NCBI GenBank assembly: GCA_963663545.1 | Contig: OY760505.1 | Span: 2,773,664-2,837,663 of the forward strand | Source: Candidatus Delongbacteria bacterium | GTDB lineage: Bacteria > CAIWAD01 | Direction of reading: 5' to 3' | Length of the DNA stretch: 64,000 nt | In this document: positions 1-64,000 of the stretch, in pieces | How positions within the stretch are numbered: the first letter of the stretch is position 1 | Layout: every line of letters begins with the position of its first letter | Made by a program: the position numbers and the translations under genes | The notes under the pieces: generated by a model | What the model saw: the letters and a program-made list of their open reading frames with translations, nothing else | Told to the model about the DNA's origin: nothing | The model's database searches: none

Positions 1-1
1 G

Positions 2-307
2 ACCATTTCCACCAAACCCTTTGAGTACATGGCCTGCGGCATGCCTGTGATCATGTCCGACTTCCCTTATTGGCGGCAGACCTTTACGGAGTACGCCGAA
101 TTCGTCAACCCGGCTGATCCGGTTGCGCTGGCGGAGAAGATTGATTTTCTGCTGCAGCATCCGAAATATGCCCGCGATCTGGTCGACAGAGCCAAGAGTT
201 GGATGGAAGCGCACTACTCCTGGGAACGGGAGGAACAGAAGCTGCTGGCCCTCTACCGGCAACTTGAACGCGGCAAGTTGAGCGCGGAAGGTGAGAGTCT
301 TGCCTGA
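2..307 (+). CDS. glycosyltransferase family 1 (GT4-type), C-terminal fragment; 5' end lies outside the window
   Basis: Open frame from window edge to stop at 305-307; translation ...KPFEYMACGMPVIMSDFPYW... resembles the conserved C-terminal region of GT1/GT4 enzymes. Confidence 0.55.
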   Translation, partial: TISTKPFEYMACGMPVIMSDFPYWRQTFTEYAEFVNPADPVALAEKIDFLLQHPKYARDLVDRAKSWMEAHYSWEREEQKLLALYRQLERGKLSAEGESLA

Positions 308-1304
308 GCCCGTCATCTCCCTCATCATCCCGACCTATAACGAGGAAGCCTTCATCGGCCCCTGTCTGGACAGTCTGCTGCGGTGTGATACACCGTATCC
401 GCTGGAAATTCTTGTGTTGGATGGTCGCAGCAATGACCGCACACCAGCTGTTTTGGCTGAATATCAGGCTCGCTATCCGCAGCTTCGCGTGTTGGAAAAC
501 GAAGATCGTGTGCAGGTCAAGGGGCTAAACCAGGGCATTCGCGAGAGTCGCGGACGCATCGTGTTACGCTGTGACGCGCACTGCGAGTACCCGCGAGACT
601 ATATCCGCAGATTGGTGGAAGTGCTTGAACGCGGCGAAGCGGACAACGTCGGTGGCACCATTGAAACGTTGCCTTCTGGCGATTCGCTGCAGGCGCGTGC
701 CATTGCCTGGGCGATGAATCATCCCTTCGGAGTCGGATTGTCCTTTCGCACGCGCAAGCTGGGTAGCGATTCTGTTGAAGTCGACACGGTTCCGTTTGGA
801 GCTTGGTATCGCACGACGCTACAGAAGCTCGAGGGCTTCGACGAGAGTTTTGTGCGCGCTCAGGATCTGGAATTGAACCTGCGCATAAGGCAGAGCGGAG
901 GTCGCGTTCTTCTGCTGCCAACACTGGTGACCCGGTATTTTGCACGCAGTAGTTTGCAGAAGTTGCTGCGCCTCGCTTGGCAGATGGGCTACGCGAAAAT
1001 GCAGGTGGCCTACAAACATGGGCGCGTCGGCAGTCTGCGGCAGCTCTTTCCCCCGCTGCTGGCGTTGGGGCTTCTGCCTGCGCTATTCTGGTGGCCGTTG
1101 GCTTCTGCCTATCAACTCTATCTGGCGATGGCGATGCTGATTGCTTTGTGGGGGGGAATCCGGCTGCACAGCCTGTTGGCCGTGCCGATTGTGTTTGCCG
1201 CCTTCCTGAGCATGCACTTCAGTTACGGTGCTGGCTATCTGCTGGGCTTCGTCGAGTACTTTCTGCTACGGAAGGGGCGCAGTCAGTGGCAGGCGACACG
1301 CTGA
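291..1304 (+). CDS. glycosyltransferase family 2 with C-terminal transmembrane region
   Basis: 337-aa ORF (GTG start); N-terminus IIPTYNEE...LDGRSNDRT...RCDAH typical of GT2 fold; hydrophobic C-terminal helices; overlaps upstream gene by 17 nt. Confidence 0.75.
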   Translation: MRVLPEPVISLIIPTYNEEAFIGPCLDSLLRCDTPYPLEILVLDGRSNDRTPAVLAEYQARYPQLRVLENEDRVQVKGLNQGIRESRGRIVLRCDAHCEYPRDYIRRLVEVLERGEADNVGGTIETLPSGDSLQARAIAWAMNHPFGVGLSFRTRKLGSDSVEVDTVPFGAWYRTTLQKLEGFDESFVRAQDLELNLRIRQSGGRVLLLPTLVTRYFARSSLQKLLRLAWQMGYAKMQVAYKHGRVGSLRQLFPPLLALGLLPALFWWPLASAYQLYLAMAMLIALWGGIRLHSLLAVPIVFAAFLSMHFSYGAGYLLGFVEYFLLRKGRSQWQATR

Positions 1305-1350
1305 TGATGTGATACGGTGTGATTCAACCTGTTGTGTCACAAGGCGACCG

Positions 1351-2346
1351 TCAGGAGCGATTGGCACCCCACAGCCGCTGTTTCAGATCCACCAACGAGC
1401 GCGCCGTGTTACGCATGGTTTCCAGTAGCGGATAGCGTGATACACGCCCCCACGGTACAGCGATTTCCCGGCCACCATATTTGCGCTTGTACTCGCCTGC
1501 ACCACCCATGTCATAGCTGCTGATACCGCGCTCTTTCCAGTAGCGGATGGCAAACCACTGCAAGGCTTCGTTTGGCCGCAGGTTCTGGTCAGCGCGCCAG
1601 CTGGCACCGCCCCAGAAATACATCATCTGGTTGATGCCGGGAAAGATTCCCGTGGCGATACAATTCCCTTCGGGATCGCGTGCCCGCACCAGCAGCAGGT
1701 TTCCCGTGGGCAGCAGGTGTTTGATGAGTGCCGCAACGCGCTCGCGCTTGTAGGTCGGGACCAGCTTCTGCTTGGCAAACACATCCTGGAGCTGGTTGTA
1801 GAAGTCATCCACGAAGGCTTCATCACTGGCGGCCTCGAGGATCACGCCCGACTTCTCGGCCTTGCGAATGCAGCGCCGGCACGCTGAGTTCATCTCGTTG
1901 AAGATTTCATCTTCGCTGCGTTGCAGGTCAATTTCGAATCCGCTGACGAAGCGATAGCGGAACCCCAGGGCGTCGTAGTCGGCGGGTGTCAGGGCGCGAT
2001 CCATCACTTCCAGATGCGCACAGCCTAGTTTGCCGAAAGCGAACTCGGGTAGCGCAGCCAGAGCTTTGCGGCGCTCAACACCTGGTCTCAGATTGAAACC
2101 CATGTAGGCCGTTGTCCAGCCGGGAAGAGGTGAGCCCAGCATGCGCAGCAGGCCGAATTTGCGCAGCATCAATCCGCGAAACTGCCCTACGACCTTCCCG
2201 TGCTCGCGCAGCTCGGCGAAGATCGGTTCGGCGCCCTGTGTCTCTTGCACGAAGTTCAACCAGGCCTGTGTCTGGCAGATGTAGTGGTCGTCGAATTCCT
2301 CGACCGGACAAAGGTTTTCAGCGGCTACGCGGTGCATCTCAATCAT
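1351..2346 (-). CDS. FemAB-like / GNAT-superfamily acyltransferase
   Basis: 331-aa ORF; length and sequence pattern resemble FemAB/BioF2-like acetyltransferases common in exopolysaccharide loci; assignment by eye only. Confidence 0.45.
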   Translation of the reverse strand: MIEMHRVAAENLCPVEEFDDHYICQTQAWLNFVQETQGAEPIFAELREHGKVVGQFRGLMLRKFGLLRMLGSPLPGWTTAYMGFNLRPGVERRKALAALPEFAFGKLGCAHLEVMDRALTPADYDALGFRYRFVSGFEIDLQRSEDEIFNEMNSACRRCIRKAEKSGVILEAASDEAFVDDFYNQLQDVFAKQKLVPTYKRERVAALIKHLLPTGNLLLVRARDPEGNCIATGIFPGINQMMYFWGGASWRADQNLRPNEALQWFAIRYWKERGISSYDMGGAGEYKRKYGGREIAVPWGRVSRYPLLETMRNTARSLVDLKQRLWGANRS

Positions 2347-2450
2347 AAACGCGCTCGGTCTGTTCTCTCAATTCTCTGGTATCTGTGATACAGCCATCAG
2401 TGTGCATCGCAGGATCGATTGTGGTGATGAAAGGTGATACGTGGCCATGT

Positions 2451-3401
2451 TTACGATGTACCACGTGTGGCGAACTTGTTTGCAAACCACTGCCATTCCA
2501 GGCGTGTGCGCTCAATCGTTGTGATACAATGTTCACCGCGCTGCTCGCGGATATAGTCAAGCAGTGTAGAGACAGGCACAAACCAGCCGTCGCGGGCGGC
2601 AAGATCCTCCATCAGCCCTTGGAAACGTGCGTCAAGTCTACCTTGTGATACAAAGCCAGGTGCACCCAGATGAGCATACATGATGCACGCGCCGCCTTCA
2701 TTCTCGAGGCGTAGCTGATTCTCTTCGGAGACTGTGCGACAGAAGGAGTCCAGTGTACCGCCTTCTGCCGAGGCGAACCACTGCTTGACCAAAGGACGCA
2801 GAGTATCGTGATACGGCATCTGAGGGCAACACTTGAGCGTGTTGATGTCCTTGAAGACGAAATTGCGCACGTACTCAATGTGCTGCTCGCACAAGTCACC
2901 CCAGAAGTACTCGCTACCCCGCACCTCTCCCTGGAAACGATGGAGTTTGCGAAAGCGCGTTGCCAGCGTGTAGGCCAGACGGAAGAGCCCGCTTACGCGC
3001 TTGTGTCCCCAGTACAGGCAGTCGCGGCAATCGGAATGGTTCACTTGAATGCGGGGGAAGCTGCCGTAGATGCTGAAGTAGGTATCAAGCCCGGCCACGA
3101 TCTGGGCACGCGGCGAATTGTTGTAGGTCACATTGTGTAGCGCAATTTCGAAGCCGTCCTGCTGCAGACCGCGCGTCCATTCGCGATACTCAGCTTCCTC
3201 GCAAGTCGAGCCCCCCACCTTGGCTTCGCCGACACCCTTGATGGGCCAGACGGATTTGCTTGTCCGCATGCCCAGCGATTTGAGGAAGTCGTAGATCACG
3301 GGCCCATTCTCCATGGTGGTGTGGTCCGTGTCATCGAAAATGGTGAAGGCGAACTTCTTCCCTTCGGGCCAGCGTAGACGAGGTTTGCTTTGCGTTGACA
3401 T
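2451..3401 (-). CDS. conserved hypothetical protein, possibly polysaccharide deacetylase-like
   Basis: 316-aa ORF with N-terminal FAFTIFDDTDH block reminiscent of deacetylase/hydrolase motifs; no confident family assignment. Confidence 0.35.
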   Translation of the reverse strand: MSTQSKPRLRWPEGKKFAFTIFDDTDHTTMENGPVIYDFLKSLGMRTSKSVWPIKGVGEAKVGGSTCEEAEYREWTRGLQQDGFEIALHNVTYNNSPRAQIVAGLDTYFSIYGSFPRIQVNHSDCRDCLYWGHKRVSGLFRLAYTLATRFRKLHRFQGEVRGSEYFWGDLCEQHIEYVRNFVFKDINTLKCCPQMPYHDTLRPLVKQWFASAEGGTLDSFCRTVSEENQLRLENEGGACIMYAHLGAPGFVSQGRLDARFQGLMEDLAARDGWFVPVSTLLDYIREQRGEHCITTIERTRLEWQWFANKFATRGTS

Positions 3402-3482
3402 GCGGAAAAGTTCGGGATATCACCGCTCTTCGGCAAATCCCCTCGCGTATCAGCACGGCAGCAGTGGGCGCCTCCTACCGCT

Positions 3483-3514
3483 AAAAACGAGAAAAGCCCC
3501 GCGATTTGCGAGGC
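3483..3514 (-). terminator. rho-independent terminator downstream of tRNA-Asn
   Basis: Minus-strand hairpin gcctcgc-aaat-cgcggggc (plus 3496-3514) followed by T-run (plus-strand A-run 3483-3495). Confidence 0.6.
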
Positions 3515-3522
3515 TTCCTTAG

Positions 3523-3595
3523 CTCCTGAGGAGGGACTTGAACCCCCAACCTAGTGGTTAACAGCCACCCGCTCTACCGATTGAGCTACTCAGGA
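3523..3595 (-). tRNA. tRNA-Asn (anticodon GTT)
   Basis: Cloverleaf folded by hand on minus strand: 7-bp acceptor stem tcctgag/ctcagga, D-arm gctc/gagc, anticodon stem ggtgg/ccact with loop ctGTTaa, T-arm ggggg-ttcaagt-ccctc; CCA not encoded. Confidence 0.85.
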
Positions 3596-3796
3596 CTGAA
3601 TCACCGTTTGGCGATAGGACGGCCAATATATAGGGCAACCAGCAAAGTGTCAAGCTATGCGAAGTCATTTTCTTTGGCCTACATGCCTTGCAAGCCGAGC
3701 CCGATGGAGCTGCGCGCGTCTGCTGCGCAGATGCTGTCGATCCCTGCTGCAAACCTTACCTTTGGTTCTTTGGTGGAAGACGAACCGGAGGGCGCC

Positions 3797-4411
3797 ATGA
3801 GCGAGGCGAGTTACCGTTGGATCCAGGAGGGGGACCAGAAACAGGTTGTCGATCTGCTGATGCAAGTCAGACCAGGACTTGCTGGCATGTCGAGTCGACC
3901 CGTCTATCGTGCTTTTACTCACGATGCCCTCAAGTACGACAACACCTTTATCATCGTTGCGCTTTGGGGTGAGAAAATCGTCGGTTACGGAATCGCCGTT
4001 CGCGGCTGGGCCGAGTTCAAGCGCCTGTTCATCAAGCGGCACCCATTTGTATCCCTGCTTTCGATCCCGGCACGCATTCTGCGAACCTTCAGGTACATGC
4101 GCGCTGGCAAACCGCAGCCGAAGCAGATCCCCGAGGGAATTCAGGAGCGGGTGAAGGGGTATTCCTGGAATGACAGTGATCCCTCCATTACCAAGTTGCT
4201 GCACGTTGGCGTGGACAAGGACTATCGCTCCCACGGGCTGGGTACCGAACTCTACGCAGAGTTCTTTAGCCATTTGGCCAAGGAGGGCTTCCGTCGGGCG
4301 GACGGCTGTGTCAACCCTGAAAACTTGCCCTCAATTCGGATGGTGGAGAAAAACGGCTGGACCTTTACGCGCGACGGTGACCGCTACTTCATCTTCAAGG
4401 AATTCGAATGA
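3797..4411 (+). CDS. GNAT family N-acetyltransferase
   Basis: ORF trimmed from track start 3554 (which overlaps the tRNA) to ATG 3797 preceded by ggaggg; GNAT-like core IVGYGIA...HVGVDKDYRSHGLGTELY; start uncertain. Confidence 0.55.
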   Translation: MSEASYRWIQEGDQKQVVDLLMQVRPGLAGMSSRPVYRAFTHDALKYDNTFIIVALWGEKIVGYGIAVRGWAEFKRLFIKRHPFVSLLSIPARILRTFRYMRAGKPQPKQIPEGIQERVKGYSWNDSDPSITKLLHVGVDKDYRSHGLGTELYAEFFSHLAKEGFRRADGCVNPENLPSIRMVEKNGWTFTRDGDRYFIFKEFE

Positions 4412-4570
4412 AACAGCCGATGCGGCTGATCGGAGCTGGTGCCTCTCTCCGCTGAGTGAGAGTAGCCGGACCTTTGTGTCACGTGATTGCCTTCCGCCCC
4501 TTGATGACCGCTCCGCATGAGTACTTCCTGACATCTGCGCCTGAGTTTCCAGTAAGTGAAAGGCCCCTGC

Positions 4571-5854
4571 ATGGAGATCGGTATCCTTGTAACACACGGC
4601 ACAGATACATTGGCCTGGACTCTGCCCTACATCCGTTACGCGTTAAAGAACTTCCCTTGGAATGTTTGTCTCACGGGAAGTCAGGCACCGATGGAAAGCG
4701 CCTTCGCGCGCAGTGACGGTTACCAGAACATTCACGGAGCCGTGCGCTTCATGTCGGTGCTTGATCCACCCAACGTCTTCTGCGTGTTCAACAACGGCCT
4801 GAACGCTTACAGCGATTCGCTTGCCAAGCTCGAACGCTGGCGCCTGGATGCTTTTACCGGCGATCCCATTGCCACTATGGAGTGGGACGAGATTCAGCAT
4901 CGCTCTGGTGACGCGCGACTGCGCGAGCCCATTCGCTTTGACGAGCTGCACCTGATTACCACTGGTGGAACGATTGAGAGCGAGGCTGGCGAAGATGGCC
5001 TTACGCCCGGCAGTGGCAAGGTGGAGGAGTTTCTCAAACTGACCTTGGCCGATTCCTTTGAGAACGTCTTTGTGCATCGAATCGCCCGTGTTGATTCGGC
5101 GGAACTGGATGTATCACACATGGAGCGTTTTGCGCGCGCCATTTTCGATTGTGGCACCGGGCGCTGTCCGAGCGAATCGATTCGTCCTGATGCCGACGCG
5201 GATGCCGTGAATGTGACCTATGGCCAGCGCGGTGAGCTGCGGCAATCGTGGGAAGATGGACAGCAGCCGGCAAGTCTGGATCTGTCCTTTGCTCGTCACG
5301 TACCCCTTGTTTACTGTGACCCGTTTCGTAGCGCGTCAAGTTACCGGCGTGAAGTATACGCGGCCAAGGCTGTTGTTTTGGCTGGTTATGGTGGCGGCAA
5401 TGCGAACGCCAACCCCGATCTGCCTGGAAGCGTGATACCGGCACTGATGGATGCGGTGGAGAAGGACTGCCTTTTTGTGCTTAGCAGCCAAGTGCCCATC
5501 GGACCCGTGGACTTTGTCTACGAAACCGCCACCAAGTTGATTCGGCGTGGCGCGCTTTCAGGAGTGGATTTGAGTCTTCCTGAGTGTCAAGTGCGGCTGA
5601 TGTATCTGCTTGGACATGAAGAACAGATTGAAGGCATGGCTGAGCGTCTGCAGATTGAGCCGCTTCTGCTGAAGAAGGCGCTATTCATGTCGGGGATGAA
5701 GTTCCGTAACCGGGCTTCCAAGATGAGTTTTCGCATGCTCAGCGGTGATACATTTCCGCTAATCAGGGAAGACTTGCTGGTGGGACCGGCATTCGAGCAG
5801 TGCGAGGAAATCCTGAAGCGTGCTTTTTACGGTGATACAATCAGCTTGATCTGA
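4571..5854 (+). CDS. L-asparaginase family protein with atypical (apparently permuted) motif order
   Basis: ILVTHGTDT...LTGSQ...SDG.N block at the N-terminus, TTGGTIES block around residue 136, C-domain VVLAGYGGGNAN; start taken at ATG 4571 (track start GTG 4556). Confidence 0.6.
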   Translation: MEIGILVTHGTDTLAWTLPYIRYALKNFPWNVCLTGSQAPMESAFARSDGYQNIHGAVRFMSVLDPPNVFCVFNNGLNAYSDSLAKLERWRLDAFTGDPIATMEWDEIQHRSGDARLREPIRFDELHLITTGGTIESEAGEDGLTPGSGKVEEFLKLTLADSFENVFVHRIARVDSAELDVSHMERFARAIFDCGTGRCPSESIRPDADADAVNVTYGQRGELRQSWEDGQQPASLDLSFARHVPLVYCDPFRSASSYRREVYAAKAVVLAGYGGGNANANPDLPGSVIPALMDAVEKDCLFVLSSQVPIGPVDFVYETATKLIRRGALSGVDLSLPECQVRLMYLLGHEEQIEGMAERLQIEPLLLKKALFMSGMKFRNRASKMSFRMLSGDTFPLIREDLLVGPAFEQCEEILKRAFYGDTISLI

Positions 5855-5907
5855 GGCCGCGTGACCGTTCACTACATTGGCTAGCCGAAAACCGATTGGA
5901 ATGAGTA

Positions 5908-7089
5908 ATGCAGGACTTCGTTTTTCACAATCCCACACGAATCATCTTTGGCGATGGCGTAGTGGACCAGGTGGGCGAGCAGTGTGCGCGATTCGGCAAG
6001 AAGGCGCTGATTCTGGCGGGACAGGGAAGCGCACGCAGGTGCGGACTACTGGATCGAGTTGAGCAGCGCTTGAGTGATGCTGGCGTGGACTATGTGACAC
6101 TCGAGGGAGTGCAACCCAATCCACGCTTGTCACACGCACGCGAGGCGGTTGCCCTGGCCAAGCGGGAAGGTGTTGATCTGCTGTTGGCCGTTGGCGGCGG
6201 CAGCGTAATCGATGAGGCCAAGGCGGTCTGCAGTGGCGCGCTGGTGGATCACGACGTCTGGGAATTCTACAAAGGAAGACTACCCGAGCGCTCGCTTCCA
6301 TTGCTGACGGTGCTTACGCTGGCAGCCACGGGTAGCGAGATGAACGGCGGCAGCATTCTTAGTAATGCAGAGACGAAAGAGAAGCTGCCTTTCCGGAATC
6401 CACTCTCCTTTCCCCGTGTTTCCATTCTGGAGCCGGCTCTGACGCTCAGTGTATCACACTGGCAGACTTCCTGCGGTATCAGTGACGCCTTCGCGCATCT
6501 GATGGAAGTGTATTGTAACTCACCCGATCCGCGCCCTCTCCTTCAATTGGAACTGATCGAGGGTCTGGTTCGCACGATTCGCGATTGCGCCGAAAGGCTG
6601 ATGCAGAATCTGCGAGACCTGGATGCGCGACGCGAATTCATGTGGGCGGCTACTTTGGCGCTCAACGGGTTGACGGCGGCTGGTTCAGGTGCGACGCCCT
6701 GGCCTTTGCACATGATGGAACACGCCCTTTCGGGGATCACCGATGTGAGTCACGGCGCCGGTTTGTCGGCGCTGTATCCGGGCTGGATGCGATGGCGCCT
6801 GCAGAACAATGGCGAAAGGCTGGAACAGCGTCTGGCACGTCTAGGACGTAATTGCTTCTGTATCACAGAATCGAATGACGCGCTTGCCGCCCTGCGGTGT
6901 ATCACGGAAATTGAAGATTGGTATCGCATTTTGGGCGTGCCAGCCAACTTGGATGAGGCAGGGATTCCCCGTGAACAGGATACCGAGGTGATACAAGCTG
7001 CCGCTCGGGACGCCGTAGACTGGGGATTGAAAGAGTATTCCGCGCAGGTGTTGACGGCGATCTTTGCTGCGGCGCGTGCAAGCGAGTGA
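5908..7089 (+). CDS. iron-containing alcohol dehydrogenase
   Basis: 393-aa ORF; GDGVVDQVG...LLLAVGGGSVIDEAKAV and overall length typical of Fe-ADH family. Confidence 0.85.
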   Translation: MQDFVFHNPTRIIFGDGVVDQVGEQCARFGKKALILAGQGSARRCGLLDRVEQRLSDAGVDYVTLEGVQPNPRLSHAREAVALAKREGVDLLLAVGGGSVIDEAKAVCSGALVDHDVWEFYKGRLPERSLPLLTVLTLAATGSEMNGGSILSNAETKEKLPFRNPLSFPRVSILEPALTLSVSHWQTSCGISDAFAHLMEVYCNSPDPRPLLQLELIEGLVRTIRDCAERLMQNLRDLDARREFMWAATLALNGLTAAGSGATPWPLHMMEHALSGITDVSHGAGLSALYPGWMRWRLQNNGERLEQRLARLGRNCFCITESNDALAALRCITEIEDWYRILGVPANLDEAGIPREQDTEVIQAAARDAVDWGLKEYSAQVLTAIFAAARASE

Positions 7090-7105
7090 ATTGATTGGAG
7101 TCGTT

Positions 7106-8170
7106 ATGAACAACATACAACGAGACACGCAACCCCCCGTACCGGCAGGTGGCGAACCGGAACGCAAACCCGTAATCCTCTCGGGTATTCAGCCTTCGGG
7201 GCAGTTGATGATTGGACACTATTTCGGTGCCCTGCGCAACTGGGTGGAGATGCAGCAGAATCACGACTGTTACTACATGCTCGTGGACCTGCATGCCATC
7301 ACCGTCTATCAGAAACCGGCGGATCTGCGCAAGCGCTGCCTGGAGTTCATTGCGCTCTACATAGCGGCGGGTTTGGATCCTGAGCAGAACACGGTTTTCA
7401 TCCAGAGCCACGTGCCGCAGCACGCCGAACTAGCCTGGGTACTGAATTGTATCACGCCGCTTGGACAGCTGCAGCGGATGACACAGTTCAAGGACAAGGC
7501 ACGCAAGAACGCCAAGAACCTGAACGCTGGTTTGCTCAATTACCCCGTTCTGATGGCGGCGGATATTCTGCTCTACAACGCCGACAAGGTGCCGGTAGGC
7601 GAAGACCAGAAGCAGCATTTGGAGCTGGCGCGTGACGTGGCGCAGCGCTTCAACAGTATCTACAGCCCTACATTTACAGTGCCGGAACCCTTCATTCCCA
7701 GCCGCAAAATGGGTGCTCGCATCATGAGTCTGCAGGACCCGACCAGTAAGATGTCCAAGTCAGATCCGGATCCCAACGCCTCCATCAGCCTGCTAGACCC
7801 ACCCGATGTGATACAAGCCAAATTCCGTCGCGCGGTGACCGATTCCGAAGCTTCCGTCGGCTATGATATGGAACAGCGTCCGGGCATCAGCAATTTGATG
7901 ACGATTTTCAAGTTGGTCACGGGTATGGAATTCGAAGAGCAGGAAGCGCGCTTTGCTGGTCAGGGCTATGGGCCTTTCAAAAAAGAGCTGGCCGACGCGG
8001 TGGTTGCCTATTTGGCACCCATGCAAGAGCGCTATAAGCAGGTGGTCGGTGACAAGACTTACCTGGCCGATGTGCTGAACCGCGGAGCAGAGCAGGCGCG
8101 CCGACGGGCGCAGCGCGTGCTATCCAAGGTATACCGCAAGGTTGGCTTCATAGAGGCGGGCAGGCCCTAG
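7106..8170 (+). CDS. trpS: tryptophan--tRNA ligase
   Basis: Class I aaRS motifs: SGIQPSGQLMIGHY (HIGH-like) and KMSKSDP; ATG 7106 preceded by ggag; track start 7064 would overlap the ADH gene. Confidence 0.9.
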   Translation: MNNIQRDTQPPVPAGGEPERKPVILSGIQPSGQLMIGHYFGALRNWVEMQQNHDCYYMLVDLHAITVYQKPADLRKRCLEFIALYIAAGLDPEQNTVFIQSHVPQHAELAWVLNCITPLGQLQRMTQFKDKARKNAKNLNAGLLNYPVLMAADILLYNADKVPVGEDQKQHLELARDVAQRFNSIYSPTFTVPEPFIPSRKMGARIMSLQDPTSKMSKSDPDPNASISLLDPPDVIQAKFRRAVTDSEASVGYDMEQRPGISNLMTIFKLVTGMEFEEQEARFAGQGYGPFKKELADAVVAYLAPMQERYKQVVGDKTYLADVLNRGAEQARRRAQRVLSKVYRKVGFIEAGRP

Positions 8171-8196
8171 CCGTGAACCGCATTCTGTGCTGACGA

Positions 8197-8784
8197 CTAT
8201 TGCCCTTGCGTTTGAACCAGGAGCAGGATGGCCTTTTGCGCCTGCTCCTCGGCGTGGCGGCGTTTTTCCTCATCCAAGTGCTCTTCGGCACAGTGGTGAA
8301 TGATCTGTCGCACACCGCCAAAGACGAAGTAGCGCAGAATGGCCGGATCCAGTTCGCTTTCTCCCAAGGCCAAACGCAACATGTCTCGCAGAATGTCCAT
8401 GAAGCGTGAGTACAACTCGCCAAGGTCCTCTTCCCAGCGATGCATCCAGAAGCTTTGCTCGTTCACAAAAACGCGCGCCAGGTTGGAATCGCTGTTGAAG
8501 GTCTCAAAGACCGCAGGAATCATCTTGTGCATACGCGAGGAGGCGTCCAGGCTTTCATCTTCTGCAATTTCAGTCAGATGCCCCAGGATGCTGCCCCACA
8601 TTTCACGAAAGACGGTGCGAAGGATGTCGTCTTTGTGCTCGAAGTAATTGTAAACACTACCCGTTGCCACACCTGCCACCTGAGCAATGCGTGCAACTTT
8701 TGCTGCTGAGTAGCCTTCTTCGGCAAACACCTGAACCGCTGCACGCAAGATGGCCGTGCGCTTGTCACCCGACTTCCGTCGCAT
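8197..8784 (-). CDS. TetR/AcrR family transcriptional regulator
   Basis: 195-aa ORF; N-terminal HTH KRTAILRAAVQVFAEEGYSAAKVARIAQVAGVATGSVYNYFEHKDDIL. Confidence 0.85.
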   Translation of the reverse strand: MRRKSGDKRTAILRAAVQVFAEEGYSAAKVARIAQVAGVATGSVYNYFEHKDDILRTVFREMWGSILGHLTEIAEDESLDASSRMHKMIPAVFETFNSDSNLARVFVNEQSFWMHRWEEDLGELYSRFMDILRDMLRLALGESELDPAILRYFVFGGVRQIIHHCAEEHLDEEKRRHAEEQAQKAILLLVQTQGQ

Positions 8785-9035
8785 TGCACTCTCCTATGAA
8801 TCTGGATTCAATCTGAAAAAGCTTTGAATACCTCGCAAGCATGTGCGAACAGGCTGGACTCCAGAATCATGAATCCCTCTGCCTCGAAAGTAGTGAATAG
8901 AATTCAGCAAATCACAAGTCGACTCCTCTAGATTCATCTGTGATCCAAATCAAGTTCCGTCTCCATCCGGTTTCCTAACTTAACCGGCTAGAATGCTGCG
9001 TATCTCGGCATCTACAAAGCAGGACGGGAAAAGAC
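8785..9035. promoter_or_regulatory. divergent intergenic region with inverted repeats (candidate TetR operators)
   Basis: GAATC-tg-GATTC at ~8796-8807 adjacent to TetR start, ccggtt-N9-aaccgg further downstream, and repeated gaatc/gattc elements. Confidence 0.3.
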
Positions 9036-10643
9036 GTGACATACCTCATCGTTGGCCTGGTCGCCTTGTTCCTCACCATGACTCTAACACCGTTGTTGCA
9101 GCGTCTCGCTCTGCACATCGGCGCGGTGGACGAACCCGACGGCAAGCGCAAAGTGCACAGTATCCCGATTCCGCGCATCGGTGGCGTGCTGATTCTCTTT
9201 TCCTTCATGCTTTCCTGCCTGCTCTTTCTGCCCGCAACCAATGAAATGCGTGCGATCCTCGCCGGCAGCCTGATGATCGCTGGTCTGGGCTTGACCGACG
9301 ATCTGATAGGCGTAAGGGCCTGGCTAAAATTCCTTATTCAGTGGGTCGTGGCGGGCATTTATCTGGCTGTTTCCCAACCCGAGTTGACCCTCTTCGGCGC
9401 GGAGCTCCCGATCTGGATAAACCAGCCTGTGGCGGCCTTTTTCCTGGTTGCGCTGATGAATGCCTTCAATCTGCAGGACGGATTGGATGGCCTGGCCGCA
9501 GGGTTGTCGATTATCGCCGCCATGTCCATCGGTGTCATTCTGACTTTTTCCGGCAATCCGCAAATCACGCTGACTCTGGTGGCGCTCTCGGGAGCCATTC
9601 TTGGCTTTCTGCGCGTCAACACCTGGCCAGCACGCATTTTCATGGGCGACACCGGCTCCTATCTGCTCGGCTTTGTGCTGGGTGCGTGCTTTCTGGAGGG
9701 CGTGGAACACGACAGTCTGCCCTTATGGACCGGCTTGCTCTTCTTCGCCATTCCGCTGTTTGACACGTTCCAGGTCATGGTCACGCGGTTGGTGAAGGGA
9801 CAGGGGATTTTCACTGCGGACAAGCGCCACCTGCACCACCGCCTGCTGGCCCGGGGGTACAAGCACGAACAGGTCGTTTTCATCGAATACATCCTTGCTT
9901 CCTTGCTGGCGCTGATTCCGCTGCTAACGGTTTCGCCTTTGCGTCTGCGTTGGTTCGGTTTGATCCTGATCGTGCTGGTGCTGATGGTTTTCCTGTTTCA
10001 GTACAACCTGTCTGAAGACAAGGAGGGCATCATTCGGCCACGTGTCGCCCACCGCGATGGCTATCGCAAACGAATCAAGCTGGCCATACAAGTGCTGCTT
10101 CTGTTGGCGGTTCTGGGCGTATACCTGATTCAGCTGTTTGCCGTGCGCGGGGTCACGCTCAAGTACGGACTCCTGCCAGCTTCTTTGGCCGTGTTGTACG
10201 CCTTGTGGTCGACGTGGCGACTGCACATGGCGCAACGCTCGCGTATTAGCTTTTCCATCAGTCTGGTTGTGGCCGCGCAGTTGTTCATTTTCCATCAGTT
10301 CAGCAACCAGCTTTCGCCCGTGTTGCAGAACCTGCACGAGTATCTGTGGATCGCCACGGGCGGACTCAGTGCGCTGGTGTACGCAATCCGCTGGCGCCAT
10401 CACACTCTGCTCAGCAACCCGGTGGAGTACTTCCTGATCTTCTGCACCATTCTGGTCTTCTACCTGCCGGTGGAAGTCAAGGGAGGCTTTCGCACCGACT
10501 ATCTGGCGCTTGAAATGCTGTCGTTCTACGCGTTCTACCGCGTTTCCGTGGGATTATTCGACTTGGAGAAGAACTACCGACTGCCCTTGCTTGCAGCCAC
10601 CATGCTTGCCTTGCTTGTTAGCGTGGGGATGCTGCGTGTTTAG
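9036..10643 (+). CDS. WecA/MraY-family polyprenyl-phosphate HexNAc-1-phosphate transferase with extended C-terminal membrane domain
   Basis: 535-aa polytopic membrane protein; N-terminal region ...GKRKVHSIPIPRIGGVLILFSF... typical of this family; GTG start. Confidence 0.7.
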   Translation: MTYLIVGLVALFLTMTLTPLLQRLALHIGAVDEPDGKRKVHSIPIPRIGGVLILFSFMLSCLLFLPATNEMRAILAGSLMIAGLGLTDDLIGVRAWLKFLIQWVVAGIYLAVSQPELTLFGAELPIWINQPVAAFFLVALMNAFNLQDGLDGLAAGLSIIAAMSIGVILTFSGNPQITLTLVALSGAILGFLRVNTWPARIFMGDTGSYLLGFVLGACFLEGVEHDSLPLWTGLLFFAIPLFDTFQVMVTRLVKGQGIFTADKRHLHHRLLARGYKHEQVVFIEYILASLLALIPLLTVSPLRLRWFGLILIVLVLMVFLFQYNLSEDKEGIIRPRVAHRDGYRKRIKLAIQVLLLLAVLGVYLIQLFAVRGVTLKYGLLPASLAVLYALWSTWRLHMAQRSRISFSISLVVAAQLFIFHQFSNQLSPVLQNLHEYLWIATGGLSALVYAIRWRHHTLLSNPVEYFLIFCTILVFYLPVEVKGGFRTDYLALEMLSFYAFYRVSVGLFDLEKNYRLPLLAATMLALLVSVGMLRV

Positions 10644-12111
10644 GGTTTTCTCGCCTGCAGGCTGTTTGCTGCTCTGTCTGCTATCAGCGGGCATCGCGAG
10701 CGCAACCTTTCGACCGGACCGCTTGGATCCACGCTTTGCCGCCTATAAACTCAACGCGTGGCAACACTACGATCTGCGCGGCGCCGAAAGTGCGTCGGTG
10801 AAACCCTGGGCGGTTGAGCCACAACTTCGCTGGACGAACGAAGGGAGCGATGCCGTCCTTACTGGAAGCCTGCAGCTGGACACGGGGTTCAGCGCCGATT
10901 TCCAACTCGTGGGCACTAGCCGTGATGATGGCATGCTGTGGTTGGGAAGCACCAAAGAGCGTGACACATGGACCGGGCGTCTGCAGCGCGGGCTGATCCG
11001 GTACCGCAGCCAGCACTTCACGTTGCGCATGGGGCGAGATTATCTGAGCCGCGAAACGGGCAGCATCAGCGAACTGGGACTTTCGCGAGAGCAATCCGGG
11101 GCCGATTTCCTGGAATATGTGCTTTCCACCACTTCGGGCAATCTGCAGCTGCAAGTGAGCGCTGCCAAGTTGCACGCCATCGATCGGCCTTCGTCCTTTC
11201 AGCGCTGGCTGGGAGTTCACCGCCTGGAATGGCGTCCCGGCGCCGGGCGCAATCGCTTTGCCCTGGGGGATTACATCTTGTACACGGGGCAGAATCGCGG
11301 CTTTGACTTGGCGTACTTCAATCCTTTCAATCCCTTCTTTTCGCTGAATTTCGAAGGCTATACCTGGAAGGAAGAAGTACCCGACAGTTCTGCGACTACA
11401 CACGCCGACTTCGACAACAACATGCTTTTCGCCGAATTCGAGCTGTGGTGGCCGGCGGATCCTGGGCGAGTACAGCGGCACGAATTCAGAAGCTATGGTG
11501 AGTTGCTCGTGGATGAATTCCAGATCGACGAAGAGGATGCCGCGGTCATGGACAATGTCTGGGGCGCGACCCTGGGCTTTGAGCATCGGCTGCACAATCT
11601 TGCCTACGCCAGAAGCTTGCGCACTCAAGTGGAAGTCAGCTATTGTTCGCACTGGCTTTACAACCACCCAGGCTGGGAGACCGACTGGTTCAACCGCGGA
11701 CGCCCGCTGGGGAATCAGGAAGGCGCCGATTGCCTTGAGTATCATGTCTGCCTGCAGTGGTGGCCACGAGCGGAAGCTCCCTTTCTTGGCCCGAACAGCT
11801 ACCTCGAACTCGCTCTTAGCTATTTGCGAAAGGGAAATTTGGAGGTGGGCGATCCCTGGTTGCCGGACGCGACCACCGACGAGGGCTTGTTGACGGGGCC
11901 GGAGAGCGGCTCGCTGGACCTCAGCCTTCGCCTGCAGCATCAGGTTTTCTGCTGCAAGGGTGAGGGGCTGCGTCGATCTTTGCTTCCTGCCGTGATGTGG
12001 TGGCTGGAACCCAGCCAGAGTTGGACGCGGGCGGCAGGCGGCGATCGTTGGGAGGATCGCTCAGAGCTTAGCTGCGGAATCATGCTCCAGTGGGAGATTT
12101 ATGCCAACTGA
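10636..12111 (+). CDS. secreted hypothetical protein, possibly outer-membrane (capsule-assembly Wzi-like?)
   Basis: ORF trimmed to GTG 10636, giving signal-peptide-like N-terminus FRVFSPAGCLLLCLLSAGIASA; aromatic-rich; family assignment speculative. Confidence 0.35.
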   Translation: MFRVFSPAGCLLLCLLSAGIASATFRPDRLDPRFAAYKLNAWQHYDLRGAESASVKPWAVEPQLRWTNEGSDAVLTGSLQLDTGFSADFQLVGTSRDDGMLWLGSTKERDTWTGRLQRGLIRYRSQHFTLRMGRDYLSRETGSISELGLSREQSGADFLEYVLSTTSGNLQLQVSAAKLHAIDRPSSFQRWLGVHRLEWRPGAGRNRFALGDYILYTGQNRGFDLAYFNPFNPFFSLNFEGYTWKEEVPDSSATTHADFDNNMLFAEFELWWPADPGRVQRHEFRSYGELLVDEFQIDEEDAAVMDNVWGATLGFEHRLHNLAYARSLRTQVEVSYCSHWLYNHPGWETDWFNRGRPLGNQEGADCLEYHVCLQWWPRAEAPFLGPNSYLELALSYLRKGNLEVGDPWLPDATTDEGLLTGPESGSLDLSLRLQHQVFCCKGEGLRRSLLPAVMWWLEPSQSWTRAAGGDRWEDRSELSCGIMLQWEIYAN

Positions 12112-13663
12112 CCTAATGGTTGCCTCTCTGAATCGAGTCGGCTTGCGCTTCGATACACGACTGAAGAACGGACTTCTCTTCCTGCTGGCCTTTCTGCTGT
12201 GTCTGCTGGGGGATGCGCCCTCGAACAATCCGATTTACTATTCCATTGGTGTTGGCGGCCTGCTTGTCTGCTACATATTGATCGTTGTGCTACCCCTTCG
12301 CATGGCGGTTCCTTTGCTTTTGATGCTTGCCCTTACCGGGCGCGATATCTTTACCACATCGCTCTACCAGGAAACGGTTATCAGCTGCGCGTCCATTTGG
12401 CAGATGCGCTTTGGCTTCATTCGTCCTTCCTGGGTCACTTTCGCACTGATTCTGGTACAACTCATCAAGTTGCGCGTTCTGTATATAAGCAAGCCAGTAA
12501 AGCTGTTGTTGTTATGGTTTGCGACGGTTCCTGTCGTCACAGGCTGGCTCTACGGTGGCTTTGAGGGGTATGGTGCCATGACTGAGGTCATCATCGACCT
12601 GAAGTTCGGGCTTATGCTGCTGGCAAGTCTGGTGCTGTTTAGTACTTACTTCAGGCGCCTTCCGCTCCAATTCAATTCGCTACTGATCGCGTTCTATCAG
12701 GCTTTGTTAGCGCGTCTCACCGTGAATGCCATCTACTTCCTGTTCGATTATGGTCCCTTGCTTGGGTCGGCCAATCGCGTGAGTCTGGATTCAGCAAAGG
12801 GCGTAGTCCTGTTACTGCTATTTGTAGCCATCATCTTGCTGAGTATGCGCAGGAGGGTGTTGTCCTCGACGCTCATTGGAATCGTTTCCATCATTCTGCT
12901 GATTGCCTATAACACGCGCATGTTATGGCTCGACTGTATCCTGGGATTGATCATTCTGATGGCGCTGTTGAGAAAGCGGCAAGTCGTGGTCGTGGCGCTG
13001 GGCTCTGTGGTGGTCGGTATTCTTGGCGCCTTTCTTTTGCAGGTTTACCGACCTCAAACAATGGAAACTGTCGTTGCCCGTTCACGCACTTTGCTCGGAC
13101 AACGATTGCAGCATAATTACTCAGTCCAGATGCAAGCCAATTATCTGGGAGCCGTCGATCCTGTGCGTTATGCCGAAGTGGTCAATATTTTTGACACGAG
13201 TTGGCGACGCGGAAGCCTGCTGCTTGGGAATGGTTACGGTGGATTTTTCGAAGATGCAATGATTCCTTTCCCGCAATCCCTGCGAAGCAGCTATCCGAAG
13301 AAAAGCTTCCAACTTGGCAAGTTCTATCAGCCACACAGTTACATCATGCGTGTGTTACACAAGCATGGAATTGTCGGATTGATTCTGATCTCAAGCCTCT
13401 GGGGAGTCCCGTTCTTTCGTATTGCAAAGTGGATAAGAAGGATACGTAGCCAGGCTTTACCGATCGTGAATACATGGTTTTTCTCGCTGATGACAGGTAT
13501 CACGGCTTTTCTGTCTACGGGGATCTTGTCGCTGTATTGGTCGGGAAAAGGCCTGATGATCAATGGCTTGCTCATTGCAGCTTGTGTATTCTACGTGATG
13601 AAGCTCGAAGGGGAGTATTCCTCATTAGCGCAAGTGGATGTATCACGGGTTAATGAAGAATGA
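12101..13663 (+). CDS. O-antigen ligase / polymerase-like (Wzy-type) polytopic membrane protein
   Basis: 520-aa ORF with many predicted TM helices in a polysaccharide locus. Confidence 0.45.
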   Translation: MPTDLMVASLNRVGLRFDTRLKNGLLFLLAFLLCLLGDAPSNNPIYYSIGVGGLLVCYILIVVLPLRMAVPLLLMLALTGRDIFTTSLYQETVISCASIWQMRFGFIRPSWVTFALILVQLIKLRVLYISKPVKLLLLWFATVPVVTGWLYGGFEGYGAMTEVIIDLKFGLMLLASLVLFSTYFRRLPLQFNSLLIAFYQALLARLTVNAIYFLFDYGPLLGSANRVSLDSAKGVVLLLLFVAIILLSMRRRVLSSTLIGIVSIILLIAYNTRMLWLDCILGLIILMALLRKRQVVVVALGSVVVGILGAFLLQVYRPQTMETVVARSRTLLGQRLQHNYSVQMQANYLGAVDPVRYAEVVNIFDTSWRRGSLLLGNGYGGFFEDAMIPFPQSLRSSYPKKSFQLGKFYQPHSYIMRVLHKHGIVGLILISSLWGVPFFRIAKWIRRIRSQALPIVNTWFFSLMTGITAFLSTGILSLYWSGKGLMINGLLIAACVFYVMKLEGEYSSLAQVDVSRVNEE

Positions 13664-14859
13664 AACTGCCAGTGCCATTGCCGCTTCAGGAAGCCTTTTC
13701 GCAAGCGCTTCAGAGCCATGATCTTCTTCGCTGTACTCGTGTACTTCGTCAGCAAGCGTGGCTGCTTCTGGGTTCTTACCTGAATGGAGGCATTGGACCT
13801 GCCGGTTTGTTGTTTCCTTTGCTTAGTGGTCATTCCAGAAGCCTTAGGCAGCAGGCAGGGGATTTCTGCAGCAATTGGCTACAGCTGCAAACCGTGATGC
13901 AGACTGGGTTTGGTTTCAATGCGAAGATGCAACTTCCGGAGCTTCTTGTTCAGCATTATGCAGTTGTATCACGGTTACCCGAAGAGACATCCGCAACTCA
14001 GCACTTGCTGGTGACCCGTGACAGGGAATTGTATCACACGGAGCGAGTTCCCCGCAGTTTTCTACGTGGGAATGAGCCGTTGAATTCGCTGCTGCATTCC
14101 TTCTGGGTTCATGGCTCCAGTGCAGAAGGGGAATACCGCGAAGGGTGGTCCGACATCGACACGCTGGCGATTGTGTCTCGTGATACACTAGTGTCACCCT
14201 CCTCGCTGAAAAAGCTACGCGTGCATTTGTTGCTGATGAAGGCTGCCATGCTGAAGCAGCATCCTATTCAACTTCATGGCCATTTTGTGCTGGCGGAACC
14301 CGATCTGGCGCAGCTCCCTTTGGCGTTTTTCCCGCCGGTATTGTTGCATCGAGCGCGACTCCTGCCTGGTTATCAGGGCGATCCGTTTGTGATTCAAAGC
14401 TATATAGATCGCGATCTCGCGCTAGGCATGCTTTGGTATCACGGAGTCCGTGATCTTCTGCAACACGAGAAGCGACCTCCCGAGACCAACATGCGACGAG
14501 TCGCCTTCTTGCACAGAGTCTATTTGTTGCCTTGTATGATTTTGCAGGCGAGGTCTCTAGCCGTGCACAAGGCCGATCTGTACGCAGCGTTGGCGCGCTA
14601 TTTCGACGCAGAGGACCGAGCCTTCTTGATGCGCGTCAGCGAGATCTGGCAGGAGTGGAAACCGGCAATGCAAGCGCGCCCTTGGTGGGCATCGCTGGTT
14701 GGAGCGAATCCGGTGTTGGCACAACGTACCCTGCGTGGGTGGGTGAATTCAAATGTCAGCTATCCAGCGTTTGAGCGCCGGGACTGGGCGGCGTTAACGG
14801 CAGAAGCTTCACGCTTTGCGCAGAAGCATTGGTTGGAGGAGTGGAACTCCCGTGACTAG
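13660..14859 (+). CDS. nucleotidyltransferase-fold protein (hypothetical)
   Basis: 399-aa ORF with Pol-beta-type NTase signature HGSSAEGEYREGWSDIDTLAIV; ATGA overlap with upstream stop. Confidence 0.45.
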   Translation: MKLPVPLPLQEAFSQALQSHDLLRCTRVLRQQAWLLLGSYLNGGIGPAGLLFPLLSGHSRSLRQQAGDFCSNWLQLQTVMQTGFGFNAKMQLPELLVQHYAVVSRLPEETSATQHLLVTRDRELYHTERVPRSFLRGNEPLNSLLHSFWVHGSSAEGEYREGWSDIDTLAIVSRDTLVSPSSLKKLRVHLLLMKAAMLKQHPIQLHGHFVLAEPDLAQLPLAFFPPVLLHRARLLPGYQGDPFVIQSYIDRDLALGMLWYHGVRDLLQHEKRPPETNMRRVAFLHRVYLLPCMILQARSLAVHKADLYAALARYFDAEDRAFLMRVSEIWQEWKPAMQARPWWASLVGANPVLAQRTLRGWVNSNVSYPAFERRDWAALTAEASRFAQKHWLEEWNSRD

Positions 14860-16249
14860 GCAGGAATCCGTTCGACGCGGTGTCGCCGTAACCACCGGTC
14901 TGGCTGTCGTCGGCCGTGGTGTTGGAGTGCTTGCCGGTCTGCTGATGCTTCGCGTGCTTACGGCCAGTGAACTGGGCGTGTTCATGGGAGTTCAGGCCAT
15001 TGCCATGGCTGGTTGCGGCCTTTGCGATTTAGGTCTGAGCTTTGGCTTTCGCCAACAGGTTTCGCGTCAGCCAGAGCTTCGCTCAAGCCTGTTTGTGCCT
15101 GTAGCCCTTACACAGGCCAGCTTGCTGTTTCTCTACTTGATCAGCATCAGCATCTACATGGCTTACAAGGATTTGGGCGGACTGATTCCCCTTCTGATCG
15201 CCGCCAATGCGCTTGTTTTGCAGTGGGCGCGGATTTTTGTGATCGACCTTCAGATTCGTAAGCAATTTAGTCGCGCGGGATTGCTCAATCTCGTGCCGAT
15301 TCTGGGGCTTAGCCTTGGATTGCTGATCTCATTACCCTTCAGCCACGCCCTTCCACCTTTGGTAATCGTACAGACCTTTTCGGTTGTGGTGGTGCTCTTG
15401 TTTGGGCTACGGGGCAGCTGGAGTTCCGCGCTGCAAGTGCGTCCTGGTGCTGAGTTGGCCAAACTGCGCAAGATCAGCTTTCCTTTCTTCGTTTCCATTG
15501 TGATCAGCCGGCTGGGGGAGTATTTCGGTCTCTCCTGGGTGATGGGTATGCTTGGTTCAGTTTCCGTAGGTATGCTCGGTGTGCCGACCAAAATCTATCA
15601 AACGGCCTTGTTCTTCAATGCAAACGCCACTGGCGTGACCATTCCCCATTTTCACAGTCTGGCGCATGCGGGTGATACAAAGCGACTGGGGAAGGATTTT
15701 GGCCGTCTGCTGATGCTCATGTGCTTTCTGGGTGGAAGCGTGGCTGGCATTTTCTATTTCGCTTCCGAGCCCTTAGTACTGCTGGTAGCTGGTAGTCAGT
15801 ACACGGAGTCAATTGTGTTGATGCCGCTCTTTGGCTTTGCCGTGTTTGCCAAGATGCTAGCTGTACCCGCAGGCAATTTGCTGGAAAGTAGAAACCGGCA
15901 GTGGCTGAGGGTAGTGGGACAGGCGGTCTCGACCGCCATCATTGTCGTGGGCACCATCCTTCTGCTGCCCAACCATGGTATCTGGGTTGTCGCGCTGGTG
16001 CGCTTGCTAGCCGATTTCTGGCTCTTGCTCTGGAACTGGTCCTGTAACCTCCCCGGAATGCTGCGGGAAATGCCGAACGGGAAAGCTCTACTTGCCTTGT
16101 GTTGGTTTTTGCTGAGCCTTGTCCTAGCGCGCTGGCTACCTGTAGTTCCGCTGTTGCAAGCCGCCGCCTTTACGGTAGCCTTTCTTGGTGGAATGCTTGG
16201 CTTCCGTTTGATTAGGATTGGAGATCTGAAGGGAGCGATTCGCCAGTGA
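14852..16249 (+). CDS. polysaccharide biosynthesis flippase (Wzx/MOP family)
   Basis: Polytopic membrane protein; start placed at GTG 14852 with ggagga upstream; track start 14816 is the alternative. Confidence 0.6.
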   Translation: MTRQESVRRGVAVTTGLAVVGRGVGVLAGLLMLRVLTASELGVFMGVQAIAMAGCGLCDLGLSFGFRQQVSRQPELRSSLFVPVALTQASLLFLYLISISIYMAYKDLGGLIPLLIAANALVLQWARIFVIDLQIRKQFSRAGLLNLVPILGLSLGLLISLPFSHALPPLVIVQTFSVVVVLLFGLRGSWSSALQVRPGAELAKLRKISFPFFVSIVISRLGEYFGLSWVMGMLGSVSVGMLGVPTKIYQTALFFNANATGVTIPHFHSLAHAGDTKRLGKDFGRLLMLMCFLGGSVAGIFYFASEPLVLLVAGSQYTESIVLMPLFGFAVFAKMLAVPAGNLLESRNRQWLRVVGQAVSTAIIVVGTILLLPNHGIWVVALVRLLADFWLLLWNWSCNLPGMLREMPNGKALLALCWFLLSLVLARWLPVVPLLQAAAFTVAFLGGMLGFRLIRIGDLKGAIRQ

Positions 16250-17418
16250 GTATGTGGAAGAATGATCTGCAACGACGATCCATCGAGGATTATCATCGTT
16301 TGCGGGATCGTCAGTTTGCCTTTTTCGAGCAGCAGGACGGTGTTCTTGGTTATGGAACCTTTGGAAGCATAGGTGCGCCTGGTTTATCCGATTTGGATCT
16401 GGCGGTTGTGGTAGACGACCCTCAACTGCAGAAGCGGCGTTTTCGATTGGCCGCCCCAGCGGAGATTGACTCCTACTTGATGACTCACGCCCCTTTGGTA
16501 CTTCCGCGATCGCTACTGCCGCAATTGGCTCTGTATCACCCGGTGCAGATCGAATGGGCCTGGACTAAAGAAACGCTGGAAGTACCTGAGTGTACTGCAA
16601 AGCTGACTGGACTGCATCTTCTGCGCAAAACCTGCCATCTCATGTTTCATTTGCACCTGCTAAACAAAGTGGCAAGTACTCGCAAGGCAATCATGTCACT
16701 GACTTCCTTGTTGCGATCTGTGGAGATCGCGCAACGAATCGGTCTGCATGTATCACAGGAAGCGCAGGAGTATGCCCAATCCGTATTATCACTGCGGGAT
16801 TCGTGGACAGAAGGCGCAAAAGGCGGCGACGAGCTCAGCTGTGCTTTCCCCGCGTTGATTGCACAGGCTCGCATTCAAGCACCCATCTTGCTGGAAGAGA
16901 TCTCGCTACAGCTATTCGGTGAGGAGTTCGGAAGTAGATCAGAACCGGGTGTGAGGCTTCAACTGACGCCGCTAAAACTCTTGCATTGTGTCGATGCCAA
17001 GCTGTTGCGAGAAGCCGCCTCCCGTGCTGACGATTCCCCCTCTCAGGCACAAGAACACGCCATTCTGCGTTTGATGTCGGCACGTCACATCGCAGTCGGG
17101 CCGACGGCCTGGGCATTCTTCAAGTTGCTGGCTTCGTTGGAAACGGCTAAGGGAGATAAACGTTGGCCGCGTCTATGTGCTATGAGCTCACACGAAGAGA
17201 TTTGTGATACGCTCGGCAATGAGATGTTTGATCTCTTGAGCCGGATGTTTGCGGCCAACCGAAGTTATGCCCGCTGTTTGTATCACGCTGGTTTACCGCA
17301 AGCCTATTTCGGTAGCTATTGGCGTTTGCCGCTCAAGCAAAGCCTTTTGTTCTGTGCGCTAGCCCATTTGCAGAGACTTGTCTCACGACAGCGCGACCCG
17401 AATCAGTCTGGAGTATGA
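16246..17418 (+). CDS. nucleotidyltransferase-fold protein (hypothetical), paralog-like to 13660..14859
   Basis: 390-aa ORF with GYGTFGSIGAPGLSDLDLAVVV signature; GTGA overlap with Wzx stop. Confidence 0.45.
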   Translation: MSMWKNDLQRRSIEDYHRLRDRQFAFFEQQDGVLGYGTFGSIGAPGLSDLDLAVVVDDPQLQKRRFRLAAPAEIDSYLMTHAPLVLPRSLLPQLALYHPVQIEWAWTKETLEVPECTAKLTGLHLLRKTCHLMFHLHLLNKVASTRKAIMSLTSLLRSVEIAQRIGLHVSQEAQEYAQSVLSLRDSWTEGAKGGDELSCAFPALIAQARIQAPILLEEISLQLFGEEFGSRSEPGVRLQLTPLKLLHCVDAKLLREAASRADDSPSQAQEHAILRLMSARHIAVGPTAWAFFKLLASLETAKGDKRWPRLCAMSSHEEICDTLGNEMFDLLSRMFAANRSYARCLYHAGLPQAYFGSYWRLPLKQSLLFCALAHLQRLVSRQRDPNQSGV

Positions 17419-18569
17419 GCATGAAGCAGAGCAGAGCCAAACTGAAGCTTCCTGTGTGCATCGTTAGCGGTTCCTATCCCCCCATGCGGGATGGCGTTGG
17501 TGATCATACGAGAATGCTGGCCCGGAGTTTTGCTCAGCTTTGCGGAAAGCGTGCCCATGTGCTCACCAGCGTTGAGGCTGCAAGCGACGATGAAGTAGCG
17601 CATGTGCAACCTCTGTGCGCTGGTTGGGGACTTTCTCAGATTCTTCGCGTGATACGTTACTTGCGCGGGCTTCGCGCAGGCACGGTAGTGATCCAGGCGC
17701 AGAGTAACGGCTATGGCATTGATACGGGTGTCCTTTTTCTTCCTTTTCTGCTGCGTCTTGCAATGCCGCGCGTGAAGATGGGAATTGTCATACACGAGTA
17801 CATCAGCTGCTCTTGGAAGGGGCGCTTCAGGGTACTCATGGCCTTGCCCTTTGCAAACCAGGCCTTCGCTGTCAGTCAGCAGTATTTGCCGTTGCTGCAT
17901 CGTGCCTTACCCTGGATGAAAGAACGCATCCACTACGTTCCCATTGCCAGCAATATGACACCGGTTCCGGTCAGCAAGGAGCGAGTGAATAGGTTGCGGA
18001 CTGAATTGGGTGTGGCGCAGGAGGACCTTTGCCTGGTTTTCTTTGGAGTGCTGCGTAGACGTAAAGGCTTGGATCAACTGCTTGAGGCCTTCGCTGGGGT
18101 CCTGCAACGACAACCCCATGCGCGACTACTGCTTGTCGGCCATTCTCGCGAGGACTGGTTCGATGCCGAGTTCGGACCGCTGCTGAAGCAGAGTGCCATG
18201 CGGGATCGCATTACGCTGACAGGACGCGTAGATGATGAGACATTGAGTGCTGTGTTATCCATGTGCATTCTTGGCGTGCTGCCTTTTGTCGACGGCCTAA
18301 GCACCCGACGCGGGAGTTTTCTAGCTCTGTTGGCGCACGGACTTGTGACCGTCACCACACGCCCACAGCATCCAATTCCCCAGTTTGAAGATGGTGTCAC
18401 ACTACGGTACGTAGATCCAGGTGATACACAAGGGTTGGTGGATGCCGTCTGCGAGCTGCTTGAGAACAGCGAGTTACGTGAAGCCATTGCGCGTAGACTG
18501 CCTGAGGCTGCCCGGCATTTCGATTGGGAGACCATTGCCAGCAGGATGCTGTCGCTGTTAGGGGACTAA
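17415..18569 (+). CDS. glycosyltransferase family 4 (GT1 superfamily)
   Basis: Start at ATG 17415 (ATGA overlap with upstream stop); C-terminal half ...VFFGVLRRRKGLDQLLEAF...LLLVGHS... typical of GT4. Confidence 0.7.
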   Translation: MSMKQSRAKLKLPVCIVSGSYPPMRDGVGDHTRMLARSFAQLCGKRAHVLTSVEAASDDEVAHVQPLCAGWGLSQILRVIRYLRGLRAGTVVIQAQSNGYGIDTGVLFLPFLLRLAMPRVKMGIVIHEYISCSWKGRFRVLMALPFANQAFAVSQQYLPLLHRALPWMKERIHYVPIASNMTPVPVSKERVNRLRTELGVAQEDLCLVFFGVLRRRKGLDQLLEAFAGVLQRQPHARLLLVGHSREDWFDAEFGPLLKQSAMRDRITLTGRVDDETLSAVLSMCILGVLPFVDGLSTRRGSFLALLAHGLVTVTTRPQHPIPQFEDGVTLRYVDPGDTQGLVDAVCELLENSELREAIARRLPEAARHFDWETIASRMLSLLGD

Positions 18570-18617
18570 GCGATATCCTGCATCCGTAGGCTGAATCTGA
18601 GACGAAGGGGGTTGCCG

Positions 18618-20192
18618 ATGAATTGGATTCGCACCTTGTTGTCCACGGCCTCAGGCAAGCAGAAGTCGTCGCCTTTCAAAATCCCTAAACCCGGGCCGCT
18701 GCCAGACACGCTTGAACTCAGAAAGCCCTCTTCGCACTGGGTGCCGGGAGCCTGTCGTCCCGGAGCCATGCGTGAAGGGAGCTTTTACGCTGCCGGTGTA
18801 TCGCGTCCGCTGTCGCAGCTCGCTGATTGGAAAGATCCCACGGCTGATCTGGCGTGGAGCCAATACTTGCACAGCTTCTATGATCTGATGAGGGCAGATT
18901 ACAACGACTATCAGGATCTCCACGCTTCACAGATTCAGCAATGGATGGAGGTATCACAAGAACTTCCGCATTCCGCCTGGTCACTCGATGTGACGGCAAG
19001 GCGTGTTACAAATTGGATTCGCTGGAGTTTTCGTGGTGGCGTCTTGCCCAAGGATGCGCTGGGGAGTCTTTGCCAGCAGGCGCAGTTTTTGTCTGGGCGT
19101 CTGCGACGTGCTGATGGGCAAGAGTCGGCACTGGCAAAAGCGCTCGTGTTTTGCGGATTGTTCCTGAATTGTGATACAAGCAGTGTCTGGGTACGTCAGG
19201 GAGTTGGCGTTTGGAACAGCCTTTTGAAGGAAGCACAGACCAGCGATCGAGTTCTCGTTGAGAAAGGTCCGGCGGGATTGGCCGCACTCTGCGAGGACCT
19301 CCTGGACCTGCTGAATCTTGTCAACGCCTACCGTGACGATTTTCAGCATGCCGCCGAATTCACCAGCACAGGGCACGAGAAACTGCAGCAGCTTTTACTG
19401 CACCTTCGCTTGTGCACACATCCGGATGGCGAGATCGCTTTCTTTCGTGGCAGCTGTCTAGGAGTTGCTCCCAGATTGGCCGTGCTACAAGATTACTGTC
19501 GCCGCCTGGGCCAGGAACCTCCTGAGAGGAGTGAGGCGAAAGTGGTTCGCATTGGTGGCTCCAATGTGATACGATTTCGCGGTGAGGACTCGTTACTGCT
19601 GTTCAACGCAGCTTCCACAGACAGTCGTGTGCCGGAATACGCCGATTTGCTCAGCCTGGAGTTTTCGCTGCTTAGCCAGCGAATCCTGGTAAATCAGGGT
19701 TGCATCGGCGTTGGAGATAACGCTGGCATACGAAGTGGGGTCATTCTGAATCAGCACGAAGAGCTGAGTACATCTGTATCACAACCTTCTCGGGTTCATA
19801 TTCGTGACCTCCAGCTGGACACAACGGGAGCGCAACTAAGCGCCCAGGCTGTTCACGATGCATTTCGAAGCTATCCCGGACACCCACTTGTATCACGACA
19901 GATGATTCTCAACGAGAAGGAATTGCGTATTCACGACCGCATTCTGGGCGGGTTCAAGAATGCCTGCGTGGTTTTTCTTCTTCATCCCGATCTTGAAGTA
20001 AGCTTCAACCCGGAGAACCTCTTCGGGCAGATACGGCTACCCAACGGCAAACGCGCTGGCTGGACTGTCAGCCGCGGAAGACAGAAAATTGTTGATTATG
20101 ACTGGCATCCTTCGGCAGGTGTATCACGCACGGGCAAAGGCCTTGTGATACAGTTTGCCAATGCGGAGGCCGAGTTGGCAATTAGTTGGTAA
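18618..20192 (+). CDS. hypothetical protein, possibly heparinase II/III-like polysaccharide-modifying enzyme
   Basis: ~525-aa ORF in a polysaccharide locus; ATG 18618 preceded by aggggg; family call by context and size only. Confidence 0.3.
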   Translation: MNWIRTLLSTASGKQKSSPFKIPKPGPLPDTLELRKPSSHWVPGACRPGAMREGSFYAAGVSRPLSQLADWKDPTADLAWSQYLHSFYDLMRADYNDYQDLHASQIQQWMEVSQELPHSAWSLDVTARRVTNWIRWSFRGGVLPKDALGSLCQQAQFLSGRLRRADGQESALAKALVFCGLFLNCDTSSVWVRQGVGVWNSLLKEAQTSDRVLVEKGPAGLAALCEDLLDLLNLVNAYRDDFQHAAEFTSTGHEKLQQLLLHLRLCTHPDGEIAFFRGSCLGVAPRLAVLQDYCRRLGQEPPERSEAKVVRIGGSNVIRFRGEDSLLLFNAASTDSRVPEYADLLSLEFSLLSQRILVNQGCIGVGDNAGIRSGVILNQHEELSTSVSQPSRVHIRDLQLDTTGAQLSAQAVHDAFRSYPGHPLVSRQMILNEKELRIHDRILGGFKNACVVFLLHPDLEVSFNPENLFGQIRLPNGKRAGWTVSRGRQKIVDYDWHPSAGVSRTGKGLVIQFANAEAELAISW

Positions 20193-20269
20193 CGAAAACC
20201 CCGGAGTGTTGCTCCGGGGTAGGGGTTATCGAACGTGGCCGCTTCGCGGTCTAATTCACCACTGCAGGC

Positions 20270-21388
20270 CTACTTGCGCAGCCTTCCAAGTGTATCACAG
20301 ACGTAGTCGATCTGCTCATCACTCAGCTCGGCAAACATCGGCAGCGATAGAATCTGCTCGCAGGCTCGTTCCACTACAGGGAAAGAACCGTGGCTGTAGC
20401 CCAAGTCCGCAGCTGCACGTTGCAGGTGAATGGGAATTGGGTAGTGAATCCCGCAACCGATACCAGCCTCGCCAAGACGATCACGCACTGTATCACGGTC
20501 CATGCCGAAATCATCTGTGATACGAATTACAAAGAGGTGATACACATGTCCGATTCCCGCTGGTGCTGGCGGGAGCGTTAGCCCGGGGATGCCTGCCAAT
20601 CGCTCGCAGTAACGGGCCGCGTGGGCACGACGAGCTTCGTTCCAGGCAGGCAAGTGGGGCAGCTTGACCGCCAGACTGGCCGCTGCCAGACCCGCCATGC
20701 GGTAGTTGTGACCCCAGACCTCGTGCACATTCTTTTCGGTCATACCGTGGTCGCGTAACACACGCATGCGGGCGTAGAGCTCTTCGTCATCCGTCAGCAC
20801 ACCACCACCCTCGCCGGCGGCGCCCAGGTTCTTTGCTGGATAGAAGCTGAAGCAGCAGGCCTTGCCGAAGCGGCCGACAAACTGCCCCTTGTGCGAAGCA
20901 AGATGCGCTTGGGCCGAGTCTTCCACCAGCTCCAACTTGTGCTTACGGGCCAGCTCGCTCAGGGCATCCATTTGTGCCGGAAAGCCGAAGAGATGCACGG
21001 GTAGAATCACTTTCGTGCGTTCGGCAATGGCGCGTTCTGCAGCGGCGGGATCCATGTTCAGACTATCGTCGAGCACGTCCACCAGCACCGGACGGGCGCC
21101 CGTGAGACGAATGCCTTCGACGGTGGCGATGAATGTATTTGCGGGAACGATGACTTCGTCGCCTTCACCGATTCCCATACCCCACAGGGCAAGGTGAAGG
21201 GCGGAGGTACCGTTGTTGCACGCAACAGCAAAACGCGCATTGTGGGCCTGGGCAAAGGCCTTCTCGAACGCGGCCACCGTCGGGCCCTGCACGTATTCGC
21301 CTCGCTCAAAGATCCCGAGAATGGCGGGATCCATTTCCTCGCGCAGACTTAGGTATTGTGCGCGCAGATCTACAAAGGGAACCTTCAT
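20270..21388 (-). CDS. DegT/DnrJ/EryC1/StrS family PLP-dependent sugar aminotransferase (WbpE-like)
   Basis: N-terminus MKVPFVDLRAQYLSLREEMDPAI...NGTSALHLAL typical of this family; start at ATG 21388 with aggacg RBS. Confidence 0.88.
   Translation of the reverse strand: MKVPFVDLRAQYLSLREEMDPAILGIFERGEYVQGPTVAAFEKAFAQAHNARFAVACNNGTSALHLALWGMGIGEGDEVIVPANTFIATVEGIRLTGARPVLVDVLDDSLNMDPAAAERAIAERTKVILPVHLFGFPAQMDALSELARKHKLELVEDSAQAHLASHKGQFVGRFGKACCFSFYPAKNLGAAGEGGGVLTDDEELYARMRVLRDHGMTEKNVHEVWGHNYRMAGLAAASLAVKLPHLPAWNEARRAHAARYCERLAGIPGLTLPPAPAGIGHVYHLFVIRITDDFGMDRDTVRDRLGEAGIGCGIHYPIPIHLQRAAADLGYSHGSFPVVERACEQILSLPMFAELSDEQIDYVCDTLGRLRK
20489..20544. repeat. cluster of three GTGATACR octamers within 56 bp (one inverted pair plus one direct copy)
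   Basis: ctGTATCACggtccatgccgaaatcatctGTGATACGaattacaaagagGTGATACAcatg, inside the DegT-like CDS. Confidence 0.85.
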
Positions 21389-21580
21389 TGGACGTCCTGT
21401 TGTTTTACCTGTCAAGAAATTGACAAGTTAATAGTTCCTGGGGATGCTGTGGGCATCCGCAGACCGGACGTTGCCGGCGTGTTGCAAGGTAGCGAATGAG
21501 GGATCATCCGCCCCGCGTGCGAGAGGAAGCCCGACGATCACTACCTTGTGCGCCGTGTAGATAGAAGCTGGAGGCACGAA

Positions 21581-22579
21581 GTGATCGTTGCTGTAATCGG
21601 ACTGGGCTATTGGGGCCCGAACATGGTGAGAAACTTCCTGGCCTGTCCCGGTGTGAACCGCGTGCTGGCTTGTGACCTGGACGCAGAGCGATGCGAACAA
21701 ACCGCGCGCCGCTTTCCCGGATTGGAGATTGTTGCGGACCTGGATGAGGCGCTTTCGCGTGCCGACGCTGCGGTTCTGGCAACACCGCTGTCAACGCATC
21801 ACGCCTTGGGCATGCGGGCACTGGATGCCGGTTGCCATTTGCTGGTCGAGAAGCCTTTTACCGAGACTTCTGCACAAGCGCAGGAACTGATCGACACGGC
21901 TCGCTGCCGCAAGTTGACGCTGATGGTGGATCACACCTTCCTCTATACGGGCGCTGTTCGCAAAATGGCTGCGCTGAACCAGTCGGGCGATCTGGGGCGT
22001 TTGCTCTATTTCGATTCCGTTCGCGTGAACCTGGGCCTTTTCCAGCACGACACCAATGTGATCTGGGATCTGGCGCCCCACGACCTTTCCATTATGGATC
22101 ACATTCTGGGCGGTGCTCCTGAGGCCGTGCAAGCTGTGGGCGCGCGCCATTACTACGAACACGAAGACATGGCCTACCTGACTGTGCGTTATCCGAATGA
22201 TCTGCTGGCGCATATTCACGTCAACTGGATTTCACCGGTCAAGGTGCGACAGATTCTGGTGGGTGGAAGCAATCGCATGCTCATGTACGATGATATGGAG
22301 CCAAGCGAGAAGATCAAGGTGTACGACAAGGGCGTGGAGATCAAAGACCGCGAACAAGTCTGGGAGACGCTGGTTTCCTACCGCACCGGCGACATGTGGG
22401 CACCGCGCTTGGAACAGGCCGAGGCTCTTAGTCTTATTGCGCGTGAGTTTATCGCTTCCATCAAAGAGGGCCGTCGACCGCTGACCGACGGCGAAAGCGG
22501 TCTGCGTGTAGTACGCGTGCTCGAAGCAGCGCAAAAGAGCCTGACACAGGGCAACGTGTTCGTTCCTCTGGCGGACTGA
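21581..22579 (+). CDS. Gfo/Idh/MocA family NAD-binding sugar oxidoreductase (WbpB-like)
   Basis: Rossmann N-terminus VIVAVIGLGYWGPNMVRNF; start at GTG 21581 after ggagg; track start 21548 is the alternative. Confidence 0.8.
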   Translation: MIVAVIGLGYWGPNMVRNFLACPGVNRVLACDLDAERCEQTARRFPGLEIVADLDEALSRADAAVLATPLSTHHALGMRALDAGCHLLVEKPFTETSAQAQELIDTARCRKLTLMVDHTFLYTGAVRKMAALNQSGDLGRLLYFDSVRVNLGLFQHDTNVIWDLAPHDLSIMDHILGGAPEAVQAVGARHYYEHEDMAYLTVRYPNDLLAHIHVNWISPVKVRQILVGGSNRMLMYDDMEPSEKIKVYDKGVEIKDREQVWETLVSYRTGDMWAPRLEQAEALSLIAREFIASIKEGRRPLTDGESGLRVVRVLEAAQKSLTQGNVFVPLAD

Positions 22580-22644
22580 GGTGTCACGTCGTAACCCAGA
22601 CTGATTGTATCACGCCATTTGGCGAATTGTAATACGGAGACAAA

Positions 22645-23112
22645 GTGGAACAATACCTGCGTATCGCACCGGATGTCAAGCTGGGCGAGAATGTCCGCAT
22701 CTTCTGTTTCGTCAACCTGTACGGCTGCGAGATTGGCGACAACAGCAAGGTGGGTGCCTTTGTGGAAATCCAGAAGGGTGCCCGCATTGGCCGCAACGTC
22801 AAGATCTCGAGCCACACCTTCATTTGCGAAGGCGTCGCGATTGAAGACGATGTCTTTGTGGGCCACAATGTCAGCTTTATCAACGATCGTTTTCCGCGTG
22901 CTACAAATGTCGACGGCACACCGCAGACCGAGTCCGATTGGACGCTGGAAACTACCCGTGTTTGCCGTGGTGCCTCTATTGGTACAGGCAGCACGATCAT
23001 GTGTGGTGTTACAATTGGTGAAGGTGCGTTGGTGGGAGCGGGAAGCGTTGTGACACATGATGTCCCGCCAGGTGCTGTGGTCGCAGGTGTTCCGGCGCGT
23101 GTGATACGCTAA
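22645..23112 (+). CDS. hexapeptide-repeat (left-handed beta-helix) sugar N-acetyltransferase (WbpD-like)
   Basis: 155-aa ORF with repeated [LIV]GxxxxI hexapeptide pattern; GTG start preceded by ggagac. Confidence 0.75.
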   Translation: MEQYLRIAPDVKLGENVRIFCFVNLYGCEIGDNSKVGAFVEIQKGARIGRNVKISSHTFICEGVAIEDDVFVGHNVSFINDRFPRATNVDGTPQTESDWTLETTRVCRGASIGTGSTIMCGVTIGEGALVGAGSVVTHDVPPGAVVAGVPARVIR

Positions 23113-23642
23113 AGTAGCTGTGGGCGATGGCGATTGCCTTCGCGTTGCACGCGATCCAGAAAAGCACTCAATTCTGCTGTCCGGGCCAGACCCGCTTCAT
23201 TCAGGAGCGGTAGTTCGGGCAGCAGCTTTTTTATAGCCAGCACAAGCAGTCCGTCGCCATCGTTCAAAGGACTCACACCCAGTTCCAGAGGAAACCGCTC
23301 TGTATCACCGTTTCCGCAACTAGGAGAACGTGCCTTGAGTACGGCGCCGGCCAATCCCTTGCCAGCAAGCGCGCACAGCCTGGCGTGACACAGCGCATTC
23401 ATCGATCGGGTCCAATCCTTGGCACTGAAACGGCCTAGCAGACGGGGTAGTGATTTTGCGCCCACCAGGCTGATCGCTTCGCGGGGAACGGGCATCCCCA
23501 GTTCAAACTCCGGACACACGCTAACCAGTTGCAGTTCTGCGGGGAGCGCCAGTGCTGGAGCTGGCGACATGATTTTTCCGTCGTAACGGCATTGTTCGCC
23601 AAGCAAACACGCGCTGATGAGGATTCTGATTCTGTGTGACAT
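23109..23642 (-). CDS. DUF523-like protein
   Basis: Trimmed to ATG 23642; RILISACLLGEQCRYDGK resembles the DUF523 N-terminus. Confidence 0.45.
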   Translation of the reverse strand: MSHRIRILISACLLGEQCRYDGKIMSPAPALALPAELQLVSVCPEFELGMPVPREAISLVGAKSLPRLLGRFSAKDWTRSMNALCHARLCALAGKGLAGAVLKARSPSCGNGDTERFPLELGVSPLNDGDGLLVLAIKKLLPELPLLNEAGLARTAELSAFLDRVQREGNRHRPQLL

Positions 23643-23697
23643 GGTTTCCTGAAGAGAGGCGCCGACAGGTGATGACTGCCGGCGCCCGTGATTCGGA

Positions 23698-24159
23698 CTA
23701 ACCCGCTGCTCTTTCGAGACGCGCAAGGTACTGGTCAAACTCCTCGCGAGTCATGTCCTGGGCAGCTCCCAGCGCGAGTGTTACGGCATCAAAACTCTGC
23801 ATACGGTGACACAGGCCATTGATCCGCATGATGTCTTCCTGAGTCGGCGAAAAACGCTGGAAGCGATGGTTCGCCAGCCACTGGTTGACTTCGTCTTCGT
23901 ACTCAATGCCCCGGGTCAGCACCCAGACGCCCTTCAAATCGAAGAAGCGCGCAAGACGATCCAGCACACGCACACTCGGACTGTGATCGGGATCGTTCAG
24001 AATGCTCTGGACGCTGCCGACGCCAATACCCGCCTGCTTGGCAAGGCGAATAATGCCAATGCCCTTGCCGTCGCCAGCTTCGTTCATCAGCTTACGCAGG
24101 GTTTTGCCAATGCGGGTGTGGATCACCCTGGCTTGTGGGTCAATTCTTTTACGGTTCAT
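23698..24159 (-). CDS. hypothetical protein, putative helix-turn-helix regulator
   Basis: Trimmed to ATG 24159 with ggggga RBS; basic/helical N-terminus; no confident family. Confidence 0.35.
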   Translation of the reverse strand: MNRKRIDPQARVIHTRIGKTLRKLMNEAGDGKGIGIIRLAKQAGIGVGSVQSILNDPDHSPSVRVLDRLARFFDLKGVWVLTRGIEYEDEVNQWLANHRFQRFSPTQEDIMRINGLCHRMQSFDAVTLALGAAQDMTREEFDQYLARLERAAG

Positions 24160-24397
24160 GGTTTCCCCCGGCTCGACATACACCTGTTTATGGTTGATCA
24201 GAAAATTGTCACTGTTAATGATCGCAGTCAACTCAAAGAGTGTACAACTTGAAAAATGAACATCCTAACCAAAATGTCAGTGTTATAAAAGAATCACCCC
24301 CTTGTCAACAGGAATCCGGCGTAAGCGGGGGTCACGTCCATACTGGATTGCATAACTTAATACTGATATCTTGGCTTCCGTATCACATGGAGGAATC

Positions 24398-25450
24398 ATG
24401 ATCGATCGTATCACAACGTTATTGGGAGACGAGTCTACCTCCCTGCTCGAGCATAGCTGCCGCACTATCGAACGCAGCCGTTTGACCCTGCCGGGCCCCG
24501 ATCACGTGGATCGCGTCTTTGCCATGTCCGATCGCAACAATCGGGTACTGGGCAACCTGCAGTGGATGCACAGTCATGGTCGTCTGGGAGGAACGGGCTA
24601 TCTGTCCATCCTGCCGGTGGATCAGGGCGTGGAACACAGCGGCGGCGCCAGCTTCTCGCCGAATCCGGACTACTTCGATCCGGAGAATATCGTTCGACTG
24701 GCTGTGGAAGCCGGTTGCAGCGGTGTTACAAGCACTCTTGGCGTCCTCGGAATTGTAGCACGGCGTTGGGCGCACAAGATTCCCTTCGTGCTCAAACTCA
24801 ACCATAACCAGCTGCTGAGCTATCCCAATCAGGCTGAAATGACCATGTTCGCTCAGGTCGATCAGGCACTGGATATGGGAGCTGCTGGCGTGGGTGCCAC
24901 CATTTACTTCGGCAGCCAGGACAGCAATCGTGAGATCGTCGAGGTGGCCGAGGCTTTCGCTTACGCACACGAGCTGGGATTGTACACCATTCTTTGGTGC
25001 TATCTGCGCAACGATGCTTTGAAGAAGGACGGCGTGGACTATCATACCGCCGCCGATCTCACCGGCCAGGCCAATCATCTTGGCGTCACGTTGCAGGCGG
25101 ACATCATCAAGCAGAAGGCGCCCAATTGCAACGGTGGCTATCCGGCGCTAAAATTCGGCAAGAGTGACAAGCGCATGTACGGCGAGCTGATTACTGACCA
25201 TCCGGTGGACATGGTGCGCTGGCAGGTGGCCAACTGCTACATGGGCCGCTGTGGCTTGATCAATTCCGGCGGTGCTTCCGGCGAAAACGACATGGCTGAC
25301 GCGGTTCGCACTGCCGTGGTCAACAAACGCGGTGGCGGCATGGGGTTGATCTTGGGGCGCAAGGCCTTCCAGCGTCCCATGCGCGAAGGCGTCGAGCTGA
25401 TCAATGCTGTGCAGGACGTCTACCTTTGCCCGCAGGTCACCATCGCCTGA
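24398..25450 (+). CDS. fbaB: class I fructose-bisphosphate aldolase
   Basis: Near-colinear with E. coli FbaB as recalled: ...LPG.D.VDRV...[39 protein letters not shown]...; ATG 24398 preceded by ggagga. Confidence 0.9.
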
Positions 25451-25656
25451 TTCGAATCCAGCTTAGGCTGTGCGTCTTTGCGGTGCTTTTTCGCAGGTGG
25501 AATCGCAAACAACGCTATCCATCAACAGCTTTGAAAGCGCCCTCGATCCGGGGGCGTTTTTCTTTGCGGAATTCGATACGGAAAGCTGCGTTGGCCTAAA
25601 TCCTCAGGTGTCGCACTCCGATACTCCATCGGCTACAGTGATATGCTGGACGGGCT

Positions 25657-27315
25657 ATGCGCGAGCAACAAGAAGCGAATGCGAATCACGTGGGCAACGG
25701 AATGCCACCGACAATGACGGGGCCTATGAGCCAGGAAACAGGCAGCAACGCACTAATGGCGGCCATGTTGGAACTTCTTCCCATGGGCCTGTTGCTGGTG
25801 GATGCTCAACGTCGCGTTCATACGCAAAACGGGCGCTTTCGCGAGCTGGTGGGCCAAGGCCAGGACCTGCTTGGTGAAGCGGTGCAGCAGTTGCCCTTTG
25901 TGCAAAGCGTCGGTTTGCAGCAGGAGCTGCAACTGCTGCTGGGCAACAGCATGCCCTTTGATCGCGAATTCGAGATCATCGGGCAGGATGGTCGTCTGCG
26001 AGTCTGCCTGTTGCGCGGTTTGCCTCTGACCGTCGGCGTCGACTATACAGGCTTTCACTTGCTGCTGCTCGAAGATGTGACTCACGTTCGTCATCTGGAG
26101 GGGGAGCGTCGCAAGCTGCAGATTCAACTGGACAGCAGCCAGCGCATGGAATCCTTCGGTCTGCTGGCGGCGGGCATTGCCCACGACCTGAACAATGTGC
26201 TGGCCTGCATTCTGGGCTCCAGCGACATCCTAATGGCGACTTCCGAGGAGGGCAGCCAATCCGAGCGCCTCGCGGACCAGATCAGCCATGCTGCTCGCCA
26301 GGGCGCAGAAATGACCCACAAGGTGCTGCGCTACAGCCGCGGTGATGATCTTGAACGGCAGGCGGTCGATGTGAACCACGCGGTTCGCGAGATGATGGTG
26401 CTGTTGCGTCGCAGCATTGATCCGCGCATCGAAATTGAAATGCTGCTGGATGCCAACGAGCACGTTGTCTCTGGAAGTCCCACGCTGATTCACCAAGTGC
26501 TGATGAATCTGGGTGTCAACGCCCGCGACGCCATGCCTGCGGGTGGCGTACTGCGTGTGCGTACGCTGAACCTCCTTGCCGATGGTTTGCAGGGTGAGTT
26601 GGCGCGTCATTCGGATGAAGATGCTTTTCCGCGTAATGCGCGCCGCCGCCTCACCAGTTTGTTCGAGGAGCACAATGAATTGATCGTTCTTGAGGTTGAG
26701 GATACAGGAACTGGCATTGAGGCCCGGCATATGGAGCGGGTCTTCGAGCCTTTCTTCACCACAAAACCCCTGGGTGAGGGCACCGGCCTGGGACTGCCGA
26801 TGGTGCGCAAGGCCGTCCACGACATGGGCGGAATCATTACTGTGCATAGTCAACCGGGAGCGGGCAGCTGCTTCAAGGTGTACATGCCGGTCTCGCGAGA
26901 GGGGCGTGGTAAACCAAAGCAACCGGAACGGGAGCGACAATTGGTCAAGGGAAAAGGACGCATTCTGCTGGTGGACGACGACGAGGTCATTCGTTCGACA
27001 ACCAGCGAAATGCTGACTCATCTTGGATATGACGTACTCACCGCCGAAGATGGCCTGGCAGCCGTAGAGACTTTCCGCCGTGAATCGTGCCGCTTCGATC
27101 TTGTGCTGCTGGACCTGATGATGCCGCGGATGGATGGAATCGAGACCCTGCGGCGAATCCTGTCCTTAAAGCCCGAGCAGTCGGTGCTGGTGGCCACAGG
27201 CTTTGCCAACGATACGATTCTGGCCGATCTGACGCGCATCGCGGATGTGCCGGTGATGTACAAACCTTTCAGCTTTACCGAGTTGAGCAAGCGGGTGGCC
27301 GAGCTGGTTCAGTAG
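25657..27315 (+). CDS. hybrid sensor histidine kinase / response regulator
   Basis: HisKA H-box FGLLAAGIAHDLNNVL, HATPase region (DTGTGI...GTGLGL), C-terminal receiver ILLVDDDEVIR...DLVLLDLMMPRMDG; exact start uncertain. Confidence 0.8.
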   Translation: MREQQEANANHVGNGMPPTMTGPMSQETGSNALMAAMLELLPMGLLLVDAQRRVHTQNGRFRELVGQGQDLLGEAVQQLPFVQSVGLQQELQLLLGNSMPFDREFEIIGQDGRLRVCLLRGLPLTVGVDYTGFHLLLLEDVTHVRHLEGERRKLQIQLDSSQRMESFGLLAAGIAHDLNNVLACILGSSDILMATSEEGSQSERLADQISHAARQGAEMTHKVLRYSRGDDLERQAVDVNHAVREMMVLLRRSIDPRIEIEMLLDANEHVVSGSPTLIHQVLMNLGVNARDAMPAGGVLRVRTLNLLADGLQGELARHSDEDAFPRNARRRLTSLFEEHNELIVLEVEDTGTGIEARHMERVFEPFFTTKPLGEGTGLGLPMVRKAVHDMGGIITVHSQPGAGSCFKVYMPVSREGRGKPKQPERERQLVKGKGRILLVDDDEVIRSTTSEMLTHLGYDVLTAEDGLAAVETFRRESCRFDLVLLDLMMPRMDGIETLRRILSLKPEQSVLVATGFANDTILADLTRIADVPVMYKPFSFTELSKRVAELVQ

Positions 27316-27339
27316 GGTCACCGACGGACGTTTCGCAAT

Positions 27340-28767
27340 TCACGAAGCCTCCGGTTTGGCTTTCAGCGCGAGTGAGGCAGCCAGGGCTGGAGCCTGCCAG
27401 GGCAGCCAGCGCACGGTAATCACCAACCCCACACCTTTGTAGACTGCAGAAGCAAGGATGGCCAGCCAGACAGCGGTCATTCCCAGCCCCGTCCACTCGA
27501 CAAGCATCCACGCCAGCGGAATGCGCAGCAGGTTACCCGGCAGATTGACTCGTAATGGCCACGAGCTCACTCCCGCTCCCACCAGGCTGTCGCCCAGAGT
27601 CACTTCCAGCAGTTGAAAGAGATTGGCGAAAGCGGCTAGGCGCACGTAGATCGAGCTCAATCGAATCAACTCCGGGTCGCTGGTGTAAATGCGACACAGC
27701 CATTCGGGAATTAGCAGCCAGGCGGCGGAGAAGAGCAGGGCGACGGGGAGCGCAGCCAGCAGACTGTGACCGGCGGCGTGATACACGGGCTGCAGGATGC
27801 TCCGCAGTTCCTGCTTGTCTGTGGGAACGCCCTGATTTGCAGGATGACGGGCCGCTGCGCGCCCGATGGCTTCGCCTGAGATCGCCGAGCTCGCAGCACC
27901 GAAGCCGACCAATACCATGAAGCCGATAGACTCAATGCCGCGAATGCCGATGCCCAAGACCGCGAAGGCTTCCTGACCGAATTGGGCCAGCAGGCGGTTC
28001 AGCACCATGAAAATTGAGGCGTAGAAGAGTGTCGACAGGCTGGACGGCAGACCCACACGCAAGATCTCGCGCCAACGGTTAAGCCGGGGACGCAACTGCA
28101 GTGCGCTGGGGAAATGCAGGGCGCCTTCGGCCAAACGGTGACGGAAGATGTACAAGCCAACCAGAGCGCTCAGAAAGCGTGAAGCAATTGAGGCCAGCGC
28201 GATGCCACTTAACCCGGCGGAAAACAGCAGCACCGCACTCGCGTTCAACGCCGTATTCAGCGCGACACCCAGTAGCTGCAAACGAAAGACGGTCTTTGTA
28301 TCACCAAGACCAATGAACACGCCGTCGACAATGGCGGCCATGGACATCAGCGGATAGCCCAGGTACATCAGGCGCAGGTAGAGAATGGCCAGCTTGAGGG
28401 TTTCGCCCTCGCCGCCCATCAGCCCCAGCACCCAGGGCGCAAGCACCCAGCCAGCAGCAAGAATGAGCAAGGAGCACAGCAGATTGAGTGTCAGGCCTTG
28501 CGCTGCAGCCATGGCGATGCCACGGTGATCCTCCATACCGCGCAGACGTGCTACAAGCGAGAGCACACCCTTTTGCACCATTGCGCTTAACCCGTAGTTG
28601 AAAATCAGCACCATCATGCACAAGCCGATAGCGTTGATTGCAGTCGGGCTGATGCGGCCTGCCCAGAAGAAATCGTTGATGGCGTAGAGGGTGCCCAGAA
28701 TAAAACTGCCCGCAGCGGGCAAGGCAATCTGATACACACGTTTCAATAGCGGACGGTCGACGTTCAA
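27340..28767 (-). CDS. MATE family efflux transporter
   Basis: 475-aa 12-TM-like protein; N-terminus LLKRVYQIALPAAGSFILGTLYAINDFFWAGRIS typical of MATE. Confidence 0.8.
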   Translation of the reverse strand: MNVDRPLLKRVYQIALPAAGSFILGTLYAINDFFWAGRISPTAINAIGLCMMVLIFNYGLSAMVQKGVLSLVARLRGMEDHRGIAMAAAQGLTLNLLCSLLILAAGWVLAPWVLGLMGGEGETLKLAILYLRLMYLGYPLMSMAAIVDGVFIGLGDTKTVFRLQLLGVALNTALNASAVLLFSAGLSGIALASIASRFLSALVGLYIFRHRLAEGALHFPSALQLRPRLNRWREILRVGLPSSLSTLFYASIFMVLNRLLAQFGQEAFAVLGIGIRGIESIGFMVLVGFGAASSAISGEAIGRAAARHPANQGVPTDKQELRSILQPVYHAAGHSLLAALPVALLFSAAWLLIPEWLCRIYTSDPELIRLSSIYVRLAAFANLFQLLEVTLGDSLVGAGVSSWPLRVNLPGNLLRIPLAWMLVEWTGLGMTAVWLAILASAVYKGVGLVITVRWLPWQAPALAASLALKAKPEAS

Positions 28768-29501
28768 TGGCTACCTCGCAGGAAGAGCAAACGCCAGAGG
28801 GATTCCGGCAAAGAGCGCAATAGACGCATGATGTAGTACCAGCGACGCGGCGTGTAACACACGTTCTGCCCAAGATCGAGGGCCTGCCACGCATCGCGGG
28901 CGACAAGATCGGGATTTACCGCAAAAGGCAAGGACATTCCAGCGGTCATCGGAGTACGCACTGGTCCGGGTTTGATCATCAGCCAGCGATGTCCCGCCTC
29001 CTGGAATACGACGCGCAGACGCATCACCTCTTCTTCCAACTGTTGTTTGGAAGCGCCGTAGTGCCAGTTGCTACTGCGCAGGCGGTCCCCGGCCACAGAG
29101 CCGAGCACCAGGAAGCGGGCCGGTTGTCCTGCTTCTGCAAGTCGCGATGCCAGGACTCTCAGCCAATTGACGCTGCCCAGGTGGTTGACGGCGGCCATTG
29201 TGTTACGGGCAGCAGAATCGGTTTCGGGTAGCATTTGTCCCCAGGCCAGGAGAATCGTGTCAGGGAGCAGGTGTGCTGCTGCAAGAGTACGAATCAACTC
29301 GTTGGGGCCGCTGCCATCGGTCGCCTCTGCAGGTAGCAGAACGGTTTCCACTCCCTGTTCACGTGATACACCGGCCAATTCAGCCAACTCGCCGGGACGA
29401 CGTGCTGCCAGCACTAGCGCCTCCGGGGGGCACTCCCGCAGTCTGTGCTTCACCATGGCTTGCGCGATGGCCGACCCGGCTCCCAGTACAAGAAGTTTCA
29501 T
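28764..29501 (-). CDS. short-chain dehydrogenase/reductase (DprE2-like)
   Basis: Trimmed to ATG 29501 giving MKLLVLGAGSAIAQ Rossmann N-terminus; ATGA overlap with upstream gene stop. Confidence 0.55.
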   Translation of the reverse strand: MKLLVLGAGSAIAQAMVKHRLRECPPEALVLAARRPGELAELAGVSREQGVETVLLPAEATDGSGPNELIRTLAAAHLLPDTILLAWGQMLPETDSAARNTMAAVNHLGSVNWLRVLASRLAEAGQPARFLVLGSVAGDRLRSSNWHYGASKQQLEEEVMRLRVVFQEAGHRWLMIKPGPVRTPMTAGMSLPFAVNPDLVARDAWQALDLGQNVCYTPRRWYYIMRLLRSLPESLWRLLFLRGSH

Positions 29502-30814
29502 CGACGCAGTCCCAGCCTTCGCGCCATCAGCCCCCCCATGATGCCCTGCGGATCGATGGTGGAAAGCAGCTGCAGAAACTCCTCGTAAGCCGGATACATG
29601 CGCCGGAAGACTCCGGCATCTAGCAGTGCATCCTTGGCCAGATACACGCGCCCTCCGTTTTCGGCGCACTCGAAATTGAGCTTGCGTACCACTTCAACAC
29701 TAGCCGTAGTACGTGGCAAATCGGCAGCCAACGTGACACCCGCAGCACCAAAGGCGAGCGGTCCGCCGCCGGGGTTCTCACCCATGATTTTCAGCACCGT
29801 CAGCGCACTTCCGCCGCAGGCTTCGCGCATCTGCGCCAGTGCGTGATACAAGAAATGACGAGATGAGTTACGGTTGCTGGCGTTCCAGGGAAGCAGACAC
29901 TGATACTGAAGGAAGCCCGCTTTTCCGTAGGCGCGATTCCAGTTGTCCACCGCATCCAGAGGCCAGAAGAAGGGCTGGATGTGCTGTAAACTGTGAGCCT
30001 CGGGGCGAGCTGGAGAAGTAGCCCAGACAAGGGTGTTGAAGGCGCGCAGGCTGAGCGCGTTTACCAGGCTGATGGGTGGTCTCAACGGAAGGCTGACCGT
30101 CATGCTGTCTTTCAACTCACCGGCACGATCGGCGGGATCTCCCAGGTGCAACAGCCCTCGTCCGCAGCCTGATGATCCATCAACCCAGGCAACCGACCAG
30201 GTGGCGTTACGGGTTTCCACCTTTTCCAGCATCTCCTCAAGATCCCGACAGCGGAATGTGATACGACGGACCCAGGCGCCTTGCGTTGGAACGAGCTGCA
30301 GTGTTGCACGAAGAATGATGCCCGTTAAGCCCATTCCGCCCATGGTGGCCGTGAACAGATCTCCCTGCTCCTGGTCACTGCAATGGAGGATCTCCCCGTT
30401 CGGGGTCAGGAGATCAAAGCCTGTGACACATGAGTTGAAGGAGCCGCTGTTGTGGTGATTCTTCCCATGTACATCTGCGGCAATCGCCCCGCCTACGGTT
30501 ACATGGGCTGTGCCGGGTAATACAGGCGGCCACCAGCCGACGGGAAACGTGTGCGCCATCAGCTCACGCAGGCTGACTCCGGCTTCCACTGTGATACAAC
30601 CGGTGTCTTTGTCGAAGGATAGAATGCGTCTGTTTTGGCGCATGGGAATCAGATCTGCCGCCAGCGCTGCATCGCCATAACTGCGGCCCATACCCCAGGC
30701 GAGTAAGCCCTTCTGTGATTTCGGTAGAAGGGCGTGTCCGGTGTCGAGTTCGTGCAGATTGGCCAGCAGTGTTGGATAGTACCCCCAACCCGCCATTGGC
30801 TGTGTGTGACTCAT
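29498..30814 (-). CDS. FAD-binding oxidoreductase (DprE1-like)
   Basis: ~438-aa ORF with GMGRSYGDAAL FAD-binding block; start at ATG 30814 overlapping UbiA-like stop (ATGA). Confidence 0.6.
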   Translation of the reverse strand: MSHTQPMAGWGYYPTLLANLHELDTGHALLPKSQKGLLAWGMGRSYGDAALAADLIPMRQNRRILSFDKDTGCITVEAGVSLRELMAHTFPVGWWPPVLPGTAHVTVGGAIAADVHGKNHHNSGSFNSCVTGFDLLTPNGEILHCSDQEQGDLFTATMGGMGLTGIILRATLQLVPTQGAWVRRITFRCRDLEEMLEKVETRNATWSVAWVDGSSGCGRGLLHLGDPADRAGELKDSMTVSLPLRPPISLVNALSLRAFNTLVWATSPARPEAHSLQHIQPFFWPLDAVDNWNRAYGKAGFLQYQCLLPWNASNRNSSRHFLYHALAQMREACGGSALTVLKIMGENPGGGPLAFGAAGVTLAADLPRTTASVEVVRKLNFECAENGGRVYLAKDALLDAGVFRRMYPAYEEFLQLLSTIDPQGIMGGLMARRLGLRR

Positions 30815-31665
30815 TTCAACAACCACCATGTGCTCAGTACCCAAAGACCTGTAGTGATGGCAAGGGGTAAATCAAGCAGCAGCGAGCGCGAGCTCCCTAA
30901 ATTGTGATACACGCGATGCAGATAATGCAACAGCGCGTAGGCCACAAAGGGCACGGTTAGAATCAGTGATACACCTTCCCGATGGACGTTGAGTTCGCTG
31001 CAGTACAAGCTGTACAGGATCAGTGCGGCGACAAGTGAGAGGCTGAGCACCTGGTCGAGAAATCGTAGTGAGTCTGCACTTCCACCTGCCGCTGAACCTT
31101 CCGGCTCCATGCGCCTTTTCGCCGCAGAGAGGAACAGGGCCAATGCGCCTGTGCAGAGAAGAATCCAGTCGCTGGCAGCTACGCCTACGGCTTGTGTTCC
31201 AGCCAGTACGCGTAATACAAAACCCGCCGATACCAGGCATAGATCCAGAGCGGGTACGCGCTTCAACCCCAGCGAGTAGCCCACATTAAGCAACAAGTAA
31301 AGGCCTAGCACCGGGGCGAGTTCAGGCATAAGTGTGAAGGTAGCTGCTAACAGCAGTGCCAAACCACCTAGTAGCATTGCGCCTACTTGCCTGCGTGATA
31401 CAAGCCCTGCTGCCAGCGGTCGCTGTGCTTTCGCCGGGTGCAGGCGATCCTGCGCTTCATCACACAAATCGTTGAAGAGATATACTAGCGATGAAGCGAT
31501 GCAGAAGAGCAAAAAAGCCAGTGTGCTTTTTAGCCAGGGCTGATTACCTGTGTGATACAACTGTACCGCTGTTGCCTGATTGGCAAAGCGGGCAAAAAAG
31601 GGCCCTGCGAAAACCAGCAGGTTCTTGGGCCATTGCTGTATGCGAAATTGATCGAACCAGTACAT
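30811..31665 (-). CDS. UbiA-family prenyltransferase (decaprenyl-phosphate phosphoribosyltransferase-like)
   Basis: 284-aa polytopic protein with NDLCDEAQD (NDxxDxxxD) motif. Confidence 0.7.
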   Translation of the reverse strand: MYWFDQFRIQQWPKNLLVFAGPFFARFANQATAVQLYHTGNQPWLKSTLAFLLFCIASSLVYLFNDLCDEAQDRLHPAKAQRPLAAGLVSRRQVGAMLLGGLALLLAATFTLMPELAPVLGLYLLLNVGYSLGLKRVPALDLCLVSAGFVLRVLAGTQAVGVAASDWILLCTGALALFLSAAKRRMEPEGSAAGGSADSLRFLDQVLSLSLVAALILYSLYCSELNVHREGVSLILTVPFVAYALLHYLHRVYHNLGSSRSLLLDLPLAITTGLWVLSTWWLLK

Positions 31666-31743
31666 TGTCTACAAAGTAAGATTCGCACTGCGCAACCTGC
31701 GCGGGTAACGACGCTGTCTGCAGTAAGAGTTCGGGAGAACGAG

Positions 31744-32046
31744 ATGGAATGGATTCAGGCAAATCCTTGGGTCTTTGGTATCGGTCTACTGTTGGCTGTA
31801 GTACTGGTGTACATGATGATTAAGCGTTTGTTCAAAATAGCGCTGCTCGTTCTGCTTCTGCTTGTCGCCATTCTGGTTTGGGCGCGCATGACCGGACACA
31901 AGTTGCCCAAGGATCTCGAGCGCCTGAGCCAACAGGGTCAGGAGCTTCTGGAGGATGCCGTAGAGCAGGGGAGCGAACTGATTGACGAGGGGAAGGCACA
32001 GGTGGGGGAAGTCAAGAAGAAGGTTGAGGACGCCCTGGATAACTGA
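31744..32046 (+). CDS. small membrane protein (hypothetical)
   Basis: 100-aa ORF from ATG 31744 (gggaga RBS); two hydrophobic helices then charged C-terminus; track start 31552 would overlap the UbiA gene. Confidence 0.4.
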   Translation: MEWIQANPWVFGIGLLLAVVLVYMMIKRLFKIALLVLLLLVAILVWARMTGHKLPKDLERLSQQGQELLEDAVEQGSELIDEGKAQVGEVKKKVEDALDN

Positions 32047-32061
32047 AACATCGCTGCTTCA

Positions 32062-33144
32062 TCAATCACTAGTGACCAGTAGTAGATGCCCGTCGCGTAT
32101 CACAGCCAGTCGACCGGGGCCTACAAGCGCTGGGTCGCCGCATCCGCTGCCCAGGTGGTGTCGCAGAATGCAATCGCCGCGCGGTGTAAACACCAGCAGC
32201 TCATCCTGGCAAATCAGGTGCGCACAGCCTTTGCCATCCACGGCGGGAAAAGTGCTGCTGCCCGGTAGGTCGTAGCGCCACAGGACTTCGCCCCGCGATC
32301 CCAGGCAGACCAGGTGATCGTGTGCTACACCAAACCAGCCACCGTCCGGTCGCTCAGCTAGCTTCAGATCCCAGTCGTAGTGTGAAGTTGGCTTGCCAGC
32401 CTCGTTAAAAAACAGCGTGGCGCCCAGCCCATCGCAGGCGGCGCAGGAATCCAGCTCATCCAGGACTACGGGGCGATCGGTGCGCACATTGGGGCCTTGC
32501 CACATGATTTTGCCGTCGTGGGCCACGCGTCGCAGTCCATTCAAGTCTGCCAGTGCAAGAGTGCCATCGGAGTAGACCGCAGGTACGGCAGCGCAATGCT
32601 CGCCGGGTTCGGCTGGCATGCGGCGTGTACGTGCGATCATCAACACTTTGTCACCCAGCAGCAGATCCGTCTCGCCGTTGGTCGTCGTCACAACCAGTTT
32701 GCCGTCGGGGGTTGCGTTGGGCGAGTGCAGAACTTGCAGTCCGCTATCATCGCCACTCATACCGTGGTCGATGTTGCCGGTCATGTCGAAGAAGGCAAGG
32801 TGCGGTCCAAAGCAAATGGCGCACAAACCATCCGCCAGCATGATGGGAGCCGAGAAGGCTTTGTGTCCACCTTCCTCGTGAGGTGCAGCCAGAGGAGTGC
32901 AAAAGCCAGGAACACCGATGTGCGAAAAGGAAAGCAACCAGCTGCCATACTGTACCAGAATACTGCCACCCGGTGCACTGATGCAGCTTCCGGTTTTGCC
33001 GCCGTTGCGCGGTAGAGCCAGTTGTAACACACGGCTCACTCGGTCCAGGCCCCCCACGCGAGTCATGCGCCCGTTGCGAGGATTCCCTTCGCGACGCGGC
33101 CAGGGCATTAAAGCGATGGAATAGGGAAACAGCGGGATGTTCAT
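32062..33144 (-). CDS. beta-propeller repeat protein (PQQ/BamB-like)
   Basis: Trimmed from track start 33426 (which would overlap tRNA-Gln) to ATG 33144; repeated W/G-rich blades e.g. GKIMWQGPNV, GEVLWRYDLPGS. Confidence 0.45.
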   Translation of the reverse strand: MNIPLFPYSIALMPWPRREGNPRNGRMTRVGGLDRVSRVLQLALPRNGGKTGSCISAPGGSILVQYGSWLLSFSHIGVPGFCTPLAAPHEEGGHKAFSAPIMLADGLCAICFGPHLAFFDMTGNIDHGMSGDDSGLQVLHSPNATPDGKLVVTTTNGETDLLLGDKVLMIARTRRMPAEPGEHCAAVPAVYSDGTLALADLNGLRRVAHDGKIMWQGPNVRTDRPVVLDELDSCAACDGLGATLFFNEAGKPTSHYDWDLKLAERPDGGWFGVAHDHLVCLGSRGEVLWRYDLPGSSTFPAVDGKGCAHLICQDELLVFTPRGDCILRHHLGSGCGDPALVGPGRLAVIRDGHLLLVTSD

Positions 33145-33306
33145 TCTCGTCCTGTTCACTTCCGGAATACAGCTGACAAGGTAGGGAATCGCAGGAATCC
33201 ACTTTGCCGACCTTTGACGGAATAAGAACGACGATTTCCAACGAAATTTCGACGGGGTCATCTTGCGCAATTGATCCTGGCGCTTTAGATTTAGGGTTCC
33301 TTGTTC

Positions 33307-33377
33307 TGGCCCATCGTCTAACGGCAGGACATCGGATTCTGGTTCCGAGAATTGGGGTTCGAATCCCTGTGGGCCAG
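33307..33377 (+). tRNA. tRNA-Gln (anticodon CTG)
   Basis: Hand fold: acceptor tggccca/tgggcca, D-arm gtct/ggac, anticodon stem tcgga/tccga with loop ttCTGgt, T-loop ttcgaat; CCA not encoded. Confidence 0.8.
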
Positions 33378-33386
33378 CTAGCCCAA

Positions 33387-33420
33387 GGCCCTGTGCACCT
33401 GCCGCACGGGGCCTTTTTTT
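33387..33420 (+). terminator. rho-independent terminator downstream of tRNA-Gln
   Basis: Stem ggccctgtgc / gcacggggcc (one G-U), loop acctgcc, then 7 T. Confidence 0.7.
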
Positions 33421-33487
33421 ATGCACAGGAACAAATTAGCCGAACCTAAGTTTGAGTGCCTGATCTTAACTCGGAAAGGAGTTTGGA

Positions 33488-34339
33488 ATGCGGCTCTTCT
33501 TCTTAATGGTTCTTGCGACTGCCCTACCCGTGTTGGCACAGATCAGTGCTGATCATAGGGACGATTTCGCTGCCGGTAGTTCCCACGACTGGGAGCGCGG
33601 CACTGTAAGCAACGGGCATCTTATCCTGACCGCCGACGGATCGGGAGAACACGGCAAGCTGGTCACTTTCGCCCAAGGAGACTGGGCGGGTGATTACACC
33701 AGTGCCGGTATTGATTCCATTCGTGTCACATTCGAGAATCCCAGCGGCCGCGATCTTGAGATGCGCATTGCGCTTGGAACCGGCGATGACCCGCGTAGCG
33801 GCACGTGGTACAGTTCGGTTGAGTCCATTTCGCTACCTGCTGGTGGATCCCCTGTAACCGGAAGTTTCGGTCTGGACGCAGCCGCCCTCATGAGGGTTGA
33901 GGGCAGCTCCAGTCTGGAGTCGGTCATGAGCAGTGTGGCAACGCTCCGCATCCTTCACAGCACAACGCCAGATGCTCGCGGACCGAACATTACTGCCAGC
34001 GTCTATTTGGATGATATTACCGCGATTTCCAATCTGGATGTATCACCGACTGGCGTCGTCGAGAGTGCGCTGCTGCTTTCTTCCTATCCCAATCCATTCA
34101 ATCCATCGACCCTGATTCGCTTCACGTTGCCCGACGCCGATGCGGTTCAAGTGCAAGTCTTCAACCTGAGCGGACAGCTGGTGAGCACGCTGCTGGAGGC
34201 TCAGCTTCCCGCCGGTATGCATCAGCTACAGTGGAATGCGCAGGACCAGCAGGCGCACGCCTTGCCGAGCGGCGTCTACTTTGCACGGGTTTCCACTTCC
34301 CGTGAATCTGCCGTGCAGCGCATGACTCTGCTGCGTTAG
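33488..34339 (+). CDS. secreted protein with T9SS-type C-terminal sorting domain
   Basis: Signal peptide MRLFFLMVLATALPVLAQ; C-terminus ...LSSYPNPFNPSTLIRFTLPDADAVQVQVFNLSGQLV...GVYFARV... matches Por-secretion CTD pattern. Confidence 0.7.
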   Translation: MRLFFLMVLATALPVLAQISADHRDDFAAGSSHDWERGTVSNGHLILTADGSGEHGKLVTFAQGDWAGDYTSAGIDSIRVTFENPSGRDLEMRIALGTGDDPRSGTWYSSVESISLPAGGSPVTGSFGLDAAALMRVEGSSSLESVMSSVATLRILHSTTPDARGPNITASVYLDDITAISNLDVSPTGVVESALLLSSYPNPFNPSTLIRFTLPDADAVQVQVFNLSGQLVSTLLEAQLPAGMHQLQWNAQDQQAHALPSGVYFARVSTSRESAVQRMTLLR

Positions 34340-34536
34340 TTGCCCTGCGACAGCGCGTGCTGGCATATCGGATTCCCATTGTGCATCCCCCGTTGGCTTT
34401 AGCTTGCGGGGGATGCGCTTTTCTACTCAAATCACACACTATAACTACGCAACAGAAGCGGCTGGCAGAGGGCTTTGCTACTTTATCACCGAACCTGATC
34501 CACGAGCAGAATCATCCAGATCCAAAAGGCGAGGCG

Positions 34537-36453
34537 ATGAAATACATCCCACTGGCGGAAGCCACGCCCGAGTACTACGAACAGATCGGGCTGAAATCAG
34601 GTCTGGAAATTCATCAGCAGCTACTCACCGACACAAAGCTCTTCTGTCGCTGTCCTGCCGGCATCTACTGCCGCGATTGGGATGCGGAGGTGCTTCGTCA
34701 CATGCGCCCGACGTTGTCGGAGATGGGCGAGTACGACGGTACGGCGCTGATGGAATTCAAGACACGCAAGGAGATCGTCTACCGCATCAAAAACGAGACG
34801 GTCTGTACCTACGAGTTCGATGACACGCCGCCCTTCACCGTTGACGAGAAGGCGGTGGACATTGCCATTGAGGCTGTGATGCAGCTGGGTGGAAGCCTGG
34901 TCAGCGAGATTCACATCACGCGCAAGCAGTACCTGGACGGCTCCATTCCCACGGGTTTTCAGCGCACGACCATCGTCGGCGTTGGCGGCCGCATTCCTTA
35001 CAAAGGTCGCTGGATCGACATCATCCAGTTGAGCCTTGAGGAAGACAGTTGCCGCGAGATCAGCGATTCCGGCCACCGTCGCGTGTACATCACCGACCGC
35101 CTGGGCATGCCGCTCATCGAGACCGTGACCGATTGCCAGATGCATACGCCCCAGGATGTTGCCGGTGTGGCGGAAGTGCTGCGCCGCCTGGTTCGTGCTA
35201 CAGGCAAAGTGCGAACGGGTTCGGGTGCGGGGCGCGAGGATACCAATGTCTCCGTACGCGGAGGCGAGCGCTGCGAAATCAAGGGTGTCGGCTCGATCAA
35301 ACTGATTCCCATTCTGGTGCACAACGAGGCGTTCCGTCAAGTGCAGTTGCTGGAGATTCGTGAAGAGCTGCTGCGTCGCGGTATCACGGAGGATAGCTTC
35401 TCCTGGCGCAGTCAGGATCTGAGCGATCTGGCGGCCGACCTCCCTACCGATGTCGAGCTGGCATTGCAGACTGGCGGAAGCATGCATGCTGTTGTGCTGG
35501 AAGGCTTCGCCGGACTGCTATGCAAGGAGCTGAGTCCCGGACGCAACTTCCTGAGCGAGATTAGTGACCGCGTCCGTGTCATTGCCTGCGTCGACAGCAT
35601 TCCCAATGTGCTGGGCAGCGACGGCGCCGGTGATACGGATCACCCGGGGTTGTGGCAGAAAGTGCGTGCGGCCATGCAGGCCGGAGACGAGGACGCTGTG
35701 ATACTCGTTTGGGGGCCTGCGGCTGATATGGCAACCGCTGTCAGCGAGATCTCCATTCGTGCTCACGAGGCGATTGTTGGCGTGCCACGTGAGACAAGAC
35801 AGCCCATGCCGGACGGTACGACGCGTTTCGAGCGAGTCCTGCCGGGAGCCGATCGCATGTATCCGGATACCGATCTGCCTCCGCAGGCAATCGAGGACGA
35901 ACGCATCGAGCGCATTCGTGCCGGTTTGCCGCTTCCCCCTTGGCAGGTGTACGAAGAGGCCATCGGTGACGGATTGCATCACGAGCTTGCTGCCCGCATC
36001 TCCATTTCGCCCTACGCCGGGCTTTATCGGCGATTGCGTGATACACAGCCTGAACTGCCTGCCAACTTGCTGGCACAGTGCCTTTGCGAGTGGACCGTCG
36101 ATGCGCGTCGTCGCGGCGCTGCGGCATGGAAACTCAGCGACGCTAGTCTGGGCGAAATGCTGGTGGAAGTGGCCACGGGCCGGCTTCTACCAGCCGGGTT
36201 GCATCTCATGCTGATTCGTGATACAAAGGCTGACAGCATTCAGGAGGCAATTGACGAGCTCGGGTTGAATCCAGCAAGCGATGCGGAGATTCTGTCTGCC
36301 ATCGATTCTGCACTGAAGCAGGTGCCCCGCAACAGCGATCCTGCGGCGCGTCATCGCTTCACCATGGGCGAAGCCATGCATCGTTTGCGTGGGCGTGTAA
36401 TGGGCAGAGTCCTTGCCGAGCGGATCAGCCAAGAATTGGAGGCACGCGCGTGA
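34537..36453 (+). CDS. gatE: glutamyl-tRNA(Gln) amidotransferase subunit E (archaeal-type GatE)
   Basis: 638 aa from ATG 34537; GatB/E-type N-terminus GLKSGLEIHQQL...KLFCRCP; length and pairing with downstream GatD-like gene favour GatE over GatB. Confidence 0.75.
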   Translation: MKYIPLAEATPEYYEQIGLKSGLEIHQQLLTDTKLFCRCPAGIYCRDWDAEVLRHMRPTLSEMGEYDGTALMEFKTRKEIVYRIKNETVCTYEFDDTPPFTVDEKAVDIAIEAVMQLGGSLVSEIHITRKQYLDGSIPTGFQRTTIVGVGGRIPYKGRWIDIIQLSLEEDSCREISDSGHRRVYITDRLGMPLIETVTDCQMHTPQDVAGVAEVLRRLVRATGKVRTGSGAGREDTNVSVRGGERCEIKGVGSIKLIPILVHNEAFRQVQLLEIREELLRRGITEDSFSWRSQDLSDLAADLPTDVELALQTGGSMHAVVLEGFAGLLCKELSPGRNFLSEISDRVRVIACVDSIPNVLGSDGAGDTDHPGLWQKVRAAMQAGDEDAVILVWGPAADMATAVSEISIRAHEAIVGVPRETRQPMPDGTTRFERVLPGADRMYPDTDLPPQAIEDERIERIRAGLPLPPWQVYEEAIGDGLHHELAARISISPYAGLYRRLRDTQPELPANLLAQCLCEWTVDARRRGAAAWKLSDASLGEMLVEVATGRLLPAGLHLMLIRDTKADSIQEAIDELGLNPASDAEILSAIDSALKQVPRNSDPAARHRFTMGEAMHRLRGRVMGRVLAERISQELEARA

Positions 36454-37838
36454 GCGATCAGGAAGTCTACAAGGGATATCGTGAGCCGACTCTTTCACTG
36501 CTGAAACAGCACGGCGTACGCGTGTGGAGTGAAGTCGATATCGAGAGTTCGCGAGGCCGCTTCTCGGGTTTGATTCTACCGCGCAGCGAGACCGCCGACG
36601 AGGTTCACATTGTTGTCAAGCTGGCCACCGGCTACAACATTGGTCTGCGCTACGACACCATCCAGTCTATTACTGAGAAGGGCTATAAGGAAGCTCACTA
36701 CAAGATTCCTGAAAAGGAGTTTCCCTACTCACCCAACAAGCCGCGCGTCAAATTGCTGGGAACCGGTGGCACAATTGCGTCCAGACTGGACTACCGCACC
36801 GGTGCTGTGATACCGGCGTTCTCACCCGGTGAACTCTACGGAAGTGTTCCCGAACTGGCAGACATTTGCAATCTGGAAACGGAGAAACTCTACGGCGTTT
36901 TCAGCGAGAACATGGGACCGGAACAGTGGATGGGTGTAGCACGCGCCATTGGCGAGGAAATCGAACGCGGCGTGGATGGCATTGTCATCGGGCATGGTAC
37001 CGATACAATGCATCACACGGCGGCGGCGCTTTCCTTTATGGTGCAGAACACACCGGTGCCCATTGTAATGGTAGGCAGCCAGCGCAGCAGCGACAGGCCG
37101 TCCTCCGATGCAGCGCTTAATCTGATGCACGCCACCCTGACCGCAGCCAGTAGCGATATCGCTGAAGTCATGGTTTGCATGTTCGGTCCTACTTCAGACC
37201 AGTATGGCTTGCTGCATCGCGGTACGCGAGTGCGTAAGATGCACAGCAGCTATCGTAGTACATTCCGCACTCTTGGTGATACACCGCTAGCTATGGTCAA
37301 TCGACAGGAAGTGACTCCCATTAAAAAGGAGTATGCACACCGTCGTCAGGACAAGAATGTGCAGATCAAGGCTGCCTTTGAAGAGCGTGTTACAATTCTC
37401 TACTACTATCCCAACATGCATCCCGATATGGTCGACAGTCTGGTGGACCGGGGCTACAAGGGTATTGTGATTGCCGGCACTGGTTTAGGCCACGTCAACA
37501 AGCCGCTTTACAAGGCGTTGGGACGCGCTTGCGAGCAGGGCGTCTCGGTGTGCATGACTGTGCAGACCCTATGGGGCTATGCGCAGATGTACGTTTACGA
37601 GACGGGACGCGAGTTGATGGAGTTGGGCATTTATCCGCTGGCGAATATGCTTCCGGAAGTGGCCTACGTCAAACTGGGCTGGGCCTTGGGGCAGAGCAGC
37701 GATCCGGTTGAAGTGCGCCGCATCATGGAGACGCCGATTGCCCATGAAATCACACCACGCGAACCCCACAACGGCTATCTGGTTTACCAGGGCGGAATTC
37801 CCGAGGTCGAGGAGTTCATTCGCAACTACCGCAAGTAG
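36450..37838 (+). CDS. gatD: glutamyl-tRNA(Gln) amidotransferase subunit D (archaeal-type GatD)
   Basis: 462 aa; N-terminal extension then asparaginase-like domain LLGTGGTIASRLDYRTGAV and IVIGHGTDTMHHTAAALS; GTGA overlap with gatE stop. Confidence 0.78.
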   Translation: MSDQEVYKGYREPTLSLLKQHGVRVWSEVDIESSRGRFSGLILPRSETADEVHIVVKLATGYNIGLRYDTIQSITEKGYKEAHYKIPEKEFPYSPNKPRVKLLGTGGTIASRLDYRTGAVIPAFSPGELYGSVPELADICNLETEKLYGVFSENMGPEQWMGVARAIGEEIERGVDGIVIGHGTDTMHHTAAALSFMVQNTPVPIVMVGSQRSSDRPSSDAALNLMHATLTAASSDIAEVMVCMFGPTSDQYGLLHRGTRVRKMHSSYRSTFRTLGDTPLAMVNRQEVTPIKKEYAHRRQDKNVQIKAAFEERVTILYYYPNMHPDMVDSLVDRGYKGIVIAGTGLGHVNKPLYKALGRACEQGVSVCMTVQTLWGYAQMYVYETGRELMELGIYPLANMLPEVAYVKLGWALGQSSDPVEVRRIMETPIAHEITPREPHNGYLVYQGGIPEVEEFIRNYRK

Positions 37839-37850
37839 CCGATCGACAGC

Positions 37851-37884
37851 AAAAAGAAAAGCCCCGCATCACGCGGGGCTTTTT
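37851..37884. terminator. bidirectional rho-independent terminator between convergent gatD and PPIase genes
   Basis: A-run, hairpin gccccgc-atcac-gcggggc, T-run. Confidence 0.75.
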
Positions 37885-37904
37885 GTATCACAGCCTTGAG
37901 TTGG

Positions 37905-39743
37905 CTAGTAGTCAAATCCGAAGTGCGAACGATGATCCTCAACCGAAGAACGTTCTTTGATCCACGCAGCCCAAACACCATAGCTTCCGTTTTGCATGCG
38001 TGTGTAGAAGTCGTTGCGACGCGCTTCGGCTTCTTCGGCATAGCTGGCCGTCAGCTCAGCAACTGGTGTCACGGTGATACACTCGATCAAGTACAGGCCC
38101 TTCTGTCCCTCAATCGGAGCCGAAACCGTTCCCGGCTGCATGGCGAAGAGGGCGGTGGTGAAGTTCAGATCGCGACCTACGTCACCGCGCACATACTGAT
38201 TGATGCGAATCTCTTCCTCGATGGCTCCGAACTTGGCACCATCTACAGCCATTGTGCTGTCAAGGGTTGTCGGAGTGCCATGCGTAGCCAGCCAGGACTG
38301 AAGTGCACCTTGAGCGTCGGCGGTCTGCAGCTGTTTCGTGACAGCATTGTAAACCACATCACGACGGGCCTCGAAGGGCTCAACGCCTGCAGGATTGACC
38401 TTGGTTACGCTGATGACGTACCAGCCACGATCGGCGACATAAACGGGCTGTAACACATCACCCTCGCTAGCAGCGAAGATGAGGGCACTGGCGCGCTCGT
38501 TACGTCCGACTCCAGGAATGGAACCTTCTGCGGTGAAGGGACGGCCATCACTGATCTTCATCTCTCGCAGCTCGGCAACCCGTGCAAGCGGCGTAGTCTG
38601 CGCCTCATCGTAGATGGCGTCGGCTTTGGCTCGCAGATCACTGTACGTCATGCTACTGGCTTGAACCTTGATCAGGATGTGCTGCGCGTTGACCATGTCC
38701 TCACGCTCACCCTGCTCGTTCTCGCGCTCTTCGTGACCATTGACCTTGATCAGGTGGAGACCGAAGCGTGTCTCAATGGGACCAACAATGCTGCCGATCT
38801 CGGCGTCAAAAGCCGCATCGGAGAAGGGCTTGACCATACGGTTCCGGTTGAACCAGCCCAAGTCACCGCCATTCTCGCTGTTGCTTTCGTCACCACTGTG
38901 GTAACGGGCCAGGTCGCCGAAATCCTGTCCATCAGCAAGCTGCTGCTGCAGGAAATGAATCTGGTCCCGGGCATCCGCGCTGTCCTCGGCACTCGGCTCG
39001 ATTTTCAACTGTACGTACTGGATCTCGCGGGTCTCGTCCACCTTGTACTCCTCGCGATGCTCGCGATAGTACTGCTGCAGCATGTTGTCCGTGATACGCG
39101 AAGAGTCAATCTTATAATCCGCGAAGGGGAAGAGTAAATAGCGCGCAGTGGCCGTCTGATTGCGCGAAATGTACTCGTCCATCAGGTCTGCTTCGCTGGG
39201 GATCATGGACGCAGCGAACCGTTCGCGCAGCTTCTCGAGCGGCATTGTCTCGCGGAAGCTCGCTTCGGTATTGGCGATCCAGTTGGCCATCTGCGGGTTA
39301 CGCAGAAAGTCTTTCCACTTCAGCGTGTCAAAGACACCGGCGGTCTGTAAGCTGCTATCACGGGTAACCCACGCAGGAGGAGCGTAAATCAGGCGATCGC
39401 TGATCTCTTTCTCGCTGCTGCCGTAGCCGACCTCATCGATCACCTGCTGCTCAAGCGTCAGATTGACCAGATCGTTCCAACTACCGCGACGGGCTTCACG
39501 AATGGCATTCTCGTCAGCTCGGGTACCGTTTTGCTGCTCTTCGCGCTGCAGGCGATTGCGTACGATCTGCTCGTAGCGCTGCAAATCCACCTTTTCGCCG
39601 TTGATCACGGCCACGGTGGTGTTGTTGCCCTTCTGTACAGTGCTGAAGCCGCCCATACCCCAACTGAAAACGATGGTGGCGACGAAGGCAAGAACCAAAA
39701 TCCAAAGCACAACCTTGGTGTTCTCGCGCATTTTGCGAATCAT
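37905..39743 (-). CDS. periplasmic peptidyl-prolyl isomerase / chaperone (PpiD/SurA family)
   Basis: 612-aa ORF; N-terminal membrane anchor VVLWILVLAFVATIVF; parvulin-like region ...FGLHLIKV... Confidence 0.7.
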   Translation of the reverse strand: MIRKMRENTKVVLWILVLAFVATIVFSWGMGGFSTVQKGNNTTVAVINGEKVDLQRYEQIVRNRLQREEQQNGTRADENAIREARRGSWNDLVNLTLEQQVIDEVGYGSSEKEISDRLIYAPPAWVTRDSSLQTAGVFDTLKWKDFLRNPQMANWIANTEASFRETMPLEKLRERFAASMIPSEADLMDEYISRNQTATARYLLFPFADYKIDSSRITDNMLQQYYREHREEYKVDETREIQYVQLKIEPSAEDSADARDQIHFLQQQLADGQDFGDLARYHSGDESNSENGGDLGWFNRNRMVKPFSDAAFDAEIGSIVGPIETRFGLHLIKVNGHEERENEQGEREDMVNAQHILIKVQASSMTYSDLRAKADAIYDEAQTTPLARVAELREMKISDGRPFTAEGSIPGVGRNERASALIFAASEGDVLQPVYVADRGWYVISVTKVNPAGVEPFEARRDVVYNAVTKQLQTADAQGALQSWLATHGTPTTLDSTMAVDGAKFGAIEEEIRINQYVRGDVGRDLNFTTALFAMQPGTVSAPIEGQKGLYLIECITVTPVAELTASYAEEAEARRNDFYTRMQNGSYGVWAAWIKERSSVEDHRSHFGFDY

Positions 39744-39966
39744 GGTGAGACACTCTCCGATTCAGGACTTCTTAAACCTCTAATAATACCTGATCGCTTG
39801 ACGTAAAGCAAGAGTCTTGTTTGCACAGGCAAAAGCCTTGAAAATGGGTTCCGGTACCAGAAAACCGCGCTGTACACTACCTTCAAGAGCTGCTTGTGAA
39901 AGTCCGTGCACATAACGGAATCTGCGCAGTACCGGTGTGCAGAAACACGCCCAGTTTGGAGGTCCT

Positions 39967-40785
39967 GTGAGCAATTTGCTGCAACGAATTCTGACCGCTG
40001 CGATAGCAGGCCCCATTTTTCTACTGCTGATCTGGCTTGGTGGCTGGTGGTTAATGCTGCTTATGCTGGGCTGTTCCTGTATGGCTTTCTTCGAGCTGCA
40101 CGAATTGTATCACAGAAAAGGAGTAGGTCACTCAGTGGCCTGGGTTCTGCCCTTTGTCATTTTGCTGCCTTTGGCAGCGGGCGTAAGCAAGACCGATTTC
40201 CTTAGCGTCTTTGGCACGTTGAGTTTCGGCTGGTTCCTGCTGTTGCTGCTGCGAGAGCTGTTCTCTTCGCGCTCCTCTGTGCTTGTCAGCCTGGGAGCAG
40301 CGGTTCTTACCGGTGTACTGGCTTGTCTGCCCTTTGCCTCTGTGGTGGCGCTGGATACAATTCTGCATCCGGCAGGGTTACGCAATCTTCTACTTCTGGT
40401 AGTGCTTTCGACCTGGGTGATGGACAGTGCCGCCTATTTTGGTGGGATCAACTTCGGGCGACATAAACTCTTTGAGCGTGTATCACCAAAGAAAACCGTC
40501 GAGGGATTCCTGTTTGGCATCGTTGGTGCGCTGATGTCGGGAGCGCTTGCCGGCTTGCTGATGGATTCGATTCCCTTGAGAGCTGCGCTGATTGCTACGG
40601 GCCTTGTTGGCGTGTTTGGACCGCTGGGCGATCTGCTGGAATCCCGCTTAAAGCGTGATGCAGGCGCCAAGGATAGCTCAACTCTGCTTCCCGGCCATGG
40701 CGGCCTATTGGACCGTTTCGACTCCTGGATTTTCGTAATGCCGGCCCTCTACCTTCTCTGTTCAAGTGGCCTTCTGTTGAAATGA
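39967..40785 (+). CDS. cdsA: phosphatidate cytidylyltransferase
   Basis: C-terminal signature ...GDLLESRLKRDAGAKDSSTLLPGHGGLLDRFDS; start at GTG 39967 after ggagg (track start 39937). Confidence 0.85.
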   Translation: MSNLLQRILTAAIAGPIFLLLIWLGGWWLMLLMLGCSCMAFFELHELYHRKGVGHSVAWVLPFVILLPLAAGVSKTDFLSVFGTLSFGWFLLLLLRELFSSRSSVLVSLGAAVLTGVLACLPFASVVALDTILHPAGLRNLLLLVVLSTWVMDSAAYFGGINFGRHKLFERVSPKKTVEGFLFGIVGALMSGALAGLLMDSIPLRAALIATGLVGVFGPLGDLLESRLKRDAGAKDSSTLLPGHGGLLDRFDSWIFVMPALYLLCSSGLLLK

Positions 40786-43382
40786 AAAGAGCCTTATCCA
40801 GCTGGCCGACCTGGGTCGGTGTTTTGTTGATGGTGTTGGCACGAGTTCCTTCACCACAGTACGGTGACGTGCTGCAGATCCCGCTGAGCTGCCTAGGTTT
40901 GCTATTCCTCTTCTACGGGTTGCGGCAGGCGCTCACGGAATATGCTGAGAAGGTCCGCGCCGTCGAAGCCCATCTGCCGGTGCTCTTCCTCGTGTATCAC
41001 GTTGCGAAGACCTGGGCCAACGACCTTGATGGTCCTCTGTTCTACGCAATCAGCTCTGTGTACGTATTGCTGCTGCCGGTGCTGTCCACACTGACTGTTG
41101 CCTGGTTTGTGATACGCTGGCGCGAAATACGTCCGATGAAGAAGGGGAAGCCGCATCGCTTCTTCACTGCCATCGCTTTGCTCTTCGCGCTTCTGGGTTT
41201 CTTTGCAGGTAGTGTCACACTGTTGATTCCCGCAGTGATTCCCGTCGTCTGGGACTGGATCCGTCGCCCTGCAGTGCAGGCCAGACTGAAGTATTACACG
41301 CCGCTGCTGATTCTGACAGCCGTTTTCCTGATCGTGGGACACATCAATCCCGGCCTCGAAGAAAGCAGCCAGGGTGGCGCGAGTCTTGTCAACGACATTG
41401 GCAACAACACGGAGAGCTTGCTGGGACAAGCGCCATTGCACACGCTGAACGCGCTAAGCGAGTGCTGGCTCTTTCTTGTGACCTGGCTATCGGTGCTGGT
41501 GCTAATTGGAAGTCTCGTGAGACACGCGGGCATTCGCACCAAGCTGACAGCGAACGCAATGCTCTCAAGTCTGCTGCCCATGGGAGTGTTGCTGGGTGTG
41601 GCGACGACGATTGCCATTCTCATGATGGGCGCATACAGAGCGCGCCTGGTGCTCATGCAGAGCGAACAGCAGTTGGAGCAACACCAGCTGGTTACCAACT
41701 GGTTCGCTGAGGCGATGGAGAACCCGCTGGATCAGGATGCGCGTCGCCGATTCGAACGCCAATTGGGCAGTCTAACCATTGGCGTACTACCGCAGGCGTT
41801 CTTCAGTCTATACTTGCCCGATGGTGATGCGGCCAAAGAGGATAGTCTGGATCATTGGCGACATCTGACTTCCACTTGGCAGCGCCCAAGTGATTTCGAA
41901 ATGCAGGAAATCAGCCTGCCGTGCAATCGTGATACATTGGACCGTGACGGTCTAATGGTCATCAATCAGCATCTCTATTCCGTCTCACTCGTAGAGCGCA
42001 GTGGCCTGCTTGCTGTTGGCTACTTTCTGCGAAGCCAGGAAAACCTGGAGGAGGTTGGCGGCGAGCTGGCAGCGGCGTTACGCATTGACGAGATCGCCGA
42101 CGGGGATCTGCCCAAATACGCGCTCTACCGCATGGGATTTGCCAAGCAGCCTGCGCGCACGCAGCTTGTTGCCACACCGGATTACCCCGAGCACACTCGC
42201 AGCCTGTTGCAGCGATTGCGCGTGGCTGGCATGACCCGACTGGACAACGACAACTTCGTCCTTGACGACCCCCATACTGCGCTTGTGGCAACGGTGCAGT
42301 CCTTTCCACAGCAGATGATGCGCAACGTCCTTTTTCAGAACGAAATCATCGGTGCCAGTTATATGCTGCTCATGTTCGTCGAACTGATGCTTGTGTTACC
42401 GCTTTTGCTGGGCGGCATTTGGGTGGCCTGGCTGCTCAACCGCCAGATTGACCGCAGTGTGCACCAGTTGAAGCGTGGAACCCACGAGTTGGCGCAGGGT
42501 AATCTGGATCACGTGATCGAGGTAGAAACCACAGACGAGCTCGGACAACTCGCAAGCAGCTTCAACAACATGAGTCGCCGCATTCGTGCCAATATCGACG
42601 AGCTGGCGCAGAAGGAGCGTCTTGAGCGAGATCTTGAGTTGGCGAGACGCATTCAGCGTGGCTTGTTGCCGCAAGTAGCGCCGCGTATCACAGGACTTGA
42701 TGTGGCCGGTGTCAATCGCATGGCTCAGGCAGTAGGCGGCGATTACTACGACGGCATCAGTCTGGATGATCGCGAACTCGTACTGGCACTCGGTGATGCA
42801 TCGGGAAAAGGGGTACCGGCTTCACTGTTGATGTCTAATTTGCAGGCAGCCTGGCGTGCATTGGCCACCGGGGGGCTGGAGTTGAACGAGGTAAATCGTC
42901 GTTTGAATGAACAGCTTGCTGCCTCCACAACCGACGAGATGTTCGTCACCTTTTTCCAATGCCGTTTCCGCAGACGTGATACAGGTGGCTTTCACTTGTG
43001 TTACAGCAATGCAGGCCACAATCCGCCTATTCTGCTGCGAGGCGGCGAGACCCACGAGTTGGGAGAGGGCGGCTTGGCGCTGGGCATGTTTGGCGGGATG
43101 GCGTACACTCAGGGGGAATTGGATTTCCTTCCAGGCGACCGGCTGCTACTCTATACCGACGGCATTAATGAAACCATGAATCCAGTCGGCGAAGAGTATG
43201 GTGAAGAGCGCATTCGCGAATACCTGCGATGCTGTTCCAGCAATAGCGTGCGCCACATGGTGGACGGATTGATGATTGATGTAGAGCGCTTCCAGGCGGA
43301 AGCCCCGACCTATGACGACCAGACGCTGCTGGCAATTCATTGCACGGAAGACAGTGATACATCATCTGCTACCGGGGAGTGA
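40782..43382 (+). CDS. membrane sensor with HAMP domain and PP2C/SpoIIE-type serine phosphatase domain (RsbU-like)
   Basis: 866 aa; N-terminal TM region; HAMP-like ...ELAQGNLDHVIEVETTDELGQLASSFNNMSRRI; phosphatase region GGDYYDGISL...LGDASGKGVPASLLM...LLLYTDGINE. Confidence 0.75.
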   Translation: MKRALSSWPTWVGVLLMVLARVPSPQYGDVLQIPLSCLGLLFLFYGLRQALTEYAEKVRAVEAHLPVLFLVYHVAKTWANDLDGPLFYAISSVYVLLLPVLSTLTVAWFVIRWREIRPMKKGKPHRFFTAIALLFALLGFFAGSVTLLIPAVIPVVWDWIRRPAVQARLKYYTPLLILTAVFLIVGHINPGLEESSQGGASLVNDIGNNTESLLGQAPLHTLNALSECWLFLVTWLSVLVLIGSLVRHAGIRTKLTANAMLSSLLPMGVLLGVATTIAILMMGAYRARLVLMQSEQQLEQHQLVTNWFAEAMENPLDQDARRRFERQLGSLTIGVLPQAFFSLYLPDGDAAKEDSLDHWRHLTSTWQRPSDFEMQEISLPCNRDTLDRDGLMVINQHLYSVSLVERSGLLAVGYFLRSQENLEEVGGELAAALRIDEIADGDLPKYALYRMGFAKQPARTQLVATPDYPEHTRSLLQRLRVAGMTRLDNDNFVLDDPHTALVATVQSFPQQMMRNVLFQNEIIGASYMLLMFVELMLVLPLLLGGIWVAWLLNRQIDRSVHQLKRGTHELAQGNLDHVIEVETTDELGQLASSFNNMSRRIRANIDELAQKERLERDLELARRIQRGLLPQVAPRITGLDVAGVNRMAQAVGGDYYDGISLDDRELVLALGDASGKGVPASLLMSNLQAAWRALATGGLELNEVNRRLNEQLAASTTDEMFVTFFQCRFRRRDTGGFHLCYSNAGHNPPILLRGGETHELGEGGLALGMFGGMAYTQGELDFLPGDRLLLYTDGINETMNPVGEEYGEERIREYLRCCSSNSVRHMVDGLMIDVERFQAEAPTYDDQTLLAIHCTEDSDTSSATGE

Positions 43383-43386
43383 TACT

Positions 43387-44187
43387 GTGTCCAAAAACTC
43401 ATCTGCACAACCCGAGAGCATTATGCTTGCGGACGATCTGTGCGACGTTTGGCGGCTGGAACACTTGGCTGATGTCGATTCCACCAATCAGGAACTGTTG
43501 CGCCGGGTACGCGCTGGTACAGCGTATCACGGCCAGGTTCTTCTTACCGATATGCAAAACGAAGGACGTGGGCAGTTCGATCGTCGATGGGTGTGCCCGA
43601 GGGGCGAAGGACTGCTGGTTTCCTGGTTGCTTGAACTCAGACTACCTGGGCCAAGTCTCTCATTGTTGAGCCCGCTGACAGCGCTCGCTGTAGTGGATGC
43701 GCTGCGTGATACAGGTGTTGTTGCTTGGTGGAAGTGGCCCAACGATATCATGCTGCTGCACGGTGGCGGGGCCAAGGTGGGCGGTATTCTGATTCAGACC
43801 ATTCATCAAGGCGAGCAGTGTCACGCCGTTTGCGGACTAGGGTTGAACCTTGCACAAGAGAACCTGCCGGCAGAGTTGCGACAGCCCGCATGCTCTTTGC
43901 GTAGCGCAGGCCTGGACGTGGTTGGTAGAATTGAACTGCTCGAAAGTGTGTTACGCCATATTCATGGAACACTACCTCTTCTGCAGGATCCCGCACGTCT
44001 GTTGATGCGTCTCGATAGTGTGGATCTGCTGCGAGAAAGAACGGTTCGCCTGGTGCGTGGCGATGAAGTCCGCGAGTGTAAAGTGCTGGGTTACACCGAT
44101 ACCGGAGGTGTACGAATTGGTGACACAAAGGGCGAGACTGTGTATCACGCCGGTGAGATTCACTTGTTGCCTGACAGGAGAAACTGA
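43387..44187 (+). CDS. birA: biotin--[acetyl-CoA-carboxylase] ligase
   Basis: BPL catalytic-domain pattern ...GRGQFDRRW...KWPNDIMLLHGGGAKVGGILIQT; start at GTG 43387 after ggggag (alternative ATG 43423). Confidence 0.7.
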   Translation: MSKNSSAQPESIMLADDLCDVWRLEHLADVDSTNQELLRRVRAGTAYHGQVLLTDMQNEGRGQFDRRWVCPRGEGLLVSWLLELRLPGPSLSLLSPLTALAVVDALRDTGVVAWWKWPNDIMLLHGGGAKVGGILIQTIHQGEQCHAVCGLGLNLAQENLPAELRQPACSLRSAGLDVVGRIELLESVLRHIHGTLPLLQDPARLLMRLDSVDLLRERTVRLVRGDEVRECKVLGYTDTGGVRIGDTKGETVYHAGEIHLLPDRRN

Positions 44188-44189
44188 GC

Positions 44190-45032
44190 ATGTTGCTGGT
44201 CGTGGATATTGGTAATACAAACATCGTGCTAGGCATTTTCGACAAGAGTATGCTGCGGGCTTCCTGGCGCCTGGCGACCGACAGTACTCGAACGATCGAC
44301 GAGAGCTGGGTCATGCTGAGCAGCCTGCTTTCCACCATGCGTATGGATCCACGCATTATCACGCAAGTGGCTATCTCGTCGGTTGTGCCGGATTTAACCT
44401 ACCTCTGGAGCAAGCTCAGCGAAAACTATCTGGACGTGAAGCCACTGCAGGTGAGACACGACACGCCGGGTTTGCCATCCATCCGTTACGTGGACCCGCG
44501 ACAGATTGGCGCTGATCGCTTGTGCACCACCATGGCCGCCTGGCACTATTTGCGCGGACCCGCCATTGTTATTGATTTCGGCACTGCGACCACATTTGAC
44601 GCCGTGGATCACAACGGTGCCTTCATCGGGGGCCTGATTCTTCCTGGACTGCAAACGGCCATGCGCATTCTGCATTCCAAGGCCGCACGTTTGCCCAAGA
44701 TCGAGTTTGCCTTTCCAAGCAAGGTCATTGCCACTTCCACAGAAGAAGCCATGCAATCGGGCTTGCTCTACGGGACCGTTGCACAAGTGGAAGGCTTGGT
44801 GCAACGCATGCGCGGGGAGATGGCGGCACACGGCGTACCGGGAGAAATCCCTGTGCTGACTACCGGCGGCCTTGGACGCATGATCAGTAGACATTGCGAT
44901 GTGATCCATCGCCATTTGCCCTATCTGGTGCTCTTCGGGCTTGCCCTGATTCACGCCCGATGCACAGGTTGTGAGACAGAGCTGAATGACAGGGAACTCC
45001 GTAATCAACTGGAAGAGCTGGGACAATCGTGA
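44190..45032 (+). CDS. coaX: type III pantothenate kinase
   Basis: N-terminus MLLVVDIGNTNIVLGIF and length (280 aa) typical of CoaX; follows birA. Confidence 0.88.
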   Translation: MLLVVDIGNTNIVLGIFDKSMLRASWRLATDSTRTIDESWVMLSSLLSTMRMDPRIITQVAISSVVPDLTYLWSKLSENYLDVKPLQVRHDTPGLPSIRYVDPRQIGADRLCTTMAAWHYLRGPAIVIDFGTATTFDAVDHNGAFIGGLILPGLQTAMRILHSKAARLPKIEFAFPSKVIATSTEEAMQSGLLYGTVAQVEGLVQRMRGEMAAHGVPGEIPVLTTGGLGRMISRHCDVIHRHLPYLVLFGLALIHARCTGCETELNDRELRNQLEELGQS

Positions 45033-46534
45033 TTCGTGTAGCACGGCTCCTGTTAACACTACTATGCCTGACACTTCCGTTACGGGCCTGGCAACCACTG
45101 GAGCTACCGGGAGGTGTGATTCTGTGTCACCCGCGCCCCAATGCCGGTGACACACTCTTGCGCTCAACGGACATGGACAGCATCATGGTCAACGGTCATC
45201 TGCGCGGAGCCGGAAGCCTGTGGTTTGACCAGTACCAGATACGCGTACTCGAGGACGGACGCTTTGCCGCGCAGCTTCCTTTTCCCGAGGATCGTCTCTG
45301 GTCAGTGCGCGTAGAGGATCGTGATACAACTCGATTCGAACTGCCTCTACAACGGCCTGGCGGTGTCCCCGGTCCGGTGAGTGATACACAGGACTCAGGT
45401 TTGCTCGTGCCAGAACTTCCTGCCTGGGTTGAGCTTGGGGCGAACGCGGTACTTTCGACTGCGCCCGAGGGCAGCTATTGGCTCTTTCCGTTGGAAGGAA
45501 CACGCCTGCAGGCTAGCGCGCGTTATGGACAGTGGCTTCGCGTAGAATTGGGTGGCGGACGGTATGCCTGGACCAGCCTACGCCGCTTGGCTGGTTTTAT
45601 CGCCAACCCGCCCGGCGACGATCTGCACAGTAGCGGATCGATGCTGCAACTTGTCGAGGAGACAGAGCAAAGCCTGCGATTTGCGCTGCGTGTCACGGGC
45701 GGCCCGCCAGTGTATGAGCTGGACGCCGACGCTGGTACTATGCGTATCCGCTTATTCAATACACGCTGCCGACTTGATTGGGCGCAACTGCCGGCAGACG
45801 GCAGTGTGTCACACATCGATTGGCGTCCGACGGCCTCGGGTGAGCTGGAATTGGTGTTACAGGTTCAACCTGATGCTTTTCAGGGGCTGCGTGTGAAGTG
45901 GGATTCGGCCGGGCTGTTGGAACTGGAACTGCCACGGCAGCAGCAACGGTCGCGCGGCTGGCTGGGCTTTGGGAAATCACATCGACTTGAGGGCGTCCAC
46001 ATCATGCTCGACCCCGGTCATGGCGGACGTGATACAGGCTGTATCGGTGCATCGGCAACGACCGAGGCTGAGCTGAATTTGCGGCTGGCACAACAACTAG
46101 CGCGGCAACTGCGCAAGCGTGGAGCCCGCGTGACACTCACACGCGACGCGGACCGGGATCTGGGCTTATATGAGCGCGTGCATCTAGCGGACAGCCTGTA
46201 CGTCGATTTCTTTCTCTCGCTGCACTACAATTCGGTTGGAGAGCGCGAGAACCCGTGGAATCAGCAGGGCTTCAGCAGCTTCTACTACACGCCCTTTTCG
46301 GCGTCGGCGGCACGATGCTTGCATTCCGCTTATACCAAAGGTGTGGATCTGCCGGACGATGGCTTCAACTGGCGAAGTCTCGCAGTTTGCAGGCAATGGA
46401 GCTGTCCGGCGGTTTTGTTTGAGGCCGGCAGTCTGATTCACCCGCTGGAAGAGAAGAAGCTGCTGCGCGAGCGTTTTCAGCGCAGGCAAGCCAAAGCCCT
46501 TGCCCGTGGAATCGAAGACTGGTTCTGCAACTAA
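45029..46534 (+). CDS. N-acetylmuramoyl-L-alanine amidase (Amidase_3 family) with N-terminal extension
   Basis: C-terminal catalytic domain HIMLDPGHGGRDTGCIG...LHYNS...; signal-like N-terminus; GTG start overlapping coaX stop. Confidence 0.8.
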   Translation: MIRVARLLLTLLCLTLPLRAWQPLELPGGVILCHPRPNAGDTLLRSTDMDSIMVNGHLRGAGSLWFDQYQIRVLEDGRFAAQLPFPEDRLWSVRVEDRDTTRFELPLQRPGGVPGPVSDTQDSGLLVPELPAWVELGANAVLSTAPEGSYWLFPLEGTRLQASARYGQWLRVELGGGRYAWTSLRRLAGFIANPPGDDLHSSGSMLQLVEETEQSLRFALRVTGGPPVYELDADAGTMRIRLFNTRCRLDWAQLPADGSVSHIDWRPTASGELELVLQVQPDAFQGLRVKWDSAGLLELELPRQQQRSRGWLGFGKSHRLEGVHIMLDPGHGGRDTGCIGASATTEAELNLRLAQQLARQLRKRGARVTLTRDADRDLGLYERVHLADSLYVDFFLSLHYNSVGERENPWNQQGFSSFYYTPFSASAARCLHSAYTKGVDLPDDGFNWRSLAVCRQWSCPAVLFEAGSLIHPLEEKKLLRERFQRRQAKALARGIEDWFCN

Positions 46535-46576
46535 AGGCCACTGGACCCGGGCTGCAGCTTCCCTTTGGAGGGCAAA

Positions 46577-47536
46577 ATGTTCCGGAATCCTCGTTCCATC
46601 CTGCTGTGCATCCTGCTGCTGTGTTGCTCATGTGCAAAGCGCGAATTCACGCCCGACGGGACGCTGACGCATCCCTTGCAGTTGGAGCAAAATGCAGAGC
46701 TGGTCACGCTAGTCGCGCAGTTGAACGGCGAGTACAGACATGACCTTGCCAGGCTGCAATTGCGCGAGGATCTCCTGGGTGAACCACGCTATCTGGCCGA
46801 TGGCCGCTGGCTGCTACAGCTGGCCAATGAGCGAGGGCAGTTCCTCTATTGTGTCACACCGGGTGAAGGCCGCGAGAAACAGCAGCCAGTACTTCTGGCA
46901 AACGCCGACAGCATTGCCCTGGTCAGCCTGCGGCAGAGTGATTCGCGCCAGTGGCCCTGGCAGTTGCTGTTGCGCGAAGAGCGTGCTGAGACGGTGGAAG
47001 TGCTGCAAGTGGCTCCCGACGGGCGCCGTCGCAGTCTGCAAAAGGGCGTGCGCGGCAATCTGCATTTGTTGCAGGATCCGTTACGGCTGCGACTGCCGCA
47101 GGAAGAGGCACACAGCCAATTCCACGAGGAGCCGGGCAGCATGCATCTCGAGATTGATGTCCCGCTGATGGAGCATCGCGATGGTTGGGTCCTGGGGGAC
47201 CCGCTTCCCGTGGAAAACTCGTACCGCTGCCTCAACCGTTTCATCGAAGCCGTACGTCGTGGCAAATGGTCGCGCGCCGAGCGCAATGCCGATCTTGCCC
47301 TGATGCTGGCACTTCCGAACGGCGGCCATAGCCCGCGACTGGCGGCAAGTATGAAGTTGAGTGAGCCCGAGCTGCTGGACCGCAAGCTAAGCTTGCGGGC
47401 TCCCGCCTATGGTCCATTGCGTCGCTTCAGCAGCATGGATGGCCGTTTCTCTTGGGTTGTCGACTTCCGCAGCATGCCCGACAAGCACGGCAGCATGCGG
47501 TACCTCATCACGCGTTTGGAGCGAGTGCGAAAGTAA
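46577..47536 (+). CDS. hypothetical lipoprotein
   Basis: ATG 46577 after ggaggg; N-terminus MFRNPRSILLCILLLCCSCAKR (signal plus lipobox-like Cys). Confidence 0.5.
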   Translation: MFRNPRSILLCILLLCCSCAKREFTPDGTLTHPLQLEQNAELVTLVAQLNGEYRHDLARLQLREDLLGEPRYLADGRWLLQLANERGQFLYCVTPGEGREKQQPVLLANADSIALVSLRQSDSRQWPWQLLLREERAETVEVLQVAPDGRRRSLQKGVRGNLHLLQDPLRLRLPQEEAHSQFHEEPGSMHLEIDVPLMEHRDGWVLGDPLPVENSYRCLNRFIEAVRRGKWSRAERNADLALMLALPNGGHSPRLAASMKLSEPELLDRKLSLRAPAYGPLRRFSSMDGRFSWVVDFRSMPDKHGSMRYLITRLERVRK

Positions 47537-47658
47537 CCGCGCGCGTCACGCTCGACCCAGGATGGGCGCATTTTTATCCAAACAGAAGCAGAAGTCTGTG
47601 TTGTTGCTCAGAGGAGAGCTCCATGCTACCTTGAAAACGCGTACAAAGGAAGGAAAGC

Positions 47659-48690
47659 ATGGCCAACACTCGAGAATCAGTTCGTAAGCTGACAGAGCTG
47701 CGCGAGGCGGTCGCTGTGACACGGCGTATTCTTGTCGTGACACACGATAACCCCGACCCCGACAGCGTGGCCAGCGCGGCGGCCTTCCAGCAGATTTTCC
47801 GACACATGGACAAAGAGGCTGACATCGGCTCAGGAGGTGAGTTGGGGCGCAGCGAGAATCGCACCATGTGCCGCTTGATGGGATTTGATCTGCAGTCGAT
47901 CTATGACATCGACTTGAAGTCCTATGATTTTTTTCTGTTTGTCGATACCCAACCCGGCAGCGGGAACAACTCGCTGGTGATGCCCGAGGGAAGCCGCTTC
48001 GGCATTATCGATCATCACATTCTGGGCACGGACTGGCCGCACGATCCTTCCTTTGCCGATGTGCGCGAGAATTACGGAGCCACCGCCACCATCGCCTACG
48101 AATACTTGCTGGCGCGCAATTTGAAAGTTGATGTGCCCCTTGCTACTGCTTTGTATTACGCCATTCGGACTGAGACCAGCGACATGGGACGCGGCGGGAC
48201 GAAGGCCGATCGCGACGTCTATCTCAAGCTCCATTCCAAACTGGATTGGGAAGTTCTGCACGAAATCGTGCAGAGCCGTGTTACAGCCAACTACTTCGTT
48301 ATGATGAAGGAGGCTGTGGAGCGCGCGCGTCGCTATGGCCAGGCTCTGGTGGTCGACATCGGCCCCGTGCGACACCCCGACATCGTAGCCGAGGTCGCGG
48401 ACAGTTTCATGCGGCTTGAGGCCATTAACTGGGTCATGGTCTGGGGCTGGCGTGAGCAGGGCATCGTCTTCTCACTACGTCATCACTTGGAGCCGCACGC
48501 GGGGCGACTTGCGAGGCGGCTGGTTGAGGGCGTGGGCAGTGCCGGCGGTCACACGCAAATGGCCGGTGGTCAGGTTCCCGTTGAAGGCGCTGACCTGGAA
48601 GAGCGCCGTTTGCAATTCAGACGCGTGATCGTTCCCGCCTATCTGAAGGCGGTGGGGCAGCCAACAGACAATGGCATACCACTAGGCTAA
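47659..48690 (+). CDS. DHH-family phosphoesterase (NrnA-like)
   Basis: Motifs ILVVTHDNPDPDS, DTQPG, IDHH; ATG after aaggaagg. Confidence 0.7.
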   Translation: MANTRESVRKLTELREAVAVTRRILVVTHDNPDPDSVASAAAFQQIFRHMDKEADIGSGGELGRSENRTMCRLMGFDLQSIYDIDLKSYDFFLFVDTQPGSGNNSLVMPEGSRFGIIDHHILGTDWPHDPSFADVRENYGATATIAYEYLLARNLKVDVPLATALYYAIRTETSDMGRGGTKADRDVYLKLHSKLDWEVLHEIVQSRVTANYFVMMKEAVERARRYGQALVVDIGPVRHPDIVAEVADSFMRLEAINWVMVWGWREQGIVFSLRHHLEPHAGRLARRLVEGVGSAGGHTQMAGGQVPVEGADLEERRLQFRRVIVPAYLKAVGQPTDNGIPLG

Positions 48691-48710
48691 TGCGCAGAGA
48701 GGATGATTTG

Positions 48711-49664
48711 ATGAAAGTGCCCCTCCAGCTGCTTGCACTACTGCTTCTCATCGGCACTCTATCGGCTCGGGAACGCCATGGCGGCGATTTCATGCGCGTG
48801 GATGTTGGTGTGGCTGCGATCGGGCGTGGGCAAACCGGCCTTCTTGCTACGGATTCGGGTACAATGGCTTGGTGGAATCCCGCTCTGCTGGCGGCGGATC
48901 CCGAAGAGGCTCTGGCCTTTCAGCACAGCGAGCGCTTCGAAGGTTTGCTCAGCCAGGATTATCTGGCCTACAATGGTCGTTTCGGCAATCGACCCGTCGG
49001 CGTCTACGTGTTACGTCAGGCGGTCGAGGACATTCCCATCACCAGTCGGCTTGATGGCGCGCCCAGCCTGGAAGAAGGCGGCCTGCCGGTCATCAGCGAT
49101 ATGGCCACCGCCAGTGACTGGATTCTTGGCGCAGGTATCGGCAATCATATCAGCGAAAAGCTGGCTGTAGGGTTGACACTCAAGTTCATCCATCGCGATC
49201 TGGTGACCGTCAGCGGATGGGGCCTAGGGCTGGATGCGGGGCTGAGCTATCAGGCGTTTCAAACGCTGCGACTGGGCCTGGCCGCGCGCGATGTCGTTAC
49301 CAGTGTGATCCTGTGGGACGATGGCGAAAGCCAGATCGTGCTGCCCGAGCTGGCCGCTGGTTTTCTGTGGGAGCCGCAGTGGCAGTGGGCGGGAGCCCGT
49401 TTCACCTTGGCTGCGGATCTACGCAGCGAGCTGGAAGGCGAAAGCGCCAGTGCCGACGGCACATGGCGCCAGGTATGGCTGGAGAGCGGTCTGGCGGTTC
49501 ATGTGGGTCGCCTTCTGGAGCTGCGCGCGGGTTGGGCCGATGACAGGCCTGCGGCGGGAGCGGGTCTGGTTTTGGGGCGCTTCAGCGTTGATTATGCCTG
49601 GCGGCCCCACGAAGATCTGGGAGATAGCCATCTGGTATCTCTGGGCGTAAGAATCTTCCGCTGA
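48711..49664 (+). CDS. putative outer-membrane beta-barrel protein (hypothetical; possibly T9SS-associated)
   Basis: Signal peptide MKVPLQLLALLLLIGTLSA; alternating amphipathic pattern; C-terminus ...LGVRIFR; family uncertain. Confidence 0.35.
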   Translation: MKVPLQLLALLLLIGTLSARERHGGDFMRVDVGVAAIGRGQTGLLATDSGTMAWWNPALLAADPEEALAFQHSERFEGLLSQDYLAYNGRFGNRPVGVYVLRQAVEDIPITSRLDGAPSLEEGGLPVISDMATASDWILGAGIGNHISEKLAVGLTLKFIHRDLVTVSGWGLGLDAGLSYQAFQTLRLGLAARDVVTSVILWDDGESQIVLPELAAGFLWEPQWQWAGARFTLAADLRSELEGESASADGTWRQVWLESGLAVHVGRLLELRAGWADDRPAAGAGLVLGRFSVDYAWRPHEDLGDSHLVSLGVRIFR

Positions 49665-49684
49665 TCCTCTGCAAGGAGGGGCGC

Positions 49685-50683
49685 ATGCCCACCCGAATCG
49701 TAGGAATTCGCAACGCCATCCTGTTCAGTCTGTGCGTGCTGTTGGCTGGCACGCTGGGCTATATGTCCATTGAGGGCTGGAGTCTCTCCGACGCTCTTTA
49801 TATGACCGTGATCACGATTACGACGGTGGGCTTTGGCGAGGTGCGCGAGCTCAGTACTGGCGGCCACGCCTTGACCATTGTGCTGATTTTTCTGGGTGTG
49901 GGCAGCATCGGGTTTACGGGTACTGCGCTGACGGCCAAGTTGATTTCGGGCGAGATTCACCAACAGATGCGGGGGCAACGTATGGAACGCAGAATTGCCA
50001 GGCTGAAGGATCACACCATCCTCTGTGGCTTCGGCAAGATCGGTCGGGCCATTGCGCGCGAATTCCACGAGCGCGACGAACCGCTGTGCGTCATCGATAC
50101 CAATGAGCGGAAAATTGAAGATGCGCTGGACAATGGCCTGCTGGCGTTGGTGGGCGATGCTACCGATCCGGATTTGCTGGCGCGCTGCGGCATCAAACGT
50201 GCGCGCGGTCTGTTGACGGCACTGCCCAAGGATAGCGACAATCTCTTCGTCGTGTTGACAGCGCGCGACCTGGCCCCCGAGATCCAGATTGTAGCACGCG
50301 GCCTTGAGCCGGGAGCCGAAGGGCGTCTGCGGCGAGCGGGCGCGGATCACGTGGTCAGTCCGTATTCCATTGGCGGAAGGCGCATGGCCACGCTGCTGCT
50401 GCATCCCGAGGTTGTGGATTTTGTGGATGTCTTCACCGAGCGCGACCGCGACGGCTATAGCCTGAGCCAGCTGGAGGTCCGCGAGAATAGCGCTTTGGCG
50501 GGGCGGCGCCTGCAAGAGAGCCAGTTCCGGCAGAATAGTGGCGGGGCGATGATAGTGGGCATTCGACGCGGGAGCACGAAGATGGAAATACCCACTGCGG
50601 AAACTGTGATTCAGACTGGTGACCGGCTGGTAATTCTAAGCACAGACGACATGCTCGAGCAAATCAAGCATTCTGGCTTTTAA
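49685..50683 (+). CDS. potassium channel protein with RCK/TrkA domains
   Basis: Two TM helices flanking pore sequence TITTVGFGEV; TrkA-N Rossmann ILCGFGKIGRAIA; ATG after aaggaggg. Confidence 0.75.
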   Translation: MPTRIVGIRNAILFSLCVLLAGTLGYMSIEGWSLSDALYMTVITITTVGFGEVRELSTGGHALTIVLIFLGVGSIGFTGTALTAKLISGEIHQQMRGQRMERRIARLKDHTILCGFGKIGRAIAREFHERDEPLCVIDTNERKIEDALDNGLLALVGDATDPDLLARCGIKRARGLLTALPKDSDNLFVVLTARDLAPEIQIVARGLEPGAEGRLRRAGADHVVSPYSIGGRRMATLLLHPEVVDFVDVFTERDRDGYSLSQLEVRENSALAGRRLQESQFRQNSGGAMIVGIRRGSTKMEIPTAETVIQTGDRLVILSTDDMLEQIKHSGF

Positions 50684-50712
50684 TACTGACGTTGTGACAA
50701 AACTGCTAAGCT

Positions 50713-50757
50713 GGGTCTGACACCGCTCTGACCCCCACCTGACCCGTGTCAGACACC
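50713..50757. promoter_or_regulatory. inverted-repeat element GTCTGACAC ... GTGTCAGAC (candidate operator) upstream of gene 50934
   Basis: gggtctgacacc (50713-50724) and cgtgtcagacacc (50745-50757) are inverted copies with ~22-bp spacer; same 9-mers recur at 63256-63299. Confidence 0.4.
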
Positions 50758-50933
50758 CCGCGATTATCTCGCATACAGCACTCTACCCGATTCGCCGCAA
50801 AAGTCGATACGAAATTGCTTCGACGGCCCTGTTAAAATTCGAACAGAAGTTATAAGTTAGGCGCACAAAAGAACGCTATCCGGGCAAAACAAAAAGATGA
50901 TAGCGTTAAATAATAAGTCTTAACGGAGCGCCT

Positions 50934-52064
50934 ATGAGACATACACATTTTCTACTAACAGGACTGCTTCTTCTCGGGTGGCAATACGCACAGGCCGAGC
51001 AAGTGGTCGGTAATCCGGTTCTGGATGCCAATGTGACCATGCAAGTACAGCACTTCAATGGTGAGAGCTTCGAGGCGTTCAGTGGCTATGCTTCCGGTCC
51101 AACAAGCAAGTACTCACTACGACATGCCTCACTGGGAGTTAGCGGCTGCTTGGCCAACAGGGTTCATTACGAGTTCCGCGCCGGTTCGGCCACCTGCCTG
51201 GCGGGTGGCGCCTTTACTTTGATGGATGCCAGCGTGCTCTATGAGGTCGTGCCGGGAATACAGGTGGGATTCAAAAAGGGCGAGATTCTGCGCGGCTTTG
51301 AGTTCTACGATGAGTGCGTCGACGTGTTGACAGCGGAGAAACCGCGCTTTGCCAACGTCTTCGCTCCATGTCATCCGCAGGGAGCGGTGTTTGAGCTGCA
51401 GCGAGAGTTTTCCACGGGCTACGAGCTACTGATGCAGGCGGCCTATCTGGATGGAAGCGGCGAAGACCTGGATGAAGAGCATGAGCTGAATCTGGGCATT
51501 CAGCTTCGCACGCCTGTTTCCGGGATTACGGTAGGCGGCTTCTTCACGGCCATTCGTCGACGCTACGGCCCTGGGCTGGACAACGAAATGGTTCAGGATG
51601 CCGGGTTGCGCTGGGGCTTAGGTACCGATTGCCGTCCGGGTAATCTTGTGTTACGCGCAGAGTACTACGGATTGAAGGGGAATTACAACAACCCCTATTC
51701 GGGCACACTTTATCGCGAAGCAAACGATCCCGGTTCCTACATCGAATCCCCGGATCTCAAAATGCAGGCCTGGTACGCGGAGGTTGGCTATCGCGTTGCG
51801 ACGGGCATTTCTGCGCTGTCGTGTATCACACCCTATCTGCGATTTCAGTCCTGGGACAAAGGCACCAATGCTGCTGGCGATCACGAATTCAGCTATTACA
51901 CAGCCGGCCTTTTACTCTCGCTGGACTCCCGTGGTGACACATTGCTGCGCATCGATTACGAAGACAGCGTTTCCACGCCAGCAGGGCAGGCTGAGGATGC
52001 CTCGCTACTGATCGTTCGGCTCCAAGCCAGTGGAGCCTGGTTGCTTGCGCTTGCCGGAGAATAG
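50934..52064 (+). CDS. secreted hypothetical protein, porin-like
   Basis: Signal peptide MRHTHFLLTGLLLLGWQYAQA; Gly/aromatic-rich alternating pattern; no confident family. Confidence 0.35.
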   Translation: MRHTHFLLTGLLLLGWQYAQAEQVVGNPVLDANVTMQVQHFNGESFEAFSGYASGPTSKYSLRHASLGVSGCLANRVHYEFRAGSATCLAGGAFTLMDASVLYEVVPGIQVGFKKGEILRGFEFYDECVDVLTAEKPRFANVFAPCHPQGAVFELQREFSTGYELLMQAAYLDGSGEDLDEEHELNLGIQLRTPVSGITVGGFFTAIRRRYGPGLDNEMVQDAGLRWGLGTDCRPGNLVLRAEYYGLKGNYNNPYSGTLYREANDPGSYIESPDLKMQAWYAEVGYRVATGISALSCITPYLRFQSWDKGTNAAGDHEFSYYTAGLLLSLDSRGDTLLRIDYEDSVSTPAGQAEDASLLIVRLQASGAWLLALAGE

Positions 52065-52073
52065 GAGGATATC

Positions 52074-52925
52074 ATGTGGAAGAAGTTCACTCTTTCCCTG
52101 CTTGTAGTTGTATCACTTGGAATTCGAGCGGTCAGTGGTGATACAATTCAGCTTTCCCCAAGTGACGACATGTACACCGACCCGGATCACACCACGGCTC
52201 ACCCCGTTGCGGAATTGTGGACGGCAGACTGGTCACCGCTGAGCAACTTTCAGCGAATCTGCATGCGCTTCGATGTCTCCGGCTTCAACAGCGAGGAAAT
52301 CGAATCCGCTACACTTCATCTCTATCGTTTCTACGGATGTCCTTCCGGCGAACCCACAGTGACCGACGTGTACGCGGTAACCTCCGATTGGAGTGAGGAG
52401 AACTGGCCCGAGAACCAGCATCTACCTCACGGTGATACAAGCTGGGCCAGCTACGTTTTTAGCGCCAATGGTTGGGCGACCATTGATCTTACATCGTTGA
52501 CGCAAGCATGGTGTGATACAAACCTGGAGAATCTCGGTTTTGTAATCGTGGCTGATCAGAGCAAGTTTTCCAAAGTGTACTCGAAGGAAGCGGCGAATAG
52601 CAATCAGCGGCCCTATCTGGAACTGACCACTACGACAGGATTAGAACGCGCCGTATCACAGCCGGAAGCCCTGCGGCTCGTGGCTTATCCCAATCCTTTC
52701 AACGGCGCACTGAGCTGCCAACTCCAGCTGACGCAGGCGGCTCACACGCGAATGGATCTGATCAATGCAAGAGGACAGTCTGTGGCGAATGTCTTCTATG
52801 GTGCCTTGCCATCGGGGACCAGTTCGATTTCCTACAGAACAGAAGGCTTGCCCTCTGGCCTGTACTTCCTGCACGTGAAAGCAGGCGCGGTCAGCAATAC
52901 GCAACGAGTGCTGCTGGTGCAATAA
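52074..52925 (+). CDS. secreted protein with T9SS-type C-terminal sorting domain
   Basis: ATG after aggagga; signal peptide; C-terminus ...VAYPNPFNGALSCQLQL...GLYFLHVKAG...LLVQ. Confidence 0.65.
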   Translation: MWKKFTLSLLVVVSLGIRAVSGDTIQLSPSDDMYTDPDHTTAHPVAELWTADWSPLSNFQRICMRFDVSGFNSEEIESATLHLYRFYGCPSGEPTVTDVYAVTSDWSEENWPENQHLPHGDTSWASYVFSANGWATIDLTSLTQAWCDTNLENLGFVIVADQSKFSKVYSKEAANSNQRPYLELTTTTGLERAVSQPEALRLVAYPNPFNGALSCQLQLTQAAHTRMDLINARGQSVANVFYGALPSGTSSISYRTEGLPSGLYFLHVKAGAVSNTQRVLLVQ

Positions 52926-52930
52926 CTCGC

Positions 52931-53743
52931 TCAGGTGCCTGGGAATCGCCAGGCACCTCTTACATCGCGTAATACATCCAGCTTGCGTCGGAATTCATCA
53001 ACCGCATCCAGATCGAAGCTGAATTCTGCGCAGATCGCCTTTGTGGGAGCCAGCAGTGGATTCGGGTTTTCCGGTCCCCAGGCTACGCTGCCTCCGCAGA
53101 AATCCGTGTTGCCGCTTCGCCCACGCCGATTGCAGCTGATCACCAGCAGGCCATTCTCGATGGCGCGCGCCCGCAGCAGCTGACGGTACGCGTCGTGACG
53201 CTTCAGCGGAAACTGCGCCGGATGCAGGATCAGTGTAGCCCCCTGCATAGCCATCGTGCGCCACAGCTCGGGAAAACGCAGGTCGTAACACACCGCAATA
53301 CCCACACGCACAGACTTTCCGGCCAGTTGTGTATCACAAACAAAGGGCGTATCACCAGCGCGCACCCAGAGCTGCTCGTCCATTTGCGTGAAGAGGTGCA
53401 TCTTGTCGTAGACGCCAAGCATTCCTCCCGCTTGCAGCAGACAGGAACGGTTGGCCAGCCGCGGTTCATCGGCATCGGAGGCAACCCGTACCGGCAGACT
53501 GCCCGGGCAGAGCAGACAGTGTGGATGCGCGCGACTATAGTCCAGCAGCGGATCGAGAAAGGACTCCAGGTCCGCCACTTGTCCGGCGCGCAGACTTCGT
53601 CCGTCAAAACAAGCGTTCCACAGCTCCGGAAGTAGCACCAGATCAGGCTCGATCGAACGAGCATCCAGCAGTTCTCGTACACGGGATGGGGTGGGCGCTT
53701 CTTCGGGATCCAACTGAAGGACCAGTCCCTGCAGCATCGCCAT
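52931..53743 (-). CDS. carbon-nitrogen hydrolase family protein (nitrilase/amidase superfamily)
   Basis: 270-aa ORF; ...VRVGIAVCYDLRFPELWR... contains the catalytic Cys context typical of CN-hydrolases. Confidence 0.7.
   Translation of the reverse strand: MAMLQGLVLQLDPEEAPTPSRVRELLDARSIEPDLVLLPELWNACFDGRSLRAGQVADLESFLDPLLDYSRAHPHCLLCPGSLPVRVASDADEPRLANRSCLLQAGGMLGVYDKMHLFTQMDEQLWVRAGDTPFVCDTQLAGKSVRVGIAVCYDLRFPELWRTMAMQGATLILHPAQFPLKRHDAYRQLLRARAIENGLLVISCNRRGRSGNTDFCGGSVAWGPENPNPLLAPTKAICAEFSFDLDAVDEFRRKLDVLRDVRGAWRFPGT
52934..52959. other. perfect 10-bp stem hairpin at a convergent gene junction
   Basis: aggtgcctgg-gaatcg-ccaggcacct; 9 bp after the stop of gene 52074..52925 and overlapping the last codons of the minus-strand hydrolase gene; no T-run. 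Confidence 0.3.
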
Positions 53744-54133
53744 TGCTTCTCCTGTGTTGGTTTCGATACATCAATATAGGAGAGCATTCGCCATCGCGAC
53801 CAGATCAGGGTTTAGGGCTGGACCACCGCCCTCCATTGGGCCAATCATGTGTCACAGCAAAGCGTCGGAGTGTGGGACAGGCACCGATCGCCCTGCGATC
53901 GCTATACGGCATCCGGGAGTTCGTTGGATGACAATTCCAGCTTTGCAGCGGACTCTTTTCCCCCATACTCCGAGGCAGGGAAGGGAGTCTTTTCCTATAC
54001 TCATCGGTTATGCCTGAACCTTAACCTGGCTAGGTCGTGCTCCCGTCAGGCGGATACCGCTGCACGACCGATGAGTGAGAGTCTGCCCCGGCGTGGAGAT
54101 GAGTGCGCCAATAGGCCTTACAAGGAGGATTCC

Positions 54134-57703
<3,570 letters not shown>

Positions 57704-57725
57704 TTCCAACTGCCTTGTATCACAA

Positions 57726-57755
57726 GCCCCCGCCGTGTGCGGGGGCTTTCTTTTT
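57726..57755 (+). terminator. rho-independent terminator after PFOR gene
   Basis: Hairpin gcccccgc-cgtgt-gcgggggc followed by tttcttttt. Confidence 0.8.
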
Positions 57756-57807
57756 GAAACCCCACACGTGGTTCGCACTCTTGCCGTGATACAAACACGG
57801 AGGCATC

Positions 57808-58692
57808 ATGCAGGAACAGAGCAAGTGGAGAGTAGAGCTGGCCCGTGAGTTGGCAAAGGTCTACGCCGATAGGCCGGGTTTGCGGATGATGGTGCTGGGC
57901 GGATCTGCATCGCGTAACCGTGCCGATGAATTCTCCGACCTGGACATCGTCGTCTATTGGGATGAGCTAGATGAGGATTTCATTCGCAGCCTGCCCTTGA
58001 AAGCACGCGGCGCGGAGAAGGCGCTGGTCTTTCCCCATGGTCCCGGCGTGCTGATTGAGGAGTATTACTTCGATGGCCTCAAGGTAGATCTGGGACATCT
58101 GCGCATGGAAGCCTGGGAGCAGATGCTGCAGACGGTGCTTGTGGATCACAAACCGGACATGGATGTGATCGGATCAATCGATGGAATGTCTCACGCGATA
58201 CCCTTGCTGGAGGAGGAGGAAGTCCTGCGTCAGCAGGAGCGACTGCTGGAGTATCCGGAGGAGCTGGCGCTGAATGTGATACGCAGACATCGGCGCTTCT
58301 TTGTGGGCGGTTGCCTGGAAAACCAGGGCTGGGCGCGTAACGAATGGCTCTTTTACTGGGACGCTGTCACGGCGACACTGAAGAATCTGCTGGGCATGTT
58401 GAGCGGACTCAATCGCGTGTATTACAGCCCCGGCGAGCCGCGCTGGTATCGGCCCTTTCTGGAGGAGCTGAAAACGGCCCCGCCCGACATGGCCACTCGT
58501 GTGGATCACATTTTGACCACTCCCGGACCCGAAGCCTTGACTGAACTGCGGCTCCTGCTGCTGGATACCTTGGAGATTGTGCGTGCGCAGTATCCGGCAG
58601 AAGTCTCTGATCGCATGCTGCAGGCTATTGGCGGAAACAGCGTGAATGCGGTGTCACGTCGGCCGGATGTGCTTGCGAATGGCTGTGTGTAA
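57808..58692 (+). CDS. nucleotidyltransferase-domain protein (hypothetical)
   Basis: 294 aa; NTase signature MMVLGGSASRNRADEFSDLDIVVYW; ATG after acggagg. Confidence 0.5.
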   Translation: MQEQSKWRVELARELAKVYADRPGLRMMVLGGSASRNRADEFSDLDIVVYWDELDEDFIRSLPLKARGAEKALVFPHGPGVLIEEYYFDGLKVDLGHLRMEAWEQMLQTVLVDHKPDMDVIGSIDGMSHAIPLLEEEEVLRQQERLLEYPEELALNVIRRHRRFFVGGCLENQGWARNEWLFYWDAVTATLKNLLGMLSGLNRVYYSPGEPRWYRPFLEELKTAPPDMATRVDHILTTPGPEALTELRLLLLDTLEIVRAQYPAEVSDRMLQAIGGNSVNAVSRRPDVLANGCV

Positions 58693-58815
58693 CACAAGGA
58701 GCCGCTTCGACGATCACGAGCGCTGAATACTCCCAACGTCTGTCGCGCGGTGTCCTTTGGTTCTGTCGTCTCAGTCTGGACGAATTGTATCTTGTGGCAC
58801 CAACAAGGAGGACCC

Positions 58816-59067
58816 ATGGCCACACTATACGTCTATTCCACCCCGTGGTGCAGCGATTGCCGTAACCTGAAACGCTTTCTCGAGGCTGAGGGCGTCGCCT
58901 TTACGGAAATCAACATCGACGAGAACGAGGCGGCCGCCAGTGAGTTGGTGGAGAAGACTGGCAAGCGCGGGATTCCTTATCTGAAGTACGAAGATCGCTG
59001 GATCAAGGGATATCCGCTGGTGCCGGGTGCTTATCGCACCTTGCTCCGCGAACTGGGGCTTCTGTGA
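58816..59067 (+). CDS. glutaredoxin-like / NrdH-like redoxin
   Basis: 83 aa from ATG 58816 (aaggagga RBS); N-terminus TLYVYSTPWCSDC with CxxC motif. Confidence 0.6.
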   Translation: MATLYVYSTPWCSDCRNLKRFLEAEGVAFTEINIDENEAAASELVEKTGKRGIPYLKYEDRWIKGYPLVPGAYRTLLRELGLL

Positions 59068-59711
59068 GCAAGGGTACGCTAACTGCCGCCAAGCTGGCAG
59101 AGGGCGCGCGTGTACTGAGTGCGAGTGATCCTTTGCTGGGAGAATGGATCACGCGCATCGGGAGCATCAAGTTGAACAAGCCTTCTGGTGCCTATTCCGT
59201 GCTGGCACAATCGATCATTGCACAACAGCTTTCCGACAAGGCCGCCGGGACAATTGCCGGTCGTGTGATACAGTTGCTGGGCGATTTGCAAGATCCAGGA
59301 AACATGTGTCGTCAGTGTGATACGGAGGAGGGGCGCGAGGCGCTGCGCGCCTGTGGTGTGTCACGTCCAAAGATCGGCTATCTGGCAGGTTTGGCAGACG
59401 CCTTCGGCAGTGGAGTGCTGAGCGACGCTGTTCTAGCTCGCATGGCCGATGCGGAAGTAATCGAGCACCTGGTGCAGCTGAAAGGGCTAGGTCGCTGGAG
59501 TGCGGAGATGTTCCTCATCTTCGGCCTGCGTCGTCCCGATGTCTTCAGTCCCGGCGATCTGGCACTGCGCCGCGGCATAATGCGGTTGTGTGATACACAG
59601 GAGATGACTCCGACCCAGTGTGACGAGTACGCAAAGCGCTGGACGCCATGGAGGACGGTGGCGAGCCTGTATCTGTGGCGGATTGCGCACGTGGCGCCCA
59701 ACCTTAGTTGA
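59064..59711 (+). CDS. HhH-GPD superfamily DNA glycosylase (DNA-3-methyladenine glycosylase II-like)
   Basis: 215 aa; helix-hairpin-helix block LVQLKGLGRWSAEMFLIFGLRRPDVFSPGDLALRRG; GTGA overlap with upstream stop. Confidence 0.7.
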   Translation: MSKGTLTAAKLAEGARVLSASDPLLGEWITRIGSIKLNKPSGAYSVLAQSIIAQQLSDKAAGTIAGRVIQLLGDLQDPGNMCRQCDTEEGREALRACGVSRPKIGYLAGLADAFGSGVLSDAVLARMADAEVIEHLVQLKGLGRWSAEMFLIFGLRRPDVFSPGDLALRRGIMRLCDTQEMTPTQCDEYAKRWTPWRTVASLYLWRIAHVAPNLS

Positions 59712-59795
59712 GCATAAAGAGAACCCCGATCCGACAAGTCGAACCGGGGTTAATGCACAAGCGTGCTACAGACTCTTGCTAGCCGCGAACAAGAG

Positions 59796-62700
59796 TCATT
59801 TCAGCAGCACCATCCTTCTGGTCTGACGCTGCCCGGCACTCTCCAGTGAGTAGAGATAGATGCCGCTGGCGAGCTTGCTGCCGTCAAAGGGCAGGCTGTG
59901 GCTGCCGCTTGCGCGCTCCTCGTCCAGCAATACTTCGACAAGTTGCCCCGTCAGATTGTAGACTTCCAGGCGCACGCGCTCTGGCTGCAGCAGCTGGAAT
60001 TCGATTTGTGTCACAGGATTGAATGGATTGGGGAAGTTCTGCGCCAGCTTGAAGACCTGTGGCTGCCCAGTCTCCGGATCCAGACTGGTGGTGGAAAAAT
60101 CGATGTTGCAAGTATAGACGTCTTTGTGTTCTTCCTTGCCCGAGGCGCGCATGTCGATCCAACTCACGTAAGCACCGTCTGCCTGATTGTAGCTGACATA
60201 GGGAGCGCGCTGACTGAAATCGATTTCGGCAATCGCATCCGCTTGCCAGGGGTGAACAGGGTTCTCTTGCGGCGTGCCACCTGTCGGTGATACATGGTAC
60301 TCCCTTGCCCACAAATCGCGATACCCATACTGGCTGTCAAGCTCTTCCATTTCTGCCACGATTAGCAGACCATTCCAGTTGCCGCGAGGGATCACAGTCG
60401 CGGAAACTCCCTGTTGATTGCCAGCGCCAACAAAGACATCGCCGTTTTGGTCTTCCCATTCCAGCGTGCCATCCGCCAGTAAGTGGCGCATGCCTATATC
60501 ATAGTCCCCATTGGGAGAAATACTGGTGAACACCACGAAAGCGCCATCGTGACGATCCGCGAGGAGCGCAGCTGGTCGATAGCTGTTCCCTTCTGTTACT
60601 ACGCTGGTTGTCCAGAGCGTTTCTCCATCAGCATCAACGGCCATGGCAATCAGATCTGCCTCACTGCCAGTTCCAGGGTAGTCACTCCAGAGGACAATGA
60701 AGCCACCGGCGGAATGTGATACAACCTGGGCATCAGTTTGTCTATCTTCAGCGTTTATCAGAATCCGACCCCCATCTTCCAGCAGACTCGCACCATTCCG
60801 GTCCACATGCTGCATCCGCAGGGAGTACGCAGTCCAGATTCCGCCTCGCCAAATCACCCAGGCGCCGCCCGCTCCATCGGCGATCAATGCCTCCAATCTC
60901 TCCACTTCTTCGTCAGTCGATGTGATACGAATCCCGTTTTGGTCCCAGCAACGATTCCCGTTGAGGTCGAAACACTGCATGTTGACATCGGGATAGAAGA
61001 GGCTGAACTCCGTATCCACGCCTGACCAGGCGACTATCAGCCGATCGCCACTGCGTATCACTTTGGCGTTTGTCTGGTAGGCCAGACCGGACTCCTCATC
61101 AAAATCCTGTGTCACGGGTTGGGCTGCATCCCAGAGCCGGTTGCCTTGCCCATCAATGTGGGTCAGGTAGCTTCGCTGAGCGCAGTAGTTGCCCACTTCC
61201 AGCAGCACATAGGCACCGCCGTTATCATCGGCGAGGAGGTCGTACGCGTACTGACCTCCATCCAGTGTAGGCTCCAGTGGCACACCATTCGGCTCCAGCA
61301 GGCATTCGCCCTCGGCCTGAGTCAAGTGCTGCATGAACACGTGCGGGCCATTCCCGAGGGCGGGGTCTGTCCAGAAGACAAGACAGCCCTCGTCTATCGC
61401 CAAGTTCTTCACCTCGTTGGCGTTTCCCCCGATTCCCTTGACAGTAGTATCACCTGTGTTGCCAAAGCTCAACTCCCCTGAAGCGTTGAGGTGCTGAGTG
61501 CGTATCTCTGCAGCATAGCCAGGGATTGCTTCCAGCCAGGAGACGAATACACCCCCTTCTTGATCCAGCCGCAGCGTGGGGTAAACCGACTGCGCCTCCG
61601 CGGGGGCAAGTGATACAACTGGTATGCCATCCGTTGGCCAAAGTGTTTGACCGTTCTCATCCAGGCTTTGGGCGTAGATGGAAACTGCATTCGATGCGCG
61701 AAAGTCCTGCCAGGTCAGAAAGGCAATACCAGCGTCGTTCACAACCGCTCTTGCCTCAACTTGAAAGTCCTCGGCCTGTGTCACCGGCACGCCGCCACTT
61801 TCCCAGACGCTCGCGTTGTCAACACTCAGTTTCTGGCAGTATAGATCACTCTCGACGTTGTTCGGATCATTGCGGGCATCTTCCCAGGTCAGCAGTGCGC
61901 TGCCAGCACCCGCTGTCGTCAGTTGCGGATTCTGCTCCGTGATGTTCTGGCCGTTGGAGACCGGCGTACCGTTCTCGGCAAAGGAGGCGTTCAGTTCTGA
62001 ATCGAAATGCTGCACAAGAATATCGCCGGCGTTATCATCTGCGTACTCACGGAAGGCGACGAAGCATCCGTCAATGCCATCCCAACACGCGCGCACTGAG
62101 GATTGGAAACCCACCCGGTTTGTAACACACTGGCCATCGCTTCCACTCGCCAGACTTCCATCCGCATACACATGCTCGATGTAGATGTTCTGGTCCGCCT
62201 GAACCCGACGGTCGGTCCAGGCCAGGAACACCCCGCCATCGCCATCCTGATCCATGCTGATGCTTTGCTGATTCCCCTGCAGGGTGCAGATGGCAAGGCC
62301 GTTATCGCCAAACAGGGGATCTACATGGCCATCGGCGTCCACGTGGCTGATGAAGACATCAAGACTGGAGTTGCGGTAATCAGACCAGGCGATCCATGCG
62401 CCACCGTTCTGGTCAGGACAAACCTGATGATCAATGCCCACATAATACTCCGGATCGAAGGAGTAGCCCACGCACTCCGTGCACAACACAACGGGATGCT
62501 GCCAGGCCAGAGCGCCGCCGCCCTCTCCGTCGATGATGTAGTTGATGTAAAGGTCGCCAGCAGGATCCTGCCCGTAGTCGACATAGCTGATGAAGGCACC
62601 GCCGTTTCCATCGCTGCAGAGGGCGGGATCTTCCTGGCGTTTGTCCGCGCCGCTCACCAGCAGACCATCGATGGGATTCGAACCACTGGCATCACTCCAC

Positions 62701-62972
62701 AGATGCGGCGATGCGGGATTGGCCAGCGAGAGCTTTTGTGCGTAGACATCGCGCATGCCGAAGCGTGTGTCCGACCAGGCGACAATCACTTCGCCCTGAT
62801 TGCCCATTGTCACACTGCGGTACCACTCAATGTGATACCCTTGCCGGACGGGAGTTCCGGCCGGATCGTCCCAGAGTAGGGGGACTTCTGCCGAAGCCGT
62901 TTGCTGAAAGGCGCTAAGTAGACATGCTGCAGTCAGGACTAGCGCAGGTGCCAACCTTCGTCCATGTTTCAT
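59796..62972 (-). CDS. large secreted repeat protein with T9SS-type C-terminal sorting domain
   Basis: Start trimmed to ATG 62972 giving signal peptide MKHGRRLAPALVLTAACLLSAFQQTASA; internal repeats; C-terminus ...FPNPFNPVTQIEFQL...LEVYNLTGQLV...GIYLYSL...MVLLK. Confidence 0.7.
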   Translation of the reverse strand: MKHGRRLAPALVLTAACLLSAFQQTASAEVPLLWDDPAGTPVRQGYHIEWYRSVTMGNQGEVIVAWSDTRFGMRDVYAQKLSLANPASPHLWSDASGSNPIDGLLVSGADKRQEDPALCSDGNGGAFISYVDYGQDPAGDLYINYIIDGEGGGALAWQHPVVLCTECVGYSFDPEYYVGIDHQVCPDQNGGAWIAWSDYRNSSLDVFISHVDADGHVDPLFGDNGLAICTLQGNQQSISMDQDGDGGVFLAWTDRRVQADQNIYIEHVYADGSLASGSDGQCVTNRVGFQSSVRACWDGIDGCFVAFREYADDNAGDILVQHFDSELNASFAENGTPVSNGQNITEQNPQLTTAGAGSALLTWEDARNDPNNVESDLYCQKLSVDNASVWESGGVPVTQAEDFQVEARAVVNDAGIAFLTWQDFRASNAVSIYAQSLDENGQTLWPTDGIPVVSLAPAEAQSVYPTLRLDQEGGVFVSWLEAIPGYAAEIRTQHLNASGELSFGNTGDTTVKGIGGNANEVKNLAIDEGCLVFWTDPALGNGPHVFMQHLTQAEGECLLEPNGVPLEPTLDGGQYAYDLLADDNGGAYVLLEVGNYCAQRSYLTHIDGQGNRLWDAAQPVTQDFDEESGLAYQTNAKVIRSGDRLIVAWSGVDTEFSLFYPDVNMQCFDLNGNRCWDQNGIRITSTDEEVERLEALIADGAGGAWVIWRGGIWTAYSLRMQHVDRNGASLLEDGGRILINAEDRQTDAQVVSHSAGGFIVLWSDYPGTGSEADLIAMAVDADGETLWTTSVVTEGNSYRPAALLADRHDGAFVVFTSISPNGDYDIGMRHLLADGTLEWEDQNGDVFVGAGNQQGVSATVIPRGNWNGLLIVAEMEELDSQYGYRDLWAREYHVSPTGGTPQENPVHPWQADAIAEIDFSQRAPYVSYNQADGAYVSWIDMRASGKEEHKDVYTCNIDFSTTSLDPETGQPQVFKLAQNFPNPFNPVTQIEFQLLQPERVRLEVYNLTGQLVEVLLDEERASGSHSLPFDGSKLASGIYLYSLESAGQRQTRRMVLLK

Positions 62973-63279
62973 CTGTTTCCCCGCTTTCGCTGATTCGCCC
63001 GTGCACCACGCACCGGCTGAATGGGTGTACGCCATCGACCCCAGGTTGTATCACGAAAACAGGTTCAGACTCATGCTTGGCTTTCGCGACTTCGGGGAAG
63101 CTGCGTGTGTCACAGTCCCGAAGGAGTAACTCGTCGTGGCTTCATTGCCAGCACGAATGAAGGTGGCTTTGCCGAAGTGGATGCACAATGAAAAAGGAGC
63201 CTCGCCTTTCGAGTGTCAATTTGCATGGACAGAATCGGCATTGAGGTGCCAGACGGGGGTCAGACACTTGCCTGGCACC

Positions 63280-63299
63280 GGTCTGACACGTGTCAGACC
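63280..63299. promoter_or_regulatory. perfect 20-bp palindrome ggtctgacacgtgtcagacc (candidate operator)
   Basis: Self-complementary 20-mer in the ~340-bp intergenic region upstream of the minus-strand T9SS gene; adjacent GTCAGACAC copy at 63259 and flanking inverted repeat GGTGCCAG (63245-63252) / CTGGCACC (63272-63279). Confidence 0.45.
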
Positions 63300-63308
63300 C
63301 TGATTCGA

Positions 63309-64000
63309 TCAATGATACCTTGCGCGAAACACACCGCGTGATCCAAGCGCATTCATCGGCTGGAAGACTTCTTGTGGACCATCCAGTGCCAGGACCTCAA
63401 TCAGCGGGATCCATTCGTCGCCGTCCTGTTGATAGATCGTGTAGATGCCTCCCGGGGCTCCCCCAGAAAGAAGAAATGTGATCCCAAGCGGGCCGCTTTC
63501 AATGTGTAGCTCGGGTATCGCCAGCTCATCCACAGCAGGAAAGGAATATAGGCCGTAGCCTTCGGCGCCGCCACTGGCCGTCGCCAACACTCTGCCGCGC
63601 TCTATCTGCATGTCCAATGGTCCATTGCAATCCATCATGCCACTTAACTGAAACTGCCCATCCTCTGCCAATGCGACGTGTGTCACGATCCCCATGTAGT
63701 TTTCGGATCCGGTTGTATATACCCCGCTCGAAGAGAGGTACAGATCCGCAACACCGCCGAACAGTTCCATGCTACCAAGCTGAGTGAAATCGGGCAAGGA
63801 GAAGGAGTACAGCGTTGTACTGGTGGAAACCAGCATGAGATCTTCGCGGAAGACGACGCCGGTAACCGATCCATTGGACCACTCAAACACTGACTCAGGA
63901 AGCTCCGTGTCCGCCATGTTCCAGACCTGGAGGGAGTAGTTATAGCCGGAGCTTCGTCGAAGTGCAGCGAGGTAATCGCCGCCGATGGCAAGATCACTGA
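63309..64000 (-). CDS. hypothetical protein, 3' portion; 5' end beyond window edge
   Basis: Minus-strand frame stays open from 63917 to position 64000; Gly/Ser/Tyr-rich beta-strand-like sequence; no family assigned. Confidence 0.4.
   Translation of the reverse strand, partial: SDLAIGGDYLAALRRSSGYNYSLQVWNMADTELPESVFEWSNGSVTGVVFREDLMLVSTSTTLYSFSLPDFTQLGSMELFGGVADLYLSSSGVYTTGSENYMGIVTHVALAEDGQFQLSGMMDCNGPLDMQIERGRVLATASGGAEGYGLYSFPAVDELAIPELHIESGPLGITFLLSGGAPGGIYTIYQQDGDEWIPLIEVLALDGPQEVFQPMNALGSRGVFRARYH

What the first reader, a model, noticed from the sequence alone, without database searches (positions are those of the whole stretch)
1..64000. Hyper-abundant dispersed octamer GTGATACR in both orientations, inside and outside genes
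By manual scan the 7-mer core GTGATAC/GTATCAC occurs about 100 times, of which about 75 are the exact octamer GTGATACA/TGTATCAC and most of the rest GTGATACG/CGTATCAC. Assuming ~60% GC and independent bases, a specific 8-mer is expected about once in 64 kb on both strands and the 7-mer about five times, so enrichment is well over tenfold. The motif is AT-rich in GC-rich DNA, occurs in roughly a 60:40 ratio between strands, and sits in coding sequence, intergenic DNA and beside terminators. Over-representation of a short non-palindromic word at about one per 0.6 kb across genes is the hallmark of DNA uptake sequences (Neisseria DUS, Pasteurellaceae USS); HIP1-like methylation/repair-linked words or Chi/KOPS-like signals are alternatives. 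No such motif is known to me for this word.
Basis: seen in the sequence. Interest (0 to 1): 0.88.

Follow-up and report, generated by a model that had tools for sequence, protein, structure and literature searches.

The report
Hyper-abundant dispersed octamer GTGATACA
An uncultured bacterium and its close relatives carry the 8-letter DNA word GTGATACA about once per kilobase, at least 20 times more often than chance, written into genes in every reading frame; this pattern is so far known only from the DNA-uptake tags of Neisseria and Haemophilus and the unexplained HIP1 word of cyanobacteria.

Summary
GTGATACA occurs 74 times against about 1 expected, and GTGATAC 109 times against about 4. The strand ratio is 64:45, and 92% of sites lie in coding sequence, which matches the coding fraction.

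The signal acts on DNA, not on protein:
- It uses all five reading frames that contain no stop codon.
- It is ten times commoner than in shuffles that keep each protein and its codon usage.
- It takes nearly every synonymous opportunity: C-I-T 7 of 7, [LMV]-Y-H 11 of 11.
- It forces use of the rare ATA codon.

The flanks are not conserved, so it is not a mobile element.

The word is lineage-specific. About 2.1 Mb of unrelated bacterial DNA has 0.017 copies per kb. Three related uncultured FCB-group lineages have 0.9 to 1.2 per kb, one has 0.3, and one has none. Against a syntenic relative at 74-75% DNA identity, 14 of 25 sites are perfectly conserved (background 15%). The rest are lineage-specific, and where outgroups align they look like multi-substitution gains.

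The best reading (about 0.4) is a self-recognition DNA-uptake signal spread by biased uptake plus recombination. A HIP1-like selected or methylation-linked word is nearly as likely. Chi- or KOPS-type polarity is rejected. No competence or methylase gene could be examined.

The parts
385..392 (+). GTGATACA
1309..1316 (+). GTGATACG variant, intergenic
1437..1444 (+). GTGATACA; conserved in L084
2385..2392 (+). GTGATACA, intergenic
2434..2441 (+). GTGATACG variant, intergenic
2521..2528 (+). GTGATACA; conserved in L084
2645..2652 (+). GTGATACA
2808..2815 (+). GTGATACG variant; conserved in L084
5110..5117 (-). GTGATACA; conserved in L084
5432..5439 (+). GTGATACC variant; conserved in L084
5745..5752 (+). 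GTGATACA; conserved in L084
5832..5839 (+). GTGATACA
6450..6457 (-). GTGATACA (L084 has GTGACACA)
6859..6866 (-). GTGATACA; window-specific
6898..6905 (-). GTGATACA; conserved in L084
6988..6995 (+). GTGATACA; conserved in L084
7448..7455 (-). GTGATACA in TrpRS; conserved in L084 and L172
7808..7815 (+). GTGATACA in TrpRS; window-specific gain (relatives have GTGATCCG)
7816..13495 (.). motif-poor tract (no heptamer in 5.7 kb: TetR, GT4, two unknown membrane proteins); also motif-poor in L084
13496..13503 (-). GTGATACC variant
13639..13646 (-). GTGATACA
13965..13972 (-). GTGATACA
14030..14037 (-). GTGATACA
14180..14187 (+). GTGATACA; heptamer conserved in L084
14435..14442 (-). GTGATACC variant; conserved in L084
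15672..15679 (+). GTGATACA
16532..16539 (-). GTGATACA; conserved in L084
16749..16756 (-). GTGATACA; conserved in L084
17204..17211 (+). GTGATACG variant; heptamer conserved in L084
17279..17286 (-). GTGATACA
17649..17656 (+). GTGATACG variant
18421..18428 (+). GTGATACA
18950..18957 (-). GTGATACC variant
19171..19178 (+). GTGATACA
19566..19573 (+). GTGATACG variant
19775..19782 (-). GTGATACA
19889..19896 (-). GTGATACA
20120..20127 (-). GTGATACA
20145..20152 (+). GTGATACA
20291..20298 (-). GTGATACA
20489..20496 (-). GTGATACA
20517..20524 (+). GTGATACG variant
20537..20544 (+). GTGATACA
22606..22613 (-). GTGATACA, intergenic
23101..23108 (+). GTGATACG variant
23301..23308 (-). GTGATACA
24379..24386 (-). 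GTGATACG variant
24407..24414 (-). GTGATACG variant
27778..27785 (+). GTGATACA
28297..28304 (-). GTGATACA
29363..29370 (+). GTGATACA
29843..29850 (+). GTGATACA
30258..30265 (+). GTGATACG variant
30591..30598 (+). GTGATACA
30904..30911 (+). GTGATACA
30966..30973 (+). GTGATACA
31395..31402 (+). GTGATACA
31552..31559 (+). GTGATACA
32096..32103 (-). GTGATACG variant
34039..34046 (-). GTGATACA
35380..35387 (-). GTGATACC variant
35630..35637 (+). GTGATACG variant
35698..35705 (+). GTGATACT variant
36038..36045 (+). GTGATACA
36218..36225 (+). GTGATACA
36807..36814 (+). GTGATACC variant
37276..37283 (+). GTGATACA
37884..37891 (-). GTGATACA, intergenic, abuts terminator stem 37857-37883
38074..38081 (+). 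GTGATACA
39091..39098 (+). GTGATACG variant
40106..40113 (-). GTGATACA
40479..40486 (-). GTGATACA
40993..41000 (-). GTGATACA
41109..41116 (+). GTGATACG variant
41929..41936 (+). GTGATACA
42684..42691 (-). GTGATACG variant
42976..42983 (+). GTGATACA
43354..43361 (+). GTGATACA
43379..43386 (+). GTGATACT variant
43523..43530 (-). GTGATACG variant
43706..43713 (+). GTGATACA
44141..44148 (-). GTGATACA
45321..45328 (+). GTGATACA
45381..45388 (+). GTGATACA
46029..46036 (+). GTGATACA
46037..51821 (.). motif-poor tract (no heptamer in 5.8 kb: unknown, DHH phosphoesterase, unknown, TrkA-type channel, part of an unknown gene)
51822..51829 (-). GTGATACA
52109..52116 (-). GTGATACA
52138..52145 (+). GTGATACA
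52432..52439 (+). GTGATACA
52513..52520 (+). GTGATACA
52652..52659 (-). GTGATACG variant
53330..53337 (-). GTGATACA
53348..53355 (-). GTGATACG variant
54918..54925 (-). GTGATACT variant
55800..55807 (+). GTGATACA
57410..57417 (-). GTGATACC variant
57716..57723 (-). GTGATACA, intergenic, abuts terminator stem 57724-57748
57786..57793 (+). GTGATACA, intergenic
58276..58283 (+). GTGATACG variant
59265..59272 (+). GTGATACA
59317..59324 (+). GTGATACG variant
59590..59597 (+). GTGATACA
60287..60294 (+). GTGATACA
60716..60723 (+). GTGATACA
60922..60929 (+). GTGATACG variant
61054..61061 (-). GTGATACG variant
61446..61453 (-). GTGATACT variant
61610..61617 (+). GTGATACA
62832..62839 (+). GTGATACC variant
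63047..63054 (-). GTGATACA, intergenic

Best explanation
GTGATACA is a genome-wide self-recognition tag read on double-stranded DNA. Its graded specificity is G1 T2 G3 and C7 strict, with positions 4-6 and 8 tolerant.

The most likely role is a DNA-uptake signal of the DUS/USS type. In this model (inferred) a surface DNA receptor of a naturally transformable cell binds fragments that carry the word more readily. Those fragments replace their homologues by recombination. Any mutation that creates or improves the word is therefore over-transmitted, and any mutation that destroys it is under-transmitted.

Over time the word saturates the genome at about one per kb in both orientations. It overrides codon preference and even changes amino acids.

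Shown here: the enrichment, its DNA-level nature, the lack of polarity, the restriction to one lineage, and the combination of site conservation with repeated independent gains.
For: 1. Density and enrichment are in the DUS/USS range: 1.16 octamers and 1.70 heptamers per kb, and 20- to 75-fold over every background tried.
2. There is no polarity. Strands split 64:45 (p=0.08), sense versus antisense in genes is 46:54, and orientations do not cluster.
3. The pressure acts on DNA. All five stop-free frames are used, and the one frame that would create TGA is empty. Coding sequence holds 68 octamers against 6.8 +/- 2.3 after synonymous-codon shuffling. C-I-T is encoded by the word 7 of 7 times, [LMV]-Y-H 11 of 11, and [CRSG]-D-T 27 of 38. 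Of 48 rare ATA codons, 13 sit in GTG-ATA-C. This parallels the doubling of uptake-sequence tripeptides reported for Haemophilus and Neisseria (PMC2817400).
4. Flanks are not conserved, so the word is not a repeat element.
5. The word is lineage-restricted and varies among relatives. Densities are 0.95 per kb in L084, 0.86 in L172, 0.30 in L085 (plus GTGACACA), 0 in L087/L089, and 0.017 in about 2.1 Mb of unrelated loci. L090 favours other GTGNNACA or GTGATCCA words.
6. Against L084 (74-75% DNA identity), 14 of 25 sites are identical, against 14.7% for random heptamers (p=2e-6). Their flanks are only 64-79% identical.
7. Most other sites are lineage-specific. Where outgroups align, they look like gains by up to 4 substitutions, some of them non-synonymous. 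This points to a directional force acting in each lineage.
8. Sites are biased towards gene 3' ends (quintile counts 11, 18, 17, 22, 31; p=0.02), as reported for gene termini in Pasteurellaceae (PMC2346458).
Against: - No competence, type IV pilus or recombination-hotspot gene lies in the 64 kb, and the rest of the genome could not be read.
- Natural transformation is not known for this uncultured lineage.
- Known uptake sequences are 9-12 bp, and about half lie in terminators, often as inverted pairs (10.1101/2025.10.24.684340). Here the word is 8 bp, only 8% of sites are intergenic, and none lies in a terminator stem.
- A 5.7-kb motif-poor tract is shared with L084 despite long co-descent. 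A simple model in which density depends only on residence time does not predict this.
- Density falls with GC3 (rho -0.50), which could reflect selection against the word in some genes.
- HIP1 shows the same statistics and is not an established uptake signal (PMC5861425).
Confidence: 0.4

Rival explanations
1. HIP1-like word. The octamer is the recognition site of a resident DNA methyltransferase or an abundant DNA-binding protein. Selection maintains it for a chromosome-level function such as nucleoid organisation, a self-marker for defence, or a recombination or repair aid. It would not act as an uptake filter.
For: - It has the same length (8 bp) and density as HIP1.
- Over-representation is of the order reported for HIP1, 15- to 300-fold (PMC5861425).
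- Sites are conserved between genomes beyond the neutral expectation, both within and between ORFs. That was the argument used for selection on HIP1.
- Distribution is proportional between coding and non-coding DNA.
- Spacing is over-dispersed, with motif-poor tracts shared by two species.
- Phage contigs L195 and L235 use the same word as clustered iterons, so proteins that read it may exist.
Against: - The word is not palindromic, unlike every HIP variant linked to Type II-like methylases.
- No methyltransferase lies in the window.
- Sites are gained at many different positions in each lineage. Density therefore matters more than position, and a drive produces that more easily than site-specific function does.
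- HIP1 itself is now reported to boost natural transformation (10.1101/2024.09.10.611283), so this rival may merge with the main explanation.
Confidence: 0.3
2. Neutral mutational drive. A sequence-specific repair or gene-conversion bias, of the very-short-patch type, converts near-cognate sequences into the word without any function for the word itself.
For: - One-off variants are enriched 5- to 15-fold: GTGACACA 21, GTGATACG 23, GTGTTACA 14, GTGATCCA 14.
- Each lineage gains sites independently.
- Relatives differ in density, as expected if an enzyme is gained or lost.
Against: - Known repair biases act on one position and give enrichment of only a few fold (my own knowledge, not checked here). 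This word requires several directed changes per site, up to 4 of 8 since the split from L084.
- Existing sites are conserved four times better than background while their flanks diverge normally.
- Some genes stay motif-free in two species while their neighbours fill up.
Confidence: 0.1
3. Polar chromosome signal. The word acts as a Chi-like recombination hotspot for RecBCD or AddAB, or as a KOPS/AIMS-type guide for FtsK.
For: - The length of 8 bp is typical of Chi and KOPS.
- There is a slight excess on the + strand (59%), which is also the G-rich strand over most of the window.
Against: - The orientation ratio of 64:45 does not differ from 1:1, and orientations are not clustered.
- From my own knowledge, not checked here: Chi and KOPS show roughly 75-90% co-orientation with replication and densities about 5 to 10 times lower.
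- Enrichment of 20- to 70-fold far exceeds that of Chi.
Confidence: 0.05
4. Artefact or protein-level effect: an assembly or polishing error, a codon-usage side effect, or a repeated peptide motif.
For: None beyond the fact that most copies lie in genes.
Against: - The same word is found in independent assemblies from ENA, NCBI, JGI and Logan, made with different assemblers.
- Five reading frames and both strands are used.
- The word is ten times commoner than in the codon-aware shuffle.
- It also occurs in intergenic DNA.
Confidence: 0.01

Closest known systems
Pasteurellaceae uptake signal sequence (USS; 9-bp cores AAGTGCGGT / ACAAGCGGT)
   Same: - About one copy per kb, in both orientations.
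- Mostly inside genes, in several reading frames.
- It inflates the tripeptides it encodes (PMC2817400).
- It shows graded position-specific importance (PMC3458573).
- It is biased within genes towards the termini (PMC2346458).
- It is lineage-specific, with variant types.
   Different: - The sequence is unrelated.
- The word is 8 bp with no AT-rich flanking tracts.
- It is not enriched in intergenic DNA or terminators.
- The host is an uncultured FCB-group bacterium, not a proteobacterium.
- Uptake has not been demonstrated.
Neisseriaceae DNA uptake sequence (DUS; AT-GCCGTCTGAA and its dialects)
   Same: - Hyper-abundance and lack of polarity.
- Related lineages carry altered or weaker versions, comparable to dialects (PMC3630211).
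- Sites in core genes are conserved, and there is ongoing turnover (PMC2397512).
   Different: - No sequence similarity.
- No inverted pairs forming terminators.
- The ComP receptor could not be looked for.
- The word is shorter.
Cyanobacterial HIP1 (GCGATCGC)
   Same: - It is an octamer at about one copy per gene.
- It is 15- to 300-fold over-represented.
- Sites are conserved between genomes beyond the neutral expectation, within and between ORFs (PMC5861425).
- Variant words occur in related lineages (PMC4390886).
- Its function is still debated.
   Different: - HIP1 is a perfect palindrome tied to two orphan methylases. GTGATACA is not palindromic, and no methylase was seen.
- HIP1's 10-90 kb periodicity cannot be assessed in 64 kb.
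Chi and KOPS/AIMS skewed octamers
   Same: They are short non-palindromic words over-represented along the whole chromosome.
   Different: They are strongly co-oriented with replication and far less dense. This word shows no significant skew.

Membership tests
Neisseriaceae DUS | Core sequence GCCGTCTGAA or a dialect retaining the CTG core | tested here: not met
   The enriched word is GTGATACA, and no DUS-like word ranks among the top k-mers.
Neisseriaceae DUS | About half of copies lie in terminators, and inverted pairs form the stems | tested here: not met
   9 of 109 sites are intergenic. No strong terminator stem contains the word, and two sites merely abut stems. The comparison figure comes from 10.1101/2025.10.24.684340.
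Neisseriaceae DUS | Cognate ComP minor-pilin receptor and measurable uptake bias | not testable with these tools
   Only 64 kb plus about 150 kb of relatives' DNA around one locus could be read. No pilin gene is present.
Pasteurellaceae USS | 9-bp core AAGTGCGGT or ACAAGCGGT with helically phased AT-rich flanks | tested here: not met
   The word is different, and flank information content is at most 0.23 bit per position.
Pasteurellaceae USS | About 1 per kb, both orientations, all usable frames, enrichment of the encoded tripeptides | tested here: met
   This concerns how the word behaves, not whether it is a member of the family.
HIP1 / HIP family | Palindromic octamer containing a Type II methylase site (GATC/CGATCG) | tested here: not met
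   The reverse complement of GTGATACA is TGTATCAC, which is a different word. Even with T at position -1 only the outer TGT/ACA arms are symmetric.
HIP1 / HIP family | Over-representation of 15- to 300-fold and site conservation above the neutral expectation | tested here: met
   Enrichment is 20- to 75-fold. 14 of 25 sites are conserved against 14.7% background.
HIP1 / HIP family | Cognate orphan methyltransferases; 10-90 kb periodicity | not testable with these tools
   No methylase lies in the window, no methylome data are available, and the window is too short to assess periodicity.
Chi / KOPS / AIMS | Strong co-orientation with the replication direction | tested here: not met
   Orientation is 64:45 (p=0.08) on a stretch with mostly positive GC skew, and the runs test gives z=-1.2. 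The replichore assignment is itself inferred.
REP / MITE-type dispersed repeats | Extended conserved unit, extragenic location, secondary structure | tested here: not met
   Nothing is conserved beyond positions -1 to +9, and 92% of sites are in coding sequence.

The most novel reading that the evidence does not exclude
GTGATACA is the uptake tag of a third, independently evolved DNA-uptake-sequence system. It would be the first outside the Proteobacteria, in an uncultured FCB-group lineage near Candidatus Delongbacteria. This would mean that specific self-DNA uptake, and so a form of sex restricted to one's own species, is more widespread than two proteobacterial families, and that it can be found from sequence alone in uncultured organisms.
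Probability: 0.35. Interest if true: 0.9.

Novelty: new variant of a known kind. Interest (0 to 1): 0.78.

Why it matters
Hyper-abundant short words that override codon choice and protein sequence are rare. Each known case has opened a line of work:
- DUS and USS led to receptor-mediated self-DNA uptake.
- HIP1 remains an open problem after thirty years.

The two full-text searches for the word itself returned only what looked like incidental, primer-type matches, and no paper describing this word as a genomic signal turned up in any search run. The most recent survey read treats uptake sequences as a feature of Neisseriaceae and Pasteurellaceae (10.1101/2025.10.24.684340).

A new, non-palindromic example in a distant, uncultured phylum has close relatives that hold it at high, low or zero density. 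That gives a natural comparative system for finding the gene that reads such words: it should be present in motif-rich genomes and absent from motif-free ones. It also allows a test of whether drive or selection maintains them.

The word is also a practical marker for binning this lineage's contigs and for spotting its recently acquired DNA.

Tried and rejected
- **Literature word searches.** Searches for GTGATACA and TGTATCAC returned 720 and 753 papers. The listed top hits were unrelated biomedical papers, so the matches looked incidental, probably primers, and none was opened.
- **Genome scan with PFOR.** It returned 80 loci at no more than 74% protein identity from many phyla, because the gene is prone to transfer. 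They served only as negative controls.
- **Metagenome scan with TrpRS.** It was saturated by the universal KMSKS peptide pattern and gave only relatives at 60% identity or less, again controls only.
- **P0001.** The top TrpRS hit is a 29% GC Firmicute with a longer (548 aa) TrpRS-domain protein, and is not a relative.
- **Longer contig of this genome.** The index lists a contig longer than 1 Mb that carries two of the window's proteins (probably the window's own genome), but it was never returned. P0136 and P0011 could not be fetched.
- **Within-species SNPs.** Contigs L172-L175 have 119 SNPs and none in motif positions, but only 0.8 were expected, so the test has no power.
- **Viral-contig scan for inverted motif pairs.** It gave chance pairs and local iteron clusters, and no motif-dense phage.
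- **Maximal-order Markov expectation.** It is uninformative, because the sub-words are themselves dominated by the motif.
- **Recent transfer as the cause of the motif-poor tracts.** For tract 1 this is weakened, because the syntenic relative is also motif-poor there.
- **The L090 'dialect'.** GTGATCCA occurs 11 times against 1.8 expected, and GTGTGACA 7 against 0.3. This is kept only as tentative, because that genome is GATC-rich.

Full report
**1. The observation**

- GTGATACA occurs 74 times on the two strands of the 64-kb window. Dinucleotide-preserving shuffles give 0.99 +/- 1.02, with a maximum of 4.
- The heptamer GTGATAC occurs 109 times against 3.8 expected.
- The eighth base is A 74, G 23, C 8, T 4.
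- The window is 57% GC throughout.

Enrichment holds against harder backgrounds.
- An order-3 Markov model expects 3.6.
- Shuffling synonymous codons within each gene keeps every protein and each gene's codon usage. It is conservative, because the motif's own codons stay in the pool. It gives 6.8 +/- 2.3 octamers in coding sequence, against 68 observed.

**2. Anatomy**

Nothing outside the word is conserved. Position -1 avoids A, position +9 avoids T, and all other flank positions carry at most 0.05 bit. The word is therefore not the core of a longer repeat or mobile element.

The one-mismatch spectrum is uneven.
- Variants at positions 1, 2, 3 and 7 are near background, with 0 to 6 copies.
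- Variants at positions 4, 5, 6 and 8 are 5- to 15-fold enriched: GTGACACA 21, GTGATACG 23, GTGTTACA 14, GTGATCCA 14.
- The GTGNNACA family as a whole reaches 2.7 per kb, against 0.26 per kb in GC-matched controls, with AT much the preferred centre.

This looks like a graded recognition profile with strict outer bases.

**3. Relation to genes**

The window is an ordinary chromosomal stretch, about 92% coding. It contains:
- a polysaccharide biosynthesis cluster;
- TrpRS, GatDE, PpiD, CdsA, pantothenate kinase and PFOR;
- several proteins with type IX secretion sorting domains.

It contains no competence, pilus or DNA-methylase gene.

Nine of the 109 sites are intergenic, which is proportional to the non-coding share of the window. 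Within genes, sense versus antisense is 46:54. All five frames that avoid a stop are used. The only frame that is empty would read TGA.

Synonymous opportunities are nearly saturated:
- C-I-T is encoded by the word 7 of 7 times.
- [LMV]-Y-H is encoded by it 11 of 11 times.
- [CRSG]-D-T is encoded by it 27 of 38 times.

Thirteen of the 48 rare ATA codons lie in GTG-ATA-C. Compatible peptides are scarce in genes that lack the word, and alignments with relatives show amino-acid changes that create it. The word therefore shapes the proteins, rather than the proteins producing the word. This matches what has been described for uptake sequences (PMC2817400).

Sites increase towards gene 3' ends (quintile counts 11, 18, 17, 22, 31; p=0.02).

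Two sites abut strong terminators, but none forms a stem.

**4. Polarity and spacing**

The strand ratio is 64:45 (p=0.08), and orientation runs are random (z=-1.2). GC skew is mostly positive across the window. The word is therefore not polar in the way Chi or KOPS are.

Spacing is over-dispersed. The coefficient of variation is 1.53. Two gaps of about 5.7-5.8 kb occur (7816-13495 and 46037-51821), which none of 5000 random placements matched.

Density falls as GC3 rises (rho -0.50, p=3e-4) and is unrelated to hydropathy. In the gap genes, none of the few compatible peptides uses the word.

**5. Who has it**

A contig from a different assembly covers window positions 40937-62065 at 99.98% identity.

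TrpRS homologues form a clade at 69-78% identity. One member is labelled Candidatus Delongbacteria. Type IX secretion sorting domains place the organism in the FCB group.

| Relative | TrpRS identity to window | GC | Word density |
|---|---|---|---|
| L084 (syntenic) | 78% | 56.5% | 20 octamers and 37 heptamers in 21 kb |
| L172 | 73% | 57% | 18 octamers in 21 kb, almost all with A at position 8 |
| L085 | 75% | 63% | 6 GTGATACA plus 5 GTGACACA in 20 kb; these are its two most exceptional octamers |
| L090 | 70% | 64% | only 2, but GTGTGACA 7 (0.3 expected) and GTGATCCA 11 (1.8 expected); a tentative dialect in a GATC-rich genome |
| L087 / L089 | 73% | 59-60% | none |

The word is a lineage trait that is strong, weak, altered or absent among close relatives.

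**6. Conservation and turnover**

The window and L084 align over 17.5 kb at about 74-75% identity. Of 25 alignable window sites, 14 are identical in L084, against 14.7% for random heptamers (p=2e-6). The 45-nt flanks of those shared sites are only 64-79% identical, which is average for the alignment. The conservation is therefore specific to the word.

The remaining sites are lineage-specific. Where codon alignments of three genes across up to six relatives give outgroups, these sites look like gains. They arise from sequences 1 to 4 substitutions away and at different positions in each lineage. A directional force therefore both creates and preserves the word in each lineage.

**7. Interpretation**

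The combination of features listed below is the signature of a word read on duplex DNA and amplified by over-transmission or selection:
- about one copy per kb;
- no polarity;
- pressure that acts on the DNA rather than the protein;
- distortion of the proteome;
- dialect-like variation among relatives;
- conservation together with repeated gain.

Only two kinds of precedent exist. One is the uptake sequences of Neisseriaceae and Pasteurellaceae (PMC3630211, PMC2397512, PMC2817400, 10.1101/2025.10.24.684340). The other is HIP1 of cyanobacteria (PMC5861425, PMC4390886).

I favour an uptake or self-recognition tag at about 0.4. A biased-uptake drive explains most naturally why density matters more than position, and why sites are gained by several directed substitutions.

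It is not a member of either uptake-sequence family. The sequence is unrelated, the word is shorter, and it lacks the terminator and inverted-pair habit.

The HIP1-like reading, at about 0.3, proposes a selected or methylation-linked word with a chromosome-level role. It fits the length, the even distribution between coding and non-coding DNA, and the shared motif-poor tract. It does not fit the lack of palindromy. HIP1 is now reported to enhance natural transformation (10.1101/2024.09.10.611283), so the two readings may converge.

The remaining explanations are less likely:
- A pure repair bias (about 0.1) struggles to explain multi-substitution gains and the conservation of existing sites.
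- Chi or KOPS polarity (about 0.05) is contradicted by the orientation data.
- Artefact or protein-level explanations are excluded.

**8. Limits**

Only one genomic neighbourhood could be sampled in each organism. No whole genome, methylome or competence-gene inventory was accessible. The replichore assignment rests on GC skew alone.

**9. Verdict**

This is a real and striking feature. No paper describing this word as a genomic signal turned up in the literature searches run. It is a new instance of the rare class of hyper-abundant genomic words, and its mechanism is not yet demonstrated.

Noticed in passing
window 34357-36453 (+), 36450-37838 (+); also 4556-5854 (+): The first two genes pass NCBIfam equivalog cut-offs for archaeal-type GatE (485 bits against a cut-off of 456) and GatD (508 against 310), in what is otherwise a bacterial FCB-group genome. 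A second, degenerate GatD/asparaginase-like paralogue lies upstream and is conserved in all relatives examined.
   Followed up: partly
L195 1100-1380 and L235 9430-9700 (IMG/VR sample 3300045988): Two related viral contigs (55-56% GC) pack about ten copies of (G)TGATACA or TGTATCA(C) into a roughly 270-bp AT-rich region upstream of an operon of two long ORFs that look, by eye, like a primase-helicase and a DNA polymerase (no family search was run). The rest of each contig has no copy. These look like origin or operator iterons that use the same word. Any link to the host motif is unknown.
   Followed up: partly
L172, L090, L085 (relatives); window overall: GATC-containing words are strongly enriched in some relatives. 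L172 has GATC 378 against 158 expected and TGATCA 42 against 7.3. L090 has GATC 392 against 141. The window shows only mild enrichment (744 against 481). This may indicate Dam-type methylation biology that varies within the clade.
   Followed up: no
window 37857-37891 and 57716-57748: TGTATCAC sits flush against the base of two strong intrinsic-terminator hairpins, immediately 3' of one and 5' of the other, but is not part of either stem.
   Followed up: partly
window 7816-13495 and L084 11053-16497: The motif-poor tract (TetR, a WecA-like GT4 and unknown membrane proteins; GC3 0.64-0.74) is also motif-poor in the syntenic relative at 72% identity. The exclusion is therefore persistent, not the result of recent acquisition. 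It remains unexplained.
   Followed up: partly
window 53849-57703 (PFOR): PFOR has the highest GC3 in the window (0.79) and only one octamer in 3.6 kb. Its closest homologues (73-74% identity) are in MAGs carrying a variety of phylum labels. This suggests either horizontal acquisition or strong codon selection.
   Followed up: no
window 3522-3595 (-) and 33307-33378 (+): tRNA-Asn(GTT) and tRNA-Gln(CTG) lie here. The tRNA-Asn is 98.6% identical to a 73-nt stretch of L085. Long ORFs that overlap both tRNAs are probably called with starts that are too early.
   Followed up: no

What the first reader, a model, noticed from the sequence alone, without database searches (positions are those of the whole stretch)
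4571..5854. Asparaginase-family protein with apparently permuted catalytic motif order
In canonical L-asparaginases the TGGTI block precedes the HGTDT block by ~80 residues. Here the protein begins with the HGTDT...LTGSQ...SDG.N..AVR block (residues ~10-60), the TGGTI-type block (LHLITTGGTIES...DS..L...H) appears around residue 136, and the C-domain (VVLAGYGGGNAN) follows. This suggests a circular permutation or partial tandem duplication within the N-domain. A second asparaginase-fold gene (gatD) is in the same window.
Basis: partly seen in the sequence, partly recalled or inferred. Interest (0 to 1): 0.5.

Follow-up and report, generated by a model that had tools for sequence, protein, structure and literature searches.

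The report
Naturally permuted asparaginase-like enzyme family
This gene encodes an asparaginase-type enzyme whose catalytic domain has its two halves in swapped order; the swap is a conserved feature of an undescribed protein family found in several bacterial and archaeal lineages, not a sequencing error.

Summary
The ORF at 4571..5854 (+), 427 aa, has a class-1 (type I-like) asparaginase fold with the two halves of the N-terminal catalytic domain swapped. Residues 4-113 match the second half of Pfam PF00710 (HGTDT, TGSQ, catalytic Lys). Residues 120-196 match the first half (TGGTI nucleophile strand, DS motif). A normal C-domain follows, then a family-specific helical extension of about 75 aa.

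Swapping the two segments back in silico restores one colinear PF00710 match. Each segment occurs only once, so this is a permutation and not a duplication. It is not an artefact:
- At least 120 full-length homologue clusters share the order.
- The family profile reads colinearly in 22 family loci, but in the reversed segment order in about 60 canonical asparaginases and in the window's own GatD.
- dN/dS against an orthologue is about 0.05.
- The AlphaFold2 model is confident (pLDDT 87).

Four of the five residues regarded as crucial for class-1 catalysis are invariant. The lid-loop Tyr is absent.

Relatives include receiver (REC) domain fusions, forms with a large C-terminal extension (a possible GATase-like domain), and canonical-order proteins that share the C-terminal extension.

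The protein is most likely an active cytoplasmic amidohydrolase of unknown substrate. I found no report of such a permutation. I rate it a new variant of a known kind, of moderate interest.

The parts
4571..5854 (+). Complete CDS, 427 aa plus stop: permuted class-1 asparaginase-like protein.
   Evidence: ORF. PF00710 and PF17763 hits. Family HMM score 575 bits.
4580..4909 (+). Segment B (residues 4-113), equivalent to the second half of the canonical N-domain: beta3-HGTDT, alpha3, beta4-TGSQ, alpha4, beta5, beta6 and a hairpin. It carries T11, D12 and K86.
   Evidence: Matches PF00710 positions 79-178 at 59.6 bits when scanned alone. Aligns to EcAI T91, D92 and K163. Secondary structure from the AF2 model.
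4595..4609 (+). HGTDT motif (H9-T13). T11 and D12 correspond to EcAII T89 and D90.
   Evidence: H9-T13 invariant in all 117 sequences.
4826..4828 (+). K86, equivalent to the catalytic Lys (EcAII K162, EcAI K163).
   Evidence: Aligned to K163 of 6nxc_A. Invariant in 117 sequences.
4928..5158 (+). Segment A (residues 120-196), equivalent to the first half of the canonical N-domain: beta1-TTGGTI, lid hairpin, alpha1, beta2-DS and alpha2.
   Evidence: Matches PF00710 positions 2-70 at 27.2 bits, E 3.3e-6, when scanned alone. Family HMM positions 120-198 match the N-termini of about 60 canonical asparaginases.
4958..4975 (+). TTGGTI motif (T130-I135). T134 corresponds to the nucleophile Thr (EcAI T14, EcAII T12).
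   Evidence: Alignment offset to 6nxc_A. T131-I135 invariant in 117 sequences.
5093..5098 (+). D175-S176, the substrate-binding 'DS' motif (EcAII S58).
   Evidence: Invariant in 117 sequences.
5159..5299 (+). Inter-domain linker (residues 197-243). It includes a lineage-specific insertion of about 31 aa (residues ~200-232).
   Evidence: The insertion is shared only with P0001 and partly with P0002. pLDDT is below 50 at residues 212-221.
5300..5617 (+). Asparaginase C-terminal domain (residues 244-349), with GYGGGN at 272-277.
   Evidence: PF17763 at 54 bits, residues 264-356. Aligns to EcAI 253-342.
5618..5851 (+). Family-specific C-terminal four-helix extension (residues 350-427), with invariant F372, G375, R379, S383 and D401.
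   Evidence: No Pfam hit. Conserved in 117 sequences. pLDDT is 92-98. Also present in six canonical-order relatives.

Best explanation
The gene encodes a functional, cytoplasmic member of the class-1 (type I-like) L-asparaginase/glutaminase fold. In this protein the two halves of the N-terminal catalytic domain are encoded in swapped order: B (HGTDT half), then A (TGGTI half), then the C-domain.

Shown:
- The swap is a fixed, inherited trait of a protein family spread over FCB-group bacteria, Acidobacteriota-type MAGs and archaea.
- Each half is homologous to its canonical counterpart and is present once.
- The gene is under strong purifying selection.

Inferred:
- The chain folds into the usual alpha/beta sheet, so that the Thr134 nucleophile (on the strand after residue 123) and the Thr11-Asp12-Lys86 triad form the same active site as in E. 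coli AnsA.
- The enzyme hydrolyses an amide, namely L-Asn, L-Gln or a related amide.
- The family arose from a type I-like ancestor that already carried the extra C-terminal helical extension.

My estimates:
- Real permuted family: about 0.97.
- Active amidohydrolase: about 0.7.
- Free L-asparagine is the physiological substrate: about 0.35.
For: 1. Segment order. PF00710 positions 79-179 match at residues 4-102, and positions 2-70 match at residues ~126-192. E. coli AnsA aligns in the same reversed order. The un-permuted construct gives one colinear match at 85.9 bits.

2. Family level. At least 120 clusters at 90% identity show 37-89% identity over at least 91% of the length, and all begin at the HGTDT strand. 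The family HMM is colinear (positions 2-385, 312-664 bits) in 22 loci. In about 60 canonical asparaginases (95 bits or less) it matches in the order 123-198, then 3-112, then 200-330. The same holds for the window's GatD. An exhaustive search of 1.84 billion representatives found 60 hits at E<=1e-30. The full-length ones match as one colinear stretch, while canonical proteins split into three stretches below about 120 bits.

3. Function retained. H9-G10-T11-D12-T13, T35-G36-S37-Q38, S48-D49, K86, T131-G132-G133-T134-I135 and D175-S176 are invariant in 117 sequences. dN/dS is 0.05 against the 89%-identical orthologue.

5. Origin. Six canonical-order proteins, such as P0179 (PF00710 positions 1-187 colinear), share the C-terminal extension and the K..W..AF motif. 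They group with the permuted family in an NJ tree built on C-domain columns that exclude the extension.
Against: - No enzyme assay or experimental structure exists for any member.
- One of the five residues regarded as crucial for class-1 catalysis, the lid-loop Tyr (EcAII Tyr25; PMC8256714), has no counterpart. The position aligned to EcAI Tyr24 is the nearly invariant Leu144, and no Tyr is conserved in residues 136-150. Canonical-order homologues in L027 and L055 also have Leu there, so this is not decisive.
- I could not read the model's coordinates, so active-site geometry was not measured.
- Sequential structure aligners give only TM 0.45-0.63 and 217-223 aligned residues. This is expected for a permutant but is not proof.
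- There is no conserved operon to point to a substrate.
- Monophyly of the permuted group is unresolved in my short NJ tree: 3 of 300 bootstraps, with two canonical-order proteins nesting inside.
Confidence: 0.75

Rival explanations
1. The fold and the permutation are real, but the enzyme is not a housekeeping L-asparaginase. It would be a regulated amidohydrolase module acting on another amide: glutamine as an ammonia donor, a peptide- or protein-bound Asn/Gln, or a beta-aspartyl or gamma-glutamyl compound. In relatives it would be coupled to two-component signalling or to a second amidotransferase-like domain.
For: - Many divergent family members carry an N-terminal receiver domain. A profile of 16 N-extensions hits response-regulator receiver domains in PDB down to E 3.7e-10, and 9 of 16 match PF00072.
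- Twelve representatives carry a C-terminal extension of 317-439 aa. Nine of these were aligned, and C155-L156, H158-Q159 and Q382-F383-H384-P385-E386 are invariant in that alignment. Its top PDB hits are class-I glutamine amidotransferases.
- The family has its own conserved C-terminal extension with an invariant Arg.
- The lid Tyr is missing.
- The closest solved relatives include GatD, which supplies ammonia to a partner enzyme.
Against: - The window protein itself has neither fusion.
- Its DS(A/S)(D/E)L and TGSQ substrate-binding motifs look like ordinary type I enzymes.
- No partner gene is conserved next to the stand-alone forms.
- The GATase-like assignment is not statistically significant (best E 0.06).
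Confidence: 0.3
2. The unusual order is an artefact: misassembly, a frameshift hiding a canonical N-terminus, or a decaying pseudogene.
For: This is the default suspicion for a Pfam domain that appears truncated at the N-terminus.
Against: - The same order occurs in independent assemblies from ENA, JGI, NCBI and Logan.
- The upstream 160 bp has stops in all frames and no asparaginase-like sequence, and it abuts a GNAT gene ending at 4411.
- dN/dS is 0.05.
- The TGGTI half is present downstream, in frame.
Confidence: 0.01
3. The N-domain is partially tandemly duplicated (A-B-A or B-A-B with a degenerate copy) rather than permuted.
For: The duplication-then-deletion route is the textbook path to circular permutants, so intermediates could exist.
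Against: - Residues 1-196 hold exactly one copy of each half. PF00710 positions 2-70 and 79-179 are each matched once.
- The size equals that of a canonical N-domain.
- No representative with a duplicated N-domain appeared among the best 150 hits.
Confidence: 0.02
4. It is a catalytically dead pseudoenzyme used as a binding or scaffold protein.
For: The lid-loop Tyr is absent. All NCBIfam asparaginase models score far below their cut-offs.
Against: The nucleophile Thr, the Thr-Asp-Lys triad and the substrate-binding Ser are invariant across 117 sequences that are only 37-89% identical to the window protein. That pattern is typical of an active enzyme.
Confidence: 0.05

Closest known systems
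Type I (cytosolic) bacterial/archaeal L-asparaginases: E. coli AnsA/EcAI (PDB 2P2D, 2HIM, 6NXC), Pyrococcus and Thermococcus enzymes (1WLS, 4Q0M, 5OT0); NCBIfam TIGR00519
   Same: - They are the best sequence and structure matches.
- Both have two domains, N and C.
- Both carry the TGGTI, DS, HGTDT, TGSQ and catalytic Lys motifs and the G-x-G-x-G-N loop of the C-domain.
- Neither has a signal peptide.
   Different: - The two halves of the N-domain are in reversed order.
- There is an extra helical C-terminal extension of about 75 aa.
- The lid-loop Tyr is not conserved.
- TIGR00519 scores 76 bits against a cut-off of 260.5.
GatD, the glutaminase subunit of archaeal-type Glu-tRNA(Gln) amidotransferase GatDE (PDB 1ZQ1, 2D6F); a canonical copy lies in this window at 36450..37838
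   Different: - GatD has the canonical segment order, an extra N-terminal domain and a GatE partner encoded next to it.
- The target has none of these.
- The target scores 66.5 bits on NF003217 against a cut-off of 310.
Short-chain asparaginases (Rhodospirillum rubrum RrA family; PDB 8UOO etc.; PMC10949315)
   Same: They are another recently recognised architectural variant of the class-1 fold. Both halves of the target hit RrA-type chains weakly.
   Different: RrA-type enzymes lack the C-domain and keep the canonical order. The target keeps the C-domain and permutes the N-domain.
Canonical-order asparaginase-like proteins with the same C-terminal extension (P0179, P0182, P0188, P0202, P0207, P0232)
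   Same: - They share the helical extension, including the (L/F)xSGxKFR..S motif.
- They share the K..W..AF motif.
- They group with the permuted family in the C-domain NJ tree.
   Different: Their N-domain is colinear with PF00710; in P0179, positions 1-187 match at 139.7 bits. They are uncharacterised metagenomic proteins.

Membership tests
Class-1 L-asparaginase/glutaminase superfamily (Pfam PF00710 + PF17763) | N-terminal domain matches PF00710 above the gathering score | tested here: met
   79 bits against a cut-off of 22.5, but in two non-colinear stretches.
Class-1 L-asparaginase/glutaminase superfamily (Pfam PF00710 + PF17763) | C-terminal domain matches PF17763 above the gathering score | tested here: met
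   54 bits against a cut-off of 34.6, residues 264-356.
Class-1 L-asparaginase/glutaminase superfamily (Pfam PF00710 + PF17763) | Canonical sequence order of the N-domain, with the TGGTI strand before the HGTDT strand | tested here: not met
   The order is reversed.
Class-1 L-asparaginase/glutaminase superfamily (Pfam PF00710 + PF17763) | The five residues regarded as crucial for catalysis: EcAII Thr12, Tyr25, Thr89, Asp90 and Lys162 (PMC8256714) | tested here: inconclusive
   T134, T11, D12 and K86 are invariant in 117 sequences. The lid Tyr is absent, with Leu144 at the aligned position. Some canonical-order homologues also have Leu there.
Class-1 L-asparaginase/glutaminase superfamily (Pfam PF00710 + PF17763) | Hydrolysis of L-Asn and/or L-Gln | not testable with these tools
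   Needs an enzyme assay.
Type I asparaginase (NCBIfam TIGR00519 asnASE_I; NF006998 AnsA) | Whole-protein score at or above the curated cut-off | tested here: not met
   TIGR00519 scores 76.1 against 260.5. NF006998 scores 64.3 against 376.
GatD (NF003217 / TIGR02153) | Whole-protein score at or above the cut-off, a GatD N-terminal domain and an adjacent gatE | tested here: not met
   66.5 against 310 and 56 against 324. The neighbours are a GNAT gene and an Fe-ADH gene. The real gatE-gatD pair is at 34357..37838.
Natural circular permutant (of the N-domain) | Both segments are homologous to the corresponding canonical segments, each present once, in reversed order | tested here: met
   Segment B alone scores 59.6 bits on profile positions 79-178. 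Segment A alone scores 27.2 bits on positions 2-70. About 60 canonical proteins show the reciprocal pattern.
Natural circular permutant (of the N-domain) | In-silico re-permutation restores a single colinear alignment | tested here: met
   One stretch, 13-189 to profile 2-179, at 85.9 bits.
Natural circular permutant (of the N-domain) | Same three-dimensional fold as the un-permuted relatives | tested here: inconclusive
   The AF2 model is confident and its secondary-structure order fits. All top fold hits are asparaginases. No permutation-aware superposition or experimental structure was available.

The most novel reading that the evidence does not exclude
The permuted asparaginase module would be a previously unrecognised enzymatic output domain of two-component signalling: REC-fused forms switched by phosphorylation. 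Together with the forms carrying the GATase-like extension, it would define a family of regulated amide-nitrogen-releasing enzymes whose real substrate is not free asparagine. The stand-alone protein in this window would be the unregulated form of that activity. The permutation may have been fixed because it places the new N-terminus, and therefore any fused regulatory domain, next to the HGTDT catalytic strand.
Probability: 0.25. Interest if true: 0.65.

Novelty: new variant of a known kind. Interest (0 to 1): 0.5.

Why it matters
Class-1 asparaginases are among the most studied therapeutic and food-industry enzymes. Large surveys and a dedicated 2026 database classify every PF00710 protein as type I or type II.

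A conserved clade with a permuted catalytic domain has gone unnoticed. Domain scans report it simply as 'Asparaginase N + C', and NCBI calls it 'asparaginase domain-containing protein'.

It matters for three reasons:
- It is a natural experiment on how the left-handed-crossover active site tolerates rewiring of chain connectivity.
- It gives a new scaffold, with different termini, for engineering and fusions.
- The REC-fused relatives hint that amide hydrolysis can be placed under two-component control.

It also warns that 'partial domain' hits at a protein's N-terminus can hide real permutations.

Tried and rejected
- **Exact-sequence look-up of the window protein.** Not on record.
- **Conserved gene neighbourhood.** All-against-all BLAST of ORFs from 21 family loci found nothing shared. 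The only exception is local synteny (trpS, Fe-ADH, TetR) among the 3-4 closest relatives (contexts).
- **Small upstream gene.** The two 100-aa upstream genes in L004 and L005 are unrelated.
- **Defence-system link.** There were no PADLOC hits apart from receiver-like noise.
- **GATase-1 identity of the large C-terminal extension in ~740-840-aa relatives.** Only motif-level support was found. Pfam PF00117 gives E 0.027, and the profile against PDB gives a best E of 0.06. Eleven of 15 top hits are GATases, with both motifs in the right order. Three of the 12 extension-bearing proteins lack the Cys. I left this as a lead.
- **Receiver identity of the N-extensions.** My own HMM of the N-extensions did not hit the window's receiver domains. 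The profile against PDB and the per-member Pfam scan then showed they are receiver domains.
- **AFDB Foldseek.** The library was unavailable.
- **First AF2 run.** With 32 sequences, residues 75-113 had low confidence. The 117-sequence alignment resolved this.
- **First NJ/bootstrap script.** It timed out. In the second, fragments had been misclassified as canonical. This was corrected.
- **Literature.** I searched for 'asparaginase' with circular permutation, permuted, circularly permuted, PF00710, and receiver/output domain. I also term-searched the 2021 IUCrJ review, the 2022 survey, the 2024 RrA paper and the 2026 Asparaginase Database paper. None describes a permuted class-1 enzyme; the hits concern engineered Ntn-type (class 2) permutants.

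Full report
**What is there.** The ORF runs from the ATG at 4571 to the TGA at 5852-5854 on the + strand and encodes 427 aa. An in-frame GTG at 4556 would add five residues, but the closest homologues start at MEIGILVTHGTDT.
- HGTDT at residues 9-13
- LTGSQ at 34-38
- SDG at 48-50
- TTGGTI at 130-135
- DS at 175-176
- GYGGGN at 272-277

**The order is reversed.**
- Pfam matches PF00710 (Asparaginase N-terminal, 193 positions) with residues 4-102 on profile positions 79-179. It matches PF17763 (C-domain) with residues 264-356.
- Against E. coli AnsA (6nxc_A), query 4-97 aligns to chain 104-194, query 120-157 to chain 20-57, and query 264-356 to chain 253-342.
- I cut the protein into residues 1-113 and 114-200 and scanned each alone. 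The first matches profile positions 79-178 at 59.6 bits. The second matches positions 2-70 at 27.2 bits (E 3.3e-6), above the gathering score of 22.5.
- Re-joining the pieces in the canonical order (114-200 + 1-113 + 201-427) gives one colinear match to positions 2-179 at 85.9 bits. The native order gives 79 bits in two stretches.
- Each half occurs once, and the N-domain has the normal size. This is a permutation and not a duplication.

**It is not an artefact.**
- The 160-bp spacer upstream follows a GNAT acetyltransferase gene that ends at 4411. It has stop codons in all frames and nothing asparaginase-like.
- A search of 5.8 billion proteins returned 530 hits. The best 120 clusters are 37-89% identical, and all but one 249-aa fragment cover at least 91% of the query. 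They are 385-425 aa long, and three carry Sel1 repeats.
- In alignments of 32 and 117 members, every sequence begins at the HGTDT strand.
- An HMM of the family reads colinearly (positions 2-385, 312-664 bits) in 22 loci from independent assemblies.
- In about 60 canonical asparaginases from Bacillota, Pseudomonadota, archaea and others, the same HMM matches in the order 123-198, then 3-75/112, then 200-330, at no more than 95 bits.
- The window's own GatD paralogue shows the same reversed pattern.
- Against the 89%-identical orthologue on L001, pN is 0.074 and pS is 0.659, giving dN/dS of about 0.05. dS is near saturation.

**Predicted structure.**
- With the 117-sequence alignment, AlphaFold2 gives mean pLDDT 87.4 and pTM 0.90. 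Only the lineage-specific linker insertion is poorly predicted.
- A first run with 32 sequences had left residues 75-113 uncertain.
- The secondary-structure elements are those of a class-1 N-domain read from the middle, followed by the rest of the protein:
  - strand 3-10 then HGTDT, helix 11-24, strand 31-37 (TGSQ), helix 49-63, strands 68-73 and 78-80, hairpin 99-110;
  - strand 123-130 then TGGTI, lid hairpin 137-146, helix 150-158, strand 163-170 then DS, helix 181-196;
  - the linker, the C-domain, and four extra helices at 350-426.
- The top 50 Foldseek hits are all type I asparaginases or GatD, with target-normalised TM 0.45-0.63. Partial coverage is what sequential aligners should give for a permutant.
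- I could not read the coordinates, so I did not measure active-site geometry.

**Catalytic residues.** The alignment to EcAI gives these equivalences:

| This protein | EcAI | EcAII |
|---|---|---|
| T134 | T14 (nucleophile) | T12 |
| T11, D12 | T91, D92 | T89, D90 |
| K86 | K163 | K162 |
| S176 | substrate-binding Ser | S58 |

- All of these are invariant in 117 sequences, as are TGSQ, SD(48-49) and the GGG of the GYGGGN loop (G274-G276).
- The review PMC8256714 lists Thr12, Tyr25, Thr89, Asp90 and Lys162 as the five crucial residues. Four are kept.
- The lid-loop Tyr is not kept. Leu144 is nearly invariant at the aligned position, and no Tyr is conserved in residues 136-150.
- Canonical-order homologues from Heyndrickxia coagulans (L027) and an Oscillospiraceae MAG (L055) also have G-L-x-P there. 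The loss is therefore not peculiar to the permuted family.
- The N-terminus is a buried strand, with no signal peptide by inspection, so the protein should be cytoplasmic.

**Size and make-up of the family.**
- An exhaustive profile search of 1.84 billion cluster representatives found 60 proteins at E<=1e-30. Apart from fragments, these match the profile as one colinear stretch. Canonical asparaginases follow below about 120 bits, split into three stretches.
- The GTDB species set yielded 16 loci with full-length matches. All are MAGs, labelled Bacteroidales, Rikenellaceae, Tannerella, Prevotella, Thermoanaerobaculaceae or Aminicenantes.
- Named database entries include Candidatus Delongbacteria and KSB1.
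- One member with the large C-terminal extension sits in an archaeal context, next to eIF-1A, RIO1 and a KRR1-type KH protein.
- Architectures:
  - stand-alone, about 390-415 aa, the window type;
  - an N-terminal extension of about 145-165 aa plus the module;
  - extensions of about 220-390 aa plus the module;
  - the module plus a C-terminal extension of 317-439 aa.
- The N-extensions are receiver domains. A profile of 16 of them hits response-regulator receivers in PDB down to E 3.7e-10 over nearly the full length, and 9 of 16 match PF00072.
- The large C-terminal extension has invariant C155-L156, H158-Q159 and Q382-F383-H384-P385-E386 in the nine sequences aligned, and its top PDB hits are TrpG, PabA and GuaA-type class-I amidotransferases. 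With a best E of 0.06 this remains a lead.
- All fused forms tested show the same breakpoint.

**Origin.**
- Six canonical-order proteins (P0179, P0182, P0188, P0202, P0207, P0232) carry the same C-terminal helical extension, including the (L/F)xSGxKFR..S motif. The four whose sequences I inspected (P0179, P0182, P0188, P0202), together with the fragment P0190, show the family's K..W..(A/D)AF variant of the catalytic-Lys region.
- Pfam, run on five of the six (not P0207), reads their N-domains colinearly. In P0179, positions 1-187 match at 139.7 bits.
- I built a neighbour-joining tree on 95 C-domain columns (HMM 236-330). These columns exclude the extension that defines the six proteins.
  - The smallest clades containing all 51 permuted sequences add only these six proteins and exclude 72 other canonical asparaginases.
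  - Support is modest: 129 of 300 bootstraps give 'permuted plus only extension-bearing' proteins.
  - Monophyly of the permuted set is unresolved (3 of 300), and P0182 and P0202 nest inside.
- My inference is that a type I-like ancestor already had the extension and the swap happened within that lineage. A single event is the most parsimonious reading, because the breakpoints are shared. I found no duplicated intermediates.

**Function.**
- The stand-alone genes have no conserved neighbours. Only the nearest relatives share trpS, an Fe-ADH gene and a TetR gene with the window. There is no defence-system signal.
- No NCBIfam model reaches its cut-off: TIGR00519 scores 76 against 260.5, and GatD scores 66.5 against 310.
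- The best-supported reading is an active Thr-nucleophile amidohydrolase of the type I kind.
- Whether its substrate is free L-Asn is open. The receiver fusions and the possible amidotransferase-like fusions in relatives, the missing lid Tyr and the conserved extra domain all leave room for a different, regulated role.

**Comparison with the literature.** I searched the held library for asparaginase together with circular permutation, permuted, circularly permuted, PF00710, or receiver/output domain. I also term-searched four papers:
- the 2021 IUCrJ review (PMC8256714);
- the 2022 survey of 45,555 bacterial species, which bins every PF00710 protein into type AI or AII (PMC9500103);
- the 2024 short-chain RrA paper (PMC10949315);
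- the 2026 Asparaginase Database paper (PMC13425635).

None mentions a permuted class-1 enzyme. The only permutants discussed are engineered class-2 (Ntn) proteins. Subscription-only papers were not searchable.

**Verdict.** This is a real, conserved and apparently undescribed topological variant of a very well-known enzyme fold, with interesting fused relatives but no experimental data. I rate it a new variant of a known kind, with interest of about 0.5.

Noticed in passing
window 34357..36453 (+) and 36450..37838 (+): This is an archaeal-type gatE-gatD operon, with overlapping stop and start. GatE scores 484.9 bits on NF003107 (cut-off 456) and GatD 507.9 bits on NF003217 (cut-off 310). The rest of the window looks bacterial and FCB-like: a T9SS sorting-domain protein at 59796..63035 (-), a SurA-like PPIase at 37905..39743 (-), and many two-component kinases. 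GatDE is usually regarded as an archaeal signature, so this suggests horizontal transfer.
   Followed up: partly
relatives P0126, P0128, P0129, P0131, P0132, P0138, P0140-P0142 and others (not in the window): Divergent members of the permuted family carry an N-terminal response-regulator receiver domain. Some have a further upstream region of about 150-200 aa. The asparaginase-like module appears to serve as a two-component output domain.
   Followed up: partly
relatives P0123, P0125, P0130, P0133, P0139, P0146, P0147, P0149, P0151, P0154, P0155, P0163; locus L088 8001-10490: These forms of ~740-840 aa add a C-terminal region of 317-439 aa. In nine of them that were aligned, CL.HQ and QFHPE are invariant, in the order of a class-I glutamine amidotransferase triad. 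Statistical support is weak (best E 0.06), and three of the twelve lack the Cys. P0123 lies in an archaeal context.
   Followed up: partly
relatives P0179, P0182, P0188, P0202, P0207, P0232: These are canonical-order asparaginase-like proteins that share the permuted family's C-terminal helical extension. They cluster with the family in a C-domain tree and are candidate un-permuted sister lineages.
   Followed up: partly
window 5168..5266 (residues ~200-232 of the target): A low-complexity insertion of about 31 aa (SESIRPDADADAVNVTYGQRGELRQSWEDGQQ) lies in the inter-domain linker. It is shared only with the nearest orthologue P0001 and is predicted to be disordered.
   Followed up: no
relatives P0109, P0113, P0119; locus L016 5953-7656: Some Bacteroidales-type family members, about 557-559 aa long, carry C-terminal Sel1 repeats (PF08238) after the extension.
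   Followed up: no
window 3554..4411 (+): The GNAT acetyltransferase ORF just upstream is listed as 285 aa from a GTG. The orthologue on L001 is called at 204 aa, and the GNAT match covers only the last ~80 residues. The true start is probably further downstream.
   Followed up: no
window 2451..3401 (-); L001 5986..6936 (-): A 316-aa ORF with no Pfam hit is conserved in length and position in the closest relative's contig. It sits between a FemAB/GNAT-like gene and the GNAT gene.
   Followed up: no

What the first reader, a model, noticed from the sequence alone, without database searches (positions are those of the whole stretch)
6450..6995. The octamer is embedded in all three permissible reading frames and imposes rare codons
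Within the Fe-ADH gene alone the motif is read as TGT-ATC-ACA (Cys-Ile-Thr) at ~6859 and ~6898, GTG-ATA-CAA (Val-Ile-Gln) at ~6988 and aGT-GTA-TCA-Cac (Ser-Val-Ser-His) at ~6450. In trpS it is TGT-ATC-ACG at ~7448 and GTG-ATA-CAA at ~7808; in the asparaginase-like gene GGT-GAT-ACA (Gly-Asp-Thr) at ~5754 and ~5831. The only frame not seen on a coding strand is the one creating in-frame TGA. Different frames and encoded peptides argue that selection acts on DNA, not protein, and it overrides the GC-rich codon preference (ATA, ACA, CAA, TGT are A/T-ending).
Basis: seen in the sequence. Interest (0 to 1): 0.6.

Follow-up and report, generated by a model that had tools for sequence, protein, structure and literature searches.

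The report
Hyperabundant genome word GTGATACA in genes
The eight-letter DNA word GTGATACA occurs about once every 860 bases in this uncultured bacterium's genes, in every reading frame that avoids a stop codon, and it bends codon and even amino-acid choice; this is the genomic signature of the DNA-uptake "self" tags of Neisseria and Haemophilus, here in an unrelated candidate phylum where I found no report of it.

Summary
GTGATACA/TGTATCAC occurs 74 times in 64 kb against about 1 expected. Sixty-eight copies are coding. They use five of the six strand-by-frame classes, not three, and only the class giving in-frame TGA is empty.

Shuffling synonymous codons gives 4.8 copies against 69 observed. 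Peptides that can carry the word are themselves 2- to 10-fold enriched, so the force acts on DNA and changes proteins too. "Rare codons" holds only for ATA, GTA and TCA. GAT, ATC, CAC and GTG are the preferred codons.

The word has no strand or transcription polarity, no extended flanks, and a steep mismatch gradient (71x, 4x, 1x). A sister species (about 73% nt identity) carries it at 0.73/kb, and 15 of 45 sites are orthologous against 10.6% background. A 65% GC lineage uses a dialect, CGTGATAC. Delongbacteria relatives at 69-74% GC lack it.

Best reading: a DUS/USS-like uptake or self-recognition word spread by molecular drive (confidence about 0.42; uptake untested). Rivals are a HIP1-like structural or methylation motif, biased repair, and Chi. 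I rate it a new member of a known kind, interest about 0.6.

The parts
385..392 (+). copy; nGT-GAT-ACA in GT2 gene 291-1304(+)
1437..1444 (+). copy; nnT-GTA-TCA-Cnn in acetyltransferase gene 1351-2346(-); shared with sister species
2385..2392 (+). copy; intergenic
2521..2528 (+). copy; TGT-ATC-ACn in gene 2451-3401(-); shared with sister species
2645..2652 (+). copy; nnT-GTA-TCA-Cnn in gene 2451-3401(-)
5110..5117 (-). copy; GAT-GTA-TCA-CAC in asparaginase-like gene 4556-5854(+); shared with sister species
5832..5839 (+). copy; GGT-GAT-ACA in asparaginase-like gene; window-specific
6450..6457 (-). copy; AGT-GTA-TCA-CAC in Fe-ADH 5908-7089(+); sister species has the one-off TGTGTCAC
6859..6866 (-). 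copy; TGT-ATC-ACA (CIT) in Fe-ADH; window-specific, differs from relatives by non-synonymous changes (GVS/GLP)
6898..6905 (-). copy; TGT-ATC-ACG (CIT) in Fe-ADH; shared with sister species
6988..6995 (+). copy; GTG-ATA-CAA (VIQ) in Fe-ADH; shared with sister species; uses the rare codon ATA
7448..7455 (-). copy; TGT-ATC-ACG in trpS 7106-8170(+); shared; a motif-less relative has TGC-ATC-ACG (one synonymous step)
7808..7815 (+). copy; GTG-ATA-CAA in trpS; window-specific
13639..13646 (-). copy; nnT-GTA-TCA-Cnn in Wzy-like gene 12101-13663(+)
13965..13972 (-). copy; nnT-GTA-TCA-Cnn in gene 13660-14859(+)
14030..14037 (-). copy; nTG-TAT-CAC in gene 13660-14859(+)
14180..14187 (+). copy; nGT-GAT-ACA in gene 13660-14859(+)
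15672..15679 (+). copy; nGT-GAT-ACA in gene 14816-16249(+)
16532..16539 (-). copy; nTG-TAT-CAC in gene 16246-17418(+); shared with sister species
16749..16756 (-). copy; nnT-GTA-TCA-Cnn in gene 16246-17418(+); shared with sister species
17279..17286 (-). copy; nTG-TAT-CAC in gene 16246-17418(+)
18421..18428 (+). copy; nGT-GAT-ACA in GT1 gene 17319-18569(+)
19171..19178 (+). copy; nGT-GAT-ACA in heparinase II/III-like gene 18612-20192(+)
19775..19782 (-). copy; nnT-GTA-TCA-Cnn in gene 18612-20192(+)
19889..19896 (-). copy; nnT-GTA-TCA-Cnn in gene 18612-20192(+)
20120..20127 (-). copy; nnT-GTA-TCA-Cnn in gene 18612-20192(+)
20145..20152 (+). copy; GTG-ATA-CAn in gene 18612-20192(+)
20291..20298 (-). 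copy; nGT-GAT-ACA in DegT aminotransferase gene 20270-21415(-)
20489..20496 (-). copy; nGT-GAT-ACA in gene 20270-21415(-)
20537..20544 (+). copy; nTG-TAT-CAC in gene 20270-21415(-)
22606..22613 (-). copy; intergenic
23301..23308 (-). copy; nGT-GAT-ACA in gene 23109-23738(-)
27778..27785 (+). copy; nTG-TAT-CAC in MatE gene 27340-28767(-)
28297..28304 (-). copy; nGT-GAT-ACA in MatE gene 27340-28767(-)
29363..29370 (+). copy; nnT-GTA-TCA-Cnn in SDR gene 28764-29669(-)
29843..29850 (+). copy; nTG-TAT-CAC in gene 29498-30844(-)
30591..30598 (+). copy; TGT-ATC-ACn in gene 29498-30844(-)
30904..30911 (+). copy; nTG-TAT-CAC in UbiA gene 30811-31665(-)
30966..30973 (+). copy; nnT-GTA-TCA-Cnn in UbiA gene
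31395..31402 (+). copy; nnT-GTA-TCA-Cnn in UbiA gene
31552..31559 (+). copy; nTG-TAT-CAC in UbiA gene
34039..34046 (-). copy; nnT-GTA-TCA-Cnn in T9SS-tail protein gene 33488-34339(+)
36038..36045 (+). copy; nGT-GAT-ACA in gatE 34357-36453(+); shared with sister species
36218..36225 (+). copy; nGT-GAT-ACA in gatE; sister species has the one-off GTGACACA
37276..37283 (+). copy; nGT-GAT-ACA in gatD 36450-37838(+); shared with sister species
37884..37891 (-). copy; intergenic; sister species has the one-off TGTATTAC
38074..38081 (+). copy; TGT-ATC-ACn in SurA/PPIase gene 37905-39743(-)
40106..40113 (-). copy; nTG-TAT-CAC in gene 39937-40785(+)
40479..40486 (-). copy; nnT-GTA-TCA-Cnn in gene 39937-40785(+); shared with sister species
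40993..41000 (-). copy; nTG-TAT-CAC in HAMP-SpoIIE gene 40782-43382(+); shared with sister species
41929..41936 (+). copy; nGT-GAT-ACA in HAMP-SpoIIE gene
42976..42983 (+). copy; nGT-GAT-ACA in HAMP-SpoIIE gene; shared with sister species
43354..43361 (+). copy; nGT-GAT-ACA at the 3' end of the HAMP-SpoIIE gene, in the overlap with ORF 43312-44187 (counted in both frames)
43706..43713 (+). copy; nGT-GAT-ACA in biotin/lipoate ligase gene 43312-44187(+)
44141..44148 (-). copy; nTG-TAT-CAC in gene 43312-44187(+); shared with sister species
45321..45328 (+). copy; nGT-GAT-ACA in amidase gene 45029-46534(+)
45381..45388 (+). copy; nGT-GAT-ACA in amidase gene
46029..46036 (+). copy; nGT-GAT-ACA in amidase gene
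51822..51829 (-). copy; TGT-ATC-ACn in porin-like gene 50934-52064(+)
52109..52116 (-). copy; nnT-GTA-TCA-Cnn in CBM96/T9SS gene 52074-52925(+)
52138..52145 (+). copy; nGT-GAT-ACA in gene 52074-52925(+)
52432..52439 (+). copy; nGT-GAT-ACA in gene 52074-52925(+)
52513..52520 (+). copy; nGT-GAT-ACA in gene 52074-52925(+)
53330..53337 (-). copy; nGT-GAT-ACA in CN-hydrolase gene 52931-53743(-)
55800..55807 (+). copy; nGT-GAT-ACA; the only copy in the 3.9-kb PFOR gene 53849-57703(+)
57716..57723 (-). copy; intergenic, ends one base 5' of the terminator-like hairpin 57724-57748 but is not part of its stem
57786..57793 (+). copy; intergenic, upstream of gene 57808-58692
59265..59272 (+). copy; GTG-ATA-CAn in HhH-GPD glycosylase gene 59064-59711(+)
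59590..59597 (+). copy; nGT-GAT-ACA in gene 59064-59711(+)
60287..60294 (+). copy; nnT-GTA-TCA-Cnn in T9SS-tail protein gene 59796-63035(-)
60716..60723 (+). copy; nnT-GTA-TCA-Cnn in gene 59796-63035(-)
61610..61617 (+). copy; nnT-GTA-TCA-Cnn in gene 59796-63035(-)
63047..63054 (-). copy; intergenic

Best explanation
GTGATACA (core GTGATAC, then A > G; weak preference for not-A before and A/C after) is a clade-specific, hyperabundant, orientation-neutral genomic word of the same kind as the DNA uptake sequences of Neisseriaceae (DUS) and Pasteurellaceae (USS).

Proposed mechanism (inferred, not shown). A component of the cell's DNA-uptake or recombination machinery binds double-stranded DNA carrying the word in preference to other DNA. 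Fragments of conspecific DNA that carry a copy are therefore taken up and recombined more often. Any mutation that creates or improves a copy is then over-transmitted (molecular drive).

Purifying selection on proteins only filters where copies can settle. Copies never settle in the TGA frame. They settle rarely in strongly conserved genes such as PFOR, and mostly in poorly conserved stretches and gene 3' ends, in whichever of the five stop-free frames the local peptide tolerates. The use of rare codons (ATA, GTA, TCA) and the excess of CIT, xDT, xYH and xVS peptides are by-products of this tug-of-war.

Shown here: the abundance, the neutrality to frame, strand and transcription, the codon and peptide distortion, site retention above background with turnover, and clade restriction with a dialect. 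Inferred: the link to DNA uptake.
For: - Abundance. 74 copies against ~1 expected, 1.16/kb. The 7-mer GTGATAC has 109 copies against ~4. This is of the order of DUS/USS density; H. influenzae has 1,471 and N. meningitidis 1,892 core copies per genome (PMC2817400). I did not compute fold-enrichment for DUS or USS.
- No polarity. 44 on + and 30 on - (P = 0.13), interleaved, inside a stretch of uniformly positive GC skew. On the sense strand the G-form occurs 32 times and the T-form 37.
- Not a mobile element. Flanks are random except at -1 and +1.
- Mismatch gradient. Enrichment is 71x at 0 mismatches, 4.0x at 1 and 1.07x at 2. Positions 1, 2, 3 and 7 are almost invariant; positions 4-6 and 8 are tolerant. 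This is the non-linear gradient described for uptake sequences (PMC1939737).
- Coding behaviour matches the properties that Findlay and Redfield list as shared by all uptake sequences (PMC2817400). The stop frame is empty and the other frames are used unevenly. Encodable peptides are 2-3x or more above reversed controls. Density falls as gene conservation rises (rho = -0.43, P = 0.02). Lineage-specific copies sit in less conserved flanks, 0.61 against 0.70 identity.
- DNA-level force. The synonymous shuffle gives 4.8 copies against 69 observed. Copies are gained by both synonymous and non-synonymous changes.
- Retention with turnover. 15 of 45 window copies are at orthologous positions in a species ~73% identical, against 10.6% for arbitrary 8-mers (P = 4e-5). 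Thirty window-specific and 14 sister-specific copies show ongoing gain and loss.
- Clade restriction with dialects. The sister species has 0.73/kb and a looser eighth base (A32/G16/C12). A 65% GC lineage has CGTGATAC 8 times in 21 kb against 0.19 expected (P = 4e-11), and L092 has it 4 times in 15 kb. Four lineages at 69-74% GC have 1 copy in 77 kb, as expected by chance. DUS also exists as genus-level dialects (PMC3630211, abstract).
Against: - No uptake experiment exists, and the organism is uncultured.
- No competence or type IV pilus gene lies in the 64-kb window.
- The rest of the 3.72-Mb genome could not be read, so neither a receptor nor competence itself is shown.
- About half of all DUS/USS copies lie in predicted transcription terminators, and over 90% of the inverted-repeat pairs do (bioRxiv 10.1101/2025.10.24.684340). 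Here only 6 of 74 copies are intergenic, which matches the 7% non-coding share (P = 0.65). None forms a hairpin stem.
- The word is 7-8 nt, against 9-12 nt for DUS/USS, and has no AT-rich flank like the USS.
- Every genomic property listed is also expected of any motif under strong site-level selection or biased repair, HIP1 for example.
Confidence: 0.42

Rival explanations
1. HIP1-like motif. The word is kept by selection because an abundant DNA-binding or DNA-modifying protein uses it genome-wide, for nucleoid or chromosome organisation or as a methylation mark. No DNA uptake bias is needed.
For: - Octamer length, ~70x enrichment, about one copy per gene, presence in all frames, and site conservation above background are what Xu et al. 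report for HIP1: 15-300x over-representation and conserved sites (PMC5861425).
- The position-specific tolerance, with rigid GTG..C and a soft centre, looks like a protein-binding footprint.
- Unrelated metagenome contigs carry operator-like palindromes TGTATCAC-N3-GTGATACA (L169). This suggests the word can serve as a protein-binding half-site.
Against: - The word is not a palindrome and contains no palindromic methylase subsite. HIPs are defined as palindromes tied to GATC/CGATCG methylases (PMC4390886, abstract).
- No preferred spacing or pairing of copies was seen.
- HIP1 itself is now proposed to act in transformation (bioRxiv 10.64898/2026.06.24.733823; bioRxiv 10.1101/2024.09.10.611283), so this rival partly merges with the best explanation.
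Confidence: 0.2
2. Neutral by-product of a biased repair or mutation process. For example, a very-short-patch-type mismatch endonuclease coupled to a methyltransferase converts near-cognate sequences into GTGATACA, and the word itself has no function.
For: - One-off variants are 4x enriched, and the commonest differ by transitions (GTGACACA 21, GTGATACG 23).
- Orthologous sites often differ by just such a transition.
- Copies accumulate where constraint is weakest.
Against: - Transition variants at positions 1 and 7 are absent, so the pattern is not simple decay.
- A 70-fold excess with amino-acid replacement is well beyond the modest excess I recall for known very-short-patch repair effects (own knowledge, not checked here).
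- Sites are retained three times above background between species. Xu et al. took the same result as evidence against neutral replenishment for HIP1.
- No methyltransferase or Vsr-like gene lies in the window.
Confidence: 0.12
3. Chi-like recombination hotspot or self marker, read by RecBCD/AddAB as it resects from a double-strand end.
For: The length of 7-8 nt, the non-palindromic sequence, the over-representation and the clade specificity all resemble Chi sequences.
Against: - No replication-oriented skew. 59% of copies are on the + strand, significantly below the 75% I recalled for E. coli Chi (own knowledge, not checked in a paper; P = 0.002), and no different from 50%. The sister contig shows 18:14.
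- By my recollection, enrichment (~70x) and density (1 per 0.86 kb) are well above those of characterised Chi sites (not checked here).
Confidence: 0.07
4. A protein-level repeat (one conserved peptide) or a small mobile or REP-type element that contains the octamer.
For: None beyond the repetition itself.
Against: - Five frames and five unrelated peptides are involved.
- Flanks are random.
- No Rfam family other than two tRNAs matches the window.
- Copies lie inside orthologous genes at orthologous codons.
Confidence: 0.01

Closest known systems
DNA uptake sequences: DUS of Neisseriaceae (GCCGTCTGAA and dialects) and USS of Pasteurellaceae (AAGTGCGGT / ACAAGCGGT)
   Same: - Non-palindromic short word at about 1 per kb, in both orientations.
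- Present inside genes in every stop-free frame, with the stop frame empty.
- Encodable tripeptides are enriched.
- Copies are commoner in poorly conserved genes and positions.
- Steep, non-linear mismatch gradient.
- Restricted to a clade, with dialects.
- Partly conserved positions, with turnover.
Sources: compared with PMC2817400, PMC1939737 and PMC3630211.
   Different: - Unrelated sequence.
- 7-8 nt rather than 9-12 nt.
- No enrichment in intergenic DNA and no inverted pairs forming terminators.
- No AT-rich flank.
- The host is an uncultured FCB-group lineage related to Candidatus Delongbacteria, not a proteobacterium.
- Uptake bias, receptor and competence are all untested.
HIP1 (GCGATCGC) of cyanobacteria
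   Same: An octamer, tens- to hundreds-fold over-represented, about one copy per gene, in all frames, with sites conserved above background. Its function was long unknown and is now suspected to lie in transformation (PMC5861425; bioRxiv 10.64898/2026.06.24.733823).
   Different: HIP1 is a perfect palindrome that embeds methylase targets. GTGATACA is asymmetric, and no methylase link is known. The periodicity reported for HIP1 cannot be assessed in 64 kb.
Chi (GCTGGTGG and lineage-specific variants), and KOPS and other architecture-imparting octamers
   Same: Short, asymmetric, over-represented, lineage-specific words read by DNA-processing machines.
   Different: Those words are strongly co-oriented with replication, and by my recollection are much less enriched. 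This word shows no polarity.

Membership tests
DNA uptake (enhancing) sequences, DUS/USS | Short word present at hundreds to thousands of copies per genome, far above chance | tested here: met
   74 copies in 64 kb against ~1 expected. At the same density, the 3.72-Mb contig that carries this organism's FBA protein would hold roughly 4,000 copies. That figure is an extrapolation, not a count.
DNA uptake (enhancing) sequences, DUS/USS | Competent cells take up DNA carrying the word in preference to other DNA | not testable with these tools
   The organism is uncultured and no uptake data exist.
DNA uptake (enhancing) sequences, DUS/USS | Cognate receptor (ComP-type or ComN-type minor pilin) and type IV pilus / Com machinery encoded in the genome | not tested
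   None is in the window. The rest of the genome could not be fetched.
DNA uptake (enhancing) sequences, DUS/USS | No orientation bias with respect to replication or transcription | tested here: met
   44:30 between strands (P = 0.13) and 32:37 between sense-strand forms.
DNA uptake (enhancing) sequences, DUS/USS | Coding copies avoid the stop frame, use the other frames unevenly, and enrich the encodable tripeptides | tested here: met
   compared with Table 2 and Fig. 1 of PMC2817400.
DNA uptake (enhancing) sequences, DUS/USS | Frequent inverted-repeat pairs in intergenic terminators | tested here: not met
   6 of 74 copies are intergenic, as chance predicts. One abuts a terminator hairpin and none forms a stem.
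DNA uptake (enhancing) sequences, DUS/USS | Shared by related species, with dialects, and absent from more distant relatives | tested here: met
   Sister species 0.73/kb. CGTGATAC dialect in the 64-65% GC lineages. Absent from the 69-74% GC lineages.
DNA uptake (enhancing) sequences, DUS/USS | Depleted in recently acquired genes | tested here: inconclusive
   There are three motif-free gaps of 4.5-5.8 kb (P = 0.009 for three gaps over 4 kb). The genes in two of them have syntenic orthologues in relatives, so they are not recent arrivals.
HIP-type highly iterated palindromes | Palindromic octamer | tested here: not met
   The reverse complement of GTGATACA is TGTATCAC.
HIP-type highly iterated palindromes | Contains the target of co-occurring orphan methyltransferases | not testable with these tools
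   There are no methylome data and no methyltransferase gene in the window.
HIP-type highly iterated palindromes | 15-300-fold over-representation, with sites conserved between genomes | tested here: met
   ~70-fold enrichment, and 33% of sites orthologous against 10.6% background.
Chi / KOPS / architecture-imparting sequences | Strand polarity co-oriented with replication | tested here: not met
REP / MITE / other small mobile repeats | Conserved sequence or hairpin extending beyond the core | tested here: not met
   No information content beyond positions -1 and +1. No Rfam match.

The most novel reading that the evidence does not exclude
GTGATAC(A) is a true DNA-uptake or self-recognition sequence. 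That would make natural transformation with sequence-specific self-preference a feature of an uncultured FCB-group phylum (relatives of Candidatus Delongbacteria). It would be the first such system outside the Beta- and Gammaproteobacteria, leaving aside the still hypothetical role of cyanobacterial HIP1. It would have its own dialects (GTGATACA, GTGATACR, CGTGATAC) and presumably a new receptor.
Probability: 0.38. Interest if true: 0.8.

Novelty: new member of a known kind. Interest (0 to 1): 0.6.

Why it matters
Sequence-specific self-recognition of DNA is known from only two proteobacterial families, and HIP1 in cyanobacteria is a debated third case. An independent instance in a distant, uncultured phylum would show that hyperabundant genome words are a recurrent evolutionary outcome.

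It would also give a third or fourth system for testing molecular drive against selection. The loci read here already suggest a gradient to work with, from motif-rich through a dialect to motif-free lineages (their branching order was not resolved), which suits a search for the co-varying receptor by phylogenetic profiling.

In practice, the word is a strong marker for binning this clade and for spotting foreign DNA in it. It also shows how far a DNA-level force can reshape codon usage and peptide composition: 15% of all TCA codons, 13% of ACA codons, and all seven Cys-Ile-Thr tripeptides in the window lie in motif copies.

Tried and rejected
- **trpS scan of genome contigs.** It returned only relatives at 60% identity or less, mostly Clostridia.
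- **Exact look-up of the window's trpS.** Not on record.
Neither found another genome with dispersed copies.
- **Other apparent enriched words in outgroups.** CCTGGCACCG in L086 and GAGAACGAGA in L085 turned out to be local tandem arrays.
- **parS.** The word is one mismatch from my recollection of a parS half-site (GTGAAACA). The window has no parS-like 16-mer above chance, and GTGAAACA itself occurs 0 times. I dropped this idea.
- **Terminator role as for DUS.** Rejected.
- **Literature.** Full-text searches for the octamer, alone or with motif and genome terms, gave only primers and unrelated sequences. Papers mentioning Delongbacteria say nothing about it.
- **The window's own 3.72-Mb genome record.** It exists, but its DNA could not be fetched.


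Full report
**Observation**

The window (57% GC) holds 74 exact copies of GTGATACA/TGTATCAC. Dinucleotide-preserving shuffles give 0.99 +/- 1.02, with a maximum of 4. Markov models of order 1-3 expect 1.05-3.6. It is by far the most over-represented 8-mer, and every other strongly over-represented 8-mer is a shifted or one-off version of it. The core is the 7-mer GTGATAC, with 109 copies against about 4 expected. It is followed by A in 74 cases, G in 23, C in 8 and T in 4. Outside the word only position -1 (rarely A) and position +1 (A or C) carry any information. There is no extended flank, no AT tract and no hairpin.

The one slip is 5754 for 5745. Independent public contigs of the same organism (L082, L089; 99.9% identical) carry the same copies, so this is not an artefact.

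**Frames and codons**

I used a 51-gene model covering about 93% of the window, supported by Pfam/NCBIfam hits for most genes. Under it, 68 of 74 copies are coding, which is the chance proportion.

A non-palindromic octamer has six strand-by-frame classes, and five are stop-free. All five are used:

| Class | Copies |
|---|---|
| nGT-GAT-ACA | 27 |
| nnT-GTA-TCA-Cnn | 19 |
| nTG-TAT-CAC | 11 |
| TGT-ATC-ACn | 7 |
| GTG-ATA-CAn | 5 |
| nnG-TGA-TAC-Ann (stop) | 0 |

Use is uneven (P = 8e-5). Each class is still 23- to 270-fold above its codon-frequency expectation.

Shuffling synonymous codons while keeping every protein sequence and the pooled codon usage yields 4.8 +/- 2.1 copies, against 69 observed. 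Among peptides that could carry the word, the share actually spelled as the word is:

| Peptide | Spelled as the word |
|---|---|
| CIT | 100% (7 of 7) |
| [LMV]YH | 100% (11 of 11) |
| [CGRS]DT | 68% |
| VI[HQ] | 45% |
| xVS[HLPQR] | 40% |

Synonymous usage predicts 0.3-19%.

The codon claim is only partly right. ATA (6% of Ile codons), TCA (10% of Ser) and GTA (13% of Val) are rare. ACA (23%) and TGT (36%) are minor. GAT, ATC, CAC and GTG are the commonest codons for their amino acids. Motif copies account for 15% of all TCA codons, 13% of ACA, 10% of GTA and 9% of ATA.

The proteins have been altered as well. Compatible peptides exceed both amino-acid expectation and reversed-peptide controls:
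- CIT 7 against 0.6 expected, with TIC 0.
- [CGRS]DT 40 against TD[CGRS] 15.
- [LMV]YH 11 against the reverse 4.
- VS[HLPQR] 50 against the reverse 17.

**Polarity and distribution**

There are 44 copies on the + strand and 30 on the - strand (P = 0.13). They are interleaved, within a stretch whose GC skew is positive almost throughout and in which 71% of coding bases are on the + strand. On the sense strand the two forms are balanced, 32 to 37.

Spacing is close to exponential. The exception is three motif-free gaps of 4.5-5.8 kb (7816-13638, 23309-27777, 46037-51821), which together are unlikely by chance (P = 0.009). Copies are over-represented in the last fifth of genes, 25 of 68 (KS P = 0.018). 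They are scarce in the highly conserved PFOR gene, with 1 copy in 3.9 kb. The one copy next to a terminator hairpin is not part of its stem.

Enrichment falls steeply with mismatch load: 71x at 0 mismatches, 4.0x at 1, and 1.07x at 2. One-off variants are tolerated at positions 4, 5, 6 and 8 (GTGATACG 23, GTGACACA 21, GTGTTACA 14, GTGATCCA 14). They are almost absent at positions 1, 2, 3 and 7.

**Relatives**

Protein searches with Fe-ADH, the HAMP-SpoIIE phosphatase and fructose-bisphosphate aldolase and contig look-ups gave the following:
- **(a) Same organism.** Contigs L082, L089 and L213, from ENA ERZ21862665. The search table also lists a 3.72-Mb contig as the longest one carrying its FBA protein, under NCBI/ENA sources; I could not retrieve it.
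- **(b) Sister species.** One 94-kb ENA contig (L081 + L088). It is syntenic, about 72-73% identical in DNA, 57-58% GC.
- **(c) Intermediate lineage.** L214-L216 (GCA_964568855.1; 65.5% GC; aldolase 79% identical; syntenic), and L092 (64% GC).
- **(d) High-GC lineages.** L083, L085, L086 and L090, at 69-74% GC, with Fe-ADH 53-56% identical and conserved synteny. One contig is labelled Delongbacteria, and the cluster of P0008, the Fe-ADH encoded on L090, has an NCBI member named Candidatus Delongbacteria.

Together with three T9SS C-terminal sorting domains and a PFOR gene in the window, this places the organism in or near Candidatus Delongbacteria, in the FCB group.

Motif content by group:
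- The sister species has 32 copies in 43.8 kb, and 63 copies of the 7-mer core. Its eighth position is looser: A32, G16, C12.
- Group (c) has 9 copies of GTGATAC in 21 kb. Eight of them are CGTGATAC, against 0.19 expected (P = 4e-11). L092 has 4 copies in 15 kb, all CGTGATAC.
- Group (d) has 1 copy in 77 kb, as chance predicts.

The core is therefore shared by several lineages, with different flank preferences and densities, and is absent from others. By Fe-ADH identity the motif-bearing L092 lineage (54%) is no closer to the window than the motif-less lineages (53-56%), so the distribution is patchy and tracks GC content at least as well as relatedness.

**Site history**

In 38.3 kb of aligned sequence, 15 of 45 window copies lie at the orthologous position in the sister species. 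Arbitrary 8-mers do so 10.6% of the time (P = 4e-5). The flanks of these shared sites are only averagely conserved, at 0.70 identity.

The other 30 window copies and 14 sister copies are lineage-specific. They lie in less conserved surroundings (flank identity 0.61). The two sets together show more differences per site than non-identical background 8-mers (window-specific 3.7, sister-specific 2.8, background 2.6; P = 0.002).

Gene-level density is anticorrelated with gene conservation (rho = -0.43, P = 0.02). It is strongly correlated between the two species (rho = 0.85).

Codon alignments that include motif-less relatives show both routes of gain:
- A single synonymous change: trpS NCITP, TGC to TGT.
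- Multi-residue replacement in variable segments: Fe-ADH FG[VIL][SEP]E to FCITE, and [VI]AA to VIQ.

**Interpretation**

A force acting on DNA, blind to frame, strand and transcription, writes this word into genes, and protein constraint only decides where it survives.

The full set of properties matches point by point what is described for the DNA uptake sequences of Neisseriaceae and Pasteurellaceae (PMC2817400; PMC1939737; PMC3630211). Those properties are:
- density of about 1 per kb;
- no polarity;
- an empty stop frame;
- uneven use of the remaining frames;
- enrichment of the encodable tripeptides;
- preference for poorly conserved genes and positions;
- a non-linear mismatch gradient;
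- partial positional conservation with turnover;
- clade restriction with dialects.

Differences from DUS/USS:
- Shorter length.
- No terminator association, whereas about half of DUS/USS copies lie in terminators.
- No intergenic excess.
- A host from a different phylum.

HIP1 of cyanobacteria shares the abundance, the frame-blindness and the conservation. It is palindromic and linked to methylases, and it is itself now suspected of a role in transformation. Chi, KOPS and similar words are excluded by the lack of polarity. Protein repeats and mobile elements are excluded by the five frames and the random flanks.

I therefore favour an uptake or self-recognition word spread by molecular drive, at about 0.42. 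The functional step is inferred only. No competence gene lies in the window, and the rest of the genome could not be read. A HIP-like structural or modification role (0.2), biased repair (0.12) and Chi (0.07) remain open.

**Novelty**

Full-text searches found no report of this word as a genomic motif, and nothing of the kind for Delongbacteria. Recent reviews of uptake sequences still list only the two proteobacterial families. This is a new member of a known kind of genomic feature.

Noticed in passing
window 33307-37838: An archaeal-type Glu-tRNA(Gln) amidotransferase pair, gatE (34357-36453) and gatD (36450-37838), is present. Both pass NCBIfam equivalog cut-offs (485 > 456 bits; 508 > 310 bits). 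A tRNA-Gln(CTG) gene lies about 1 kb upstream (33307-33378). From my own knowledge GatDE is regarded as archaeal; here it sits in a bacterial, T9SS-bearing genome and is conserved in the sister species (L088). A second, much weaker GatD/asparaginase-like paralogue is the gene at 4556-5854.
   Followed up: partly
L214/L215/L216 (1-10000) and L092: A dialect of the word. In 64-65% GC relatives the core GTGATAC is almost always preceded by C (CGTGATAC, 8 of 9 and 4 of 4 copies), and its last base is free. All nine L215 copies lie in the first 10 kb of the locus, and none in the next 11 kb.
   Followed up: partly
window 7816-13638, 23309-27777, 46037-51821: Three motif-free gaps of 4.5-5.8 kb (P = 0.009 for three gaps over 4 kb). 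The genes in the second and third gaps have syntenic orthologues in relatives, which also lack the word there. The gaps therefore reflect constraint or something local, not recent acquisition.
   Followed up: partly
window, all genes: Copies are skewed toward the 3' fifth of genes, 25 of 68 (KS P = 0.018).
   Followed up: no
window 53849-57703: The 1284-aa pyruvate:ferredoxin oxidoreductase gene carries a single copy in 3.9 kb (0.26/kb against 1.16/kb overall). It also has the highest GC3 (0.78) among the called ORFs.
   Followed up: no
L169 1043-1071 and 2353-2391; L144 4505-4570; L166 299-459: Unrelated metagenome contigs carry tight operator- or iteron-like clusters of the same octamer as inverted repeats, for example TGTATCAC-ATT-GTGATACA twice in L169. 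This suggests the word can serve as a protein-binding half-site in other organisms.
   Followed up: no
L086 7213-7366; L085 12250-12390: Local tandem arrays sit in intergenic DNA of high-GC Delongbacteria relatives: an 11-bp period containing CGGTGCCAGG in L086, and a 6-bp GAGAAC period in L085. At first they looked like other dispersed words.
   Followed up: yes
L215, whole locus: CCGTAGA/TCTACGG occurs 12 times in 21 kb against 1.05 expected, dispersed and on both strands. It may be a codon-pair effect (..TAC-GG..) or a second enriched word. In the window it occurs 13 times in 64 kb; I computed no expectation for it there.
   Followed up: no
L082 and L089 compared with window 2690-9060 and 32298-52449: The public long-read contigs of this organism differ from the window by single-base insertions plus one substitution next to an insertion (7 differences in L082, 4 in L089). 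That would explain why the public protein calls P0002 and P0122 are truncated fragments of Fe-ADH and the HAMP-SpoIIE phosphatase.
   Followed up: yes
window 32062-33426 (-): This 454-aa ORF has no Pfam hit, is overlapped by the tRNA-Gln gene on the other strand, and is broken into smaller calls in the sister species. It is probably not a gene as drawn.
   Followed up: no
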